Shown: positions 1 to 64,000, counted from the first letter of the stretch. The stretch: 64,000 nucleotides of DNA from an uncultured Actinomycetota bacterium (GCA_963790635.1 CAWBPJ010000003.1:410823-474822); one strand, 5' to 3'. Notes: generated by a model from the letters alone, not told the origin. A program made the numbers and translations.

Positions 1-205
1 TCGGCCAAGTTCACCATGGGTCTTTGGTCTATTAATGCACTGCGATCGACACGTGTGACTTTTGCTGATGCCCACCGCAACCTGCGGCCGGCGCAGCGGT
101 TATCAGAGCGTGGCCATGCTCACAGGATCGCGCGACATCGCCGCTCACATAGCCGCGCACGAAACCATGCAGCGGGCGGCAGGCGCGAACCTAAGATCGA
201 CTGCG

Positions 206-3231
<3,026 letters not shown>

Positions 3232-3235
<4 letters not shown>

Positions 3236-3486
3236 TCAGAAGGCGGCACCCCACCGCGCGGGTGGGAGGTGCCACGCGCACGGCCGGACAGGTTGATCCG
3301 GACACGGTCGCGCAGCTGATCGAGCAGCTGCTGGCGTTGGTCCCGGCGGAGCTGCGCGTGCGGCTCACGGAAGCCGCGCGGCAGCTGCTCGAAGCGCTGC
3401 GGGCTGTGATCGACTGGTGCGTGGCGCGGCTCGAGCGGGGAGCCGGACCCGGCGCGGTCGAGGTGCGGGACATCCCGATCCTCTAA
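3232..3486 (+). CDS. Small hypothetical protein coupled to the ArsA-like gene
   Basis: Overlaps the ArsA stop. Helical segment RQLLEALRAVIDWCVARLE and terminal VRDIPIL. Start uncertain. Confidence 0.6.
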
Positions 3487-3552
3487 GGGGCGGGCTCGCC
3501 GCTGCTTCGCCCGCCGGCACCAGACCCCGGCGCGTCTCCCTATATTTGCCGC

Positions 3553-4437
3553 ATGGCCGCGAACCCCACCTCGGTGCAGGATGTCGCAGATGGCCTGCGT
3601 GCCGTCGGCTATCTGCCCGGCACGTCGACGGCGCTCGTCTCATACCTGGCGACCCAGCTCGGCAAGCCGGTGCTGGTCGAAGGTCCGGCGGGCGTCGGCA
3701 AGACGGAGCTGGCCAAGGCGCTCTCCAAGTACCTGGACCGCGAACTCGTGCGGCTGCAGTGCTACGAAGGCCTCGACGAGGCCAAGGCGCTGTACGAGTG
3801 GAACTACCGCAAACAGCTGCTGCGGATCCAGACCGAGGCCGGTGACACCGGCTGGGACGAGGTGCAGGACGACATCTTCGGCGCCGACTTCCTGCTCGAG
3901 CGACCGTTGATGACCGCGATCTCCTCCAGTGAGCCGGTGGTGCTGCTGATCGACGAGATCGACAAGACCGACCAGGAGTTCGAGGCGATGCTGCTCGAGC
4001 TGCTGTCGGATTTCCAGATCACGATCCCGGAGCTGGGGCGGGTCGAGGCGCGTACGCATCCGGTCGTGCTGCTGACCTCCAACAACAGTCGCGAGCTGAC
4101 TGAGGCGCTCAAGCGCCGGTGCCTGTACCTGTGGCTCGACTACCCCGATCTCGAGCACGAGCTCGAGATCGTGCGGATGCACTCCCCCGACCTGTCCGAA
4201 ACGGTCGCGCGCAAGCTCGTCGAGGTCGTGCAGATGGTGCGCGAGCTCGATCTGAAGAAGCCTCCGAGCATCGCCGAGTCGATCGACTGGGCACGGGCGC
4301 TGCTGCTGCTCGGCGCGAGCGACATCGACCAAGACACCTTCCGCCAGACGATGAGCGTGATCGTCAAGCACCGCACCGACCTCGACACCGTCGCCGAGCG
4401 GGTCGGCGTCAAGCTCGAACCCGCGCCGGCGGGCTAG
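3553..4437 (+). CDS. MoxR-family AAA+ ATPase (CoxD-like)
   Basis: Motifs EGPAGVGKT, RLQCYEG, LYEWNY, LLIDEIDK and ALKRRC. Confidence 0.92.
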   Translation: MAANPTSVQDVADGLRAVGYLPGTSTALVSYLATQLGKPVLVEGPAGVGKTELAKALSKYLDRELVRLQCYEGLDEAKALYEWNYRKQLLRIQTEAGDTGWDEVQDDIFGADFLLERPLMTAISSSEPVVLLIDEIDKTDQEFEAMLLELLSDFQITIPELGRVEARTHPVVLLTSNNSRELTEALKRRCLYLWLDYPDLEHELEIVRMHSPDLSETVARKLVEVVQMVRELDLKKPPSIAESIDWARALLLLGASDIDQDTFRQTMSVIVKHRTDLDTVAERVGVKLEPAPAG

Positions 4438-4472
4438 CGATCCGCGCCTCCGGGGTGGCTGAGGACAACGCG

Positions 4473-5829
4473 ATGTCCGGCGACCAGATCGACTTCGATG
4501 GGCAGCTGGTCGCCTTCGCCGATGACCTCCGCTCATGAGGGCGTCGCGGTCGGCACCTCAGAGCTGCTCGACGCGTTCGAGGCGCTGAGGCTGGTCGACT
4601 GGTCCGAGCCGGCCGACTTCCGCGAGACGCTCGCGGCGACGATCGCCAAGTCCCCGGAGGACCGCCGCGTGTTCGAGCTCGTGTTCGACCGCTTCTTCTT
4701 CCGCGCCACGGAGATGCAGGCGGTGCGGCTGGACGTGTCCGAGCCGCAGACCCGTGTCGGCGGCGACGAGGTCGACCTCGACGAGCTGCGGCGTCAGATC
4801 GCGCAGGCGCTCGAGGACGGCTCGGAGTCGGATCTGCGCGACCTTGCGCGGCTGGCGATCGCGGCATTCGGCAAGGGTCAGGGCTCGGGTGTGCTGGGCG
4901 TCGACGTGCAGCGCATTCGGCGTGCGCTCGGTCTGCGCACCGAGCCGCAGCCGGATCTGCCCGCGGACGACCCTCGTCATGACGGCACCTCACGCGAGCA
5001 GCTGCGCCGGTTCGAGCAGGCGCTGAGGCGGGAGCTCGAACGCGGCCAGATCGAGCGCACGCAGACGCTGCCGCCGAAGCGACCGCTGACCGATCTCGAT
5101 CGTTCGCTGCCGGGCGGCCCGGTCCAGGACCTGGCGGCGGTGCACAAGGTCGTCGCACAGCTGCGCCGCCGGCTCGCCTCACAGGGCCATGAGCTGCGCG
5201 GCCGCAACCGTCACGCCCACGTGGACGTGCGCGCGACGATGCGGGCCTCGCTCCAGACCGGCGGCGTCCCGGTGGAGCTCAAATACCGACCCAAGCGCCC
5301 GCGGCGGCCGGAGCTGTTCGTGCTCTGCGACGTCTCGACATCGGTTACGAGCGCCAGCACCTTCTTCCTCAGCGTCCTGCACGCCCTGCACGACGCCTTC
5401 CGCAAGCAGCGCTCGTTCGTGTTCATCGAGCGCATCTCAGAGGTCACCGAGGTCTTCCACCGTGAACGCGATTTCCGCGCGGCGGCAACTGCGATCGCGC
5501 GCGATGCCGGGGTGGCCGACGTCTCCGGCTACACCGACTACGGCCGCGTCTGGAGCGAGTTCCTGGCTGAGATCGAGGATGAGCTGCACCCCCGGGCGAC
5601 CGTGATCGTGCTCGGCGATGCGCGCACCAACGGGCGCCCACCACGCGAGGATCTGTTCGCGGCGATCAGCGCAAGGGCGGGTCGCACGTTCTGGCTGAAT
5701 CCCGAGCCGAAGCTCTACTGGAACTACGGAGACAGCGTGATCTCGGTCTACGAGCAGTTCTGCGAGGCGTTCGAGTGCTGGCGCACCGACCAGCTCGAGG
5801 AGTTCGTCAGGGTTCTATCGCGTGATTGA
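4473..5829 (+). CDS. VWA-domain CoxE-like protein (frameshift near 4534)
   Basis: ATG 4473 (MSGDQIDF...FADDLR) continues in ORF 4498..5829. MIDAS-like CDVSTS, plus TDYG, LGDARTN and WLNPEP. Confidence 0.85.
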
Positions 5830-5856
5830 CGTGCGACCGGCCTGCGGCCCGCTGAT

Positions 5857-6579
5857 TTGATCGAGCTTGACGGGGTTTCCCGAACATTCGCGGGGCGGCG
5901 CGGCGGGGAGCCGACTCCGGCCCTGAAGGATCTGTCGCTGGGGGTCGCCGGCGACGAAATCGTGGCAGTGGTCGGGCCGAGCGGCTGCGGCAAGACCACG
6001 CTGCTCGAGCTGATCTGCGGGCTGCAACGACCTGACGCAGGGCTTGTTCAGAGCGCGCCCGCGGCGCTGATGCCCCAGCGCGACCTGTTGCTGCCGTGGC
6101 TTTCAGCGATCGACAACGCGTGCCTGGCATTGCGGGTCCATGGGGTCGCGCGCCCGCTGGCGCGCGACCAGGTGACGCCGTGGTTCGAGCGCTTCGGGCT
6201 GGCCGGGTTCGAGGATGCGAGACCGTATGAGCTGTCAGGCGGCATGCGCCAGCGGGTTGCGTTCCTGCGCACCGTGCTGGCGGGCAAGCCGGTGCTCGCG
6301 CTGGACGAGCCGTTCGCCGCGCTCGACGCGATCACACGCGCTGAGATGCAGAGCTGGCTGGCACGGATGCTGGAGGTTGAGCCACGGACGGTGGTGCTGG
6401 TGACGCACGATGTCGAGGAGGCGGTGCTGCTCGGGGACCGGGTCGTGGTGCTGTCGCCGCGTCCGGGTCGGGTCGTCGCGGACATCAGCATCGAGGGTCC
6501 CCGGCCGCGGACGCGCACTGACGCGAGCGTGGTCGAGTTGCGGGCACAGGCGCTGGCGGCGCTGGGGGTGGCGCCATGA
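5857..6579 (+). CDS. ABC transporter ATP-binding protein (NitT/TauT family)
   Basis: Motifs [21 protein letters not shown] and VTHD. Confidence 0.95.
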   Translation: MIELDGVSRTFAGRRGGEPTPALKDLSLGVAGDEIVAVVGPSGCGKTTLLELICGLQRPDAGLVQSAPAALMPQRDLLLPWLSAIDNACLALRVHGVARPLARDQVTPWFERFGLAGFEDARPYELSGGMRQRVAFLRTVLAGKPVLALDEPFAALDAITRAEMQSWLARMLEVEPRTVVLVTHDVEEAVLLGDRVVVLSPRPGRVVADISIEGPRPRTRTDASVVELRAQALAALGVAP

Positions 6580-7358
6580 GCCGTCGACGGGCGCTGAGCC
6601 GCATGAGTTGGCTGCTGCCTGTGGCTGCGGTGATCGTCGTATTGGGGATCTGGGAGCTCTACGTCGACGCCGCCGGGGTCGACTCACTGGTGCTGCCGGC
6701 TCCGCACGCCATCCTGCAGGCGCTGTACGACGATCGCGGGACGCTGTGGCACAACCTCAAGCCGACGGCGGCTGAGATCGTCCTGGGCATCCTGCTGGCG
6801 TCGCTAGCCGGCCTGCTGGCGGCGGTCGCGCTGCACCTCTCAACGCTCGCGCGAAAGACCCTCTACCCGCTGCTGGTCGCCTCCCAGGCGATCCCCTTCG
6901 TGACCCTGATCCCTGTGCTGATCGTCTGGCTCGGTTTCGGGCTGCTGCCGAAGCTGGTCGTGATCGCGCTGGTCTGCTTCTTCCCGATCCTGGTGACGAC
7001 GCTGCGCGGACTCGAGAGCGTCGATCCCGATCTGATCAAGCTGATGCACACGTTCGACGCAGGCCGGCGCCAGACGTTCTGGCGCGTCGAACTGCCCAGC
7101 GCGCTGCCTGGTCTCTTCACCGGCGTCAAGCTCGCAGCCGTGTACGCGGTGATCGGAGCGGTGTTCGCCGAACAGTCCGGCTCGTCCTCCGGCCTTGGTT
7201 ATCTGCTGGGCATCACCGTTGCCAACCTTGAGACAGCCGAGGCGTTTGCCACCGTGTTCGTACTCTCAGCAATGGCGATCCTGTTGTTCGCGTTGCTGAC
7301 TCTGGCTGAGCGGCGGGCGCTGCCGTGGATACACCTGAGAGATACACAGCCCCGATGA
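6576..7358 (+). CDS. ABC transporter permease (NitT/TauT family)
   Basis: Multiple hydrophobic helices, ELPSALP, GAVFAE and SSGLGY. ATGA overlap with the upstream gene. Confidence 0.92.
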   Translation: MSRRRALSRMSWLLPVAAVIVVLGIWELYVDAAGVDSLVLPAPHAILQALYDDRGTLWHNLKPTAAEIVLGILLASLAGLLAAVALHLSTLARKTLYPLLVASQAIPFVTLIPVLIVWLGFGLLPKLVVIALVCFFPILVTTLRGLESVDPDLIKLMHTFDAGRRQTFWRVELPSALPGLFTGVKLAAVYAVIGAVFAEQSGSSSGLGYLLGITVANLETAEAFATVFVLSAMAILLFALLTLAERRALPWIHLRDTQPR

Positions 7359-8338
7359 GACTCCACCTCCCAGCTTCCCGCTCGCGGTTGCTCGTCGTTG
7401 CCGCGCTGGCGGCGGCGGCAGCCGCCGCGGTCGGCGGCTGCGGCGAGGTGACCAACACGATCTATCCGAGTCCGGGGACTGCCAACCAGGTAACGCTCGC
7501 GCTCGCTGGCCCACCCAACGCCTTCTACATCGGCATCTACGAGGCCGAGGCGCTCGGCTACTTCAAGCAGACCAACATCGACGTCCACATCGTCGTCCCC
7601 AAGCATGGGCAGAACTCAGTCGACCTGGTCCACTACGGCCACGCGCTGATCGGAGTCGCATCCGAGCCGACGATCTTCCTGCATCGCAACGCGCTGCAGC
7701 CGGTCGTCGGCGTCGCGGCTCTGGTCCACGGTCCACTCTCGGACATCACCGTGCCCGTGCCCAAGGCGGGCCCATCGGGTGGCCATGCGGTCACGACCGG
7801 TACGTCGACCACGACGACGCCCACGGCCACGACCGCAAGCGCAAGGACACACACTTCAACGACCGCGACGGGCACCGGGACCACGCAGGCGCAAACGACC
7901 ACCACCTACACCGAGCAGGACTCGACACTGTGGCCGTCACAACTGCAGACACTGCTCAGCAAGCCCGGCCACCCCACCTACGACGGGATGGTGCTGCTCG
8001 TGCGCAAGCGCACGATCATCGAGCATGCCGGTCTCCCCCGCCGCTTCGTGCAGGCGGTGGCTCGCGGTTATCGAGCTGCGAAGGCGAACCCCGTGGGCGC
8101 GATCGCGAACCTCGTCAAGGAGGTGCCCGCGCTGGCTCCCCAGAAGGCGCTTCAGCTCTCAATCCTGGAAGCTGCGATGCCCTACTTCTTCCCGCCCGGG
8201 GCAAAGGTCTGGGGCTGGCAGCGCGAAGCCGAGTGGAACTCCTTCGGCACCTGGATGATGACTCACCACCTGATCAACAACCCCAATGCCATCACCGACG
8301 CGTCGACGAATGAGCTTCTGCAGGGCGAGGGCGTCTGA
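7355..8338 (+). CDS. NMT1/THI5-like substrate-binding lipoprotein with internal Thr-rich tract
   Basis: Lipobox AVGGC. N-lobe PNAFYIGIYEAEALGYF and C-terminal RRFVQAVARGY...NP...WG. Confidence 0.75.
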   Translation: MRLHLPASRSRLLVVAALAAAAAAAVGGCGEVTNTIYPSPGTANQVTLALAGPPNAFYIGIYEAEALGYFKQTNIDVHIVVPKHGQNSVDLVHYGHALIGVASEPTIFLHRNALQPVVGVAALVHGPLSDITVPVPKAGPSGGHAVTTGTSTTTTPTATTASARTHTSTTATGTGTTQAQTTTTYTEQDSTLWPSQLQTLLSKPGHPTYDGMVLLVRKRTIIEHAGLPRRFVQAVARGYRAAKANPVGAIANLVKEVPALAPQKALQLSILEAAMPYFFPPGAKVWGWQREAEWNSFGTWMMTHHLINNPNAITDASTNELLQGEGV

Positions 8339-8353
8339 GCACGGCCGACGCCG

Positions 8354-9352
8354 CTAGGCCCCGACGATCGCGTTCACGCCGATGCCTCCCGACCGCAGCG
8401 CGTAGCTGGCCGCGAGCCCCTGCCAGCGGCCGAACCGCGCGAAGAAGTCGCGTACCTGCTGCTCGGTCGCACGCGCGTACGGGTCGCCGCCCGACAGCAA
8501 CCGCCCGACGAGCTTGATCAGACCAAGGTCGCCCGCCGGGATCTGATCCAGACGCCCCTGCCCAATCAGCGCCAGGATCTCGATCGTCCAGCTGCCGATG
8601 CCGGGGATCGCTCTCAGGCGCCGCCAGCCGGCCGCCTGCTCCTCGTGGTCGCTCGAGCCGAGCTCGACCCGCCCGGATGCGACCTCGCGCGCAACCCTGA
8701 CCAACGCCAGCGAGCGGGAGGCCGACAGGTCGAAGGACTCCAGGCGGGCAGGCGCCGCCCGCGCGAAGGCGAGTGAGCTCGGGGAGTCGCGCAGGCCGCT
8801 GGTTCTGTCGCGGCGCCCCAGCGCCGCCACCATCCGACGCTGGATCGCGGCGGCACGCTCGTATTCGATCAGCTGCTCCGTGATCGCCCAGGCCAGCGCC
8901 TCGAATGGCTCCGGCCGTCCGGCCGGGCGCAGGGCCGGGTTCGCACGCACGGCCGCCCCGATCAGCGGATCCGTGCGGAACTCGTCATGGAACTCGCGGA
9001 GATCGAGGTCGACGCCGAGCGCTCGGCGCATGCGCGCGATCGCCCGCTCACCGAGCTCGCGCTCTGACGCCCGAGCCCCGATCAGGACATTTCCTGAGCT
9101 GAGCTGTGCGACGCGCACGTGGATCGGCTGGTCGCGCTCATGCAGCAGCCGGTGTAGGACGCCGCCGCGGACCGGGCTGAGCCCGTCCATACCGCCGCGG
9201 CGCGTCAGCCGGAACGGCCACGGCGGTCGCACCTCGACACGAACCTCGAGCCGGTCCGCAGACGCAGGATCGACACGATCTGCAGCCTCAGCATCGACGC
9301 GGTCCGCAGCATCGACGCGAGCACCTGCGCTGAACTCGCCCGCGACGCTCAA
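8354..9352 (-). CDS. HhH-GPD superfamily (AlkA-like) DNA glycosylase-related protein
   Basis: Motifs PFEALAWAITEQ, LRAIPGIGSWT and PAGDLGL. Start uncertain. Confidence 0.8.
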   Translation of the reverse strand: MSVAGEFSAGARVDAADRVDAEAADRVDPASADRLEVRVEVRPPWPFRLTRRGGMDGLSPVRGGVLHRLLHERDQPIHVRVAQLSSGNVLIGARASERELGERAIARMRRALGVDLDLREFHDEFRTDPLIGAAVRANPALRPAGRPEPFEALAWAITEQLIEYERAAAIQRRMVAALGRRDRTSGLRDSPSSLAFARAAPARLESFDLSASRSLALVRVAREVASGRVELGSSDHEEQAAGWRRLRAIPGIGSWTIEILALIGQGRLDQIPAGDLGLIKLVGRLLSGGDPYARATEQQVRDFFARFGRWQGLAASYALRSGGIGVNAIVGA

Positions 9353-9681
9353 TTCGATTGCGAGGACAGCGGCCGAACGTGAACCACGAAGGTGCGCACG
9401 TGGCCAGGACGGGCGTAGCCACCGCGAGCCCCCACCGCCTGCTCGGCCCGACTCAGTGCATGGCGCCGCAGCAGCGCCAGCGTCGCGGCGCCGGCAACGA
9501 AGCCGGTCGCGACCGCAACGGCGGTCTGCACACTCGGTTGTGGCAGCCAGGCCGGCAGGCGCTCGCCGCCGAGTTCCGGCGATTGCCCAGGAAACGGCGC
9601 GTCGACCGCTTCGACGAGCTCGCCGTCGAGCACCTCAACCTCGTAGAGCTCATAGCCCTCGGTCTGCTCGTCTTGCGTCAC
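9349..9681 (-). CDS. Hypothetical single-TM protein
   Basis: GTG 9681 with AGGAC upstream. TM segment AVAVATGFVAGAATLALL. Overlaps the glycosylase start. Confidence 0.6.
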   Translation of the reverse strand: MTQDEQTEGYELYEVEVLDGELVEAVDAPFPGQSPELGGERLPAWLPQPSVQTAVAVATGFVAGAATLALLRRHALSRAEQAVGARGGYARPGHVRTFVVHVRPLSSQSN

Positions 9682-9737
9682 CGTCCTGATGGTGACAGCG
9701 CGACCGGCGGTGTCAACGTTACGATGCCAACGCGCAC

Positions 9738-10997
9738 ATGCCACCGATTGACGTTTTCGCCAAGGCCCGCGAGTTCGAGCGGCTCGACCAGCTCCGAGCG
9801 GCGCGTGAGATCGATGCTCTCCCCTACTTCCGCGTGCTGGAGGGCCCGACGCTGCCCGCAGTCGAGATGGAGGGCAAGCGCCGGATCATGCTCGGCTCCA
9901 ACAATTACCTGGGGCTGACCGGCGACGAGCGCGTCAAGCAGGGCGCGCGCGACGCGCTGGACCGCTACGGCACCGGCCTCACGGGCTCGCGCTTTTTGAA
10001 CGGCACCATCGACCTGCACGTCGAACTCGAGCGCGAGCTCGCCGAGTGGATGGGAACTGACGACGCGCTCGTCTTCACGACCGGTCATCAGGCGAATCTC
10101 GGCGCCCTGGGCACGATCCTGGGTCCTCAGGACACGGTGATCGCCGACTCCGGTGATCACGCATCGATCCTCGACGGCTGCCTGCTGTCGCAGGCGAAGC
10201 TGCGACCCTTCCGGCACAACCGCCTGGATCTGCTCGAGAAGCGACTTCAGACGGCCCAGACCGACGGCGGCGGCATCCTGGTCGTGGTCGACGGCGTCTA
10301 CTCGATGGAGGGCGACGTCGCCCCGCTGCCAGAGATCCTACGACTGTCCAAGCAGTACGGCGCCCGTCTGATGGTCGACGAGGCTCACGCCTTCGGCGTG
10401 CTCGGCGCGCGGGGCGCCGGCACCTGCGAGCTCTTCGGTATCGAGGACCAGGTCGATCTGCGGATGGCGACGTTCTCGAAGTCGCTCGCCTCATGCGGTG
10501 GTGTGATCGCCGGCTCCGCCGAGGTCATCGAGTACCTGCGGATCGCCGCGCGCCCCTTCATCTTCACAGCGTCCGCGGTTCCTGCCGCGGTCGGTGCGAC
10601 CCTGGCCGCCGTCAGGGTCTGCCGCTCCGATGAGGGGCGGGAGCTGTTCGCGCAGGTGCTGGCGAACGCCGCCTACCTGCGACGCGGCCTCGGCGATCTT
10701 GGCTTCAAGCTTCTGCCGCCGGCCCACATGGCTGACGGCACTGAGATCATCACGCCGGTCGTGCCGGTCGTGGTCGGCGACGACTGGAAGGCCGTCTTCC
10801 TGTGGAAGGCGCTGTACGAGGCCGGCGTCTTTGTGAACCTCGCGATCCACCCGGCGGTGCCGCCGGCCGGAGCGCTGCTGCGCACGAGCGTGATGGCGAC
10901 GCATGACCAGAGCGTGCTCGACGAGGCGATCGCGATTTTCGGCCAGGCGAAGCGCGCGTTCGAGGCCGAGCACGGCCCGCTCCCGTCCGGAGACTGA
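9738..10997 (+). CDS. Alpha-oxoamine synthase family PLP enzyme, serine palmitoyltransferase-like
   Basis: Motifs GSNNYLGL, GSRFLNGT, HASI, DGVYSMEG, VDEAH and PLP-lysine motif TFSKS. Confidence 0.85.
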   Translation: MPPIDVFAKAREFERLDQLRAAREIDALPYFRVLEGPTLPAVEMEGKRRIMLGSNNYLGLTGDERVKQGARDALDRYGTGLTGSRFLNGTIDLHVELERELAEWMGTDDALVFTTGHQANLGALGTILGPQDTVIADSGDHASILDGCLLSQAKLRPFRHNRLDLLEKRLQTAQTDGGGILVVVDGVYSMEGDVAPLPEILRLSKQYGARLMVDEAHAFGVLGARGAGTCELFGIEDQVDLRMATFSKSLASCGGVIAGSAEVIEYLRIAARPFIFTASAVPAAVGATLAAVRVCRSDEGRELFAQVLANAAYLRRGLGDLGFKLLPPAHMADGTEIITPVVPVVVGDDWKAVFLWKALYEAGVFVNLAIHPAVPPAGALLRTSVMATHDQSVLDEAIAIFGQAKRAFEAEHGPLPSGD

Positions 10998-11014
10998 GGC
11001 GCCCGCCACATTGT

Positions 11015-11029
11015 CCACCAATTTGGTGG
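11015..11029. promoter_or_regulatory. Palindrome CCACCAA-T-TTGGTGG in the intergenic region
   Basis: Perfect 7-bp inverted repeat just after the PLP-enzyme stop. Could be an operator or part of a terminator. Confidence 0.3.
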
Positions 11030-11333
11030 CAATTTTCCTGACGCGCCGGTCACAGAAAAAACACGCTCTAAGCACACGGATCGGGATTTGTGATCTTGCT
11101 GTTACGGGCGCCAGCGCGATAGCGTGGCATTAGATCGACGAGGCCAGACGACAGCGACGACGCGCTACTAGATGGAGCGACGGGGTCGAAGGCGGGAGCG
11201 CCGGGAACGCTGTTGGTCGTACGAGACACCACAGATTTGAGAAGCATCCGCTTGGATGACGTATGCCCGCGTCCTCCGATCGGCGACGGTCAACGCATAC
11301 GCCTTTACAAGTACAAGACGGAGATGACGCTCG

Positions 11334-11702
11334 ATGACGGAAACCCCAGAGATGCCGACTGAGCCCCAGCGCCTCCGCGCCCTGGAGCACGCCAACGCCA
11401 TCCGTCTCGCCCGCGCCGAGCTGAAGCGACGGATCGCTGGTGGCGACACCTCCGCGGCCGACGTGATCCTCGAGTGTCCTGACGCTGTTCGCAAATGGAC
11501 CGTCGGCGAGCTGCTGATGTCACAACGGCGTTGGGGCAGCACCCGCTGCCGCAAGTTCCTCGAGCGCAACGGCGTCAGCGAGATCAAGCCGATCGGCGCC
11601 CTCACCGAGCGCCAGCGGCGCCTGCTGGCTGAGCAGCTGAGTGGCTGTTGCGCCCCGGCCGCAGCCGAGCAGCGCGAGGCGCGCGAGCTCGCCTTGGTCT
11701 GA
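11334..11702 (+). CDS. Actinobacterial integration host factor (mIHF)-like H2TH DNA-binding protein
   Basis: ALEHANAIRLARAELKRRI...VGELL...WG...KFLE...IGALTERQRRLL parallels the mIHF pattern ALEKA..AR..RAELK...V..LL....VG.......L..RQR..L. Confidence 0.7.
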   Translation: MTETPEMPTEPQRLRALEHANAIRLARAELKRRIAGGDTSAADVILECPDAVRKWTVGELLMSQRRWGSTRCRKFLERNGVSEIKPIGALTERQRRLLAEQLSGCCAPAAAEQREARELALV

Positions 11703-11752
11703 ACCAGGTCGCGTTGCCGGTCGCCCGCCTTGCGACCGGCCTGCGCGTTGGT

Positions 11753-12649
11753 TCATTGCCGGAGTCTCAAGGTCGCGATCGTGCCGGCGACCCGCGCGGT
11801 CAGCGCGAAGGGCCGCTGATCGATCTGTCGAGCGGTGACGCGCATGATGTGATGGCCTGACGCCGTCAGGACCTGATCTCGCAGGCGATCGGTCTCGAAT
11901 TGGCCGCGCCTGCCGTGCACGGCCCAGCCATCGAATTCGATCACGAGCTTGAGGTCGGGCCAGAACGCGTCGACGAGCTTGCCCCCGACCCAGACGTTCG
12001 TGACCGGCAGCGGCAGCTCAGCCGCCCGCAACAGCTTGAGCAGCCTGCGCTCGTAAATCGAGCGCGTGTCGTGGAGCGATTCCGATCGCTCGATCAGGGC
12101 ACGCAGAGCTCCAACCCGCTTCGCATGCGGGTTGCGCTCGATCACGTCGCGGATCTGGGAGACCCGCAGCTGGTTCGTTCTCATCCCAGCCATGAGCGCC
12201 GCCTCGAGCTCAAGGTCGTCAAGCTCAGCGGCGAGTCGAAGCGCGGTCAGGGCCGGCGAGGTCACCGGAATTCCGTCGCACCAGCGGATGTCCTGACGCG
12301 TCACGGAGGCGGCCCGGGGCGCGCGAATGCCGGCCGGCGGTGTCGCCCGCCGCCCCACGATCAGGACATCGATCGGGTCGTCCTGCCCCAATTGCTGAGT
12401 CGTGTCCAGCATTCCCCAGAGCTGCGCGGCCGCACGCCCGGTCACGAGCGCATCACCGCGGAAGTACAGCGCCGCAGCCATCATCCGGCCGGCGACCCCC
12501 CGCTGGGGCCGGCCAACGAGGTACACGCTTGGAAGGACACGGTGCAGTCGGCCGTTGCGGACACGGCTCGCGCGAGCCGTGTGCCTGATGCCGGCCGCCC
12601 TCAGCTGGGCCAGATGCACGTGCCCGTGCTGTCGCTCCGCAAGACGCAT
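11753..12649 (-). CDS. AbiEi-like/DUF559 (Vsr-like endonuclease) domain protein
   Basis: LAERQHGHV...LHRVLPSVY, GIPVTSPALT and VDAFWPDLKLVIEFDGWAVH...DRLRDQVL...RVT. The ORF is open upstream to 13342 through the repeat. Confidence 0.85.
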   Translation of the reverse strand: MRLAERQHGHVHLAQLRAAGIRHTARASRVRNGRLHRVLPSVYLVGRPQRGVAGRMMAAALYFRGDALVTGRAAAQLWGMLDTTQQLGQDDPIDVLIVGRRATPPAGIRAPRAASVTRQDIRWCDGIPVTSPALTALRLAAELDDLELEAALMAGMRTNQLRVSQIRDVIERNPHAKRVGALRALIERSESLHDTRSIYERRLLKLLRAAELPLPVTNVWVGGKLVDAFWPDLKLVIEFDGWAVHGRRGQFETDRLRDQVLTASGHHIMRVTARQIDQRPFALTARVAGTIATLRLRQ

Positions 12650-12848
12650 CACCTCGAGGTCGCCCCTGCCCCGAACAGGCTCAAATCTGACAATCGACCC
12701 AGCCAAACGCGATTGGCTTAAAGAGTGGCGATTTTCAGGAGCGTTCCTGACAATCGGCGCGGGCCTGTCCGATCTGCATGATCGCTCCTGCTCGGCCGGG
12801 CTCGCGGAAGGGGTCTCGGTCGACTTGGGAGTCGTGGCGCTGGCCTCG

Positions 12849-13200
12849 GTCGTGGCGTCGGTCGTGGCCTCAGTCGTGGCCTCAGTCGTGGCCTCAGTCG
12901 TGGCCTCAGTCGTAGCCTCAGTCGTGGCCTCAGTCGTGGCCTCAGTCGTGGCCTCAGTCGTGGCCTCAGTCGTGGCCTCAGCCGTGGCCTCAGTCGTGGC
13001 CTCAGCCGTAGCCTCAGCCGTGGCCTCAGCCGTAGCCTCAGTCGTGGCCTCAGTCGTGGCCTCAGCCGTGGCCTCAGTCGTGGCCTCAGCCGTAGCCTCA
13101 GTCGTGGCCTCAGTCGTAGCCTCAGTCGTGGCCTCAGTCGTGGCCTCAGTCGTGGCCTCAGTCGTAGCCTCAGCCGTGGCCTCAGTCGTGGCCTCAGCCG
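12849..13200. repeat. 12-bp tandem repeat (GTCGTGGCCTCA and variants), about 29 copies
   Basis: Directly visible, with variants GCCGTGGCCTCA, GTCGTAGCCTCA and GCCGTAGCCTCA. Reads (EATT/EATA)n on the minus strand. Confidence 0.97.
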
Positions 13201-13261
13201 CGGCGGTGCTCGCGGTCGTGGACATGACCACGACTGTGGCGCCCCAACCCGGCCAGGTCCA

Positions 13262-13287
13262 GGAATGTGACGGAATTGGCACATTCC
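13262..13287. promoter_or_regulatory. Inverted repeat GGAATGTG-N10-CACATTCC between divergent DUF559 and GSIII genes
   Basis: Perfect 8-bp arms seen in the sequence. Function inferred only. Confidence 0.4.
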
Positions 13288-13469
13288 GCGGCCCGCGGCC
13301 GATCGACGGCCAACCGACCACCCAGCCCCAGGCCGCCGGCACGCGTTTTGGACATTTGGATAGTGACCTGCGGCGGAACCTGAGCTAGCTTGGCCTTGTC
13401 GCGCCCGTGGCGCGATTGCATGCCCACGCCTCCGCCGCCGGGGCGCGAATAGGAAGGAACAATCAACGC

Positions 13470-15623
13470 ATGACTCGGATTCGCCAGCAGAACGTCTTCG
13501 CAGCGCAGTGGACCCCGGACGGGGCGACCATGGGCGCTCCCGACCTGACGGTCGCCGACAACCAGATCTTCGGTGAGAACGTATTCAGCGCCGCGGTTCA
13601 GCGCCAGCGGCTTCCCAAGGACGTCTTCAAGGCGCTCTCACAGACCCTCGCCAAGGGCGAAGCGCTCGACACATCGCTGGCGGACTCCGTCGCGCTGGCC
13701 ATGAAGGAGTGGGCGCTCGAGAATGGCGCGACTCACTACGCGCACGTCTTCCAGCCGCTCACCGGCCTGACGGCGGAGAAGCACGACAGCTTCTACGCCC
13801 CCACCGGCGAGGGCACCGCGATCGCGTCATTCTCCGGCAAGGAGCTGATCCAGGCCGAGCCGGACGCTTCGAGCTTCCCAACAGGCGGGATCCGCGCCAC
13901 GTTTGAGGCGCGCGGGTATACGGCCTGGGACCCGACCAGCCCCGCCTTCATCCTCGAGAACCCCAACGGCGCGCTGCTCTGCATCCCAACCGCGTTCGTG
14001 TCCTGGACCGGCGAGGCGCTCGATCACAAGATCCCGCTGCTGCGGTCGATGGATGCAATGTCGAAGTCAGCAGTCCGGGCGCTGTCGCTGTTCGGCAAGG
14101 ACGTCAGCCGCGTGTTCACCACCGTCGGCCCCGAGCAGGAGTACTTCCTGATTGACGAGCAGTACTACTTCGAGCGGCCCGATCTGGTGACCACCGGGCG
14201 CACGCTGTTCGGCGCCAAGCCGCCGAAGGGCCACGAGCTGGACGACCACTACTTCGGTTCGATCCCGGAGCGCGTGCTGGCCTACATGCTCGAGTGCGAG
14301 CAGGAGCTGGCCAAGCTGGGGATCCCGATCAAGACCCGCCACAACGAGGTCGCACCGGCCCAGTATGAGGTCGCTCCGATCTTCGAGAACTCCAACGTCG
14401 GTTCGGACCACCAGCAGCTGACCATGCAGGTGCTGCAGAACGTGGCGCGCCGATACGGCCTCGCCTGCCTGCTGCACGAGAAGCCGTTCGCAGGTGTGAA
14501 CGGGTCCGGCAAGCACAACAACTGGTCGATGGGCACAGACGAGGGCGAGAATCTGCTCGACCCGGGTGACACCCCACACGAGAACCTGCAGTTCCTGTTC
14601 TTCTGCACCGCCGTGATCCAGGCGGTCAACAAGCACCAGGGACTGCTGCGGGCGTCGATCGCCTCCCCCGGCCAGGATCACCGCCTCGGTGCCAACGAGG
14701 CACCGCCGGCGATCATCTCGATCTTCCTGGGCAGCGAGCTCGAGAAGCTGTTCGAGGCGATCGAGTCGGGCACCGCCGGCCAGTCGACACCTGAGTCGTT
14801 CCTCGGCCTCGGCACGCCGGTGCTGCCGCCGCTGCCGCTGCACGGCGGCGATCGCAACCGCACCAGCCCGTTCGCGTTCACCGGCAACAAGTTCGAGTTC
14901 CGCGCGCTGGGCTCGAGCATGTCGCTCGGTCTGCCCAACACGGTGCTGAACACGATCGTCGCCGAGGCGGTCGACTACCTGTCAGAGGAGCTGGAGGATG
15001 CGCTGCAGGGAGGCGCATCGCTCGAGGACGCACTGCGGCCGATCATCCAGCGCAGCTACGCCGCGAACAAGCAGGTCGTGTTCGGTGGCGACGGCTACTC
15101 CGCGGAGTGGCACGCCGAGGCCGAGCGCCGAGGCCTGCTGAACGTGCCCTCGACGCCGGACGCACTGCCATATCTGGTCAGCGACGACACCGTCACCGCG
15201 TTCTCCAACTACGGAGTTCTGAGCGAGCGCGAGTTGCACGCTCGCTACGAGGTCTTCCTCGAGCAGTACATCGCCAAGCTCAACATCGAGGGCGAGACCG
15301 CCGCGTCGATCGCGCGCACGATGCTGCTGCCGGCCGCGGTCCGTTACAAGGCGGAGTTGCTCGGCTCCGAGGAGCCCGAGCTGGCGAATGAGGTCGGCGA
15401 GCTGATCTCCTCGTTCATCGATGCGATCCGTGAGCTCGAGAGCGCCAACCTCGACGAGAACCACCCGCACGACGCGGGCGTGCTCGCGTACGCGAAGTAC
15501 ATGCACGACACGGTGTTCACCGCGATGGGTGAGGTGCGCGAGGTCGCGGACACGCTCGAGAAAATGGTCGCAGACGATCTCTGGCCGCTGCCGAAGTACT
15601 CGGAGATCCTGTTCATCAAATAG
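13470..15623 (+). CDS. glnN: Glutamine synthetase type III
   Basis: About 717 aa. Motifs [50 protein letters not shown] and [28 protein letters not shown]. Confidence 0.95.
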
Positions 15624-15631
15624 CTCTCTGC

Positions 15632-15668
15632 GGGGGCCCTGGCGCCGCTTGCGCCGGGCCCCCAGCTT
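15632..15668 (+). terminator. GC-rich hairpin after the GSIII gene
   Basis: GGGGGCCCTGGCGC...GCGCCGGGCCCCC stem followed by a short T run. Confidence 0.5.
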
Positions 15669-15757
15669 TCCGCGGTCAGATCCATCGCGCACGAGAGGGA
15701 CCCGCGGCCGCGCGGCGAAGGTAGGCTGATCGCCAGACGTTCCTACCTCGCCGCAAC

Positions 15758-17404
15758 TTGATGGAGATGCGCGGGTTTCGAATAACTGTGAGAGACGCGC
15801 CGTCAAGGTTGCGAGCGCGCGTGCGACGGACACTGGCAAGGTCGCCACGTGCTGGTAGCACCGTCGCATTTGCGGTCGCGATGCTGATGGCCGCCGTGCT
15901 CGGCCCGGCCGCGGCGATCGCGGTTGCTGATGATGGCGGCATCGGACTGGGCGGCACCGGCAGTGGGACCGCGGCTACGAACACGGTCACCAACCCGTGC
16001 AGCGGCTCGATCAAGACCACGCTCACGACCGTCGGGCTCGCCACGACCACGACCGTCCCAACGACGCAGACCGTCGTCAGCACTGAGACCGACGTCGAGA
16101 CCACGACTGACCCGACCACCTCGATCGTCTCGACCACCACCACGACGACCCCTGTCACGACCACCGTTGCGACGAGCGCAACGGTCACGACGCCGGGGAC
16201 GACCACCATCCAGGTCACGCCGGCATGCACGACCGCGGCGCCGCCGCCCTCGACGATCGCCGTCCCAAAGACCAACCCGTTCAAGGGCCGGGCGATGTGG
16301 ATCTGGGAGCTGTCGCAGAGCAACGGCGGCAACGTCGCCGCGATCATCGCCAAGGCCAAGCTCTACGGAATCCGGGCTGTCTACATCAAGAGCAGCGACG
16401 GCACCGGGTTCTGGTCGCAATTCTCCAAGAAGCTGGTAACAGAGCTGCACGAGGCCGGCCTCAGGGTCTGCGCATGGCAGTACGTCTACGGGGTCTCGCC
16501 CGCCGCGGAGGCCAACCTCGGGGCGCGCGCCGTCAGGGACGGGGCCAACTGCCTCGTGATCGATGCTGAATCCCAGTACCAGGGCAAGTACGCGGCGGCG
16601 CAGACCTACATAACCCGGCTACGCCAGCTGATCGGCAAGCGCTTCCCGGTCGGGCTGGCCGGCTTCCCCTACGTGGGGTACCACCTGAGCTTCCCTTACT
16701 CCGTCTTTCTGGGCCCGAACGGCGCTCAGTACAACCTGCCACAGATGTACTGGGCCGACATCGGCACGACGGTTGCGACGGTGTTCGCAGTGACCTACGA
16801 GTACAACGAGATCTATCGCCGCCCGATCTTCCCGCTCGGCCAGCTGTGGGGCAGGCTCTCAGCGACCTCGATCGAGCAGTTCAACACGCTCGCCAAGCAG
16901 TACGGTGCCAGCGGTGTCAGCTGGTGGGATTGGCAATCGGCTCCGCTCTCCTACTTCAACGACATCACCAGGAGCGCACCGCTGCTCGTGTCTTACGTCG
17001 AGCGCACGCCGGCGAGCGTGTATCGAGGGAACAAGGGCGACCTCGTGATCTGGGCGCAGGAGCACCTCTACAGCGCCGGGTACAGGCTGGTGATCGACGG
17101 CGTCTTCGGCGCCAACACTCAGAAGGCGGTGAAGGCCTTCCAGACCAAGCACAGGATCGCAGCCACCGGCCTGATCAACGGCGCCACCTGGGACGCGCTC
17201 GACCGCTACACACCCGTGTCCGTCAAATGGACCCAGCGCAAGGGCGTCACCAGAGCAACGATCGCCCGCGCCGGCAAGGCCCAAGGACATGGCTCGGCAG
17301 CGCCGCTGATCGAGTCGGTGCCGACGTGGACACGCGAGCTCAGGTCACGCAACGAGCTTCACGGCGACCCGGGTGAGGGTCGGCCCGCCAACGCCAGGCG
17401 CTGA
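15758..17404 (+). CDS. Secreted protein: Thr-rich linker, glycoside hydrolase-like barrel and peptidoglycan-binding domain
   Basis: Signal-like helix. MWIWEL, VYIKSSDG, LVIDAE and PQMYW. PG_binding_1 motif IDGVFGANTQKAVKAFQ...TGLINGATW. Start uncertain. Confidence 0.75.
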   Translation: MMEMRGFRITVRDAPSRLRARVRRTLARSPRAGSTVAFAVAMLMAAVLGPAAAIAVADDGGIGLGGTGSGTAATNTVTNPCSGSIKTTLTTVGLATTTTVPTTQTVVSTETDVETTTDPTTSIVSTTTTTTPVTTTVATSATVTTPGTTTIQVTPACTTAAPPPSTIAVPKTNPFKGRAMWIWELSQSNGGNVAAIIAKAKLYGIRAVYIKSSDGTGFWSQFSKKLVTELHEAGLRVCAWQYVYGVSPAAEANLGARAVRDGANCLVIDAESQYQGKYAAAQTYITRLRQLIGKRFPVGLAGFPYVGYHLSFPYSVFLGPNGAQYNLPQMYWADIGTTVATVFAVTYEYNEIYRRPIFPLGQLWGRLSATSIEQFNTLAKQYGASGVSWWDWQSAPLSYFNDITRSAPLLVSYVERTPASVYRGNKGDLVIWAQEHLYSAGYRLVIDGVFGANTQKAVKAFQTKHRIAATGLINGATWDALDRYTPVSVKWTQRKGVTRATIARAGKAQGHGSAAPLIESVPTWTRELRSRNELHGDPGEGRPANARR

Positions 17405-17850
17405 TTGCTGTAGGCGGCCTGCCCGGTGAGCTCGGGCCCAAACCAGTAGGGCGCGATGAACGATTCGGCGCCCCATGGATCCTTGAACTCCACCTCGGCC
17501 ACGATCAGGCCGCTCAGCGCGCCCTCATAGACGTCGAGCTCGATCAGGTGGCCGTCATCAGCTCGCAGTCCGCGCCGTTGCTTCTCGACCCGCCGGCCCT
17601 CGGTCGCGGGCCAGAGCGCGTCGAACTGATCGTCGCTCAGCTCGATCTCGTGCTCGCTGCGGACCAGCCCCTGGCCCGACTTCACCGTCAGGGTGCAACG
17701 CCCGTCGCGCCTGCGCACGCGTGTCTCCGCTCCGTCGAGCCCGATCGTCAGATAGCCCTGCTCGATCCGCTGCGCCGGCGCCGTCAGCGCCTCCGCGGGC
17801 GCCGCCGCAACCAGCCACTTGCGTTCGACCTCGACGCCGGGCACGCTCAC
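17359..17850 (-). CDS. CYTH-domain protein (triphosphate tunnel fold)
   Basis: Motifs EVERKWLV, IEQGYL, RVR, LTVK, AEVEF and YSN. Confidence 0.9.
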   Translation of the reverse strand: MSVPGVEVERKWLVAAAPAEALTAPAQRIEQGYLTIGLDGAETRVRRRDGRCTLTVKSGQGLVRSEHEIELSDDQFDALWPATEGRRVEKQRRGLRADDGHLIELDVYEGALSGLIVAEVEFKDPWGAESFIAPYWFGPELTGQAAYSNQRLALAGRPSPGSP

Positions 17851-19224
17851 TCGCCTCGTATCACGGAGCCGTCGGCGATGTGCATGCCGTCCGCCGGCGC
17901 CTCCAGCGTGACCGCCCCGCGGACGACGACGCCGGACCCGAAGCTGACGTCACCGATGACCTCCAACCGCTTGGCCTCACGCAATGACGGCGGTCCTGCG
18001 GGAAACCGCTGATCGAAGGCGTCGATCATCGCGTAGTACCGCTTGTCGAGCGCGACCAACGGTTGCGCCCCGCCCAGACCCTCCCAGGGTTCGACGCCGC
18101 AGTCGTCGTCAAGCGTGAACACGTCAGAACGCAGCAGCAGCAGATCGTCGGTGGTCTTGACCGGCACGAACCGCGTGCGCGGCACCTGCAGCAGGCGCGC
18201 CCCCGGGAAGCTGCCGATCGCCGCGCCCATCGCACTCTCCAACTGGACCACCGGCGTCGAATCGGGATCGCGGGGATCGACGGTCTTGCGGTTGACGATC
18301 ACCGGCAGCTCCAGCGAGCCGTCATTCGCAAACCGATCCTTCAGCGCGTTCAGATCGATCCACAGCGAGTTCGTGTTGTAGTAGCGCCAGCGACGGTAGT
18401 CGCGGAACGAATCGGCGTCCTCCGGCGGTGTCTGAGCGGTCTCGCGCAGGATCAGCTGGCCGTCGCTCACCCGCCTGGCGATGTGCCCGCCCTTGCGGTC
18501 CGCGGCCGTCCCCACGACGACCTCCATCAGGAACGGGATCTGTTCGCGCTCGAGATGCCCGACGATGCGCGGATCCACGACCGCCGCCAGGTTGTCCGAG
18601 TTGGAGACCATCACGTGGCGGAAACCCTGCTCAAGCAGCGCGTCGAGCATCCCCGAGCCGACGAGCGCGGCGTACACGTCACCGTGCCCGGGTGGACACC
18701 ACTCGAGCTCCGGTGCTGCCGGCCAGCGGGCCGGCAGCATGGTCCCAGCATCGAGCTTCGGCACCATGCTCTGGAGGAAGTCAGCCGGCAGGCCCGGGCT
18801 CGCGAGCTCCGGAAACTCCGCGAGCGCCGCCAGCGTCGGCTCGCGGGTGGCCTCGCTGTTCATCAGGATCAGCGGCAGCCGCACGCCGTGGCGGTGGCGC
18901 AGCGCCAGTGTCTGGCCGGCGATGATCTGCAGGAACGAGCGCCCCTCGCGGGCCTCGAGCAGCGACTTGGGCTGTTTGAGGCCCATCGAGGTCGCAAGGC
19001 CGCCGTTGAGCTTCAGCACGGCGAGACGCTCGAGCGCCGGCCCCGCCTCGACCTCGGGTAACCGCTCGAGCTCGGGCACGTCGGCGGCGGGCTCGAGCTC
19101 GGAGCTCGGAATCAGCGTCGCCGCGCCGCTGCGGACGCGCTCGATCGCCGATCGGAAGGCTCGGATCGAGGCATCGCTCTGGCCGGCCTCGCGCATCTTC
19201 TCGGCGGCCGCGTCGGCGGCCTCA

Positions 19225-19232
<8 letters not shown>
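17847..19232 (-). CDS. UTP--glucose-1-phosphate uridylyltransferase (eukaryote-type UDPGP family)
   Basis: Motifs [38 protein letters not shown] and RFVPVKTT. Confidence 0.92.
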
Positions 19233-21309
<2,077 letters not shown>

Positions 21310-21407
21310 ATTGGGGAGTATTGCGGAGTGTTGGCGGTACGGCGGGCCAGCGCTTGCGGCCAACCCCGCGTGTAATTCGACCAGGAATGCGAGGCTTGGA
21401 CCCACTG

Positions 21408-21746
21408 GTGAAGCCGATCAGGATCGTGATCGCGGACGATCATGCGATCGTCCGGCGTGGCCTGCACCAGCTGCTTGAAGGCGAGGACGGCTTCGATGTC
21501 GTCGCTGAGGCGGAGACCGTCGAGGCCGCGCGTCGATACCTGCGCGGCCACCACCCTGACGTGCTCGTGCTGGACCTGAACATGCCCGGAGAGCCGAGCG
21601 TCGAAGCGATCCCGAAGCTCCACGCGGAGTTCCCTGACACGCAGATCGTCGTGCTGACGATGCAGAACGAGCCGGCCTACGCGCGCAGCGCGCTGAGCTC
21701 GGGGGTGCTGGTGCGGTACGCGCTCGATCGCAAGCTGGTCAGCTGA
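21408..21746 (+). pseudogene. NarL/LuxR-family response regulator with internal in-frame deletion
   Basis: Receiver IADDH, VLDLNMP and VLTM, then a direct jump from ALSSGV to LVRYAL, the typical last helix of the LuxR HTH. Confidence 0.7.
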
Positions 21747-21802
21747 CGCTTATTCACGAGCTGGGCGACCGCTCGAGCGGTCAACTGCTCCGGTGGCCGT
21801 GC

Positions 21803-22738
21803 TCAGACCCCGGCGGCCGCGGCAGCCGCGGCGACCCGCATCGCCGCGGCCTCAGCCCTTGCCGTGCGCCGTGCGAAGTAGGAGTTGACCATCGCGAGCG
21901 CGACGCCGAACACGAAGATCATCGTGCCCATCACGAAGACCTGTGGGGGGATGCCGACCTTGACCGAACCGTAGACCCACAGCGGGAACGTGAGCGTCTG
22001 GCCGGCGACGAACTCAGTGATGATGAAGTCATCGATCGACATCGCGAAGCAGAGCATCGCCGCAGCCAGGATGCCGGGCAGGATCAGTGGGAGCATGACC
22101 TTCTGAAAGGTGGTCCAGGGTCCGGCGCCGAGGTCCGCCGCCGCGCGCTCGATCGAACGATCGAGCCCGGCGATGCGAGCGCGCACGACAATGATCACGA
22201 ACGCGACATTGAAGGCCACGTGGGCGATGATGATGGTGACCAGGCCGCGGTCGATGTTGAGCGTCAGGAACAGCGCCAGGAGGGACGCGCCGACGACGAC
22301 CGACGGCGCCGCGATGTCGACGAAGACGGTCGACTCGATCGCGGTGCGGCCGAGGAACCGGTGACGCGCCAGCGCCAGCGCCATCGGCACGCCGATCAGC
22401 GTCGCGATCGTGGTCGAGGCGCAGGCGACGATCAGCGAGTTCACCAGTGCGTGCGTGAGGTCGGAGATCTGGAACGCGTGCCGGTACCAATAGGTCGTGA
22501 ACCCATACCAATGGAAGGTTTCGCGCTGATTCGGCGACTTGTTGAAGCTGTAGACGATCATCACCAGGATCGGGACGATCGTCCAGAAGATCACCAGGCC
22601 AGTCCAGATCGGCAGGATGTAATAGCTCGGCCCGTGGCGTTCACGGTGTCGATTGACCTTCCTGACCGGCGGCTCGCCCTCAGGCTCGGGCTCCGGTGGC
22701 TCCAGGAACTCCGGGGGCGGTGCGAGCGGCCGGCTCAC
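21803..22738 (-). CDS. potC: Spermidine/putrescine ABC permease (PotC-like)
   Basis: Motifs YSFN, GFTTYWY, IERAAADLGA, SIDDF and TFPL. Confidence 0.85.
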   Translation of the reverse strand: MSRPLAPPPEFLEPPEPEPEGEPPVRKVNRHRERHGPSYYILPIWTGLVIFWTIVPILVMIVYSFNKSPNQRETFHWYGFTTYWYRHAFQISDLTHALVNSLIVACASTTIATLIGVPMALALARHRFLGRTAIESTVFVDIAAPSVVVGASLLALFLTLNIDRGLVTIIIAHVAFNVAFVIIVVRARIAGLDRSIERAAADLGAGPWTTFQKVMLPLILPGILAAAMLCFAMSIDDFIITEFVAGQTLTFPLWVYGSVKVGIPPQVFVMGTMIFVFGVALAMVNSYFARRTARAEAAAMRVAAAAAAAGV

Positions 22739-23595
22739 GTGACCGCCTCCTCAACCGCATCGGTGCCGAACGTCCGCGCGTACAGCCAGATGATCACGAG
22801 TAGCACGATCATCAGCATCGACGACAGCGCGGCCGCCGTCGGGTAGTCCAGATCCTGGAGGTACGCGGTCTGGATCACGTTGCCGATCATCGTCGTGCCG
22901 GGGCCACCGAGGATTGATGCGGCGACGTAGTCACCGACATTGGTCACGAACACGAGCAGGAAGCCGGCGAAGATACCGGCCGAGCTGAGCGGGAGCACAA
23001 TCCGCATGAACGTCCCCGCGGGGTTCGCGTAGAGATCGCCGGCCGCACGGATCACGCGCCGGTCGATCTTCTCGAGCGCCACGTACACCGGCAGCACCAT
23101 GTAGGGGATCGCGTCGTATGTGAGGCCGGTGATCACCGCCAGCGGCGTCGACAGCACACGGGCACTCTGCGGCAGGATCCCGATGTCCTTGAGCGTGCCG
23201 AGGATCGCTCCCTGGTCCGCGAGCAGGAAGTTCCAGGACAGCATGCGGATCACGTACGAGACCAGGAAGGGCAGCAAAATTATGAACAGCAGGGTCGACT
23301 TGTGGCGGCCGCCGCGGAAGGCGATGAAGTACGCCATCGGATAGCCGATTACCAGCGCCGCGATGGTCGAGATCGCGCCGTACTCGAACGAACGCAGGAA
23401 CTGGGTGTGGTAGGACTGCAGTCCCTCCCAGAACGTCGCAAAATGCCATGTCAGGCTGAAGCCGGTCTCCGGGTTGCCGGTCATCAGCGAGACCGACAGC
23501 ACGGAGATCATCGGGATCGCGAAGAAGACCGCAAGCCAGAACGCCGCCGGCAGACCCAGGATGTAGGGGACGAGTCGCTGTCTCCAGGTCACCAC
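22735..23595 (-). CDS. potB: Spermidine/putrescine ABC permease (PotB-like)
   Basis: Motifs GYPMAY, LPFLVSYVIR, PYMVLPVY, AAGDL and MIGNVI. Confidence 0.85.
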   Translation of the reverse strand: MVTWRQRLVPYILGLPAAFWLAVFFAIPMISVLSVSLMTGNPETGFSLTWHFATFWEGLQSYHTQFLRSFEYGAISTIAALVIGYPMAYFIAFRGGRHKSTLLFIILLPFLVSYVIRMLSWNFLLADQGAILGTLKDIGILPQSARVLSTPLAVITGLTYDAIPYMVLPVYVALEKIDRRVIRAAGDLYANPAGTFMRIVLPLSSAGIFAGFLLVFVTNVGDYVAASILGGPGTTMIGNVIQTAYLQDLDYPTAAALSSMLMIVLLVIIWLYARTFGTDAVEEAVT

Positions 23596-23610
23596 GCGAG
23601 GGCTCCGTCC

Positions 23611-24894
23611 TCAGGACTGGATGATCGGATTGAAGACGTTGTTCCAGGCGTTGAAGTCGTCGTAGTCCTTGTAGGCGTAGTACTGCCTCGCCTGCGCCTG
23701 CATCGCCTTGGTGGGGAAGACGAGCGGGCTGTTGCCGACCGTAGGATCCGACTTCTGGAGGATCGGCTGCGTGTTGCCGACGGGCGTGACGTAGTTGACC
23801 CAGTCCGCCACCATCGCCCCGATCCTGGGCTTGTAGTAGAAGTTCATCCAGGCCATCGCGTCGACCGGATTCTGCGCGTGCAGAGGGATCATCATCACGT
23901 CGGTCCAGACCATCATCCCCTCTTTGGGAACGACGAACTTGAGGTGCGGGTAGCCGCTGTTGTTGGCCTGGAAGATATCCCCGGACCAGGCCTGCGTGAT
24001 CCAGATGTCACCGCTCTCAAGCGCCTTGATGTAGCTCTGGTCGTAGTACTGGCGGACGATGCCTGCGTCGCGCTGCTTCTGCAGCAGCGCCGCGGCCTTC
24101 TTCCAGTCCGCCTGGGTCGAGGTCTCCGGGTCGACGCCGATCGCCAGCAGGCCCGCTGAGCCGAGCTCGGTGTTGTCGCTCATCATCCCGACGTGGCCCT
24201 TGAAGGCCGGGTCCCACAGATCGTGGTAGCTGTTGATCTCGCGCTTGATCCTGGTCGGGTCGTAGGCGATCCCGGTGAAGCCCGACTGCCACGGGATCGT
24301 GAACTCGTTGCCCGGATCGACGGTCGGGTTGCGCGCCAGCGACGTCGCGTTGATGAAGAAGTTGGGAATCAGGCCGTGCTCGAGCGGCGTCGCCCACCTG
24401 TTGATCCGGAACAGCTCGATCGTCGTCCAGTCGTTGTTCGTCATCACGATGATGTCGTAGCCGATCGACTTGCCGGCCCGCAGCGTCGGCGCGATCTGGG
24501 CGTAGAACGGCGCGTTGTCCTGGATCACCTCGAAGTAGTTGACCTTGATCCCGGTCTTGGCGGTGAAGGCTCGAGCGACGGGTGCTTGCCGTGGTCGGTG
24601 TCGATGTACAGGGGCCAGTTGGCGAAGTCGAGTACCCCGTGCTGCTTCTGGCGTGACCACCACGCGGTCCAGTCGAAGCTCGGCGCACTGCCCGTCGCCT
24701 CCGTGCCCTTGATTCCGCAGGCCGAGAGGAAAGCGCTCATCGCAAGCGCGCCAGCGCCCAAGCCGGCGCCGCGCAGGAGTCTGCGGCGGGTGTGGCGGTG
24801 CTCGCGTCAGGCCCCGCAGCAACGCGGGATCGATCGGCGCGCTGCTCGCGTTCCGGCTCGCGGCTGCCTGGGTCTGTCCGTCCGCCATGTCCAT
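23611..24894 (-). CDS. potD: Polyamine ABC substrate-binding Tat lipoprotein (PotD-like; frameshifts near 24570 and 24805)
   Basis: RRRLLRG...LSACG leader. FANWPLYID, FTAKTGIKVNY, PWQSGFTGI, AWSGD and VPKEG, distributed over several frames. Confidence 0.8.
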   Translation of the reverse strand: MDMADGQTQAAASRNASSAPIDPALLRGLTRAPPHPPQTPARRRLGRWRACDERFPLGLRNQGHGGDGQCAELRLDRVVVTPEAARGTRLRQLAPVHRHRPRQAPVARAFTAKTGIKVNYFEVIQDNAPFYAQIAPTLRAGKSIGYDIIVMTNNDWTTIELFRINRWATPLEHGLIPNFFINATSLARNPTVDPGNEFTIPWQSGFTGIAYDPTRIKREINSYHDLWDPAFKGHVGMMSDNTELGSAGLLAIGVDPETSTQADWKKAAALLQKQRDAGIVRQYYDQSYIKALESGDIWITQAWSGDIFQANNSGYPHLKFVVPKEGMMVWTDVMMIPLHAQNPVDAMAWMNFYYKPRIGAMVADWVNYVTPVGNTQPILQKSDPTVGNSPLVFPTKAMQAQARQYYAYKDYDDFNAWNNVFNPIIQS

Positions 24895-24908
24895 CCGGTC
24901 TCCTCGGC

Positions 24909-26047
24909 CTAGACGACGAAGGTGTGTTCGGGCAGCCAGGTCAGGCGTACCTGCTCGCCAAGCGTCGGGACATACCCGCTGCCAAGGTTCTGGACGTAGG
25001 CAACCAGCTGGCCGCCGGCCGGGCTCTCCACCGTGTACTGATGGCTGACACCGACGAAGGTCGCGAGCACAACCGTGCCGACGAGCGCATTGTGGCCGTC
25101 GGGTATCGCCGCCGAGCCGGGGGCGGATCATGAGCTTCTCAGGCCGCACGCCGACCTCGACGTCGGTGGCGGAGCCCTGAATGCGGTCCGGGTCAACCCT
25201 GACCTAGTGCCCGCTGGCGAGCATGATCTCGGCCGGCGTCCCGGCGCGGCCGCGCGACTTGACAGTGCCGGCAAGGAGGTTGGAGGCACCCAGGAAGCCC
25301 GCGACGAACGCAGTGCTCGGGTTCTCGTAGACGTCCGTCGGCGTGCCCAGCTGTTCGATCCTTCCGTTGTTCATCACGGCCAGGCGATCGGACATGACCA
25401 TCGCCTCCTCCTGGTCGTGGGTCACGTAGATGAACGTGATCCCGACATCCCGCTGGATCCGCTTGAGCTCGGTCTGCATCGCCTTGCGCAACTTCAGATC
25501 CAGCGCTCCGAGCGGCTCGTCGAGCAGCAGCACCCGTGGCCGGTTGACGAGTGCGCGCGCCAGCGCGATGCGTTGCTGCTGGCCGCCGGAGAGCTGGGCG
25601 ATCTTGCGATGCTCGTAGGCCGGGAAGGTCGACCAGTCTGAGCGCATCGGTCACGCGCTGCTCGATCTCAGCCTTCGGCAGGCGCTTGCGCTTGAGCCCG
25701 AATGCGATGTTCTCGTATATGTTGAGATGCGGGAAAAGCGCGTAGGACTGAAATACCGTGTTGACGTCCCGCTTGTAGGGCGGGACGCGGCTCACGTCCC
25801 GGTCGCCGAGGTAGACCTGGCCCTCAGTCGGCGTCTCGAAGCCGCCGATCATCTGCAGCGTCGTGGTCTTCCCGCAGCCGGAGGGCCCGAGCAGGCTGAA
25901 GAACTCACCGTGGTTGATATCCAGCGTCAGATCGTCGACGGCGACGGTGTCTCCGAACATCTTGACCACGTTCCGCAGAGCCACATCTGCGGCAGCGGTC
26001 CCTTGCTCGCCTTCCTGCAGTGTTCCCTCCCTCACCGTCGGCAACAT
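24909..26047 (-). CDS. potA: Polyamine ABC ATP-binding protein (PotA-like; frameshifted)
   Basis: GPSGCGKT and [12 protein letters not shown] in one frame. [13 protein letters not shown] and VTHDQEEA in another (shift near 25625). TOBE-like tail ends [11 protein letters not shown] at 24909. Confidence 0.85.
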
Positions 26048-26180
26048 CGGGCAGAGCCTAATGCAGCGTCGAGCCTAGCGGACGCTCCGCCAGGAACAAC
26101 ATGCGAGGTTGTCGGTTGGACATTCGGACACATGCAGGGGCCGCTCGACGTCGGTGGTCAGCGGACCACCGACGGAACCG

Positions 26181-27245
26181 TCAGCCTTTCTGATCGCCGA
26201 ACTTATGCTCGATCACCGCGATCGGGGTCAGCGACCCCTCGTAGTCGTCGCGGCCGAGGCGGTGCCGGAACACCCAGTAGCTCCAGGACTGGTAGACCAG
26301 CACGATCGGCACGAAGATGACCGCCACCACCGTCATCACGACCAGTGCGTAGTGGCTGGAGGAGGCGGTGACCAGTGTCAGGTCGTAGGCGTGATTTGTT
26401 GTTGACGGAAGCGCGTTGGGGAACAGGGCGACGGCGAGCGTCCCGGTGAACAGCACGATCGTGGCCGCGGTGAATACGAATCCGACGCCGCCACGGCCCC
26501 GCCGGACCTGCGCCGTCGCGACGAGCGCCGCGACGATCGTGAGCGCACCGACGACGACCACGGCGACATTCCACGACTGGCCCGACATCGTCCAGACGAG
26601 GAACCCGGCCGCGATCATCGCCGCCACCGGGGTGAGACGTGCTGCGGTGGCGGCAGCTCGTTCCTGCAGCTCGCCCCTGACCCGCAGCGACAAAAAGCCG
26701 GCGCCGTGCGCTGTGAAGAGCACGAGCGTGGCAACGCCGCCCAGCAGCGCGTAGGGGTGCAGCAGGTCGAGCAGCGAGGCGTGCACGACGTGCTGCGGGC
26801 CCATCGGCACCCCGTGGACGAAGTTGGCCCAGGCGACTCCGAACAGCAACGCAGCGGCGGCGCTTGAGAGCGCCAGGGCCCACTCCCACGCGGAACGCCA
26901 CGCGGGTGAGTCGACCTTGCCCCAGAACTCGAAGGAGACACCGCGCACGATCAGCGCCGCCAGCACCAGGAACAGGGCCAGATAGAGCCCGGAGAAGGCA
27001 CTCGCGTACCACTCCGGGAAGGCCGCGAAGGTCGCGCCTCCGGCGACGATCAGCCAGACCTCGTTGCCGTCCCAGACCGGTCCGATCGTGTGGATGGTCA
27101 TGCGGGTCTCGACCATGTCCCGGGGAAGCAGCTTGACCAGCACACCCACGCCGAAGTCAAAGCCCTCGAGCACGAAGAACCCGGCCCAGAGGACGCCGAT
27201 CAGAACGAACCAGAGGGTCTGGAGGAAACTTGGATCGCTGTGCAT
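26181..27245 (-). CDS. cydB: Cytochrome bd ubiquinol oxidase subunit II
   Basis: Motifs LEGFDFGVG, IGPVWDGNEVWL, FAAFPEWY and YQSWSYWVF. Confidence 0.96.
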   Translation of the reverse strand: MHSDPSFLQTLWFVLIGVLWAGFFVLEGFDFGVGVLVKLLPRDMVETRMTIHTIGPVWDGNEVWLIVAGGATFAAFPEWYASAFSGLYLALFLVLAALIVRGVSFEFWGKVDSPAWRSAWEWALALSSAAAALLFGVAWANFVHGVPMGPQHVVHASLLDLLHPYALLGGVATLVLFTAHGAGFLSLRVRGELQERAAATAARLTPVAAMIAAGFLVWTMSGQSWNVAVVVVGALTIVAALVATAQVRRGRGGVGFVFTAATIVLFTGTLAVALFPNALPSTTNHAYDLTLVTASSSHYALVVMTVVAVIFVPIVLVYQSWSYWVFRHRLGRDDYEGSLTPIAVIEHKFGDQKG

Positions 27246-27260
27246 TGCTCGAGCGGGCTT

Positions 27261-28664
27261 TCAGTAGGCGAGGATGAGGTTCGCCGAGCCGCCCGCGTCC
27301 GGCGGCTGAGGGTCGTGATCGTCGGGTCCTTCCTTGGCCTCGCGCCACATCAGCCAGCCGCCGATCGCGATCAGCGCGCTGTAGATCACGATGTACCCGG
27401 CCAGCGTGATGATCACATCGGTGCTCGACACGTTCGGGGAGTTGGACTGCGAGGTCTTCAGCAGCCCGAACACGACCCAGGGCTGGCGGCCGACCTCCGT
27501 GAAGATCCAGCCGCACCAGTTCGCGAGGATCGGCAGGACCAGGCCAGACAGTGCCAGGCGCTGGAACCAGGGTGATTTCTCGAGCCGCCCCTTGCGCGCG
27601 AGCAGGATGCCGATCAACGCGACCAGCATCATCACCATGCCGGCGCCGATCATCAGCCGGAACGTCCAGTACAGGAGACCCACGGGCGGGACATAGTTAC
27701 CAGGCCCATACTGCGCGCGCTCCTGCGCCTGGATCTGGTCGATGCCCTTGATGTCGCCGTTCCAGCTGAGGTCCTCGATCAGGCTCAGCAGATGCGGGAT
27801 CCGGATCGATCTGAGGTCACTGGGACAGGGATTCGTGTGGAAACCGGCCACCGAGAAGATCGAGAAGCTCTGGCCGTGGCCCGAGTTGCAGACGGCCTCG
27901 GCGGCGGCCATCTTCATCGGCTGCTGGCTCACCATCACGCGGCCCTGGGTGTCACCGAGGGTCATCGTTGCCAGCACCGCCACGAGCGTGAACGGCAGCG
28001 CCATCCGCATCGACCGTGAGACGACATCGCTCTGCTTGCCGCGCAGCGTCAGGAAGCCGCAAACGGCGACGACGAGCATGCCTCCGGTGGTGAAGGCGCC
28101 CAGGACCGTGTGCGGGAACGCGACCAGCACCGTGCTGTTGAACAGCACCGAGAAGATGTTCGTCAGCTGGGCCTTGCCGGTGGCGTGGTCGATCGTGTAG
28201 CCGACCGGGTGCTGCATCCATGAGTTGGCGACCAGGATGAAGTAGGCCGACATGATCGTGCCGAAGGCGACGAGCCAGATCGTCGCCAGGTGGACGCGCC
28301 TGGGCAGGCGGCCCCAGCCGAAGATCCAGAGGCCGACGAACGTCGACTCGAGGAAGAACGCGATCAGGCCCTCCATCGCCAGCGGCGCCCCGAAGATGTC
28401 GCCGACGTAGCGCGAGTACAGCGACCAGTTCATCCCGAACTGAAACTCCTGGACGAGTCCTGTGACCACGCCGATCGCCATCGAGATCAGCAGGAACTTC
28501 CCCCAGAACTTCGTGGCGCGCAGCCAGAGCTCGTCGCCGGAGCGGTGATATCGCGTCTGGCAGATCGCGACGAACAGCGCCAGGCCGATCGACATCGGCA
28601 CGAAGATGAAGTGGAACAGCGTCGTGACCGCGAACTGCAGCCGGGCGAAGTCGAGCGCGTTCAT
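27261..28664 (-). CDS. cydA: Cytochrome bd ubiquinol oxidase subunit I
   Basis: Motifs ARLQFA...HFIF, EFQFGMNW, FFLESTF, QPMKMAAAE and EVGRQPW. Confidence 0.97.
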   Translation of the reverse strand: MNALDFARLQFAVTTLFHFIFVPMSIGLALFVAICQTRYHRSGDELWLRATKFWGKFLLISMAIGVVTGLVQEFQFGMNWSLYSRYVGDIFGAPLAMEGLIAFFLESTFVGLWIFGWGRLPRRVHLATIWLVAFGTIMSAYFILVANSWMQHPVGYTIDHATGKAQLTNIFSVLFNSTVLVAFPHTVLGAFTTGGMLVVAVCGFLTLRGKQSDVVSRSMRMALPFTLVAVLATMTLGDTQGRVMVSQQPMKMAAAEAVCNSGHGQSFSIFSVAGFHTNPCPSDLRSIRIPHLLSLIEDLSWNGDIKGIDQIQAQERAQYGPGNYVPPVGLLYWTFRLMIGAGMVMMLVALIGILLARKGRLEKSPWFQRLALSGLVLPILANWCGWIFTEVGRQPWVVFGLLKTSQSNSPNVSSTDVIITLAGYIVIYSALIAIGGWLMWREAKEGPDDHDPQPPDAGGSANLILAY

Positions 28665-28856
28665 GGGCCGATGCTATTTCTCACCTTGGCGCGGCGGCGA
28701 TCGGGTTAACCGTGGTCACGCAGTTGTACCACCGGCGCCCCGATGCGACTCTTCACCGTGCCGGTCGCGGCTGACCACCCGCGGCCGCCGGCTCAGTTTG
28801 GATAGCTTCTCCTTGGGCCCTTCAATATCCGAGCACCGAACTTCCTAGGAGCAACT

Positions 28857-29339
28857 GTGATTCTGATCGCCTATGACGGCTCTGAAGACGCCAAGGCCGC
28901 GATTGAGCAGGCCGCCAAGCTGTTCCATGGCCAGTCGGCAACGGTCCTGAACGTGTGGCAGCGTTTCATCGACACGATGGCTCGTGTCGGTAGCGGGATG
29001 GGGATGGTCGTCGACTACGACGGGATCGACGAGGAGTCTCAGACGAGCGCCCGTGACCGCGCTGAAGAGGGCGCCAAGATCGCCTCGGAGGCCGGGCTCG
29101 AAGCGGTCGGGGCGATCGCCGTGGTGGATACCACGATCCCCGACGCGATCCTCAACGAGGCGGCGACGATCGGCGCGGACGCCGTGGTCTGCGGCAGCCG
29201 CGGTTACAGCGGGATCAAGTCACTGATGCTCGGCAGCGTCTCAACCCACATCCTCCAGCACGCTGACGTGCCGGTGGTTGTGGTGCCGTCGCCGGAGGTG
29301 GCCAAGGCGCGGGCGGAGCATCGCCAGAGCCTCAGGTAG
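28857..29339 (+). CDS. Universal stress protein
   Basis: Motifs ILIAYDGS, GSRGYSG, LGSVS and PVVVVP. Confidence 0.92.
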   Translation: MILIAYDGSEDAKAAIEQAAKLFHGQSATVLNVWQRFIDTMARVGSGMGMVVDYDGIDEESQTSARDRAEEGAKIASEAGLEAVGAIAVVDTTIPDAILNEAATIGADAVVCGSRGYSGIKSLMLGSVSTHILQHADVPVVVVPSPEVAKARAEHRQSLR

Positions 29340-30288
29340 GAGACGCGCGCCGTTGCCTGATCATCGCAGCGAGCCGCAGCCGGCCGTATTCGGCGGCTGT
29401 GATCCCCAGGCCGGCAACGATCGCGCCCGCCCGCCGGAGCCCGTCCCGGTCTCCACGGACTGCCTCGCTCAGGCCACGCAGAACGCCCAAGGGCAGGGTG
29501 CGCATGACGTACGTCCGTTCGGACGCGAGCCCATCCTGGATACCGACGAGCGTGGCCACCAGCGCCTTTCCGCCGGCCTCGAGTCTGCAGCGACTGACGA
29601 AGTAGGCCCACCGCGCCCGCTCGGGCGTGACCGTGTGCAGCACTGCCGCCTGCTCCGAGAAGACCCAGTAGCCGCCGTCGTATGCTCTCGCCGCTCGGAT
29701 CGCGAACTCGGTTTCGTCCGCCGTGCCGGCCGCACCGCTCCCACGTCCAAGGGCAGCAGCCCAGGATCCGACGCGATCGGCGACCTCGGCCCGAACCGAC
29801 ATGTTGGCTCCGATCGGATTTCGGATGCGATTCCCATCCATCGGCAGGCCCAGATACGAGCATCCCACGACCCATAGGAACTCCTCCGGGAACCAGGCCG
29901 GCCTCGGGGTCTGCCAGAGCGGCATGGTCGGACCGCCAACGCCCAGGACGTTCGGGTCCGCATATGCATTGTGGTGACCCTCGAGCCAACTGGGACTGGC
30001 CACAGCGTCGTCGTCCAGGAATGCCAGGTACCGCCCGCACGCAAGCTTCGAACCTGTCATGCGACCACCGGAGAGGCCTCTCACCTCGTCGTTCATGACC
30101 ACACGGACGCCGCTGAAGGTGGCCTCCGCGCGCGCCTTCAACTCGTCGTTGCCGTCGACCACGAGGATCACCTCGAGCGGCTGCCGCGTCTGGCCGGCGA
30201 CGGACTCTATGCACGCGATCAGCTCGTCCCAGCGATCGAAGGTGTACGCGCAGACAATGACTGAGAAGCCGTCCTCTCGGACTGCCAT
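29332..30288 (-). CDS. Glycosyltransferase family 2
   Basis: Motifs SVIVCAYT, VVDGN, GLSGGR, FLDDDA, GANM and DETEF. Confidence 0.9.
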   Translation of the reverse strand: MAVREDGFSVIVCAYTFDRWDELIACIESVAGQTRQPLEVILVVDGNDELKARAEATFSGVRVVMNDEVRGLSGGRMTGSKLACGRYLAFLDDDAVASPSWLEGHHNAYADPNVLGVGGPTMPLWQTPRPAWFPEEFLWVVGCSYLGLPMDGNRIRNPIGANMSVRAEVADRVGSWAAALGRGSGAAGTADETEFAIRAARAYDGGYWVFSEQAAVLHTVTPERARWAYFVSRCRLEAGGKALVATLVGIQDGLASERTYVMRTLPLGVLRGLSEAVRGDRDGLRRAGAIVAGLGITAAEYGRLRLAAMIRQRRASPT

Positions 30289-30344
30289 TTCCGACCCGCC
30301 GTTTTCAGAGCTCACGCAGCCAGCGTAGCGATGGTCGTGGCCGC

Positions 30345-31550
30345 CTAGGTGGGCGCGGCAGGCGACACGAGCGCATTGACACCCTCGAATGTCCGTGACC
30401 AGGTGAGCTGCTCCGCACGACGCCGTCCCAGCGTTCCCCACCGGGTTCGAACCTCCGGATCATGAAGCAGCGCTCTGAGCATGCCTGTCAGTCCCGACTG
30501 CTGCTCGAAGTACTGCACCGACCCCTCGCCAAGCTGAGGTATCCCCCCACGCCGCGCGGCCACAGTTGCCAATCCGGATGCCATGCCCTCGAGCAACACG
30601 AGCGGGCACGGATCCTCGAATTGGGATGGCACGACCAGGATGTCATGCTCGCGATACACGTTCGGCATCTCCGCGTTGGGCCGGAACGGAGCGAATGTCA
30701 CCTTGCCGGAGAACTCGGCCGTCCGCCCCCTGAGAGTCTGCTCGAACTTCGATGCACGGGCCACATCGGGGTTGGAGATACCCACGAACGTGGCCCGGAA
30801 GTCGACTCCTTCCGCATGCAGCTCGCAGAGTGCCGCCGCCAGCACCTGTGGTCCTTTGATTCTCATCATCCTGCCGACGAACAGGATCGACGGAACTCGT
30901 GATGCATCGGTATCCCGTGGTGTGAAGCGATCGGCATCCACGCCATTGAGCACCGTCACAAGCCGGCTGTCGACGCTCGGCGAACGCGCAGCTCGCCGTA
31001 CCGAATCTCGAATCCAATCGCTGACGCAGATCACCTTGTCCGCCAGCGAGATGAACCGGCGAACCTCACGCGGCGAGTACGCCGGGGAGAGCTTGTTGTG
31101 CATCCAGAGGAAGAGCCTCCGGTCGGGGCAGATGCGGTGCAGCGTCTCCAGGCCGGCCGCGCCGAGGTAACCGTCGTGCACGATGATCGGCCCCTCTGAA
31201 TCGAGCACCGCCTCACCAATCGAGCGATACATGCGCTCGACGTTGTTTCGGTTGAGACCGGCCCAGCCCCGGAAGGAGTCCGCGAACCGCTCACGCAACA
31301 GCAGGCCCTCGTGGTCGAGGTACCTGGAGAACTCCACGGGCAGGATCTCCGCCTGTGGGAAATGCACGTCGCGGTTATCTGACGACGCGACCGCCGATCT
31401 CACGCCGTTATCGGCGGCCACGCGGGTCACCTCGCGAATCACGTTGTTGACGGCGCTGCTGTCACCCGTCAGCGGCTGTGTGACGTGAACCCACAAAACG
31501 ATAGATCCGGATGGGGCGATCAGATCGGCCGGCGTTGGCCGGGTCGGCAC
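30345..31550 (-). CDS. Glycosyltransferase family 4
   Basis: Motifs ICVS, NGVD, FVGR...KG and PSQFEDPCPLVLLEGMASG. Start uncertain (ORF open to 31796). Confidence 0.9.
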   Translation of the reverse strand: MPTRPTPADLIAPSGSIVLWVHVTQPLTGDSSAVNNVIREVTRVAADNGVRSAVASSDNRDVHFPQAEILPVEFSRYLDHEGLLLRERFADSFRGWAGLNRNNVERMYRSIGEAVLDSEGPIIVHDGYLGAAGLETLHRICPDRRLFLWMHNKLSPAYSPREVRRFISLADKVICVSDWIRDSVRRAARSPSVDSRLVTVLNGVDADRFTPRDTDASRVPSILFVGRMMRIKGPQVLAAALCELHAEGVDFRATFVGISNPDVARASKFEQTLRGRTAEFSGKVTFAPFRPNAEMPNVYREHDILVVPSQFEDPCPLVLLEGMASGLATVAARRGGIPQLGEGSVQYFEQQSGLTGMLRALLHDPEVRTRWGTLGRRRAEQLTWSRTFEGVNALVSPAAPT

Positions 31551-31810
31551 CGGAGTCGAGTCACCATGATCAGGGTAGCCAGAGGCCAGGACGCGGAAAG
31601 CAGATCGGCCGGCGGATCGGCGATCCGAAACGGGAGCGTGATCCGGGTGCCGCAACAGCACGTGCATGGCAACCCGAAAGCTTTGCCACCTGTCTGCCGA
31701 CATACACCGTGGATGAGCTGTTGCGTTTCCCCCCTCGATGCCCGCCCGTTTATGATGGAAACTTATCTGTTCGTTATGCCTGGGACCTTTGGCCATACGA
31801 GGGGGGTGGG

Positions 31811-33748
31811 ATGATCGACCGGCTGGCGGGAGCCGACCGCTCGACGACGCCCCCTGGAGTCGATGTGGACGGTGAGGGTTGTGTCACCGGAAGCTCGTTC
31901 TGGCTTGATATCGAGCCGGAGCCGATCTACGGCGTGCTGCACGCTCCGCGCAGCAGCGCTCGGACACGGGTCGCGGCGCTGATCCTGCCGCCGTTCGGGG
32001 TCGACGACGAATACTCTTACCGCCCGCGCCGCGACTGGGCGACGAGTCTGGCTGAGGCCGGGGTCACGGCCGCGCGCATCGACTTTCCGGGCACCGAGGA
32101 CAGCGTCGGCTCACCGTTCGCGTCAAACCGCCTCGGGTCATGGGTGGATGCGACGGTGCAGGTTGCGCACTGGCTGCGCGAACGAACCGGGTGTGATCGT
32201 CTCGTCGTCGTTGGGATTTCCGTGGGAGGCCTGATCGGATATCAGGCGATCTCTGCGGGGGCTCCGTTCGATGACCTGATCCTCTGGGGCGTACGGGCCA
32301 GCGGCCGCGCACACCTGCGGGAACTGCGAGCGTTGGCAGCCATGATCGCCGGAGAGATCGTCGAGCCGATCGAGAACACGCGGACGGCCGCCGGCGACTT
32401 CTGGCTCGGTGGTCACATGATGAGCACGGAGACGGCTGAGGCCTTGAGCGGCCTCAATCTCCTGGAAGCGCCGTTGCCAGAAGCCGAACTGCGACGAGTG
32501 CTGCTGGTGGGCCGCGATGCGCACGGCGTGGACGAAAAACTGGCGCGCGGCATCACTGAGTCCGGAGCGGACCTGACCGTGATCGACGCCGACGACTATC
32601 GCCTCCTGATCTCACAACCCGACTGGGGATGGTCGCCGGCGGAGACCATCTCGGCGTCGATCGAGTGGCTGCAGGCGGCGCCCGACGCAGCGTACACACC
32701 GACCCACCGCGAGCCGACGCTAGAGACACCCAAGGTCCGCGACTCGGTGGTGTTCGACTTTGACGGCGTCCGCATCCGTGAGCGATTGTTTGAGGTGAAC
32801 ACGTCCGAAGGGCGCCTGACCGGCGTCATCAGCGAGCCCGTGGCCGGCGGGCCTGCCCCCTTATGCCTTGTTCTCCTGAGCGCCGGGGCGCTGCGGCGCA
32901 CGGGTCCGAGTCGTATCTATGTGGAGATGGCACGCCACGCCGCCGCAGGCGGGATACCCGCGGCCCGCTTTGACTTCCCGGGTGTTGGCGACTCTGACGG
33001 TGGCCGGGTCAAGGCTTATGAGCGCCGGCCGGCGGACGACCCGGGTCCCCTGACCGCACTCAGCGAGGTCTACGACCATCTCCATGCGCTCGGGTTCGCC
33101 GATCGCTTCGTCGGCGCCGGCCTCTGTCTCGGCGGCTACTTCGCGATTCGCACGATTCTCGAAGACGAACGCGTGATCGGAGGGATCAGCATCAATTCGC
33201 CGGCGCTGCTGTGGACGAACGCACACGCGAAGCGTGGCGTCAGGTGGTTTGCGTCCGTCAGCGGCACTCAGGAGCTGGACGTGGCTGAGCGGTCTGCAGA
33301 TCCGGACCGCTCGGGCCTGCTGCGGGGGATCGCGCGCCACGCCGGGCACGTGCGCCGAGCAATCGAATTCCGCTTGGGGAACAAGGCGATGCATCTCGAG
33401 CTGCTCTGGCGCTTTGAACATCGCGCCAACATCTCCGGGGCGTCGAAGACGCTCGACCAGCTCGACCGCAATGGCGCAAAGGTGCTTTTCCTGTTCTCCG
33501 GGAACGAAACGGTGCCACGCATCCTTGGGCTTTCGAGACTCGCCGCGAGGATAGACCGAAGCCCGAACGTCGCGCTCGAGCATCTGCAGACCGGCGACCA
33601 CAATCTGCGGCCGCTGCGAATTCAGGAGCTCGTCCTGGACCGCGTGTCCTCAGTGCTTCGTGACGTCAGCTCCAGCTTCAACAGCACAACGCCTGAGTCG
33701 GCCGCCGTCGTTGAACCGGTCGTTCATGCAACCGACCGGTTGTCGTAA
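31811..33748 (+). CDS. Tandem (two-domain) alpha/beta-hydrolase
   Basis: Domain 1 has LPPFG, IDFPGTEDS and GISVGG. Domain 2 has RTGPSR, RFDFPGVGDS, GLCLGG and GDH. Confidence 0.8.
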   Translation: MIDRLAGADRSTTPPGVDVDGEGCVTGSSFWLDIEPEPIYGVLHAPRSSARTRVAALILPPFGVDDEYSYRPRRDWATSLAEAGVTAARIDFPGTEDSVGSPFASNRLGSWVDATVQVAHWLRERTGCDRLVVVGISVGGLIGYQAISAGAPFDDLILWGVRASGRAHLRELRALAAMIAGEIVEPIENTRTAAGDFWLGGHMMSTETAEALSGLNLLEAPLPEAELRRVLLVGRDAHGVDEKLARGITESGADLTVIDADDYRLLISQPDWGWSPAETISASIEWLQAAPDAAYTPTHREPTLETPKVRDSVVFDFDGVRIRERLFEVNTSEGRLTGVISEPVAGGPAPLCLVLLSAGALRRTGPSRIYVEMARHAAAGGIPAARFDFPGVGDSDGGRVKAYERRPADDPGPLTALSEVYDHLHALGFADRFVGAGLCLGGYFAIRTILEDERVIGGISINSPALLWTNAHAKRGVRWFASVSGTQELDVAERSADPDRSGLLRGIARHAGHVRRAIEFRLGNKAMHLELLWRFEHRANISGASKTLDQLDRNGAKVLFLFSGNETVPRILGLSRLAARIDRSPNVALEHLQTGDHNLRPLRIQELVLDRVSSVLRDVSSSFNSTTPESAAVVEPVVHATDRLS

Positions 33749-33763
33749 ACACCTCCGTTTGCC

Positions 33764-35038
33764 ATGGCCGACGCGATCCGCGCAGACCTGACGGCTGCTC
33801 CGCCGGAGTTCACCCCGATTTGGAGCGGTGAGCTGGAGCTCGCGGTTCCAGCTCTGCCGGAACGCCTTGAAAATGCCGACGGTCAGACCTTCGACCGCGC
33901 TCGCCTGCTCGTCCGTGCGAGCGGCACACCGCTGGGCTCTCTGGAGGTGGACGCGGTTGACGGCAGGATCGATCTCGAACACGCGGTCGCCCTCGCTCGG
34001 TCAAGCTTCGCCGATCAGGCGGCAGAGGCTGACGCCGATCAGGCCTGGCGATCCGCTCCCGGCCCCAAGGTGTCACTCGTGCTCTGCACGTACAACCGTG
34101 CGGTTGGTGCGCAGCGGACGCTCGAGTCTTTCAAGGGCCTGCACTATCAGGACCTTGAGATCATCGTCGTCGACAACGCCCCGAGCGATGACTCGACGCT
34201 TGCCGTGGTGAACGCGGTTGCGGCGACCGACCCGCGCGTGCGTTACGTCAGAGAACCACGTAAGGGCTTATCTCGAGCTCGCAACCGTGGCCTCCAGGAG
34301 GCGACCGGCGAACTCGTGGCGTTCACGGATGATGACGTCCGGGTCGACCCACTCTGGATACATGGCCTGCTGCGCGGCTTCAACCGCCGGGCCGACGTGG
34401 CCTGCGTCACCGGATTGGTGGCGAGCGCCTCGCTTGCCCGTCCCGCTGAGCAGTTCTTCGATCGTCGCGCCGGCTGGGCCTCGTCCTGCCAACAGCGCCT
34501 GTACACGCTCGGCCGGGGTCCGCTCGACTCGCCGCTGCACCCGTACACGGCAGGCACGTTCGGCGCAGGCGCAAACTTCGCGGCGAAGCTCTCAGTGCTC
34601 AAATCGCTCGGCGGTTTCGATGAGTCTCTGGGCGCCGGATCGCCCACACGCGGAGGCGAAGACCTCGACATGTTCGTCCGGATCCTGCTGCACGGGTACG
34701 CGCTCAGCTACGAGCCGTCAGCGCTCGCCTGGCATGAGCATCGCGTCGATGAGGGCTCGCTCAGCGCTCAGATGTACGCGTATGGGCTCGGTCTGACCGC
34801 ATACCTGACGAAGCACATGCTTTCGCGCAGGTCGCGTCGAGCGATGCTCAGCCGCGCTGTGGGCGGGTCTCGGTACGCCTTCGGGCTGATCCGCGGATCG
34901 CGCACCGCCAGCGCAGACGCGTCAATAAGGAGTGACGTGGCCCGTGTAGAGGTACGAGGGATGCTCGCCGGCCCCGTTGTATATCTGCGCGAGCGCAGGC
35001 GGCAGGACAAGCAGCATCTGCGGGCGGTTCGCCCCTGA
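33764..35038 (+). CDS. Glycosyltransferase family 2
   Basis: Motifs SLVLCTYNR, VVDNAP, GLSRARN, FTDDD, GAGAN and GGEDLD. Confidence 0.92.
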   Translation: MADAIRADLTAAPPEFTPIWSGELELAVPALPERLENADGQTFDRARLLVRASGTPLGSLEVDAVDGRIDLEHAVALARSSFADQAAEADADQAWRSAPGPKVSLVLCTYNRAVGAQRTLESFKGLHYQDLEIIVVDNAPSDDSTLAVVNAVAATDPRVRYVREPRKGLSRARNRGLQEATGELVAFTDDDVRVDPLWIHGLLRGFNRRADVACVTGLVASASLARPAEQFFDRRAGWASSCQQRLYTLGRGPLDSPLHPYTAGTFGAGANFAAKLSVLKSLGGFDESLGAGSPTRGGEDLDMFVRILLHGYALSYEPSALAWHEHRVDEGSLSAQMYAYGLGLTAYLTKHMLSRRSRRAMLSRAVGGSRYAFGLIRGSRTASADASIRSDVARVEVRGMLAGPVVYLRERRRQDKQHLRAVRP

Positions 35039-35134
35039 TCGGGCCTGCTTTGGGCATTGTGCTGCGCTCGTACAGGCGTCCACACCCAGACCGAGCCGGT
35101 CGGGGACCGGTGCGCAGCGTCCCGATGAGGAGGG

Positions 35135-36331
35135 ATGTCCAAAACCCTCCCCCGCCGGATCTCATTCCTCATCGGTCTGGCCACTGCGCTGGTACTCGCC
35201 CTCGGAGCCAGCGTCGCACTCGCAGCTGGATCAGCCCGCGCCCACTCGATCAAGAAGACGCACGAACACCACCTGAAAGCGCATGAGCGCCGCACCAAGG
35301 CGCAGGAGCGCCACCACCAGAGCGTCGCCCACAAACGCCACCACAAGAGCGCCACGCACAAGCGGCACCACAAGAGCGTCGCGCACAAGCGCCACCACAA
35401 GAACAGGACCAAGAGCCACAGGAAGCATTCCGGGACGAAGGTCGCCGCCAACCACGCCGTGCTGACGACATCGAACACGAATGCCGCCGCGGCCACGCAG
35501 AACAAGAGGCAGCGGCCGACCACACCGAATCCCGGCCGGACAACGACGACCCCAGCCAAGACGACCACCACCCCGTCCAGCACCACGACGCCTACGACCA
35601 CAACCACCCCGACGACCTCCCCCTCCACGGCGGCCACCCAGCCGGTCGGAATCGCAGGCAATTGGAACATGGTGATGGACTCGGAGTTCGACAGCTCGTC
35701 CCTGAACACGAACATCTGGACGCCGGGGTGGTTCGGGACCGGCGTGACCGATCCCGTCAACGGCGGCGAGGATGACTGTTACAGCTCGAACAACGTCGTG
35801 CCGACCACCTCGGCGCTCGATCTCCTCGTGACCAACCAGTCCTCGACCTGCAACGGGAAGACCTTCCCGTACACCGGCTCGCTGATCTCAAGTAACCCGA
35901 ACGGCAAGAACACAGGTTTCCTCTACACCTATGGGGTTCTCGAAGCCCGCGTGTACGTTCCGGCTGCAGCCAACGGGAAGATCGCAAACTGGCCGGCGGT
36001 ATGGGCTGTTACAACGCCATCGGAAACCTACGGTGAGGACGATCTCCTCGAGGGGCTCGCGGGCCAGGCCTGCTACCACTTCCACAACACCGCCGAAGCT
36101 CCCGGTGCCTGCGATACGACCCTGACCCCTGGCTGGCACACCTTCGCCTCGGATTGGAAGCCCGGGTCGATCACCTACTACTACGACGGCAAGGACGTCG
36201 GATCGATCACGTCGGGAATCGGCAGCAGCCCGATGTACATCATCCTCAACAACACCGTCAGCACCACCAACCTGGGCATCGAAGCTGCGACCACTATGCA
36301 GGTCCAGTACGTCCGTGTGTGGCAGGACTGA
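35135..36331 (+). CDS. Secreted GH16-family glycoside hydrolase with His/Lys-rich and Thr-rich N-terminal regions
   Basis: Signal peptide. YTGSLISS, YTYGVLEAR, WPAVW, GEDDLLEG, WHTF..DW, YYYDG and QYVRVWQ. Confidence 0.85.
   Translation: MSKTLPRRISFLIGLATALVLALGASVALAAGSARAHSIKKTHEHHLKAHERRTKAQERHHQSVAHKRHHKSATHKRHHKSVAHKRHHKNRTKSHRKHSGTKVAANHAVLTTSNTNAAAATQNKRQRPTTPNPGRTTTTPAKTTTTPSSTTTPTTTTTPTTSPSTAATQPVGIAGNWNMVMDSEFDSSSLNTNIWTPGWFGTGVTDPVNGGEDDCYSSNNVVPTTSALDLLVTNQSSTCNGKTFPYTGSLISSNPNGKNTGFLYTYGVLEARVYVPAAANGKIANWPAVWAVTTPSETYGEDDLLEGLAGQACYHFHNTAEAPGACDTTLTPGWHTFASDWKPGSITYYYDGKDVGSITSGIGSSPMYIILNNTVSTTNLGIEAATTMQVQYVRVWQD
35300..35420 (+). repeat. 27-bp coding repeat encoding HKRHHKS(V/A)(A/T)
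   Basis: About 4 imperfect copies of CACAAGCGCCACCACAAGAGC... Confidence 0.8.
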
Positions 36332-36497
36332 ACGCGGCCCAGCAGGCGGCTACTCCCTTACATTAGGGCGACGTTAGCCGCTTCGTCATCGACCATACTA
36401 GTCCAGGCGGTGCAGCCTGCCCGCCGGCCGCTTGGACTAGTTCGATGACAGATCCGATAGATCCGTTCAGGGCCCGCGCACCAGACAGCGGATCCCT

Positions 36498-38057
36498 GTG
36501 ACAACGCAAACCACGAATCCCGAGGCACGCACGAACCAGGCGGCGCCCACAACTGACGACGTCCACGCAGAGGCCGTCAGTGGGCTGTTTGGGCGTGACT
36601 TCGTATACATGGCCTTCTGGGCGGTTCAGCTGATCCTGGTCGCGTGCGTCACCCCGGTTCTGACGCGCCTGATACGCCAGAACGAACTCGGGCTTGTCGC
36701 TGCGTCGTTGGCGGTCATGCAGCTGCTCAACGTGGTATTCGGCTTTGGGCTCCAGACCGCCGTTCAGCGTGAACACTCCGGCGACCACGGCGACTCCGGC
36801 GCTCGTCAGCTGGTGACGCTCGCTGCGATTCTCTCGCTGCTGGCAGGACTGATCACCTACGCCTCCGGATCATGGTGGAGCCCGCTGATCGGCCTTGGCC
36901 CGTTCCCTGCTGCGGTTCGCTATGCGGTGATCTGGGCGGTCCTGATTGCGGCCACCAATCCGGCGCTTGGCCTTACCCGCAGCCGCAGCCAGCTGCACTG
37001 GTTCGTCGCCATCAGCTTCGCGCAGTCGATCTTTGCCCAGGCCCTTTCGCTCGCACTGCTGATCTTCGTGAGCGCAACGGCATCGGAATACCTCCTGGGC
37101 CAGGTGCTGGGACAGCTGCTGGCCGTCGTGATCGCTCTGGCCGCAACCAAACCCGCATGGTTGAGCCGTGCACGAGCGCGAATGTACGCGAACGCGCTCC
37201 GATTCTCGATCGCACTCGTTCCCGCCCTGGTAGCGTCGTTTGTGAACGCCGCAGCGGATCGACTCGTGATCCACGCGGACCTGGGAGCCAAGACGACGGC
37301 TCACTACGCGGTCGCCAGCAACATCGGCAGCTTCACGCTCGCGCTCCTGGGTTTCCTCGACTTCGTCTGGCTGCCACGCCTTTTCGCGATCAAGGATGAG
37401 ACTGCCCGCCGGCGCGTCCTGGGCGCGAGCCGGAACGGCCTCTACGTCCTGGGTGCCGGATTCGCGATCGCGATCGCCTACGCCTCACCCGTGATTCTCT
37501 GGCTCTGGGCCCCGCCCAGTTACCCCCGTTCCGAGCTCATCCCGGTGATAGCCATCATCGCGGCAAGCGCCTTGCCCTTCGGTGACGCCGTGGTCTACAC
37601 GCAGGCTTTGATCCTCGCGGGACGAACGCGAGCGGTGGCCGTCGCGACGATCGTCGCGGCTGCATTGAATCTGCTGCTGAATCTGTGGCTCGTTCCGACG
37701 CTGGGCATAGACGGCTCGGCCGGGATCTCGTTCTCCTGCTACGTGATCTATGCACTGATGCTCCGCCGGATCGCCGGTGCGCACGGGCCCACCACCAGTC
37801 TTCAGGCGTTCAGCATCGCCTTTGCCGGGGCCGCGATATGCGTGAGCTCAGCTGCGGTGCCCATCACCGGAGTCGTGCTTGGACTGCGGATGGTGGTGGC
37901 GATAGCGGCCGGCCTGGTTTTCATAGCGGAGCTGGTGACGCTGATCAAACCGGACTCGGTGAAGCAGATTGACGAACGACTCGCGCGAACATGGTGGGGT
38001 GTGCCGATTTCGCGTCTGATCTCCCGGCTGGCCCCACGGCAGACGCCAACCGAGTAA
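36498..38057 (+). CDS. Wzx-type oligosaccharide flippase
   Basis: About 14 hydrophobic segments. TPVLTRL...LG, ADRLVI...LG...YAVA and NLWLVP.LGI.G. Confidence 0.85.
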   Translation: MTTQTTNPEARTNQAAPTTDDVHAEAVSGLFGRDFVYMAFWAVQLILVACVTPVLTRLIRQNELGLVAASLAVMQLLNVVFGFGLQTAVQREHSGDHGDSGARQLVTLAAILSLLAGLITYASGSWWSPLIGLGPFPAAVRYAVIWAVLIAATNPALGLTRSRSQLHWFVAISFAQSIFAQALSLALLIFVSATASEYLLGQVLGQLLAVVIALAATKPAWLSRARARMYANALRFSIALVPALVASFVNAAADRLVIHADLGAKTTAHYAVASNIGSFTLALLGFLDFVWLPRLFAIKDETARRRVLGASRNGLYVLGAGFAIAIAYASPVILWLWAPPSYPRSELIPVIAIIAASALPFGDAVVYTQALILAGRTRAVAVATIVAAALNLLLNLWLVPTLGIDGSAGISFSCYVIYALMLRRIAGAHGPTTSLQAFSIAFAGAAICVSSAAVPITGVVLGLRMVVAIAAGLVFIAELVTLIKPDSVKQIDERLARTWWGVPISRLISRLAPRQTPTE

Positions 38058-38075
38058 GGGCACCCCGGCAGGAAA

Positions 38076-38945
38076 CTAGGCGTTGGTCTGAGGATCCAGA
38101 TCCGGCGGGTCGATGCGGACGTCGAGTTGCGTCCACATCTCGATGCTGGCAAGCGTCGGTGCCGGGCGTGCCAAACCAAGGACCGTCTCAGACTGCACCG
38201 GCGGATTGACACCCAGCCGCTCGGCGGCTCGCAGCGGGAGGTAGACGGCCAGCCACGGGACCGGCAGGATCACCGAGGATCTGCCGTTGGCAGAGGAGAT
38301 CGCCCGCATCAGGTCTCCAAACCGGATGGTCGACGGACTGGCGAGGCCCAGAAGCTGCCCGTTCACCGATTCAGCCTCAGCGAGTGCCACCACGGCGGTG
38401 GTCGCATTGTCGAGGTGGATGAGTGCCTGGCGGCTACCGGCCGCGAACACAGGAATCACCGGCAGCTTGGCAAACCGCAGGAGCAGTCCGAAGACGCCAC
38501 CGTTGGTCCCACCATAGACCGTCCCCAGCCTGACGACGTTGCCACCGGCCTCGAGCGTCAGCCGCTCCGATGCAAGCTTGGCGTTCCCGTACATCTGACG
38601 CGTCCCCTCGAACGCAGAGACAGAGGAGATCAGGATGAAGCGGGCCCGCTCTGCGACTGCAGCGTCGAGCAGGCGGCGGGTGCCCTCGATGTTCACGCGC
38701 ACGACGTCGTCCCAGGTCCGCGGCGTCCAGTCGTAGGCACAGTGGATCACGACGTCGATGCCGCCAAGGAGGCCCGCCGGCACAGGCGACGTCAGTTCAT
38801 ATGGCCGAGGTTCGTGGACGCCGTCAGGTTTCCGGGTCAAGGCAACGACGTGGTGGCCGGCGTCGGCAAGCGCTTGCGCGACGGCACTGCCGACGTAGCC
38901 CTGAGCCCCTGTCACGCCGACTCGAAGCGGATTCATCTCAGACAT
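38076..38945 (-). CDS. NAD-dependent epimerase/dehydratase (extended SDR)
   Basis: Motifs VTGAQGYVG, VIHCA, ISS, YGNAK and RLGTVYG. Confidence 0.9.
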   Translation of the reverse strand: MSEMNPLRVGVTGAQGYVGSAVAQALADAGHHVVALTRKPDGVHEPRPYELTSPVPAGLLGGIDVVIHCAYDWTPRTWDDVVRVNIEGTRRLLDAAVAERARFILISSVSAFEGTRQMYGNAKLASERLTLEAGGNVVRLGTVYGGTNGGVFGLLLRFAKLPVIPVFAAGSRQALIHLDNATTAVVALAEAESVNGQLLGLASPSTIRFGDLMRAISSANGRSSVILPVPWLAVYLPLRAAERLGVNPPVQSETVLGLARPAPTLASIEMWTQLDVRIDPPDLDPQTNA

Positions 38946-40557
38946 GATGCGCGATCTGCTCCTTGAGATGGTCTGCGAGCCGCACCGCAAGCGCGACGAT
39001 CGTGTAAGTCGGGTTTGCGTGCCCGTTCGTCGGGAATACGGAGCCTCCCACAACGTGGAGGCCCTCCACTCCATGCACCGCACAGTCGATGTCGACGACG
39101 CCGCTGGCTCGATCCGTCGACATCCTCGTGGTTCCGCTGGGATGGGCCACATCCGGTAGGAAGAACTCACTCTCCGCGTCGGCGATCATCCCCACGGGTT
39201 CGGGCGGGGTCAGCCCCAGTCGGCGGGTCTCATCGACAAAGAGCCTGGTCATCCGCCGGACGGTCTGAGCTTCCTGCTCCCCGACACGCCAGTCGATGCG
39301 CGCGAGCGGGACCCCCAGGACATCCGTGCGATCCGCAAGCGTGATGCGGCTGTCTGGGTCAGGAGCCTGCTCGACGATGCATTGCGCGTAGAGCCCGGAC
39401 AGTCGCCGCGCTGGATGTCGGCCGCGCAGCAGCCTGCTGACGGACTCCGCCGCCATACGGGGATGAGCCACCAGATGCCTGGCGTTGCCCGCGGGATCGT
39501 GACCGCCTGCGAGGTCGAGCAGCGCAGTCAGCGGATCGTCGTCTGCCACCTCCAACGTGAGGAACAGGGCGCAGTTCAACAGTCCTTCCGTCTCCTGGAT
39601 GCGTTCGCCGAGCGCGTAGCCAGGCGTCAGCCAACTCCAGCGCCCGCCACCCGGGACGCGGGAGCTCTCAGGCGCCGCCGAGGTCTTGACGAGGAGGTCT
39701 CCCAGCACCCGCTCGGCCGGAGCCTCGGTGCCGTGCGGAAACCATGCGACAGCGCCTCGCGGATGGTCCATGAGGTACCGGCCGACGAGGTCAGTGCTGT
39801 TACCGACACCTCCGGAAACGATCCGGTTGGACGCGAGCAGTAGGCGGGCATTCTCAATCCCGCCGGCGCACAACACGATGTGCCGCGCGCTGACCTGTCG
39901 GGCTTTCTGGTCTGGCCCTTTCACCTCCAGAGCGCGCACCAGGCGTCCCGCTTCATCGGTGTCGATATGAGTGACGGTGGCATTGATAAAGCACTCGACA
40001 TCACGCAGCGGCTGTGCGGCCGCTCTGGGACCGAACCGCAGGAAGTCCGGTCGCCAGGAGTCCTGCATGCTGTAGCTCCAGAGGTAAGGCACCAGGGCGT
40101 CATCGTCCGGTGGCGGTACATGCGTAGCGAGCACATCCAGGACGTCGTTGGGGTCGATGATGCTCATTCTGAGATGTCCGGCAGCACGTCGGTAATAGGG
40201 CTTCAGTGACTCACGTGTGATCGGCCAGCCTGAGCCTGGGACCCAATCACGGTTCTTGAAGTCCAGATCATCCAACGGGGTGACCCGGCCGGTCCAGGTG
40301 GCGGATGTGCCACCAAAGACCCTGTTACGCACCTCGCCGGTGTCCAGTACACGAGGGACGCCCACACTGACGATCTCATTCATCGACTCGGTCCACGCGT
40401 TGCGGGCGAGGTCACCGCTCTCCAGCAACACGATCTTCAGGCCTGATCCATTGAGCTCAGTCGCGAGTGTCAGCCCAGCCGGACCGCTGCCGACGATGCA
40501 GACGTCGGCGGTCACCGTCGCGCTCTCAGGAAGCGTGCGCACATCCGTGATGTTCAT
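38938..40557 (-). CDS. GMC-family FAD oxidoreductase
   Basis: Motifs IVGSGPAG, FGGTSATW, GGIENARLLL, GRYLMDH, HPSGTTRM and ANPTYTI. Confidence 0.92.
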   Translation of the reverse strand: MNITDVRTLPESATVTADVCIVGSGPAGLTLATELNGSGLKIVLLESGDLARNAWTESMNEIVSVGVPRVLDTGEVRNRVFGGTSATWTGRVTPLDDLDFKNRDWVPGSGWPITRESLKPYYRRAAGHLRMSIIDPNDVLDVLATHVPPPDDDALVPYLWSYSMQDSWRPDFLRFGPRAAAQPLRDVECFINATVTHIDTDEAGRLVRALEVKGPDQKARQVSARHIVLCAGGIENARLLLASNRIVSGGVGNSTDLVGRYLMDHPRGAVAWFPHGTEAPAERVLGDLLVKTSAAPESSRVPGGGRWSWLTPGYALGERIQETEGLLNCALFLTLEVADDDPLTALLDLAGGHDPAGNARHLVAHPRMAAESVSRLLRGRHPARRLSGLYAQCIVEQAPDPDSRITLADRTDVLGVPLARIDWRVGEQEAQTVRRMTRLFVDETRRLGLTPPEPVGMIADAESEFFLPDVAHPSGTTRMSTDRASGVVDIDCAVHGVEGLHVVGGSVFPTNGHANPTYTIVALAVRLADHLKEQIAHHV

Positions 40558-40670
40558 GAGGTGATGCCTCGGCAGCGAGTGAAAATGGCGATTCCGTTCG
40601 ACATGTGGGCCAACGCGTGCGCCCGAGCCGCAAGGGTATAGCCCAGAGATCTTGTTACCAAATCCGAACC

Positions 40671-43322
40671 TCAGCCGTGGATGAGCTTGAACAGATATGT
40701 GTCGCCGTCACGCTTCACGAGCCGCCAATCCGGACTCGCCTTCAGCTGTGCCAGCCAGCCGTTCATCTGCTGCGCGCTCTGGACTCCATACGCCTGTGAG
40801 TTCAGTGAGGTCGAAGCCGACCAGAAGATGTACAGCGGGCTCGAGTTTGTGGCGCCGATGCCCACGGCGATGGCGCCGTAGCGATCGGTCAGCGCGACGA
40901 GATCTTCAGGACCCGGTCTCTTGACGTCCTGCAGGCGCTGTCCCGCAACCAACGGCCAACTGATCGGCGTGTAATTGACCAGGAACGGCGGGAGATTGAG
41001 CGCTGTACCAGTGGGAGCTCCGAGGCTCACCACATACGCGTGCTTCGCTGGGTTGTAGATCAGGTAGTCCGAAACGGCGACGTCTGAGCGCAACAGCATG
41101 TAGGCCCCGTCCACCCCCCATTCGGCGACCACATACGTTCCCAGCAGACCAAGCAGGACAGCCGTGATCGCGGCGTTCAGGGCGAGCGGGCGTCGCAGAA
41201 TCGGCAGCATCCGGCCGGGACGCGGCATTTTCATCGCCAGGATCGCAAGCCAGGGGATCGCGAACAGCGACGACCTGAAGATCCCCTCGTTGCCGTACGG
41301 GTTGATCAGGATCAGTCCGATCCCGACGGCCGGGCAGAGTGCGTAACCCCAAGCCCATTTGCGCCTGATGTTCGGGAAGAAGCCGATTGCTGCGAGTCCG
41401 ACAAGAATCAGAAGCGCCACCAGCAGGGCGTGCGACTGGTAACCGATCGCGGCGAACCGCTCGAGGCCAGGCGTGCCCCGCGTCTTGGGCGGCAGAAGGT
41501 TGCCCAGGTCGAACAGCTGAGTAAACGAGAAGTTCGAGCTGACGGCCTTGTGTACGAGACCCGCCCATGCCAACGCGGGGATGCCTATGGGCAGGCATGA
41601 CCACAGCGGCGCCTGACCAAACACGGCCAGCACAAAGAGCGCACCCGCGGCTATATACGGCGTGAGCTCGTGCATTGGTGCAAGGGCCAGGCCCACGACC
41701 AGGAGTAACCAGAACAGTGCGCGATTACCCAGAGGTCTCGGCTTGACTCCGCTGATCGCAAAGCCGAACGCACCGATCGCAAGGACGTAGGCCGCGGACT
41801 GCGGCGAGTAGTAGTTCGCGTCGTTGATCGTGTCGACGAGCATCACGAGCATGACCGCCGTCCAGATCCGGCCAGGCGTGTCGAGAAGTCGCCCTGCGAA
41901 GAAGCGCAACGTCACCACCCGAGCGAGGGCAAAGATCACCGGCCAATAGGTGGCCAACCCCAGGAGGCTGTCATGGCCGAGCATGCCGTGAACGCCGATC
42001 AGCTGACTGAGCCAGGCCATGCCGCTGAACAGCGCTGAGAAGGCTTGGTAGATCCCTGCGGGCGCATCGATGTGATGGTGGGTGAGCACGTACTGCGTGA
42101 GCAGCATCTGCTTTCCGGCTGTCGAATTGCGCGGGGTGGCGTACACGAGCGACGGCGTGAGCGTGCCCACCAGAGCGAACGCGGAGGTCGCCAGGAACGC
42201 AGAGAGTTCGTTGCGGCGGCCCACGACGAAACCCAAGACCACCATCGTCAGGCCGACGTACCAGATCGGACTTATGACGGTCAGGAATCCCCAGATCCCC
42301 GGCTGCGGATCATGGGTGGTGAGCGCTGGAACCAGCCACAGCACCGTGCCAACGAACGTGAGAAACAGGCTGGCGCGTACGCGCTTCCGGGTGGCACGTG
42401 CGCGCTTCTGGTTGGCACGTGCGCGCTTCCGGCTGGCCCGTACGCGCTTCCGGTCGCGCGCGAGCGCGCTCTCGCCACTGCCGGATGTCTGCTCATCACC
42501 GTCCTCCGGGTCCTCACCGGAGCTGGATGTCTGCTCGCCACCGTCCTGCGCCCCGGTCCCCGAGCCGGCAGATGTATCACCGCGACCAGCCGTCTTCTTT
42601 CCGTGCTTGGTCTTCCGCTTCAGGGCAGCACTCAGCCGGCCTGCGCCGCCGCCAGCAGCGCTCGGCTCAGGTGGGCCCTCCTCACCCGCGCCCTCCTCAG
42701 CCGCACCCTCCTCAGCCGACTCCTCCTCAGCCGCACCCTCCTCAGCCGCACCCTCCTCAGACGACTCCTCCTCAGACGACTCCTCCTCAGACGAGCCCTC
42801 CTCAGCCGCGCCGGCTTCACCAGCATTCGTATCAGCGGCGCTTTCAGCCGTCTCAGGCGGGAGCTGCGCCCGCCCGCGACGACCGCGACGAGCGGGCTCT
42901 GCCCGGAGCTTGAGAATGCCCAAGGCGTGGAGCACCACCGTGGCCACCCCGACCACTATCGCCGCGGGCACCGGCTGCCAGAGTCCGCGCACGTCCGCCA
43001 TCAGCGCGGCCACCGCCACGATCACGCTCAGGCCGATGAGAATCGCTCCCGACAATCGGGCATAGATGTCAAGCCGCGTGAGCAGTTGCAACGGTGAGGC
43101 GCCGATGCCGAACACAACCACTACAAAGGCCCCGCCGAGGCTCATGGCCTCCACGCTCGCGACCCTGCCGATCACCGCGATCACGAGCGCAGCGATGGCC
43201 ACGCCAGAGCAGAGGAGCACCCCGTTGGGGCCGTCGAGCCTGAGGCCTGGTCCGTGCGCGCCAGTGCTCGGGGTGGCCTCCTCCGGAGCGAGAGGAGCAG
43301 GCACCTCAGTCTTTTTCGTCAT
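40671..43322 (-). CDS. Large polytopic membrane protein (putative GT-C/polymerase-like)
   Basis: About 883 aa with more than 14 TM segments, located in the glycan locus. Motifs NYYSPQS, HELTPY and YGNEGIFR. Contains an internal charged repeat loop. Confidence 0.6.
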   Translation of the reverse strand: MTKKTEVPAPLAPEEATPSTGAHGPGLRLDGPNGVLLCSGVAIAALVIAVIGRVASVEAMSLGGAFVVVVFGIGASPLQLLTRLDIYARLSGAILIGLSVIVAVAALMADVRGLWQPVPAAIVVGVATVVLHALGILKLRAEPARRGRRGRAQLPPETAESAADTNAGEAGAAEEGSSEEESSEEESSEEGAAEEGAAEEESAEEGAAEEGAGEEGPPEPSAAGGGAGRLSAALKRKTKHGKKTAGRGDTSAGSGTGAQDGGEQTSSSGEDPEDGDEQTSGSGESALARDRKRVRASRKRARANQKRARATRKRVRASLFLTFVGTVLWLVPALTTHDPQPGIWGFLTVISPIWYVGLTMVVLGFVVGRRNELSAFLATSAFALVGTLTPSLVYATPRNSTAGKQMLLTQYVLTHHHIDAPAGIYQAFSALFSGMAWLSQLIGVHGMLGHDSLLGLATYWPVIFALARVVTLRFFAGRLLDTPGRIWTAVMLVMLVDTINDANYYSPQSAAYVLAIGAFGFAISGVKPRPLGNRALFWLLLVVGLALAPMHELTPYIAAGALFVLAVFGQAPLWSCLPIGIPALAWAGLVHKAVSSNFSFTQLFDLGNLLPPKTRGTPGLERFAAIGYQSHALLVALLILVGLAAIGFFPNIRRKWAWGYALCPAVGIGLILINPYGNEGIFRSSLFAIPWLAILAMKMPRPGRMLPILRRPLALNAAITAVLLGLLGTYVVAEWGVDGAYMLLRSDVAVSDYLIYNPAKHAYVVSLGAPTGTALNLPPFLVNYTPISWPLVAGQRLQDVKRPGPEDLVALTDRYGAIAVGIGATNSSPLYIFWSASTSLNSQAYGVQSAQQMNGWLAQLKASPDWRLVKRDGDTYLFKLIHG
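42372..42465 (-). repeat. 21-bp coding repeat encoding RKR(A/V)RA(S/T/N)
   Basis: About 4 copies visible. Confidence 0.8.
42676..42808 (-). repeat. 15-bp coding repeat encoding EEGAA/EEESS
   Basis: About 9 copies of CTCCTCAG-containing units. Confidence 0.88.
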
Positions 43323-43564
43323 AGATTCGACTGACCGGCAATCAGGTCGCAGAACAGGTATTGGTGCTGGCGCATCGGCGACCGATATCCAGTTTAATCG
43401 TGTCGAACTGCAAGCTGGTGAGGCTACCAGCGCCGCAGCTCGCCGGACAGGCCGAAATCCTCCGTGTAATCGGGTTTCGTGCGCATACCAACCCGGGCCG
43501 AAATCAGGTTGAACGCACCCAGCCGGAAAACGCCCGACCTCGGTGTATGGTTGCCTTCTGGCGT

Positions 43565-44479
43565 ATGGGAGAGATGTTGCTTCAGCTACGCGCTTTGGGC
43601 TCTTGGCGCGCACCGCGTTTTGGCGTCCTGCTGACCGGACTGCTCGTCCTGCTCGCGGGCTGCGGCACGGCGCCCGCGCGCACTCACGCGCTGACGTCAA
43701 AGACCAAACAGCCCGTCACGGCAGGGCCGATGGGTGTCCCGGGTCACTGGCAGCTCGTGCTCAATACGACCTTCAACGGCACCTCGCTCGATACCAAGAT
43801 CTGGCGCCCCAACTGGTTCGGCACCGGCCGTCAGATCACGGGTCCGATAAATGGGCATGAGCTGGCCTGTTACAGCCGGAGCAACGTCACCCTCCCAGGC
43901 AACGGGGCCCTGAACCTCAATGTCACCCATGTGCCCTCGGCCTGCGCAGGCACCACCCGCCCATATACGGGCGGCATAATCTCGACCAATCCTGGGGACG
44001 GCCGCAAGAGCGGCGGCTTCCAATACACCTACGGCGTTCTCCAGGCTGAGATCTATGTTCCTGGCTACCGTGGCCTGATCTCGAACTGGCCGGCGTTCAC
44101 GACCTTCGGGCAACACTGGCCTGTCACCGGTGAGGATGACGTGGTCGAAGGCATCGCCGGCACGCAGTGCTCGCGATTTCATAGTGCGGTGACCTCGGCA
44201 GCTGGAGTGGGCGGTTGCGATCCCGGATTCACCCCCGGCTGGCATGTGGTTACGGCCAATTGGGCTCCAAACTCGATCACCTGGTACTACGACGGTGTCA
44301 AGATCCTGCATGAGACCAAGGGCGTGACCTCGGCGCCGATGTACATCGTTCTGGTCAACACGGTGTCTGGGAAATGGCCGCAGACGGCGAGGCCTGCAAC
44401 CATGAAGGTCGCATACGTGCGAGTCTGGCAGCCGGCCGGGCCACGGTCATCCCACGCCGAATACAAATACTCGTTTTGA
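43565..44479 (+). CDS. GH16-family glycoside hydrolase lipoprotein
   Basis: Lipobox LAGC. YTGGIIST, FQYTYG, WPAF, GEDDVVEG, WYYDG and AYVRVWQ. Confidence 0.85.
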   Translation: MGEMLLQLRALGSWRAPRFGVLLTGLLVLLAGCGTAPARTHALTSKTKQPVTAGPMGVPGHWQLVLNTTFNGTSLDTKIWRPNWFGTGRQITGPINGHELACYSRSNVTLPGNGALNLNVTHVPSACAGTTRPYTGGIISTNPGDGRKSGGFQYTYGVLQAEIYVPGYRGLISNWPAFTTFGQHWPVTGEDDVVEGIAGTQCSRFHSAVTSAAGVGGCDPGFTPGWHVVTANWAPNSITWYYDGVKILHETKGVTSAPMYIVLVNTVSGKWPQTARPATMKVAYVRVWQPAGPRSSHAEYKYSF

Positions 44480-44631
44480 CCGGACCCGATAAGTCGTTGT
44501 GCCGGTCGCGTCGCCGCGGTATTAAATGAAACCTCGGTTTGCGCCGATACCAAGTTCAACTGAACCACGCCGTACACCGGGCGCTCGCAGATTCAGGTGC
44601 ACGCGCATACGCGACAAGGAATCCACGGTAA

Positions 44632-45816
44632 ATGACCTTGACAACTGACTCATCTGATCCGAGCCTGGAGCCCGTCGGCGATCGAATGATCCAAATCGCT
44701 GAGGAGCTCGGCGAGACCGTTATCGGCCCTGCCGCGTGGGACGTCGACGCGCAGGCAAGGTTCCCATCTGAGTCGCTGGCGGCGATAAAGGACGCGAAGC
44801 TGCTGTCCGCGCTCGTTCCCGTCGAGCAGGGCGGCATGGGAGCGAGGATGACGGATGTCAGCAACACGATCCGAGTGGTCGCCCGCTATTGCGGCGCGAC
44901 CGGGTCGGTCTTCGCGATGCATATGGAGCAGATGTTTCTCCTGCTCAGGCACGGCAACACGCCCGCCCTGCGCCGGCTCGTGGATGAGATCGTCGAGCGC
45001 CAACTCCTGATTGCCAACGCCAACAGCGAGGTTGGACTAGGTGGAGACGTGATGCGAAGCCTGGCCCCATTGGAGCCGGAGGGGGATGGCTGGCGGTTCG
45101 ACAAGCAGGCGCTCGCGGCCTCGTATGGCAGCCATGCGGATCTGATCCTCTCAACCGCGCGGCGCTCCGCTGACGCGGCTGAGACAGATCAGGCGGTCGC
45201 AATGCTTCGAGCCTCCGAGATGATGCTGGAGGAGACCACGGGCTGGGACACCCTCGGGCTGCGCGGGACGCGCAGCTCCGGGCTGCACATCAGCGGCCAC
45301 GTGACGTCTGACGACCTCTTCCCCGTCCCCTTTGCAGAGATGGCCAGCCAGGGCGGCGGCCAGATGCGGCACATCCTGTTGACAGCTGTCTGGACGGGCC
45401 TGGCCGAAGGAGCAATGCGCGAGGCACATAAGACCGTGCGGGCCGCGGCGCGACGCAACATCGGGACCACCAGCCAGTCAGCGATGCGTCTGGCAGAGAT
45501 CATGGCCGATGTCCAGGTCGCCCGTGCCACGCTCGCAGACGCCCAGCGTCGCATCGAGGTCGCGCTCGAAACGGACACGCTTGAGGACATCGACCTGATC
45601 ACCAACCTGCGCAATGTCAAGATCGTGACCACAACGACCGCGGTGCGTGTCGCCGGGATGGCGCTTCAGATCTGCAGCATCAACGGCTACAGGCGGGGCC
45701 CTGATCATCCACTTGAACGCATCCTCCGTGACGCATACGGAGGCCTGATCATGGTCGGCAATGACCGATATCTCGCTGAGAACGCACAGATCCTGCCGGT
45801 CCGCAGCACGATCTGA
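44632..45816 (+). CDS. Acyl-CoA dehydrogenase family protein (carrier-protein-associated type)
   Basis: Motifs DAQARFP, GGMG, FAMH, WDTLGLRGTRS, ALQIC..GY and LERILRDA. Confidence 0.88.
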   Translation: MTLTTDSSDPSLEPVGDRMIQIAEELGETVIGPAAWDVDAQARFPSESLAAIKDAKLLSALVPVEQGGMGARMTDVSNTIRVVARYCGATGSVFAMHMEQMFLLLRHGNTPALRRLVDEIVERQLLIANANSEVGLGGDVMRSLAPLEPEGDGWRFDKQALAASYGSHADLILSTARRSADAAETDQAVAMLRASEMMLEETTGWDTLGLRGTRSSGLHISGHVTSDDLFPVPFAEMASQGGGQMRHILLTAVWTGLAEGAMREAHKTVRAAARRNIGTTSQSAMRLAEIMADVQVARATLADAQRRIEVALETDTLEDIDLITNLRNVKIVTTTTAVRVAGMALQICSINGYRRGPDHPLERILRDAYGGLIMVGNDRYLAENAQILPVRSTI

Positions 45817-45850
45817 TCCAGCCGTGCCAGCCGATCTGGCTCGGTGATCC

Positions 45851-47122
45851 ATGCCGAGGCTCGCATACGTTTACGACCCGCTGTCCTTTGCTCCGCTATC
45901 GGTCACGGAGGCCGCCGACGGCATCTGTGATCTCATCTGGGTGATCGACAGCACAAAGCCTGACGCTCGGACGATCGCGAAGTTGCTCCGCAGGTTCGGC
46001 CCTGTGATCGACTCCGCGGACCTCACGCTCGAACAGGTCGCAGTCCGGGTGCGCGAACACGAGCCTGACGGCATCCTGTCGATGCATGACGCTGATCTGG
46101 TCTGGACGGCTGAGCTCGCGGAACTGCTCGGGTTGCCGTTTCACAGTCACGCGACCGCGGTTACGCTCACCGACAAGAACGCACAGCGCACTGCGCTTGC
46201 ACGCGCAGGGCTGCCGGTCCCCCCGTTCTCCATCATCCCGGCCGCAGCGGATCCAGCGGCCATCAGCCAGATCGGCTCGACGTTCAGATATCCGGCCGTC
46301 TTGAAGCCGCGCAACGGCCAGTCAAGTCGCGATACGCTGCCGATCGCATCCTATGAGGAGCTGGAGGCAACGCTGCTCGACCTGCGCCGGCGTCCGGGCG
46401 CGCCGGTGGAGGACTTCGTCCTCGAGGGATACATCCCCGACGCCACGAGTGAACTGGGTGGACATGGCTTCGCCAGCTTCGTGTCAGTGGAGAGCGTCGT
46501 CGAGCACGGCCAGGTCGCGCATGCCTCGATCAGTGCTCGGACGCCCTTCCGGTGGCCGTTCCTCGAGACGGGATACTGCACGCCGACTGCGCTGGCTCCC
46601 GCCCTCCAGGCAGAGGTGTTGAAGGTCGCCGGCGACGCTGCCCGAGCGTTGCAGGTCGAGACCTCGTGCCTGCACACCGAGATCAAGCTGACCGATGACG
46701 GCCCGGTGATCATCGAGGTCAATGGCCGACCCGGGGGTGGGATGTCAGAGATGCTCGAGCGCGCATCCGACGGCAGCTTCAGCATCGTCAAGAGCGCCCT
46801 GCGACTCGCTGTCGGTGAACACGTGGGGCTCACGGGCCCGATCGAGTGCTCACGCGTCGGCTACCTGCTCTACGCATTTCCGCAGACCGACCTCGAGTGG
46901 ATCGACGGCGTGGAGGGCCTCGGTCACCTGGGTGAACGCGACGGGGTGGATGAGGTTGTGCTCGTCAGAGGACCCGGACAGCGGGTCGACTGGCGCGAAG
47001 GCTCAGAGGCGCACGTCTTCCACCTGACCGGAACCACGGCTAATCACGATGAACTGTTGCAGTTGATTGCGGCGATTCCGACCCTGGTCCGGATCGAGGG
47101 CCACAACGACCAGCCGGTCTAA
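45851..47122 (+). CDS. ATP-grasp domain protein (L-amino acid ligase-like)
   Basis: Motifs TDKNAQR, YPAVLKP..GQSS, LEGYI, SVES, HTEIKL and IEVNGRPGG. Confidence 0.9.
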   Translation: MPRLAYVYDPLSFAPLSVTEAADGICDLIWVIDSTKPDARTIAKLLRRFGPVIDSADLTLEQVAVRVREHEPDGILSMHDADLVWTAELAELLGLPFHSHATAVTLTDKNAQRTALARAGLPVPPFSIIPAAADPAAISQIGSTFRYPAVLKPRNGQSSRDTLPIASYEELEATLLDLRRRPGAPVEDFVLEGYIPDATSELGGHGFASFVSVESVVEHGQVAHASISARTPFRWPFLETGYCTPTALAPALQAEVLKVAGDAARALQVETSCLHTEIKLTDDGPVIIEVNGRPGGGMSEMLERASDGSFSIVKSALRLAVGEHVGLTGPIECSRVGYLLYAFPQTDLEWIDGVEGLGHLGERDGVDEVVLVRGPGQRVDWREGSEAHVFHLTGTTANHDELLQLIAAIPTLVRIEGHNDQPV

Positions 47123-47168
47123 GGCGACAACGACCAGCCGGCCGAAGGCGACAACGACCAGCCGGCCG
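47103..47168. repeat. 24-bp direct repeat, about 3 copies, at the convergence of two operons
   Basis: ACAACGACCAGCCGG(T/C)C(T/G)AAGGCG repeated. It fills the gap between the two stop codons. Confidence 0.85.
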
Positions 47169-48434
47169 TCAGCAGATGGCGCCGACCTGAGCTTCCACAG
47201 CCGCCTCGACGACATCAATGCCGGCCAGCAGCGTTTCGTCATCGGTGGTCAGCGGCGGCAGGAACTTGACAACCTCGGAGTGAGAGCCGGCGGTCTCGAT
47301 CAGCACGCCGTTCGCAAACGCCTCACGTGAGACCCTCGCGGCAAAGTCGAGATCGCTGAGTGAGGCGATTCCCTGGAACATGCCCCGTCCACGCGCTTCG
47401 AGGAATCCGGGATGTCGAGCGGCGATCGCGTCCAGTCGGCCACGCAGCAGGGCGGCTTTGCGCTTGGTGTCCGCGCTGAAGGCGTTGTCAGACCAATAGG
47501 TCCGTAGCGCCGCGGTCGCCCCCACAAACGCGAGATTGTTTCCTCGGAACGTTCCCGTATGTCCGCCGGGCTCCCACACGTCCAACTCAGGACGGATCAG
47601 GACCAACGACATCGGGAGCCCGTACCCGGACAGCGACTTGGACAGCACGACGATATCCGGGCGTATCCCCGACTCCTCGAAGCTGAAGAAGTCCCCCGAC
47701 CGGCCGCAGCCGGCCTGGATGTCATCCACGATCACGACGATGCCGTGTTGCGCCGCGAGTGCCGTGATGCTTCGCAGCCATTCGGCACTGGCCGCGTGGA
47801 CGCCACCTTCACCCTGGATGCACTCGACGATGATCGCAGCAGGCTTGTCCACCCCGCTCGACGGGTCGTCCAGTTGCTTGGCCAACAGAGCGATCGTGTC
47901 GACGTCCGGGCCGTGGTAACCCTCGTAGGGCGCAAACGTCACACTGCCCAACGGCACGCCGCTTGCCTCGCGATACTGCCGCGCGGCAGTGGTGGCCAGA
48001 GCGCCCAGGCTGAGCCCGTGATATCCCCGCGTGAAGGCGATCACGTTGGTCCGTCCGGTTGCCAGCCGTGCAACCTTGATCGCGGCCTCGGTCGCATTCG
48101 CCCCGGTGGGACCCGTGAACTGGAGCTTGTAGCGGAGCCCGCGCCGCGTCAGGATCAGGTCGCGGAACGTCTCGATGAACTCGAGCTTGGCGGTGGTGGC
48201 CATGTCGAGGCCGTGCACGATGCCATCACGCTCGAGATACTCGATCAACGCCGGCTTGAAGAGCGGGTTGTTGTGTCCGTAGTTGAGTGTTCCCGCGCCT
48301 GCGAAGAAATCGATGTACCGCCTGCCGCCCTCGTCGATGAGCACCGACCCGCTCGCGGTGTCAAACATCGTCGGGAATGACCGTATGTATCCCCGAACCT
48401 CTGACTCCCACTCTTCAAAAACCTCAAGACTCAT
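47169..48434 (-). CDS. ectB: Diaminobutyrate--2-oxoglutarate transaminase (EctB-type)
   Basis: Motifs ESEVRGYIRSFP, DFFAGAGTLNYGHN, QFTGPTG, DDIQAGCGR, LSKSLSGYG and GTFRGNN. Confidence 0.92.
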   Translation of the reverse strand: MSLEVFEEWESEVRGYIRSFPTMFDTASGSVLIDEGGRRYIDFFAGAGTLNYGHNNPLFKPALIEYLERDGIVHGLDMATTAKLEFIETFRDLILTRRGLRYKLQFTGPTGANATEAAIKVARLATGRTNVIAFTRGYHGLSLGALATTAARQYREASGVPLGSVTFAPYEGYHGPDVDTIALLAKQLDDPSSGVDKPAAIIVECIQGEGGVHAASAEWLRSITALAAQHGIVVIVDDIQAGCGRSGDFFSFEESGIRPDIVVLSKSLSGYGLPMSLVLIRPELDVWEPGGHTGTFRGNNLAFVGATAALRTYWSDNAFSADTKRKAALLRGRLDAIAARHPGFLEARGRGMFQGIASLSDLDFAARVSREAFANGVLIETAGSHSEVVKFLPPLTTDDETLLAGIDVVEAAVEAQVGAIC

Positions 48435-49390
48435 GGCTTCACCGCCTTTGGCGTTCGCGACGATGACGTGACAAGCCTCGACATCAGCATCGCGAAACCT
48501 GGCGGCCAATCATGTGAACCGCCCTGGATAGATTGCAGCGTCACCGTGACGCCGGACTTACAGTGTGTGTACGTGGTGAAAATATTGGTCGTCGACCTCC
48601 TGGTCGACGGACGTGCCTTGCACTTGTCGACCTGCGCCCACCGCGCAGCCGACGCATGTGCGGACAGAACCGTCACGGGACCTCCGTACCCCCCAAAGGT
48701 GCCGCCGTCGTATGGGATTGTCGGATCAGACGTCGCGTGTATCTCGTAGACGAAGATGGGCTTACTCGGGCGGCAGCTGGAAGAGATGGCCGGCGACATC
48801 TGCCCTTCCACCGGGACCGTCAAGGTCAGGTAGGCCGCGGCCCTGCAGCCAAGCAGCTCGGCCAGGATCGCGCCGTTGGAAATCCCAGTCGCGGCCACAC
48901 GATGCATGTCGACGTAATGACTGGACTCCACACGATTCAAGACAGCCTCTGTGAATGCGACGTCGTTGACGTGATCAGCCTCCGCGGGCGGGTTTCCGGC
49001 GTCGTCGTTCCAGCTGTCCTCATAGCCCTGAAGAAACGCGACGATCATGTTGTGGTGCTGCTCGGCGTAACTCAGCAGCCCGGTCTCGCCGGCGATATTC
49101 TCCGCCGTGTCGTATGCCCCGTGGTACACGAGTACGAGTGGCAGCCGATGTTTGGACGTGTCACCAGGCGGAACGTAGAGCAGATAGGTCCTGAGGCGCC
49201 CGGCGGCCGTCACTGTGTATGTCTGCATTCCACCCGTGCCGGCGGTGGAGGAGTGCGGGATCCGATCGGCTCCTCGCGCAGGTGACCCGCTGGCCGCCGA
49301 CGCGATGCCCAGAGCCAGCCCCAGGGCCGCGCCGCCCGCGACGAGCACGCCGGTGATGACCGCGAGGACAGAGGCACGCGGACTGCGCAT
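48431..49390 (-). CDS. Secreted PHB-depolymerase/LpqC-like esterase
   Basis: Signal peptide. RTYLLYVP, PLVLVYHG, DVAF, TGISNG, HATSDP and HDWP. Overlaps the ectB start. Confidence 0.85.
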   Translation of the reverse strand: MRSPRASVLAVITGVLVAGGAALGLALGIASAASGSPARGADRIPHSSTAGTGGMQTYTVTAAGRLRTYLLYVPPGDTSKHRLPLVLVYHGAYDTAENIAGETGLLSYAEQHHNMIVAFLQGYEDSWNDDAGNPPAEADHVNDVAFTEAVLNRVESSHYVDMHRVAATGISNGAILAELLGCRAAAYLTLTVPVEGQMSPAISSSCRPSKPIFVYEIHATSDPTIPYDGGTFGGYGGPVTVLSAHASAARWAQVDKCKARPSTRRSTTNIFTTYTHCKSGVTVTLQSIQGGSHDWPPGFAMLMSRLVTSSSRTPKAVKP

Positions 49391-49395
49391 GCCGT

Positions 49396-50328
49396 TCAGT
49401 CCCCGAGCCTACGGCGCACGGCGCTCGGCCAGCTTTCGAGATCTACACCGTGTGTCCGGAACAACGCGAGCACGATCCTGTCCTGCCCAAAGGCTGCACA
49501 TGCCGTGTGTGCGAGCGACCCGTCGGCGAGCTTGAGGTCCCAGACATCCCCGAAATGATCCATGTGGTAATTGAAGGACGCGCAGGCGGTCCGAGTCGGG
49601 CCCGCAATCTGCACCTCCAACTCCCACTTCAGCTCCTCCGCGCTCTGGTTGGCCGCCAGCAAGCGGCCGACGCGCCCAAAGAAGGGGTCGTTTGCATTCT
49701 CGAGCTTGCCGTCCAGTCCGAGTTCGGAGAAGAGCTGCACGCCACGTTCGGACCAGTCCACGCGCCACTGCGCGACGTCGTCGGCCTGGCCGATGCGCAC
49801 GATCTCATGCATGCGGAAGGTCTGACGCCGTGCCGGGTCCTCCGATGGCTCGTGACGGAACACCCAGGCGCCGCCAAGATCAAAGGTAACCCCCTCAAGG
49901 GCGACGGGCCCCCGCGCCGCCAGCGCCGGGTAGACCGGGTAGCACGCGGCCGGCAACATCATCAGGTCGGTTTGGTTCTGGAATTCGCTCCAGTCCTCGT
50001 GCGCCGCCGCGCGCTCGCCCTGTGAACGAGCCTCAGACTCCGACCCTTCAAAGCCGAAGATGCTGCCGGCGAGATGGGGGAAATTGCCGACGTACCCGTT
50101 GGTCTCCAGGTCTCTCCGCGGCACCACAGGCGGGAAGCTGAGCTTCGAGGCACCGCCTGCAAGCGCGAGTCCGCTGACCGCTGCGGTCAACTGATCGCGT
50201 ACCCGCTCGTATGCCTGACCGTGGCCGTAGACGCCGGGAACGCCAGATTCGATCAGCAACCCCGCGGCGCATAGCTCACGCTGGAACTCCGCCTGATCGT
50301 TGCTTGCCGTTTGCACGTTAATCGACAC
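49396..50328 (-). CDS. Amino acid:[carrier protein] ligase (atypical SerRS catalytic-domain homologue)
   Basis: 310 aa with no tRNA-binding arm. PAACYPVY, motif 2 FRHEPS...R.Q.FRMHE, ANDPFFGR, SFNYH.DHFG and motif 3 HTACAAFG.DR. Confidence 0.92.
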   Translation of the reverse strand: MSINVQTASNDQAEFQRELCAAGLLIESGVPGVYGHGQAYERVRDQLTAAVSGLALAGGASKLSFPPVVPRRDLETNGYVGNFPHLAGSIFGFEGSESEARSQGERAAAHEDWSEFQNQTDLMMLPAACYPVYPALAARGPVALEGVTFDLGGAWVFRHEPSEDPARRQTFRMHEIVRIGQADDVAQWRVDWSERGVQLFSELGLDGKLENANDPFFGRVGRLLAANQSAEELKWELEVQIAGPTRTACASFNYHMDHFGDVWDLKLADGSLAHTACAAFGQDRIVLALFRTHGVDLESWPSAVRRRLGD

Positions 50329-50471
50329 GGGCGAATCTCCTGTCAGTCAGGTTGCCAAGCGAAACGTTCAAGTTCGTGACATCGAAGGGCGATCTTTGGT
50401 TCGGCACAATCGTTGATATCGGCGCCAGCCCGTAATGTCTTGACAAGAATCGACCGATAACACAGGTGACC

Positions 50472-50717
50472 ATGGACGACAAGATCCGAGAAATCCTCAA
50501 CGCGCACGGCGCATTGTGTGTAGCCGCCGCGCGCTTGACCGACGACTCCGACCTATACGAGGCCGGCATGACCTCCATCGCGAGCGTCAACGTGATGCTC
50601 GGGCTGGAAGATGAGTTCGATGTCGAATTCCCTGACAGCATGCTCAAACGCAGTGTTTTCGAAAGTATCGCCGCGATCCGCGCGGCCCTCACTGAACTAC
50701 AGGCTACGCCGTCCTGA
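50472..50717 (+). CDS. Acyl/aminoacyl carrier protein
   Basis: DLYEAGMTSIASVNVMLGLEDEFDVEFPD, with the predicted phosphopantetheine Ser in GMTS. Divergent from the ligase. Confidence 0.9.
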   Translation: MDDKIREILNAHGALCVAAARLTDDSDLYEAGMTSIASVNVMLGLEDEFDVEFPDSMLKRSVFESIAAIRAALTELQATPS

Positions 50718-50765
50718 CGTCAGCGCCCCCGACCGGCGCTGACGACAGAACGGTGGACAACGGTG

Positions 50766-51728
50766 TTACGCAAGCGCCTGGATGACCTGCGGGATGGGTG
50801 TGATCGACTCCGCCTCTCGAGGGGTGAACGAGCGGGTTGGCATCCGCAGCCACTCGGCCTCGAGTGTCGGCTCGATCTCAGCGTAGTCGGGCATCCATGC
50901 GTCGCTGGCTTCGGGTAGGCGGGTGAAGCGTTCACGGAAGATCGTTCTGAGTACGCGTTTGCCGTCTCGCCAGGCGTTGAGGTTGCTGAGTCCGTGGATC
51001 CGTAGCTGTTCGAAGCTTGGGACCTCAACGATGTTGAACCCGGCCTTGGCGGCACGCACGTTCAACACGGTCTCGACCTCGAACCCGTCGCAGGTGATGT
51101 GCAGTTGCGGCAGGCAACGCCGCCAGAACGCGCTGTACCCGTAACAGAGATCGGTGTAGCTGGTCCCGAACATCAGATTCACGCCGGCGCCGAGCGCACG
51201 GTTGCCGAGACTCCGCACACCCGTGATATCGGCGCTGCCGCCACCATCCATGTAACGCGACCCCTTCACGAAATCAGCGCCATGGATCAACGGGCGGATG
51301 AACGTCGGGATCTCCTTCGGATCAGTCGAACCATCCGCGTCGATCATCACGAGGATGTCGCCACGCGCAGCCGCGAAACCGCACGCCAGCGCGTTGCCCT
51401 TGCCCCTGCGATCCTGCAACACGACCCGCACATCGGGACGCAACTCACGCGCGACCGCGATCGTGTGATCGGTCGAATGCCCATCAACGACGATCAACTC
51501 ATTGATCCCGTTCGGCAGATGCTCAAAAACATGCGGCAGGTTCGCCGCCTCATTCAACGTCGGAATGATCGCGCTGACCGTCGGCCTGTTACTCAGGTCA
51601 CGCCGCTCCCGCTCCCGCTCACGCGCAATCGACCTACGATCGCGAACCAAATGATGGTGATGGCTTCGATCCCGAGCCAGATGACCCGTGGTCTTCCCCT
51701 GACCGCGCTCATCGATAGTGATACTCAT
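50766..51728 (-). CDS. Glycosyltransferase family 2 (DPM1-like polyprenol-phosphate glycosyltransferase)
   Basis: Motifs IIPTLNEA, VDGHSTD, GKGNAL, IDADGS, KGSRY, TDLCYGY and GFEVE. Confidence 0.9.
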   Translation of the reverse strand: MSITIDERGQGKTTGHLARDRSHHHHLVRDRRSIARERERERRDLSNRPTVSAIIPTLNEAANLPHVFEHLPNGINELIVVDGHSTDHTIAVARELRPDVRVVLQDRRGKGNALACGFAAARGDILVMIDADGSTDPKEIPTFIRPLIHGADFVKGSRYMDGGGSADITGVRSLGNRALGAGVNLMFGTSYTDLCYGYSAFWRRCLPQLHITCDGFEVETVLNVRAAKAGFNIVEVPSFEQLRIHGLSNLNAWRDGKRVLRTIFRERFTRLPEASDAWMPDYAEIEPTLEAEWLRMPTRSFTPREAESITPIPQVIQALA

Positions 51729-52114
51729 CGCTTCCCGGACCTTTCCCCAAATCCGTTGTGTTCGTGTGGTCCTAACCCCTACAAGGCACCGTCCCTGCGC
51801 CTACGGCAAAGCGACGCCTAATCAGCCCCACGGAACGCACAAAACGCACCACAAGACCGACAAACCATCAACCTCTTTTCACCGCAACGGCCCTGTCCGC
51901 AACGACGATTTTTTGTGCTGCTTTCCCAACCCCGAGCCAACCCCTTGACTCAGGAAACTAGCCTTTCGAAATCAACGACCTCAATGCCGAAGACTCCCTG
52001 AACTGACCCCATTGTTACCGCACAACCGCCCGCCACGTCAAGGGATGGAAACTAAATTCCAACCTTTGTGTGCCGGATGTCACGCACTTGCCGCGACGCC
52101 ACAGCTCGCCCCGT

Positions 52115-53161
52115 TCACGCACCGACTGCGACCGCAACCGCGCCCGCGAAACGGTCCACATCCGCCTCGGTCGTGTCCCACGAGCACATCCACCGCACCT
52201 CGCCGGTCGCGTTGTCCCACTCGTAGAAATCGAACTCCTGCTGCAACCGCTCGCGTGCCGCCGGAGAGATCATTGCGAACACCGAGTTGACCGCCGGTGG
52301 TCGCGTGACGACGACGCCGTCGATCCCCGACACCACCTCGTACAGCCGCACGGCCATCGCGTTGGCATGGGATGCGTTCGCAAGCCACAGCGAATCGCTC
52401 AACAGCGCGTCGAACTGCGCCGCCACGAACCGCATCTTCGACGCCAGCTGCAGCGTCTGCTTGCGCAGGTGCAGCATGCCGGGCAGCAGTGAGCGGTCGA
52501 ACACCACCACCGCCTCCCCCAGCATCAACCCGTTCTTGGTACCGCCGAACGACAGCAGGTCGACCCCCGCCACTGCGACCAGCTCGGCCAGAGAGACGCC
52601 CAGCGCAGCTGCCGCGTTTGCGAACCGAGCGCCGTCGACGTGCACCCGCAGGCTCGCCTCGTGCGCCAGCGCGCCCAACGCGCGCAGCTCATCCAGCGAG
52701 TACAGCGTCCCCAGCTCACTCGACTGAGTCAGCGACACCAGCCCCGGCTTGACCGCATGCTCATCATTCGGCCGCTCCAACAGAGAAGCAAGCCCGTCAA
52801 CCGTCAGCTTGCCGTCGACCGTTTCGCCGACCAGCAGCTTCACGCCGGCGACGGCCTCCGGCGCACCGACCTCGTCGGTCTGTAGATGCGCGTTCTCTGA
52901 GACGATCGCCGCCTCCCACGGCCGCAGCGCAGCCCGCAGCGACAGCACGTTCGCACCCGAGCCGTTGAAGACGAAGAACACGCCTGCGTCCGGCGCGCCC
53001 AGCGTCCGGGCCAGATGCCGTTCAACGGAGGCCGTGTAGGGATCGTGCCCGTACCCGAAGGCATGCCCCTCGTTGACGGCAGCGATCGCCTCCAGCACCC
53101 TGGGGTGCACGGCGGCCGCGTTGTCCGACGCGAAACCGCGCCGCGCGCCGTCCGATGTCAT
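52115..53161 (-). CDS. ltaE: Low-specificity L-threonine aldolase family PLP enzyme
   Basis: Motifs FASDN, YG.D, FNGSGAN, HLQTDE.GAPE, HVDGARFANA and SFGGTKNG. Confidence 0.9.
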   Translation of the reverse strand: MTSDGARRGFASDNAAAVHPRVLEAIAAVNEGHAFGYGHDPYTASVERHLARTLGAPDAGVFFVFNGSGANVLSLRAALRPWEAAIVSENAHLQTDEVGAPEAVAGVKLLVGETVDGKLTVDGLASLLERPNDEHAVKPGLVSLTQSSELGTLYSLDELRALGALAHEASLRVHVDGARFANAAAALGVSLAELVAVAGVDLLSFGGTKNGLMLGEAVVVFDRSLLPGMLHLRKQTLQLASKMRFVAAQFDALLSDSLWLANASHANAMAVRLYEVVSGIDGVVVTRPPAVNSVFAMISPAARERLQQEFDFYEWDNATGEVRWMCSWDTTEADVDRFAGAVAVAVGA

Positions 53162-55224
53162 GCCTGGGCGAGAGCGCCCTGCAGCGCGGTGTAGAAGATC
53201 GAGAGCGGGAACTCGTCGGGCAGCACCGCGTCGCAATATGGGCGCGGGTCCGGGACCTCCTCGAAGTCGCGTACGCCTGCGATCCAGCGTGAGCTGGTGG
53301 CCGGCGGCACATAGCGCGCGACCAGGTCGTGCGCAGCAGCCCAGTGCTGCAGCTTGGTGCGATCGATCCCCGAGCGGTACAGCGCGTAGACGTCGTCGCG
53401 CAGCTCGATCACGCCATCTGCGACGCGCTCCCACTCGAACGTCAGGCGGTTGTCCGTCCAGTGCAGGTAGCCACCGCTGTGCAGGTAGGCGAACAGCAGC
53501 TGACCACCGAGTCCGTCGTAGTTGCGCACGCGCGAGCCGGTGATCGGGAACCGCAGCAGGCGGTCGAACAGGATTGCGTACTGCACGTTGCGGGCGAACG
53601 CGAGCCCTTCGCGTTCGAGCGTCACGGCCTCACCGAAGGCGGTCAGGTCGCAGCGCAGCTCCTCGAGCGAGTACATCCAATACGGCGCTCGCTGGCGAAC
53701 CATGAACGGATCGAACGGCAGGTCGCCGTGGCTGTGCGCCCGGTCATGGATCAGGTCCCAGAGGATGTAGGACTGCTTCGCGGCCTCTGGGTCGGCAAGC
53801 AGCCTGGCAGCGTCAGGAGGCAGGTTGATCTGCAGGAGATCGGCTGCCGCCGTTGCCACGCGGCGCAGGCGCGCGGACTCGCGATCGCAGAAGATCGCGC
53901 CGAAGTTGTTGGGCTGCCGCTCGGCAACGGAGACCTGTTCGGGGAACAGCACCGCGCACTCGCTGTCATAGCCCCGCGTGGCGGCGACCAACTCCACCGG
54001 CACGAACTTGGGGTTGTCGTAGCGAGTGGCCTCGAGCTCGGCGATCCAGTCCGGCCACGGGACACGGACGAGCACCGCTTCAAAGCATGTCTCGGGCGAC
54101 CCGTTCTGCTTGTACATCGGGAAGCAGGCGAGGTGCAGGCGCCCGTCCTCGCGTCCCTGCTCGGGCCGGAAGGCAGCCAGCGCCCGGGTGAAGTCGGGTT
54201 TGCCATAACCGCCCTGCGCCCACGCGCGCAGATCCTCGGCTGCTGCCTTCAGGTTCGGGTATTCAGGCGCGAGCGCGTACAACGCCTGCTCGACCGCCTC
54301 GACCCTCGCAGCCGCCTGCGAGCGATCGGCATCGTCACGCAGAGCACCGTCGGGAGCCTGCAGCAGCGCAAGCGCGTCGGTCTCCTCGATCAGGGTCATG
54401 ACTTTCTCCCCGGGCTGCGCGCTTGCTGGCTGCGCAGCCCGGCCAGGCGCTATTCCCTCTCCGCCGACCCGCCTGGCCGCCCAGTTGGCGATGTTCAGCC
54501 AAAGCGCCGCATGGTCGAGCGCGCCGATGCAGTCGTCGCCGAACAGGTCTGAGTCGCCCAGCACGACCACACGGCCGTCGCCGTGCTCGGAGGCGACCAT
54601 CAGCGGCGCGCCCGGGACGGAGGCGGAACGGTGCGTGCGGGCCAGCACACGTGCGCCGTTGCTGCTTGAGATCGTGGTGGCCCGGTAGAAGCAGGCGGAT
54701 TCGATGCCGGCCAGCACGTCGCCGTCGCTGCCGCGAGCGCCGTCGACCAGTTCAGCCAGCACCCAGGTCGGGGCACCGTCGCTGTGCTCATAGTCCTGGA
54801 CCGTGTCGCTGCGGAGCCTCAGATCGAAGCGCTCGAGCAGCGCGTTGACGTTGTTGCCGTACTTGTCCTGCTCGGTCTCACCGAGTACGACCAGGCCGCC
54901 ACCGCCATGCACGTAGCGTTCGATCGCATCGAGCTCAGCGCTCGTCATCCGTGCCGAACCGACGCCGGTCGTGCTCTCCCACTCAGGGTCCGACGGGTGC
55001 GCGATGACGAGCAGGTCGCAGCCGTCGAGCAGCTCGCCGCCGAGCGGCTCCGCGACGTTCGCCGTCACATCGAAGTCCCGCCCCATGAGCAGGTCCGCGG
55101 CGCGCGCGTAAGAGGCATCTCCCGGGTGGGCCGGTTGCATCTTCGAGGCGAGCTGGGGCCGGATCGTCCACGCCTGGCTGTGGGCCTCGTCAAAGACCAC
55201 GCTTATCTCACGCACGTGCGTCAC
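53158..55224 (-). CDS. DUF6421-like protein fused to an N-terminal GATase-like (DUF4350-type) domain
   Basis: C-terminal half has FPMYKQNG, SECAVLFPE, IFCDRE, WDLIHDRAHSHGDLPFDPFM, EELRCDL and RNYDGLGGQ. N-terminal half has FDEAH, DLLVIA, GGGLVVLGE and GRVVVLGDSDLF. Confidence 0.7.
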   Translation of the reverse strand: MTHVREISVVFDEAHSQAWTIRPQLASKMQPAHPGDASYARAADLLMGRDFDVTANVAEPLGGELLDGCDLLVIAHPSDPEWESTTGVGSARMTSAELDAIERYVHGGGGLVVLGETEQDKYGNNVNALLERFDLRLRSDTVQDYEHSDGAPTWVLAELVDGARGSDGDVLAGIESACFYRATTISSSNGARVLARTHRSASVPGAPLMVASEHGDGRVVVLGDSDLFGDDCIGALDHAALWLNIANWAARRVGGEGIAPGRAAQPASAQPGEKVMTLIEETDALALLQAPDGALRDDADRSQAAARVEAVEQALYALAPEYPNLKAAAEDLRAWAQGGYGKPDFTRALAAFRPEQGREDGRLHLACFPMYKQNGSPETCFEAVLVRVPWPDWIAELEATRYDNPKFVPVELVAATRGYDSECAVLFPEQVSVAERQPNNFGAIFCDRESARLRRVATAAADLLQINLPPDAARLLADPEAAKQSYILWDLIHDRAHSHGDLPFDPFMVRQRAPYWMYSLEELRCDLTAFGEAVTLEREGLAFARNVQYAILFDRLLRFPITGSRVRNYDGLGGQLLFAYLHSGGYLHWTDNRLTFEWERVADGVIELRDDVYALYRSGIDRTKLQHWAAAHDLVARYVPPATSSRWIAGVRDFEEVPDPRPYCDAVLPDEFPLSIFYTALQGALAQA

Positions 55225-55230
55225 CTCGGA

Positions 55231-57588
55231 TCAGAAATCGACTTCGGCCGGGTCTCCGGCGCGCCCGCGCGCGGACCCACCTGAACCGCGCGGCGGCAAC
55301 TTGATCGGCGTCGAGTGCATCGCCCGCAGCCGCACCTCGCGCCACGACATGCCCTCGCGCAGCAGCGCCGGCATACCCATCAGGATCGCGGTCGCGACCT
55401 CCACCGCCTGCAGGATCACGCCGTAGGCGACGCCGGTGCCCCAGGGAACGTGCCAACCGGTCTGCAGCACGGTCGCGCAGGCCGCCTGGAAGACACCGAC
55501 GTTGGCCGGCGTGATCGGGACGACGGCCGTGATGTTGACCGCGAACAGGACCGCGGCGGCGGCGGCGAACCCCGTTTCGTCGGCAATGCCCAGCGCGGCC
55601 AGCAGGAAGTAGCAGGAGACGCATTGCAGCCCCCAGGCCGACAGCTGCGAGACGGTCGCGATCCCGCCGAGCCGCGGCTTGCGGAACACGACCAGGCCGA
55701 CCCGCACCCGGCCGAGCGCGCGCTGCGCCTGTTGCAGCGCCGTGTGAGCGCGGGCAAAGCGGCCGGTGCCGGATCCGTAACGCAGCACGATCGGCGCGAG
55801 GATCACGAACAGCAGCAGCAGGGCCGGAGCGATCGCCGCCACCACCAGCGCCGTCGGGTCGTTGAAGAAGTCGACCGAGGTGAACATGATCACGCCGAGG
55901 ATGATCAGCGCAACGATGTTCAGCACCGTCTGCGACACAACCGTACCGAGCACCACCGGCAGGTTCTCCCGCGGTCGGCCGGTCCGGCGGGCGACGATCA
56001 GTGCACGTGAGGGCTCGCCCAAGCGCGCCGGCAACGTCGAGGACATCAGCACCCCGATCATCGTGCCCCGGATCGCGTCGCTGAGCCTGATCCGCGCCTT
56101 TGGCAGCGCGGCCTCGAGGATCGCGTGCCATGCAACACCACGCATCAGCATCGCCGCGCACATCGTCGCGAGCCCGAGCAGTACGTAGGAAGGCTCCGAG
56201 TTGATCAGCGTCTTGCCGATGCTGGTGATTCCGATCTGCTCGAGCGCCTTGAAGGCGAGCCCGAGCGCTGCAAGCGTGATCAGCGCCATCCCGGCTCGGC
56301 GCACGTGCGAGAACATGCTGCGGCGGGATTCCTGGGCTGTCAGCGGCCGCTCCAGGCTCTCGAGCCGGGCGGCCCGCACGCGCGGCTGCAGGTCGGCCGG
56401 AATGAAACCCGTCTGGACGCCGAGCGTCTGCGTCGTGCCCTGCGGCTCGGGCATCGCGATCGCCTCGCCGTAGGCCTCCATCACCTCCAGCGCGACGCGC
56501 TCCCAGGCGAACCGCTTGACGGTGTCCGCCGCCGCCTGCGCCAGCTCCCGGCGGCGTGCCGGCTCGTGATAGAGGTCGCGCAGCGCCTCGGCCAGCGCCT
56601 GCGCGTCGGCGGGCGGCACCAGCACGCCGTCGACCCCGTCGGTCACGACGTCCCGGTAACCGGCGATGTCAGACGCCACCACGGTCGCGCCTGAGGCGAA
56701 CGCCTCGGTCAGGACCATGCCGAAGCTCTCGCCACCCAGTGACGGCGCCGCCAGCACATCGGCGGCCAACAGCTCGTCGTGCTTGGTGACGTCGTCGACC
56801 TTGCCGAGCGCGCGCACCCCGCGCGGATCGATCAGCAGCGGAGCGAGCTCCTCCTGCGTCGGACCGATCACCGTCAGCTCAGTGGGCACGTGCTCGCGCA
56901 GCGCCTCGAAGGCGCGCAGCAGCAGCGGCAGGCCCTTGCGCTCGACGGCCTGGCCGACGAACAGGATCCGCAGCACATCGTCGTCACGCCGCTGCTCGAG
57001 CGCGTGCTCGAGCGCGTGCTCGTCGAGGCTTACACCATTGGGGATAACCCGGTAGCGGCCGCCGAACCAGCGCCGCCCGGTCCAGGCCGCTGACTCGGAG
57101 ACCGCGATCCGCACGCGCAGGCGGTTGAGCACCTGGGTCGCGCCGAAGCCGTTGGCGATCGCGTTCGGCAGCAGCTTGCGCGAGTAGGAGTGGAAGGTCC
57201 CTACGAGGGGCACGCCGAACGGCAGCGTCGCCACCCAGCCGACCATCGGCGCGACCGGCTCGTGGATATGAGCGACGTCGTACCCGCCGGTCGAGAGCTC
57301 GCGCGAGAGCCTGGCGATACCACCGGGGCCCACTGACAGGTTCGAGACCGCGCCGTTGGCGCTGAAGCCGAGGCTGCGGCCGAGCGGGACCACGTAGTCA
57401 GGCGCGCGCAGATTCTGAGGCCTGGCGCCACGGTGCATGAGCGTTGCGGGCAGGTCGCCGGGGTCGTACGGTGCGAGCACGCGTACGTCATGGCCCGCAG
57501 CGAGGTATTGCTCGGCGAGCGCCTCTATATGCCTTGTGACGCCCCCCGGATAGGTCCACGAATAGGGGGAGACCAGCGCGATACGCAT
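55231..57588 (-). CDS. GT4 (PimA-like) glycosyltransferase fused to an LPG-synthase-TM (flippase-like) domain
   Basis: Motifs SPYSW..PGGV..H, HIHEP, RKG and PSLGGESFGMVLTEA. C-terminal TM region has LPARLGE and PITPANVGVFQ. Confidence 0.85.
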   Translation of the reverse strand: MRIALVSPYSWTYPGGVTRHIEALAEQYLAAGHDVRVLAPYDPGDLPATLMHRGARPQNLRAPDYVVPLGRSLGFSANGAVSNLSVGPGGIARLSRELSTGGYDVAHIHEPVAPMVGWVATLPFGVPLVGTFHSYSRKLLPNAIANGFGATQVLNRLRVRIAVSESAAWTGRRWFGGRYRVIPNGVSLDEHALEHALEQRRDDDVLRILFVGQAVERKGLPLLLRAFEALREHVPTELTVIGPTQEELAPLLIDPRGVRALGKVDDVTKHDELLAADVLAAPSLGGESFGMVLTEAFASGATVVASDIAGYRDVVTDGVDGVLVPPADAQALAEALRDLYHEPARRRELAQAAADTVKRFAWERVALEVMEAYGEAIAMPEPQGTTQTLGVQTGFIPADLQPRVRAARLESLERPLTAQESRRSMFSHVRRAGMALITLAALGLAFKALEQIGITSIGKTLINSEPSYVLLGLATMCAAMLMRGVAWHAILEAALPKARIRLSDAIRGTMIGVLMSSTLPARLGEPSRALIVARRTGRPRENLPVVLGTVVSQTVLNIVALIILGVIMFTSVDFFNDPTALVVAAIAPALLLLFVILAPIVLRYGSGTGRFARAHTALQQAQRALGRVRVGLVVFRKPRLGGIATVSQLSAWGLQCVSCYFLLAALGIADETGFAAAAAVLFAVNITAVVPITPANVGVFQAACATVLQTGWHVPWGTGVAYGVILQAVEVATAILMGMPALLREGMSWREVRLRAMHSTPIKLPPRGSGGSARGRAGDPAEVDF

Positions 57589-57674
57589 GTGTAGGAATCC
57601 TACCCACTCGGCTACCGGTGCTCACTGCGGATTCGGCTGAACGTGCTGATCCGGGCGATCCATATGATTGGGTG

Positions 57675-58361
57675 ATGCCCAAGCGCCACTTCGTCAAGTA
57701 CACGTTCCTGCACGTCGACCCGGCCTGGCGACGGCTACCGGACTCCGAACGCGAGGAGCACAAGCGCGAGTTCGTCGCCGCCTGCGAGGACTTTGGCCAG
57801 GACCACCTGCTGCGCGCGTTCTCGCTGGTCGGGACCCGCGGCGACGCCGACATGATGGTCCTCTCTCAGGCTGAGAATCTGGAGCGGATCCACGAGTTCC
57901 ACGTCGTCCTCCAGCAGAGCGGGCTGATGAAGTGGTCGACGATCCCGTACTCATTCCTGGCCATGACCAAGCCCTCCGAGTACTCGGAGGAGTCGCGCCT
58001 GGAGGTCCGGCCGGCCCACGGCAGATACCTGTTCGTGTACCCGTTCGTGAAGACCCGCGCCTGGTACAACCTCGCCGCTGACGAGCGCTGGCGGATCATG
58101 CAGGAGCACATCCGCATCGGCAGGGAATTCCCCAGCGTCGACCTCAACACCAGCTACTCCTTCGGGCTCGACGACCAGGAGTTCGTCGTGGCGTTCGAGG
58201 CGGACAGCCCGGCGGACTTCGTCGACCTCGTCCAGAAACTGCGCACCACCGAGTCGAGCATGTACACGCTGCGCGACACGCCCACCTTCACCTGCGTGAC
58301 GATGTCGGTCGAGCGCGCACTCGGAGCGCTCGACGGCGCCGTGCTGCGCGCCTCGGTGTGA
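57675..58361 (+). CDS. hemQ: Chlorite dismutase-family protein, probable coproheme decarboxylase (ChdC/HemQ)
   Basis: YPFVKTRAWY, MQEH and NTSYSFGLDDQEF. Leu rather than Arg at the position aligned by eye to the Cld catalytic Arg. Confidence 0.7.
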   Translation: MPKRHFVKYTFLHVDPAWRRLPDSEREEHKREFVAACEDFGQDHLLRAFSLVGTRGDADMMVLSQAENLERIHEFHVVLQQSGLMKWSTIPYSFLAMTKPSEYSEESRLEVRPAHGRYLFVYPFVKTRAWYNLAADERWRIMQEHIRIGREFPSVDLNTSYSFGLDDQEFVVAFEADSPADFVDLVQKLRTTESSMYTLRDTPTFTCVTMSVERALGALDGAVLRASV

Positions 58362-58990
58362 GTGCCGACGTCACCGCGGTAGAGCACCTTCGCGCGAACG
58401 ACCCGGTTCTGCGCGAGATCATCGACCGCTACGGCCCCGACGCGATTCCCGAGCGCCGCGAGGGTGACCAGCGCGAGCACTATGGCGCGCTGGTGCGGGC
58501 GATCGTCGGCCAGCAACTCTCGACCAAGGCAGCTGCCGCGATCTATCGCCGCCTCGCCGACCGCTTCGGCGGCCGCGAACCGACACCGGCGGAGATCCTC
58601 GCCGATGATCCTGAGGAGTTGCGCACCGCCGCCGGCCTCTCCCGCGCGAAGGTGACATATCTGCGTTCACTCGCCGAGCACGTGCTCGAGGGATCGCTCG
58701 AACTGGAGCGGCTCGATGCGCTCCCGGACGCGCAGGTGATCGCGGAGCTCACCGCCGTCAAGGGCATCGGCGTCTGGAGCTCTCACATGTTTCTGATGTT
58801 CCGCCTCGATCGCCCCGACGTGCTCGCCGTGGGTGACCTCGGTATCCGCAAGTCGATGATGACGGCCTACGAGCTCGACGCTCTGCCGCTCGCTGAGACG
58901 ATGGAAGCGATCGCCGAGCCCTGGCGGCCGTACCGCACGCTCGCCTGCCGCTACCTGTGGCGCGCGCTCGACAACGAGCCCGTCCAGTGA
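58358..58990 (+). CDS. DNA-3-methyladenine glycosylase II (AlkA family)
   Basis: Motifs AIVGQQLS, GLSRAK, KGIGVWS, DLGIR and WRPYRT. Confidence 0.9.
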   Translation: MSADVTAVEHLRANDPVLREIIDRYGPDAIPERREGDQREHYGALVRAIVGQQLSTKAAAAIYRRLADRFGGREPTPAEILADDPEELRTAAGLSRAKVTYLRSLAEHVLEGSLELERLDALPDAQVIAELTAVKGIGVWSSHMFLMFRLDRPDVLAVGDLGIRKSMMTAYELDALPLAETMEAIAEPWRPYRTLACRYLWRALDNEPVQ

Positions 58991-58994
58991 CCAC

Positions 58995-59726
58995 ATGATG
59001 CCGACGGTCACCCTGACGCTGGCTCGGTTCACGCCAGGCGACCGCGACCGGTGGCTCGCCGGCGCAATGAACGTACTCAACGATGAGGAGCGTGAGCAGC
59101 TGCGGGCGAGACCCGATTCGGACGCCCGCGCGCAGCACGCGATCGGTCGCGCACTGCTGCGGTTGATCGCGGCGCCGGCCGCCGGCCGCGGCCCAAGCGA
59201 GGTGGAGGTCACCGTCTCCGAGCAGGGCAAACCGGCAATCGATGACGCTCCCGAGCTGGGCGTCAGCGTTGCCCACAGCGGGCACGCCGTGGTCGTCGCA
59301 GCCTGCCGCGGTGCGACGGTCGGCGTCGACATCGAGCCCCCACCTGAGGACGCCGCGCGTTGCCGCCGGCTCGCCCGGCGGCGCTTCTCGGCAGCTGAGG
59401 CGGCGGCGTTGCGCGAGCTGCCCGATGCGGCCGTCGCCGGCTGGTTCGCACGCGCCTGGACGATCAAGGAGGCCGTCGGCAAGACGCTCGGCGTCGGCAT
59501 GGTCCCGGCGCTGGCAGGCGCCGTCGTCAGCAGCGACGCGCACGCGCTGGTGTCCGTGTGGACAGGGCCGCCGGCTGAATCCTGGACGCTGCATCAGCTG
59601 CTGGCGCCGGGCGGCGAGGAGTGGATCGCGGTCACCCTTCCCGTTGCCGGGGTTGAGCTGGGTCCGGTCTCGCAGCTCACGCCCGAAGCCTTCAGCGAGG
59701 CGACAGCTCAGCCAGTCGCCGAGTGA
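58995..59726 (+). CDS. Sfp-type 4'-phosphopantetheinyl transferase
   Basis: Motifs GKP, SVAHSG, VGVDIE and WTIKEAVGK. Confidence 0.92.
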   Translation: MMPTVTLTLARFTPGDRDRWLAGAMNVLNDEEREQLRARPDSDARAQHAIGRALLRLIAAPAAGRGPSEVEVTVSEQGKPAIDDAPELGVSVAHSGHAVVVAACRGATVGVDIEPPPEDAARCRRLARRRFSAAEAAALRELPDAAVAGWFARAWTIKEAVGKTLGVGMVPALAGAVVSSDAHALVSVWTGPPAESWTLHQLLAPGGEEWIAVTLPVAGVELGPVSQLTPEAFSEATAQPVAE

Positions 59727-60963
59727 GGAAGCGGCGCTCGGCGTCCGAGGGCGCGAGCACCAGCGCACGCTGATACTCGGTCGTCGCCTCCGTGAGCGCG
59801 CCCGAGCGCCGCAGCAGGTCGGCTCGGGTGGCGGCCAGCAGGTGATAGCCGGCGAGCTCGCCCCGCTGGGCGAGCTCGCTGACCAGGGCCAGTCCGCGGT
59901 CGAGATCACCGGACATCGCGATCGCGACCGCCTGGTTCAGGCGCACGACCGGTGAGTCCACCAGCTCGGCCAGCAGCTCGTAGAGCTTGCGTGCCCGGCC
60001 CCAGTCGGTATGGGGCTGCGCGTGGCAGGCGGCGATCTCAGCCTGGAGGCGGTAGGCGCCGCTGGAATTGGTTCCCACCCACCCACGCCCGCCGCCACCA
60101 GCAGCGGCGAGCAGGCGCTCGGCCTCCGTGATCTCGTCCTGATGCCAGAGACCGTGGTCCTGATCCTCGAGCGTGATCAGCTCGCCGGTGGCGTCCAGGC
60201 GGGCGTCGCGGCGCGAGTGCTGAAGCAGCATCAGCGCCAGCAGCGCGGTCGCCTCGGGCTCATCCGGCATCAGAGCCCGCAGCAGCCGAGCCAGCCGAAT
60301 CGCCTCGTCGCAGAGCCCGGCGCGGATCAGCTCCTCGCCCGATGAGGCCGAGTAGCCCTCGTTGAACAGCAGGTAGAGGACCGCCAGCACGCCCGCGGTG
60401 CGCTCCGGGAGCAGCCGCGCGGGCGGGACGCGGTAGGGGATGCCGGCATTCGCGATCTTCGCCTTCGCACGGGTCAGGCGCTTGGCCATGGCCGGCTCGG
60501 CGACCAGAAACGCGCGCGCGATCTCGGCCGTCGTCAGGCCTGCGAGCGTGCGCAGCGTCAGCGCCACCCGTGCCTCCAGCGCCAGGGCCGGATGGCAGCA
60601 GGTGAAGATCAGGCGCAGTCGGTCGTCCTCGATCTGTTCGGGCTGTTCGGGCATCGTCAGTTCGGTCTCCGTCGGCTCGGTCCGGAGTTGGTCTTGCACG
60701 ATCCGCTCGACCAGCTCCGTACCACGGGCCGCCCGCCGCAGGCGATCGATCGCGCGGTTGCCGGCAACGGTCGTCAGCCAGGCCCCGGGCCTGTCCGGAA
60801 CGCCATCAGCCGGCCAGCGTCGGAGCGCCTCGGCGAACGCCTCCTGGGCGCACTCCTCAGCCAGATCCCAGTCGCCGGTGCGGCGGATCAGGGTGGCGAC
60901 GATCCGGCCCCACTCCTCGCGGAAGGCTGCCTGAACGGCATCGTGCGCGGCGCCGGCACTCAC
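59692..60963 (-). CDS. ECF sigma factor with C-terminal TPR-like extension (ECF42 type)
   Basis: LAEECAQEAF...W, DDRLRLIFTCCHPAL, YLLFNEGY, YRLQAEIAACH and SPVVRLN. Confidence 0.88.
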   Translation of the reverse strand: MSAGAAHDAVQAAFREEWGRIVATLIRRTGDWDLAEECAQEAFAEALRRWPADGVPDRPGAWLTTVAGNRAIDRLRRAARGTELVERIVQDQLRTEPTETELTMPEQPEQIEDDRLRLIFTCCHPALALEARVALTLRTLAGLTTAEIARAFLVAEPAMAKRLTRAKAKIANAGIPYRVPPARLLPERTAGVLAVLYLLFNEGYSASSGEELIRAGLCDEAIRLARLLRALMPDEPEATALLALMLLQHSRRDARLDATGELITLEDQDHGLWHQDEITEAERLLAAAGGGGRGWVGTNSSGAYRLQAEIAACHAQPHTDWGRARKLYELLAELVDSPVVRLNQAVAIAMSGDLDRGLALVSELAQRGELAGYHLLAATRADLLRRSGALTEATTEYQRALVLAPSDAERRFLTRRLAELSPR

Positions 60964-61688
60964 AGATCGATGAAGCGCCTGACCTCGACCTGGTGAAAGC
61001 GTGCGATCGGGTGCCCGGCGGCCAGTTCGATTGCGCGCTCCTCAGAGTCGCAGTCGAGGATCGCGAAGCCGCCCAGGAACTCCTTGGTCTCCGCGAACGG
61101 CCCGTCGGTCAGCAGCGTCTGGCCGTCACGCACACGCACCGTCGTCGCCGCGGCAGCGTCCTGGAGCGCGTGGCCGTACACGTACTCGCCGCCGGCCTCG
61201 ACCTGCTCACGCCACGCCATCACGTCGCGCAGGATGCCCTCCTCGACCTCAGGAGCCTCGGCGATGCCGTCGATGCAGACCATCAGCAGGTATCGCATCT
61301 TCGGTTCGGTCACGCTTTCGATCGGCGCCTCCGGGCGCAGGTCGGGGTGATCCTCATGTTCGAAGAAGGGCCGCAGCTCGAGCAGGTGATACCAGGACAT
61401 GGGGTGCTTGGATGCGACCTCGATCGCCTCGTCGAGGTTCTCGCAGTCGAGCAGGTCGAGCCCGCCGATGAACTCCTTCGTGTCGGCGAACGGACCGTCG
61501 CTGACAAGCGTCTCACCATCGCGGACGCGCACCACCTTGGCGGTGTCCGGGCTGTCGAGCGCCTTGCCGGCCAGCCGCGCGCCGCGGCCATCCATTTCGT
61601 CAACCCACTTTGGCGTGCGCTCCCGCATGACTGCGGACTCGTCCTCAGAGCCCTCGTTCTCCACGCAGACCAGCATCAGGTAGTTCAT
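60960..61688 (-). CDS. YCII-related DGPF protein with two tandem domains
   Basis: Two copies of Y(L)ML..C...VRVRDG..L..DGPFA.TKEF.GG. Confidence 0.9.
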   Translation of the reverse strand: MNYLMLVCVENEGSEDESAVMRERTPKWVDEMDGRGARLAGKALDSPDTAKVVRVRDGETLVSDGPFADTKEFIGGLDLLDCENLDEAIEVASKHPMSWYHLLELRPFFEHEDHPDLRPEAPIESVTEPKMRYLLMVCIDGIAEAPEVEEGILRDVMAWREQVEAGGEYVYGHALQDAAAATTVRVRDGQTLLTDGPFAETKEFLGGFAILDCDSEERAIELAAGHPIARFHQVEVRRFIDL

Positions 61689-61731
61689 CTGTCTCGGAAC
61701 CTCCACGTCGGATTGTCGTCGATATCCCTAC

Positions 61732-61758
61732 GACGAACGTCACCCGCGCAGATGGACA
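61732..61758 (-). promoter_or_regulatory. Candidate ECF42-type autoregulatory promoter
   Basis: Minus strand reads TGTCCA-N17-CGTC upstream of the DGPF gene, close to the ECF42 consensus TGTCGA/CG(A/T)C as I recall it. Confidence 0.6.
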
Positions 61759-61831
61759 GTCCGGCCCGAACCAGACCCGAACTGACCTGCAGAATCTGAC
61801 AAACCGTCCGGTGGCAGAGGCCGCCGACCTC

Positions 61832-62581
61832 TCAGAAGCCGAGTTGCTGCATGGTCGAGCTGAGGTCGCCGACCTCAGCCGCGGGCGGTGCCCGCGCGGG
61901 CTTCACAGCGGCAAAGCCGGTGAAGCGCAGTGCGACTCTGATGTGCGCGCGAAGCGTCGGGTCGTAGAACGTGAGCACGAGGCTGCGGATCAGGCCGGTG
62001 GCAGGATCGATCGTGACCCGGGCGCGCTGACCCGGCACCCTCTGGGTCGCGTCGCGAGCGGTGTCACTCAGGATCTTCGCCGGATCGACGGTGTCGCTCA
62101 GTCCGAGCCCGGATACGCTGCCCTCGAGCCACTGGTCCGAGATCCCCAGAAGGCTCGTGGCCTCCGGGGGAACCCTCAGGTAGAGCGCGTCGCCGATGAT
62201 CACAGCCTGGCTGGGCAGCGGGCCGATCAGGTCGAGCAACCCGGGTGGATTCGCCGCCAGGTTCAGGGTGCCCGTGCCAGAGGCCGGATCGAAGCTGCCG
62301 CGGCCGACTGCCGTGGCCGGGTCGCTGCCGAACTGGGGGACCGTGATGCGCATGTGCACGACCGCCTGGTAGCCGGGCTTCTCGCCGGTCAGCCGCGCCG
62401 CCCTGAGGATCGCTGCCGCTGATGGCGGCGCCGGCGCCGAGGTGGCCGGCGCGCTCCGCGTGGTGCTCGTGTACGTGTAGCTCCGCCGCGGCTTGCCCGC
62501 ACCAGAGCCCGAGCCGCCACAACCGGCCGTCAACAGTGCAACGATCGCAACACCGCTCGCGAGCAACGCGGCACGGCGCAT
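61832..62581 (-). CDS. Lipoprotein (LppX/LprAFG-like fold, tentative)
   Basis: Lipobox LTAGC, Thr/Pro linker and beta-rich body (GDALYLRVP, W, VTID..TGLIR). Confidence 0.6.
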   Translation of the reverse strand: MRRAALLASGVAIVALLTAGCGGSGSGAGKPRRSYTYTSTTRSAPATSAPAPPSAAAILRAARLTGEKPGYQAVVHMRITVPQFGSDPATAVGRGSFDPASGTGTLNLAANPPGLLDLIGPLPSQAVIIGDALYLRVPPEATSLLGISDQWLEGSVSGLGLSDTVDPAKILSDTARDATQRVPGQRARVTIDPATGLIRSLVLTFYDPTLRAHIRVALRFTGFAAVKPARAPPAAEVGDLSSTMQQLGF

Positions 62582-62586
62582 GCGAA

Positions 62587-62940
62587 TCAGACTGCTGAGA
62601 CCTCTTCCTCCTCCGCGACGCGGAAGGAGGAGCCGCAGCCACAGGCCGCGACCACGTTGGGGTTCTCGACCTTGAAGCCGGCACCCTGCAGCTCGTCGAC
62701 GAAGTCGATCACCGAACCCCGCACGTAAGGCAGGCTGGGGCCGTCGACGAGTAGCCGGATGCCCTTGTCCTGGAACACCGTGTCGCCGTCCCGCTGCTCG
62801 TCGAACGCGAGCGCGTACTGGAAGCCTGAGCAACCGCCGCCGCGCACGCCGACCCGCAGACCTGCGGTCTCGGCGACGGACTCCTGAGAGGCCAGGAACT
62901 CCTGAACCTTCTCGGCACCTTTGTCGGTCAAAGTGATCAT
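62587..62940 (-). CDS. A-type Fe-S carrier (HesB/IscA/ErpA family)
   Basis: Motifs GGGCSGFQY and NPN...CGCGSSF. Confidence 0.95.
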   Translation of the reverse strand: MITLTDKGAEKVQEFLASQESVAETAGLRVGVRGGGCSGFQYALAFDEQRDGDTVFQDKGIRLLVDGPSLPYVRGSVIDFVDELQGAGFKVENPNVVAACGCGSSFRVAEEEEVSAV

Positions 62941-62988
62941 CGCTTCATTCAGTATAGCTTCGGACGTCCGGTCGCTACGCTTTCCACT

Positions 62989-63216
62989 GTGCCAGTTTCA
63001 CCGGATGAGTTGAGAGACCGCATCGAAGCGGCGATTCCCGGAACGCGCGCCGCCGTCACCGGCGACGGAGCCCATTTCGAGGCTGTCCTGGCAGGGCCTG
63101 CGTTCGCCGGACTCAGCCGGATCGCCCAGCACAAGCTCGTATACGACGTGTTCGGCGGCGAACTCGGCGACCGGATCCACGCACTCTCCATCAAGATCAC
63201 CCCAACGGAGGCCTGA
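62989..63216 (+). CDS. BolA/IbaG family protein
   Basis: Motifs GDGAHF, FAGLSRIAQHKLVY and IHALSI. Confidence 0.92.
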   Translation: MPVSPDELRDRIEAAIPGTRAAVTGDGAHFEAVLAGPAFAGLSRIAQHKLVYDVFGGELGDRIHALSIKITPTEA

Positions 63217-63608
63217 TGAGCGATACGCCCAACAACCCGATGCGCGACGCAATCCAGAGCGCGATCGCTGAGAACCCGGTGATCCTGTTCATGAAGGGTG
63301 TCCCGGAGGCGCCGGCATGCGGCTTCTCGGCCCGTACCGTGGCGGTGCTCGAGTCGATCGACCAGCCGTTCGCCGCCGTCAACATCCTGCCCGACCCGGC
63401 GATCCGCCAGGAGCTCTCGGCGCTGTCCGGGTGGCCCACGGTCCCGCAGCTGTTCGTCGACGGCGAGCTCGTCGGCGGCTGTGACATCGTGATGGAGATG
63501 TACGAGAGCGGCGAGCTTCAGCAGCTGCTCGGCAAGGACGAGGCACCGGCTGTGAGCGAGGCTGCGGCCGCTGAGGCCGCTCCGCTCCAGATCGAGAACC
63601 TGCTCTAG
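63216..63608 (+). CDS. grxD: Monothiol glutaredoxin (Grx4/GrxD)
   Basis: Motifs LFMKG.P..P.CGFS, WPTVPQL and GGCDI. Confidence 0.93.
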   Translation: MSDTPNNPMRDAIQSAIAENPVILFMKGVPEAPACGFSARTVAVLESIDQPFAAVNILPDPAIRQELSALSGWPTVPQLFVDGELVGGCDIVMEMYESGELQQLLGKDEAPAVSEAAAAEAAPLQIENLL

Positions 63609-63643
63609 CCGAGTCGAGGCTCCGGAAGCGTCGAGCCCCGGCG

Positions 63644-64000
63644 ATGCCCGTCGCGATCGTCACCGACAGCTGCCATTACCTTCCGCGTGAGCTGGCTCAG
63701 CAGCTCGCCCTGCACGAGGTCAGCCTCTACGTGCACCGCAACGGGAGCGCGGAGCGCGAGAGTCAGATCCTCGACTACGGCGCCTACTTCGAAAGCCTCG
63801 TGGCGAGCCCGGAGCTGCCGACGACCTCGCAGCCGTCGATCGGTGACTTCCTCGCCGTCTACGAGCCGCTGCTCGCTTCCGGGCACGAGATCCTGTCGTT
63901 GCATCTGTCCGGCGGTCTGTCGGGGACCGTGGGTTCGGCGCAACAGGCCCGTGAGCAGCTCGGCGAGGCAGCTGAGCGAGTGCTGGTGGTCGATTCCCAG
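63644..64000 (+). CDS. DegV family fatty-acid-binding protein (partial, runs off window)
   Basis: Translated by hand: MPVAIVTDSCHYLP...PTTSQPS.GDF...HLSGGLSGT...A...VVD. Confidence 0.88.
   Translation, partial: MPVAIVTDSCHYLPRELAQQLALHEVSLYVHRNGSAERESQILDYGAYFESLVASPELPTTSQPSIGDFLAVYEPLLASGHEILSLHLSGGLSGTVGSAQQAREQLGEAAERVLVVDSQ

Follow-up and report, generated by a model that had tools for sequence, protein, structure and literature searches.

The window, the 64,000-nucleotide stretch of DNA from an uncultured Actinomycetota bacterium (GCA_963790635.1 CAWBPJ010000003.1:410823-474822) analyzed here, contains a 22-kb island in which glycan-assembly genes and the genes of a carrier-protein aminoacyl module are inherited jointly and are gained or lost as a unit. 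On balance, we read the block as a single accessory island, carried by a soil member of the Solirubrobacterales, with a decorated surface glycoconjugate as its product. A preliminary description had presented the block as a candidate new system. It is not one, because Iyer and Aravind used gene neighborhoods in 2010 to predict, for this ligase family, the aminoacylation of a sugar on the cell surface (PMC2922099) and because the classic cassette (ligase, carrier protein, ACAD-fold enzyme, DUF1839, GH2-like protein, and two-domain, or twin, hydrolase) is common across phyla. Among 82 loci, 72 have the ACAD-fold enzyme, 63 the GH2-like protein, ~56 the twin hydrolase, and 43 DUF1839; the carrier, the twin hydrolase, and the ACAD-fold enzyme thus belong to a cassette kept with the ligase across phyla. 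What is new is the variant in the window, where EctB, an ATP-grasp enzyme of the L-amino-acid-ligase type, and a secreted enzyme resembling feruloyl esterases take the place of DUF1839, the GH2-like protein, and the methyltransferase.

Extent of the Island and Probable Coupling to Glycan Genes

Pfam and NCBIfam profiles recovered at 29332-51728 every glycan and aminoacyl gene that the preliminary description had listed there, and a profile search of the same interval for condensation, KS, and AMP-binding domains found none, in agreement with its statement that the block holds no NRPS or PKS. The island boundaries are real, with cytochrome bd and Usp on the left and a ligase-independent BetaElim-DUF6421-GT4/flippase operon on the right; GC3 is lower inside the block. 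In the ligase-less genomes G015, G007, and G018, the shared BetaElim-DUF6421 operon is present and every island gene is absent beside it, including the AglJ/DPM1-like GT2 of the island's right end, while G003, G004, and G010 carry both gene sets, interleaved and in differing order. Locus L110 has a classic cassette in the same slot, together with the same GT2c, GT2b, GH16, and GT4 genes. The Solirubrobacterales loci are related, and shared synteny therefore overstates their independence.

A wider survey used glycan HMMs trained on the very loci surveyed and took its background from one genome. Of 53 full-length classic loci, 38 (72%) had one or more glycan-assembly genes no farther than 10 kb away, whereas in random 21-kb windows of G000 the share was 13%; the mean number of glycan genes was 1.58 around loci and 0.24 in the background. 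Eight of the nine window-type contexts are likewise embedded in glycan genes, so that the module does not lie mostly apart from such genes in related genomes, and the tie between module and glycan genes that had been proposed is upheld. Lysinimonas combines the same carrier-protein family with ACAD, EctB, and ATP-grasp genes, without the ligase, in a Wzy/Wzx locus; in Acidimicrobiales, the same combination occurs with the ligase. We consider it likely that the aminoacyl module is coupled to the glycan pathway.

The ligase, carrier protein, ACAD-fold enzyme, ATP-grasp enzyme, and EctB might instead produce a small molecule that stays free (for example, an oxidized amino acid or a dipeptide that contains diaminobutyrate), with the twin hydrolase as releasing thioesterase and the glycan genes as mere neighbors in a variable region. 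This possibility, which we regard as quite improbable, draws on the window-type locus L010, where the ligase, esterase, EctB, ATP-grasp, and ACAD genes sit amid housekeeping genes and a BTAD regulator, with no glycan gene, carrier protein, or twin hydrolase within 10 kb; however, L010 may be a remnant because it has neither carrier protein nor twin hydrolase. It also gains from the nearness of the ATP-grasp enzyme to ligases that make free dipeptides, from the small-molecule pathways that are the typical setting of EctB, and from the absence of an acyl-transfer enzyme of proven sugar specificity. A free product is hard to reconcile with the loss or gain of whole islands in which the two gene sets are interleaved and shuffled, with the enrichment of glycan genes near the ligase in many phyla, with the occurrence of either a classic or a window-type module beside the same glycan genes, or with the placement of the Lysinimonas module between Wzy/GT genes and Wzx.

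The Ligase, Its Carrier, and the Twin Hydrolase

The ligase (49396..50328, minus strand) has a SerRS-like class II core, scores 379 bits on NF005479 (cut-off 357), and matches the Bll0957 structures 3MEY/4H2W with an E value of 8e-76 and ~50% identity; C129, E175, and C277 are invariant in its relatives. Judged by its sequence, it is a bona fide amino acid:[carrier protein] ligase, and it comes with a carrier of its own. In the ligase tree, the window-type enzymes group as a single clade (SH-aLRT 99) that branches from within the classic ligases; in the literature searched, we found no experiment on any product of the family. The dedicated carrier protein (50466..50717, plus strand; PF00550, E 8.5e-9) bears the motif A-G-M-T-Ser37 and belongs to a family with 62% mean identity and an invariant Ser. 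Outside the island, and beyond the range 29332-51728 of the preliminary description, lies an Sfp-type phosphopantetheinyl transferase (58995..59726, plus strand; PF01648 match at 59319-59594 of the window, 52 bits). It is the sole PF01648 match in G000 and a candidate activator of the carrier; L092 has a phosphopantetheinyl transferase in this flank too, and L109, L111, and L113 have one within their cassettes.

The two-domain alpha/beta-hydrolase (31811..33748, plus strand) matches TIGR03101 and TIGR03100 weakly, under their cut-offs. Its C-half has a G-x-Cys439-x-G elbow and D596-H597, and the Cys is kept in 56 of 57 relatives, with a swap to Ser in G010/L109. At the nucleophile position of the N-domain, 53 of 57 relatives have Gly or Arg; the window protein and that of its closest relative, G004, are the only ones with Ser. 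A Ser nucleophile in the N-domain is not conserved, and a Ser + Cys nucleophile pair is ruled out, since the C-domain Cys alone is conserved. The hydrolase is found in all seven ligase-positive genomes of the genus, each time on the ligase contig, and in 1 of 17 ligase-negative ones. In docking models of the hydrolase (structure model pLDDT 82) with the carrier (partner pLDDT 87), the best control had an ipSAE of 0.00 and the hydrolase-carrier pair one of 0.74. Among 80 solved complexes, 58 reach that mark, whereas only 2 do so among 110 mismatched pairs; contact agreement between runs was at least 66%. Co-occurrence and docking both support the partnership with the aminoacyl module that had been suggested. 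In the docking model, the conserved RELRA helix (171-182) touches Ser37 and helix II of the carrier, and the N-half is predicted to be a pseudo-hydrolase-like docking domain for the carrier, although a general thioesterase-carrier likeness may be the source of the model.

That the twin hydrolase performs the acyl-transfer step has, in our estimate, slightly less than an even chance; it could be an editing thioesterase. A decorated glycoconjugate would also result if the hydrolase were a mere proofreading (type II) thioesterase and transfer fell either to the ATP-grasp enzyme, by way of an amide bond between an amino sugar or uronic acid and the amino acid or dipeptide set free, or to the secreted esterase-family enzyme, acting as a transacylase outside the membrane. 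Carboxylate amidation is common among ATP-grasp enzymes, the window enzyme has one weak Pfam match to PF14397 ("sugar-transfer associated ATP-grasp"), the esterase follows the ligase in every window-type locus, and classic cassettes keep the hydrolase although DUF1839, not the hydrolase, is their predicted transferase (PMC10318531, PMC2922099). Even so, we judge this arrangement unlikely: a conserved Cys nucleophile and a conserved noncatalytic carrier-docking domain are odd for an editing thioesterase, the window type has lost DUF1839 and retained the hydrolase, and a secreted esterase is out of reach for a cytoplasmic carrier.

Tailoring Enzymes

The ACAD-fold flavoenzyme (44632..45816, plus strand; PF00441/PF02771) lacks the canonical catalytic Glu, which is Val or Ile in 61 of 61 aligned family members, and lies as far from acyl-CoA dehydrogenases as from ACAD-fold oxygenases. 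The ATP-grasp ligase (45851..47122, plus strand; PF13535) has 3VOT, 4WD3, and BacD as its closest solved structures; within the genus, it is confined to the four genomes with a window-type ligase, and homologues of 65-70% identity adjoin the same carrier-protein family in Microbacteriaceae and Acidimicrobiales. Its nearest solved relatives use free, not carrier-bound, amino acids, which counts against a role on the carrier; that it acts on a carrier-bound residue is possible, if doubtful. The EctB-type L-2,4-diaminobutyrate:2-oxoglutarate aminotransferase (47169..48434, minus strand; TIGR02407, 592 bits, cut-off 552) has no EctA or EctC beside it in the window, and its absence near L009, L012, and G010 counts against the reading we prefer. 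The secreted esterase (48431..49390, minus strand; PF10503, Sec signal), of the PHB-depolymerase/feruloyl-esterase family, has a GISNG elbow, is closest among solved structures to the feruloyl esterase 9J07 (E 6e-18), and is encoded immediately after the ligase in window-type loci. The esterase is extracytoplasmic and the carrier cytoplasmic, a separation that also weighs against the preferred reading.

Glycan Genes and the Possible Acceptor

From the left end, the glycan genes begin with a GT2 glycosyltransferase (29332..30441, minus strand; PF00535, E 5e-22) with homologues in the sister islands G010 and L109, a GT4 (30345..31796, minus strand; PF13692/PF00534) also present in the G004 and L110 islands, and a second GT2 (33764..35038, plus strand; PF00535, E 1e-28) kept in G003, G004, G010, L109, and L110. 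They continue with a secreted GH16-like protein with a signal peptide and EDDLLE motif (35135..36331, plus strand; PF00722, 23 bits, cut-off 22), a Wzx-type flippase (36498..38057, plus strand; PF13440/PF01943) kept in L009, G003, G004, and L109, and an NAD-dependent sugar epimerase/dehydratase (38076..39170, minus strand; PF01370, E 2e-16) whose domain begins at residue 86 and whose true start is probably near 38940. A GMC-family FAD oxidoreductase (38938..40557, minus strand; PF05199, E 1e-23), of which L096/G004 also have one, and a GH16-like lipoprotein with an EDDVVE motif and the lipobox LLAGC (~43565-44479, plus strand; PF00722, 22.3 bits) flank a large membrane protein (40671..43322, minus strand). 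At the right end is a GT2 of the polyprenyl-phosphate hexose synthase type (50766..51728, minus strand; PF00535), with AglJ and dolichyl-phosphate hexose transferase as its best NCBIfam matches, under cut-off; it adjoins the carrier gene in 7 of 9 window-type contexts.

The large membrane protein, previously described as polytopic, belongs to a small unannotated family of 69 proteins, has no Pfam match, and carries a low-complexity acidic/basic linker. Its modeled structure (residues 400-883, pLDDT 82) reveals a GT-C fold: every one of the 15 best structural matches is a GT-C protein, with Z scores of 16.1 for AglB (403 residues), 15.0 for STT3, 14.7 for Pmt, 14.2 for ArnT, 14.1 for AftA, and 13.0 for PglB, and a structure-atlas search had the same outcome.

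Rather than a polysaccharide, the acceptor might be a glycolipid/lipoglycan of the membrane or the glycan of a glycoprotein, in the likeness of PIM/LM-type or archaeal Agl-type systems, the aminoacyl group altering the surface charge of that molecule. The AglJ/DPM1-like GT2 occurs with a GT-C enzyme whose best matches, C-terminal domain included, are AglB, STT3, and PglB; neither a priming phosphoglycosyl transferase nor, by Pfam, a Wzy was recognized in the island; sister islands have an additional AMP-ligase, second carrier protein, and Lip_A_acyltrans (PatA/LpxL-type) acyltransferase; and the neighboring GT4 is fused to an MprF-type flippase domain. We give this acceptor roughly one chance in a few, since the GT4-flippase operon is ligase-independent, the conserved columns of the GT-C family contain no WWDYG-type oligosaccharyltransferase motif, and a secreted or wall polysaccharide fits Wzx and several GT2/GH16 genes equally.

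Our overall reading, which we hold somewhat more firmly than its negation, is that a carrier-built, small amino-acid-derived group decorates a surface glycoconjugate; the lack of a recognizable priming phosphoglycosyl transferase in the island counts against it. The phosphopantetheinyl transferase would make the holo-carrier, the ligase would load Gly, Ala, or Ser as a thioester, and the Glu-less flavoenzyme would oxidize the bound residue. The ATP-grasp enzyme may then add a second residue, following butirosin/closthioamide logic, with diaminobutyrate from EctB where EctB is present. The twin hydrolase would receive the carrier at its inactive N-half, and the acyl group would pass to Cys439 of the C-half and then to a sugar hydroxyl or amine on a polyprenyl-phosphate-linked intermediate begun by the AglJ/DPM1-like GT2 encoded beside the carrier. 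Wzx would flip this intermediate, the GT-C enzyme would transfer it outside, and the secreted esterase and GH16 proteins would trim the product. Of these steps, diaminobutyrate extension, transfer ahead of Wzx export, and remodeling by the esterase had been proposed in the preliminary description, and they are still conjectural. A lipid-linked sugar acceptor of this kind, made by the GT2 and used by the GT-C enzyme, is proposed only tentatively, and its chemistry is likely unlike the simple Wzx-repeat picture offered before.

Comparison with Known Systems

A DPM1/AglJ-like GT2, a flippase, and a GT-C-fold transferase share one locus here as in ArnC-ArnT, PpgS-Rv3779, and AglJ-AglB, although the GT-C family of the window is unannotated; we know of no carrier-protein aminoacyl module in those systems. 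The N- and C-halves of the twin hydrolase resemble hydrolases 2 and 1, respectively, of exosortase A (PEP-CTERM) EPS loci (TIGR03101 and TIGR03100), which share the polysaccharide-locus setting; however, the scores are far under the family cut-offs (57 vs 203 and 50 vs 168 bits), the two are fused in the window, and the exosortase/PEP-CTERM context is missing. In Dlt (DltA/B/C/D) D-alanylation of teichoic acid, as proposed here, an amino acid passes from a small-carrier thioester to a surface polymer and a secreted esterase-fold protein is involved; unlike Dlt, the window has neither an AMP-forming DltA nor an MBOAT DltB, its polymer genes are different, and the membrane would be crossed via a lipid-linked sugar.

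The NRPS-independent thiotemplated assembly of the butirosin side chain (BtrI/J/K/O/H/G) and closthioamide (CtaD/E/F/G) (PMC7183216) likewise relies on a carrier protein that stands alone, a clustered ATP-grasp ligase, and an oxidizing tailoring enzyme, and in butirosin, as proposed here, the finished aminoacyl unit is moved onto a sugar. Loading is by an aaRS-like ligase in the window and by ATP-grasp in those systems; the window lacks the papain-like BtrH/CtaG transacylase and the PLP decarboxylase, its ATP-grasp enzyme resembles free-amino-acid ligases, and a glycan of the cell surface, instead of an antibiotic, would serve as acceptor. The closest systems are those of Bradyrhizobium Bll0957 with its carrier (3MEY/4H2W) and Agrobacterium Atu2573, which share the SerRS-like class II core with no tRNA arm, the dedicated carrier, the Glu-less ACAD-fold enzyme, the two-domain alpha/beta-hydrolase, the glycan-gene neighbors, and the predicted role of placing an amino acid on a surface sugar (PMC2922099). 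The window differs from them in its ACAD, a divergent branch of the family at ~200 bits to the classic ones, and in its secreted esterase, L-amino-acid-ligase-type ATP-grasp enzyme, and EctB, which stand in place of the Atu2574-type DUF1839 predicted transacylase, the ~850-aa GH2-like protein, and the methyltransferase of the classic systems.

Composition of the island

Pfam and NCBIfam scans confirmed every gene that the preliminary description had listed for the block at 29332-51728. Its glycan set comprises three GT2 and one GT4 glycosyltransferases, Wzx, an epimerase, a GMC oxidoreductase, two GH16-like secreted proteins and a large membrane protein; its aminoacyl set comprises an amino acid:[carrier protein] ligase (aa:CP ligase), a PP-binding carrier protein (CP), an enzyme of the acyl-CoA-dehydrogenase (ACAD) fold, an ATP-grasp ligase, EctB, an esterase with a Sec signal and a two-domain alpha/beta-hydrolase (twin hydrolase). 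The block is likewise free of NRPS, PKS and AMP-binding domains, as had been stated for NRPS and PKS. GC content of the window is ~66%, and third-position GC of the block lies below that of its flanks. The genome to which the window belongs (3.8 Mb, 74% complete) has one ligase copy, whose closest relatives come from Conexibacteraceae and Solirubrobacterales MAGs. Sequencing-run listings place the locus only in soil-metagenome DNA runs, and list no RNA runs carrying it. Both GH16-like proteins (35135-36331 and 43565-44479), which score just at the Pfam threshold, contain the motif E-D-D-x-x-E (EDDLLE, EDDVVE), and one of them, GH16a, has a His/Lys-rich repeat behind its signal peptide.

The 310-aa ligase is a member of the NF005479 equivalog (379 bits; cut-off 357), and its residues 24-309 align with residues 47-331 of the solved Bll0957 (E 8e-76). 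It consists of the class II catalytic core alone, without a tRNA-binding arm. Thirteen relatives all retain C129, E175 and C277, which recur at the aligned positions of Bll0957; we take them to be the Cys/Glu/Cys zinc-site residues of the aa:CP ligases, which were reportedly discovered in 2010. The CP gene (PF00550) is divergent from the ligase gene at a distance of 138 bp, and the phosphopantetheine Ser37 of its product is invariant in 30 homologues. The sole PF01648 match in the 74%-complete genome (59319-59594) falls within an Sfp-type PPTase gene at 58995-59726 (+), ~8.6 kb from the CP gene and beyond the independent DUF6421 operon; L092, a related locus, has a PPTase in the same flank.

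The classic cassette and its published interpretation

We surveyed 80 loci with 10-kb flanks around ligase homologues 45-75% identical to the query, from Actinomycetota, Chloroflexota, Acidobacteriota, Pseudomonadota and other phyla, with genes called by codon usage and grouped by de novo star clustering. Recurring with the ligase and CP were an ACAD-fold enzyme (72 of 82 loci), a GH2-like protein of ~850 aa (63), the twin hydrolase (~56) and DUF1839 (43), and methyltransferase and PPTase genes are frequent additions to this classic cassette. All 61 cassette ACADs aligned have Val or Ile at the position of the catalytic Glu of SCAD/MCAD, and their profile and PDB neighbours are divided between dehydrogenases and ACAD-fold oxygenases (DszC, SfnB, nitrososynthases). 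In six Rhizobiaceae cassettes (L076, L077, L079, L081, L089 and L091), a second truncated class II aaRS paralogue (tRNA-synt_2, ~360 aa; e.g., L091:6269-7354) was observed, in some of them with a class III aminotransferase nearby.

The preliminary description proposed an aminoacyl assembly line embedded in a surface-glycan locus as a candidate new system; the general concept is not new. In a note added in proof, Iyer and Aravind (Biol Direct, 2010) described neighbourhoods in which an ACP, a redox enzyme and the uncharacterised conserved protein Atu2574 lie with a glycosidase and genes for lipopolysaccharide, and predicted that an amino acid is ligated to a cell-surface sugar derivative and that the redox enzyme modifies the aminoacyl group (PMC2922099). 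A 2023 survey placed DUF1839 among the papain-like proteins, assigned it a C(T/S)H triad and, from its genomic context, connected it with glycan processing (PMC10318531). In the literature searched, we found nothing relevant on a resolved product for the aa:CP ligase family, nor an experimental resolution of the 2010 prediction. What is new is the variant architecture described here and the comparative handles it gives on an aa:CP ligase question that is 16 years old.

A variant of the classic cassette with part of its genes replaced in place

The window locus keeps the Glu-less ACAD-fold enzyme and the two-domain hydrolase, as in the classic cassette, and family HMMs for DUF1839, the ~850-aa GH2-like protein and the cassette PPTase have no match in the window. 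The DUF1839 profile PF08893 has no match in the 74%-complete genome, and the control genomes likewise gave none. Homologues of the ATP-grasp enzyme, the esterase and EctB accompany the closest ligases only. In a quick IQ-TREE run, the window-type ligases form one clade (10 rows, SH-aLRT 99) nested among Solirubrobacterales lineages that have classic cassettes. Five loci of this clade, L009, L012, L092, L094 and L096 (the last two in the same-genus genomes G003 and G004), share the gene order GT2 (AglJ/DPM1-like), CP, ligase, esterase, EctB, ATP-grasp and ACAD, after which come GT2, GH16, membrane-protein and GMC genes. In a further locus, L110, the same slot is filled by a classic cassette (CP, twin hydrolase, ACAD, ligase, DUF1839, GH2-like protein and methyltransferase) ringed by the same island glycan genes. 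From this arrangement, which we regard as decisive for the history of the locus, we conclude that the window type came about when the genes for tailoring and transfer were replaced in situ.

Two further features of related loci were observed. G010 (L104:13247-17387) and L109 (15681-19677) have an extra acyl module composed of a canonical three-domain ACAD, an AMP-binding ligase, a second CP and a Lip_A_acyltrans (PatA/LpxL-type) acyltransferase. In L097 (2733-9566), the GT4-flippase, DUF6421, BetaElim and GT2 genes upstream of CP are fragmented relative to the otherwise near-identical L096, perhaps through decay or a sequencing error.

Evidence for coupling of the aminoacyl module to glycan genes

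Within 10 kb, 38 of the 53 full-length classic loci have one or more genes of the GT2, GT4, Bac_transf, Wzx, Wzy or Wzz families (mean 1.58), compared with 12.9% of random 21-kb windows of the window's own genome (mean 0.24); this enrichment is to be read with HMMs trained on the surveyed loci, a background from one genome and loci that are related to each other. Among 24 same-genus genomes, seven have the ligase, and in every one of these the twin hydrolase lies 0-18 kb from it on one contig; one of the 17 others also encodes the twin hydrolase. The ATP-grasp gene is found in exactly the four genomes with window-type or near-window-type ligases. In three ligase-less genomes (G015, G007 and G018), the 19 kb beside the BetaElim operon are devoid of island genes, those for glycans among them; G003, G004 and G010 possess both the glycan and the aminoacyl set, interleaved and in differing order.

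That operon, at 52115-57588 (-), encodes a GntG/threonine-aldolase-like protein (BetaElim), a DUF4350-DUF6421 fusion and a GT4 fused to an MprF-type flippase domain. It is conserved in 16 of the 24 genomes whether or not the ligase is present. We considered it as a part of the system and rejected it, as it occurs in 10 ligase-less genomes of the genus and lies far from classic-type ligases.

Related sets recur in other classes. In Acidimicrobiales, one contig combines genes for ACAD, ATP-grasp, EctB, PPTase, CP and the ligase. In Lysinimonas soli, a module flanked by Wzy/GT genes and Wzx (L112:10001-20570) has no aaRS-like ligase and encodes five ATP-grasp paralogues, one of them 65% identical to the ATP-grasp protein of the window, along with EctB, ACAD, a member of the same CP family and a luciferase-like monooxygenase. 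It is possibly an ATP-grasp-loaded version of the same chemistry. The sole exception is L010, where glycan genes, CP and twin hydrolase are all absent within 10 kb; a 64-aa ORF considered there as the CP was rejected as not being a carrier protein.

The enrichment, the phyletic profile, gain and loss as a unit and co-occurrence in other classes together argue strongly that the aminoacyl module is coupled to glycan genes. Of the interpretation offered initially, the glycan link is strongly supported, its novelty as a concept gives way to the 2010 prediction, and the enzymology is a proposal. Alternatively, the module could release a small molecule instead of decorating a glycan.

Enzymes of tailoring, transfer and surface assembly

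The solved structures closest to the ATP-grasp protein are the L-amino-acid ligases 3VOT, 4WD3 and BacD, and the enzyme also accompanies this CP family where the ligase is missing. Amidation of a sugar acid by the ATP-grasp enzyme is a rival to its acting on the carrier-bound group. EctB is an equivalog member (592 bits; cut-off 552), no EctA or EctC was found among the window ORFs scanned, and a PF06339 (EctC) search of the window's genome gave no match, with none in the control genomes either. The esterase, of the PHB-depolymerase/feruloyl-esterase family, is closest among solved structures to the feruloyl esterase 9J07.

The twin hydrolase was modeled with a pLDDT of 82 and a pTM of 0.85. 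Its C-domain elbow, G-x-Cys-x-G, is kept in 56 of 57 sequences, and D596-H597 is conserved as well; Ser replaces the Cys in the G010/L109 lineage, which marks the C-domain Cys as the nucleophile. At the N-domain nucleophile position, 53 of 57 sequences have Gly or Arg, and Ser stands there in the window and G004 only. The docking model places Ser37 and helix II of CP on N-domain residues 171-182 (a conserved RELRA helix) and 236-238. The controlled complex prediction scores 0.74, a mark that 58 of 80 solved complexes attain, as do 2 of 110 mismatched pairs, against 0.00 for the best control; part of this score may reflect generic thioesterase-carrier likeness. Its runs share at least 66% of contacts, and the partner pLDDT is 87. 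The prediction supports binding of CP to the N-domain. In the PDB, Foldseek matched the model only to generic alpha/beta-hydrolases such as lipases and feruloyl esterases; a specific transacylase was not among the matches. The twin hydrolase might be an editing thioesterase instead of a transfer enzyme. The twin hydrolase gene of the closest relative (G004:C3:67677-69572) has one in-frame TAG, which could indicate a pseudogene or an assembly error.

The large membrane protein (40671-43322, -) belongs to a small unannotated family, and its C-terminal 484 residues, modeled separately, adopt a GT-C fold. The top 15 structural matches are all GT-C enzymes (Z 16.1 to 8.8, with at most 417 residues aligned), led by AglB (Z 16.1 over 403 residues) and followed by STT3, Pmt, ArnT, AftA, PglB and others. 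A low-complexity insert of ~180 aa, with acidic EEGAA/EEESS and then basic RKRARA repeats, separates the N-terminal TM block from the main body, and P0174, a member of the family, carries a fused GT2 domain. For the GT2 adjoining CP (50766-51728), the likeness to AglJ and to dolichyl-phosphate hexose transferases stays under the cut-off; this gene belongs to the island. The acceptor might also be a glycolipid or a glycoprotein.

Proposed pathway and its implications

As the most likely mechanism, we propose that the ligase would charge holo-CP with a small amino acid, which the ACAD-fold flavoenzyme would oxidise on the carrier, and that the ATP-grasp enzyme would extend the bound group, possibly with EctB-derived diaminobutyrate. 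CP would dock on the twin hydrolase's inactive N-half, and Cys439 would relay the aminoacyl group to a polyprenyl-phosphate-linked sugar; the modified lipid-linked sugar would then be flipped and installed by the GT-C enzyme, with remodelling outside the cell by the secreted esterase and GH16 proteins. A more far-reaching reading is a hybrid NRPS-independent thiotemplated route, in which an aaRS-like ligase and a free-standing ATP-grasp enzyme would together assemble, on CP, an oxidised aminoacyl group or a dipeptidyl group with diaminobutyrate, a Cys-type alpha/beta-hydrolase with a dead twin domain as dock would replace the papain-like DUF1839 transacylase and pass the group to a polyprenyl-phosphate-linked sugar, the GT-C enzyme would install this sugar at the surface, and classic and window-type modules would serve as interchangeable cartridges on one glycan scaffold. 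We think it unlikely that this far-reaching reading is correct.

If the glycan-decoration reading is true, aa:CP ligases would underlie a widespread tRNA-independent, NRPS-independent route that places amino-acid-derived groups on the surface glycans of Actinomycetota, Chloroflexota, Acidobacteriota and many Alphaproteobacteria, including rhizobia, with consequences for surface charge, biofilm, and plant or phage interactions on a par with those of D-alanylation. The locus offers three testable handles: a natural module swap, in which identical sets of glycan genes carry either the classic or the ATP-grasp/esterase/EctB cassette, a predicted CP dock on the inactive hydrolase half beside a conserved Cys site, and a pairing of GT-C with an AglJ-like GT2 that suggests how a cytoplasmic modification gets to the surface. 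Lysinimonas soli, a named genome assembly with a related sub-module in a Wzy/Wzx locus, is a possible experimental entry point.

Comparison with known systems

The classic aa:CP cassette has a DUF1839 papain-like protein next to the ligase and a GH2-like protein of ~850 aa, whereas the window has neither. The Dlt system relies on the AMP-forming DltA and the MBOAT protein DltB, but the island contains no PF00501 or MBOAT match. Relative to the exosortase A-associated hydrolases 1 and 2 (TIGR03100 and TIGR03101), the scores of the twin hydrolase fall below the cut-offs (50 vs. 168 bits and 57 vs. 203 bits, respectively). The ectoine pathway combines EctB with EctA and EctC; the window shows EctB above its cut-off. 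Systems of the butirosin/closthioamide type use a papain-like BtrH/CtaG transacylase, for which no island ORF has such a Pfam match. In these systems, an ATP-grasp enzyme acts on a carrier-bound amino acid, a precedent (PMC7183216) for the candidate role of the ATP-grasp enzyme that the island also encodes.
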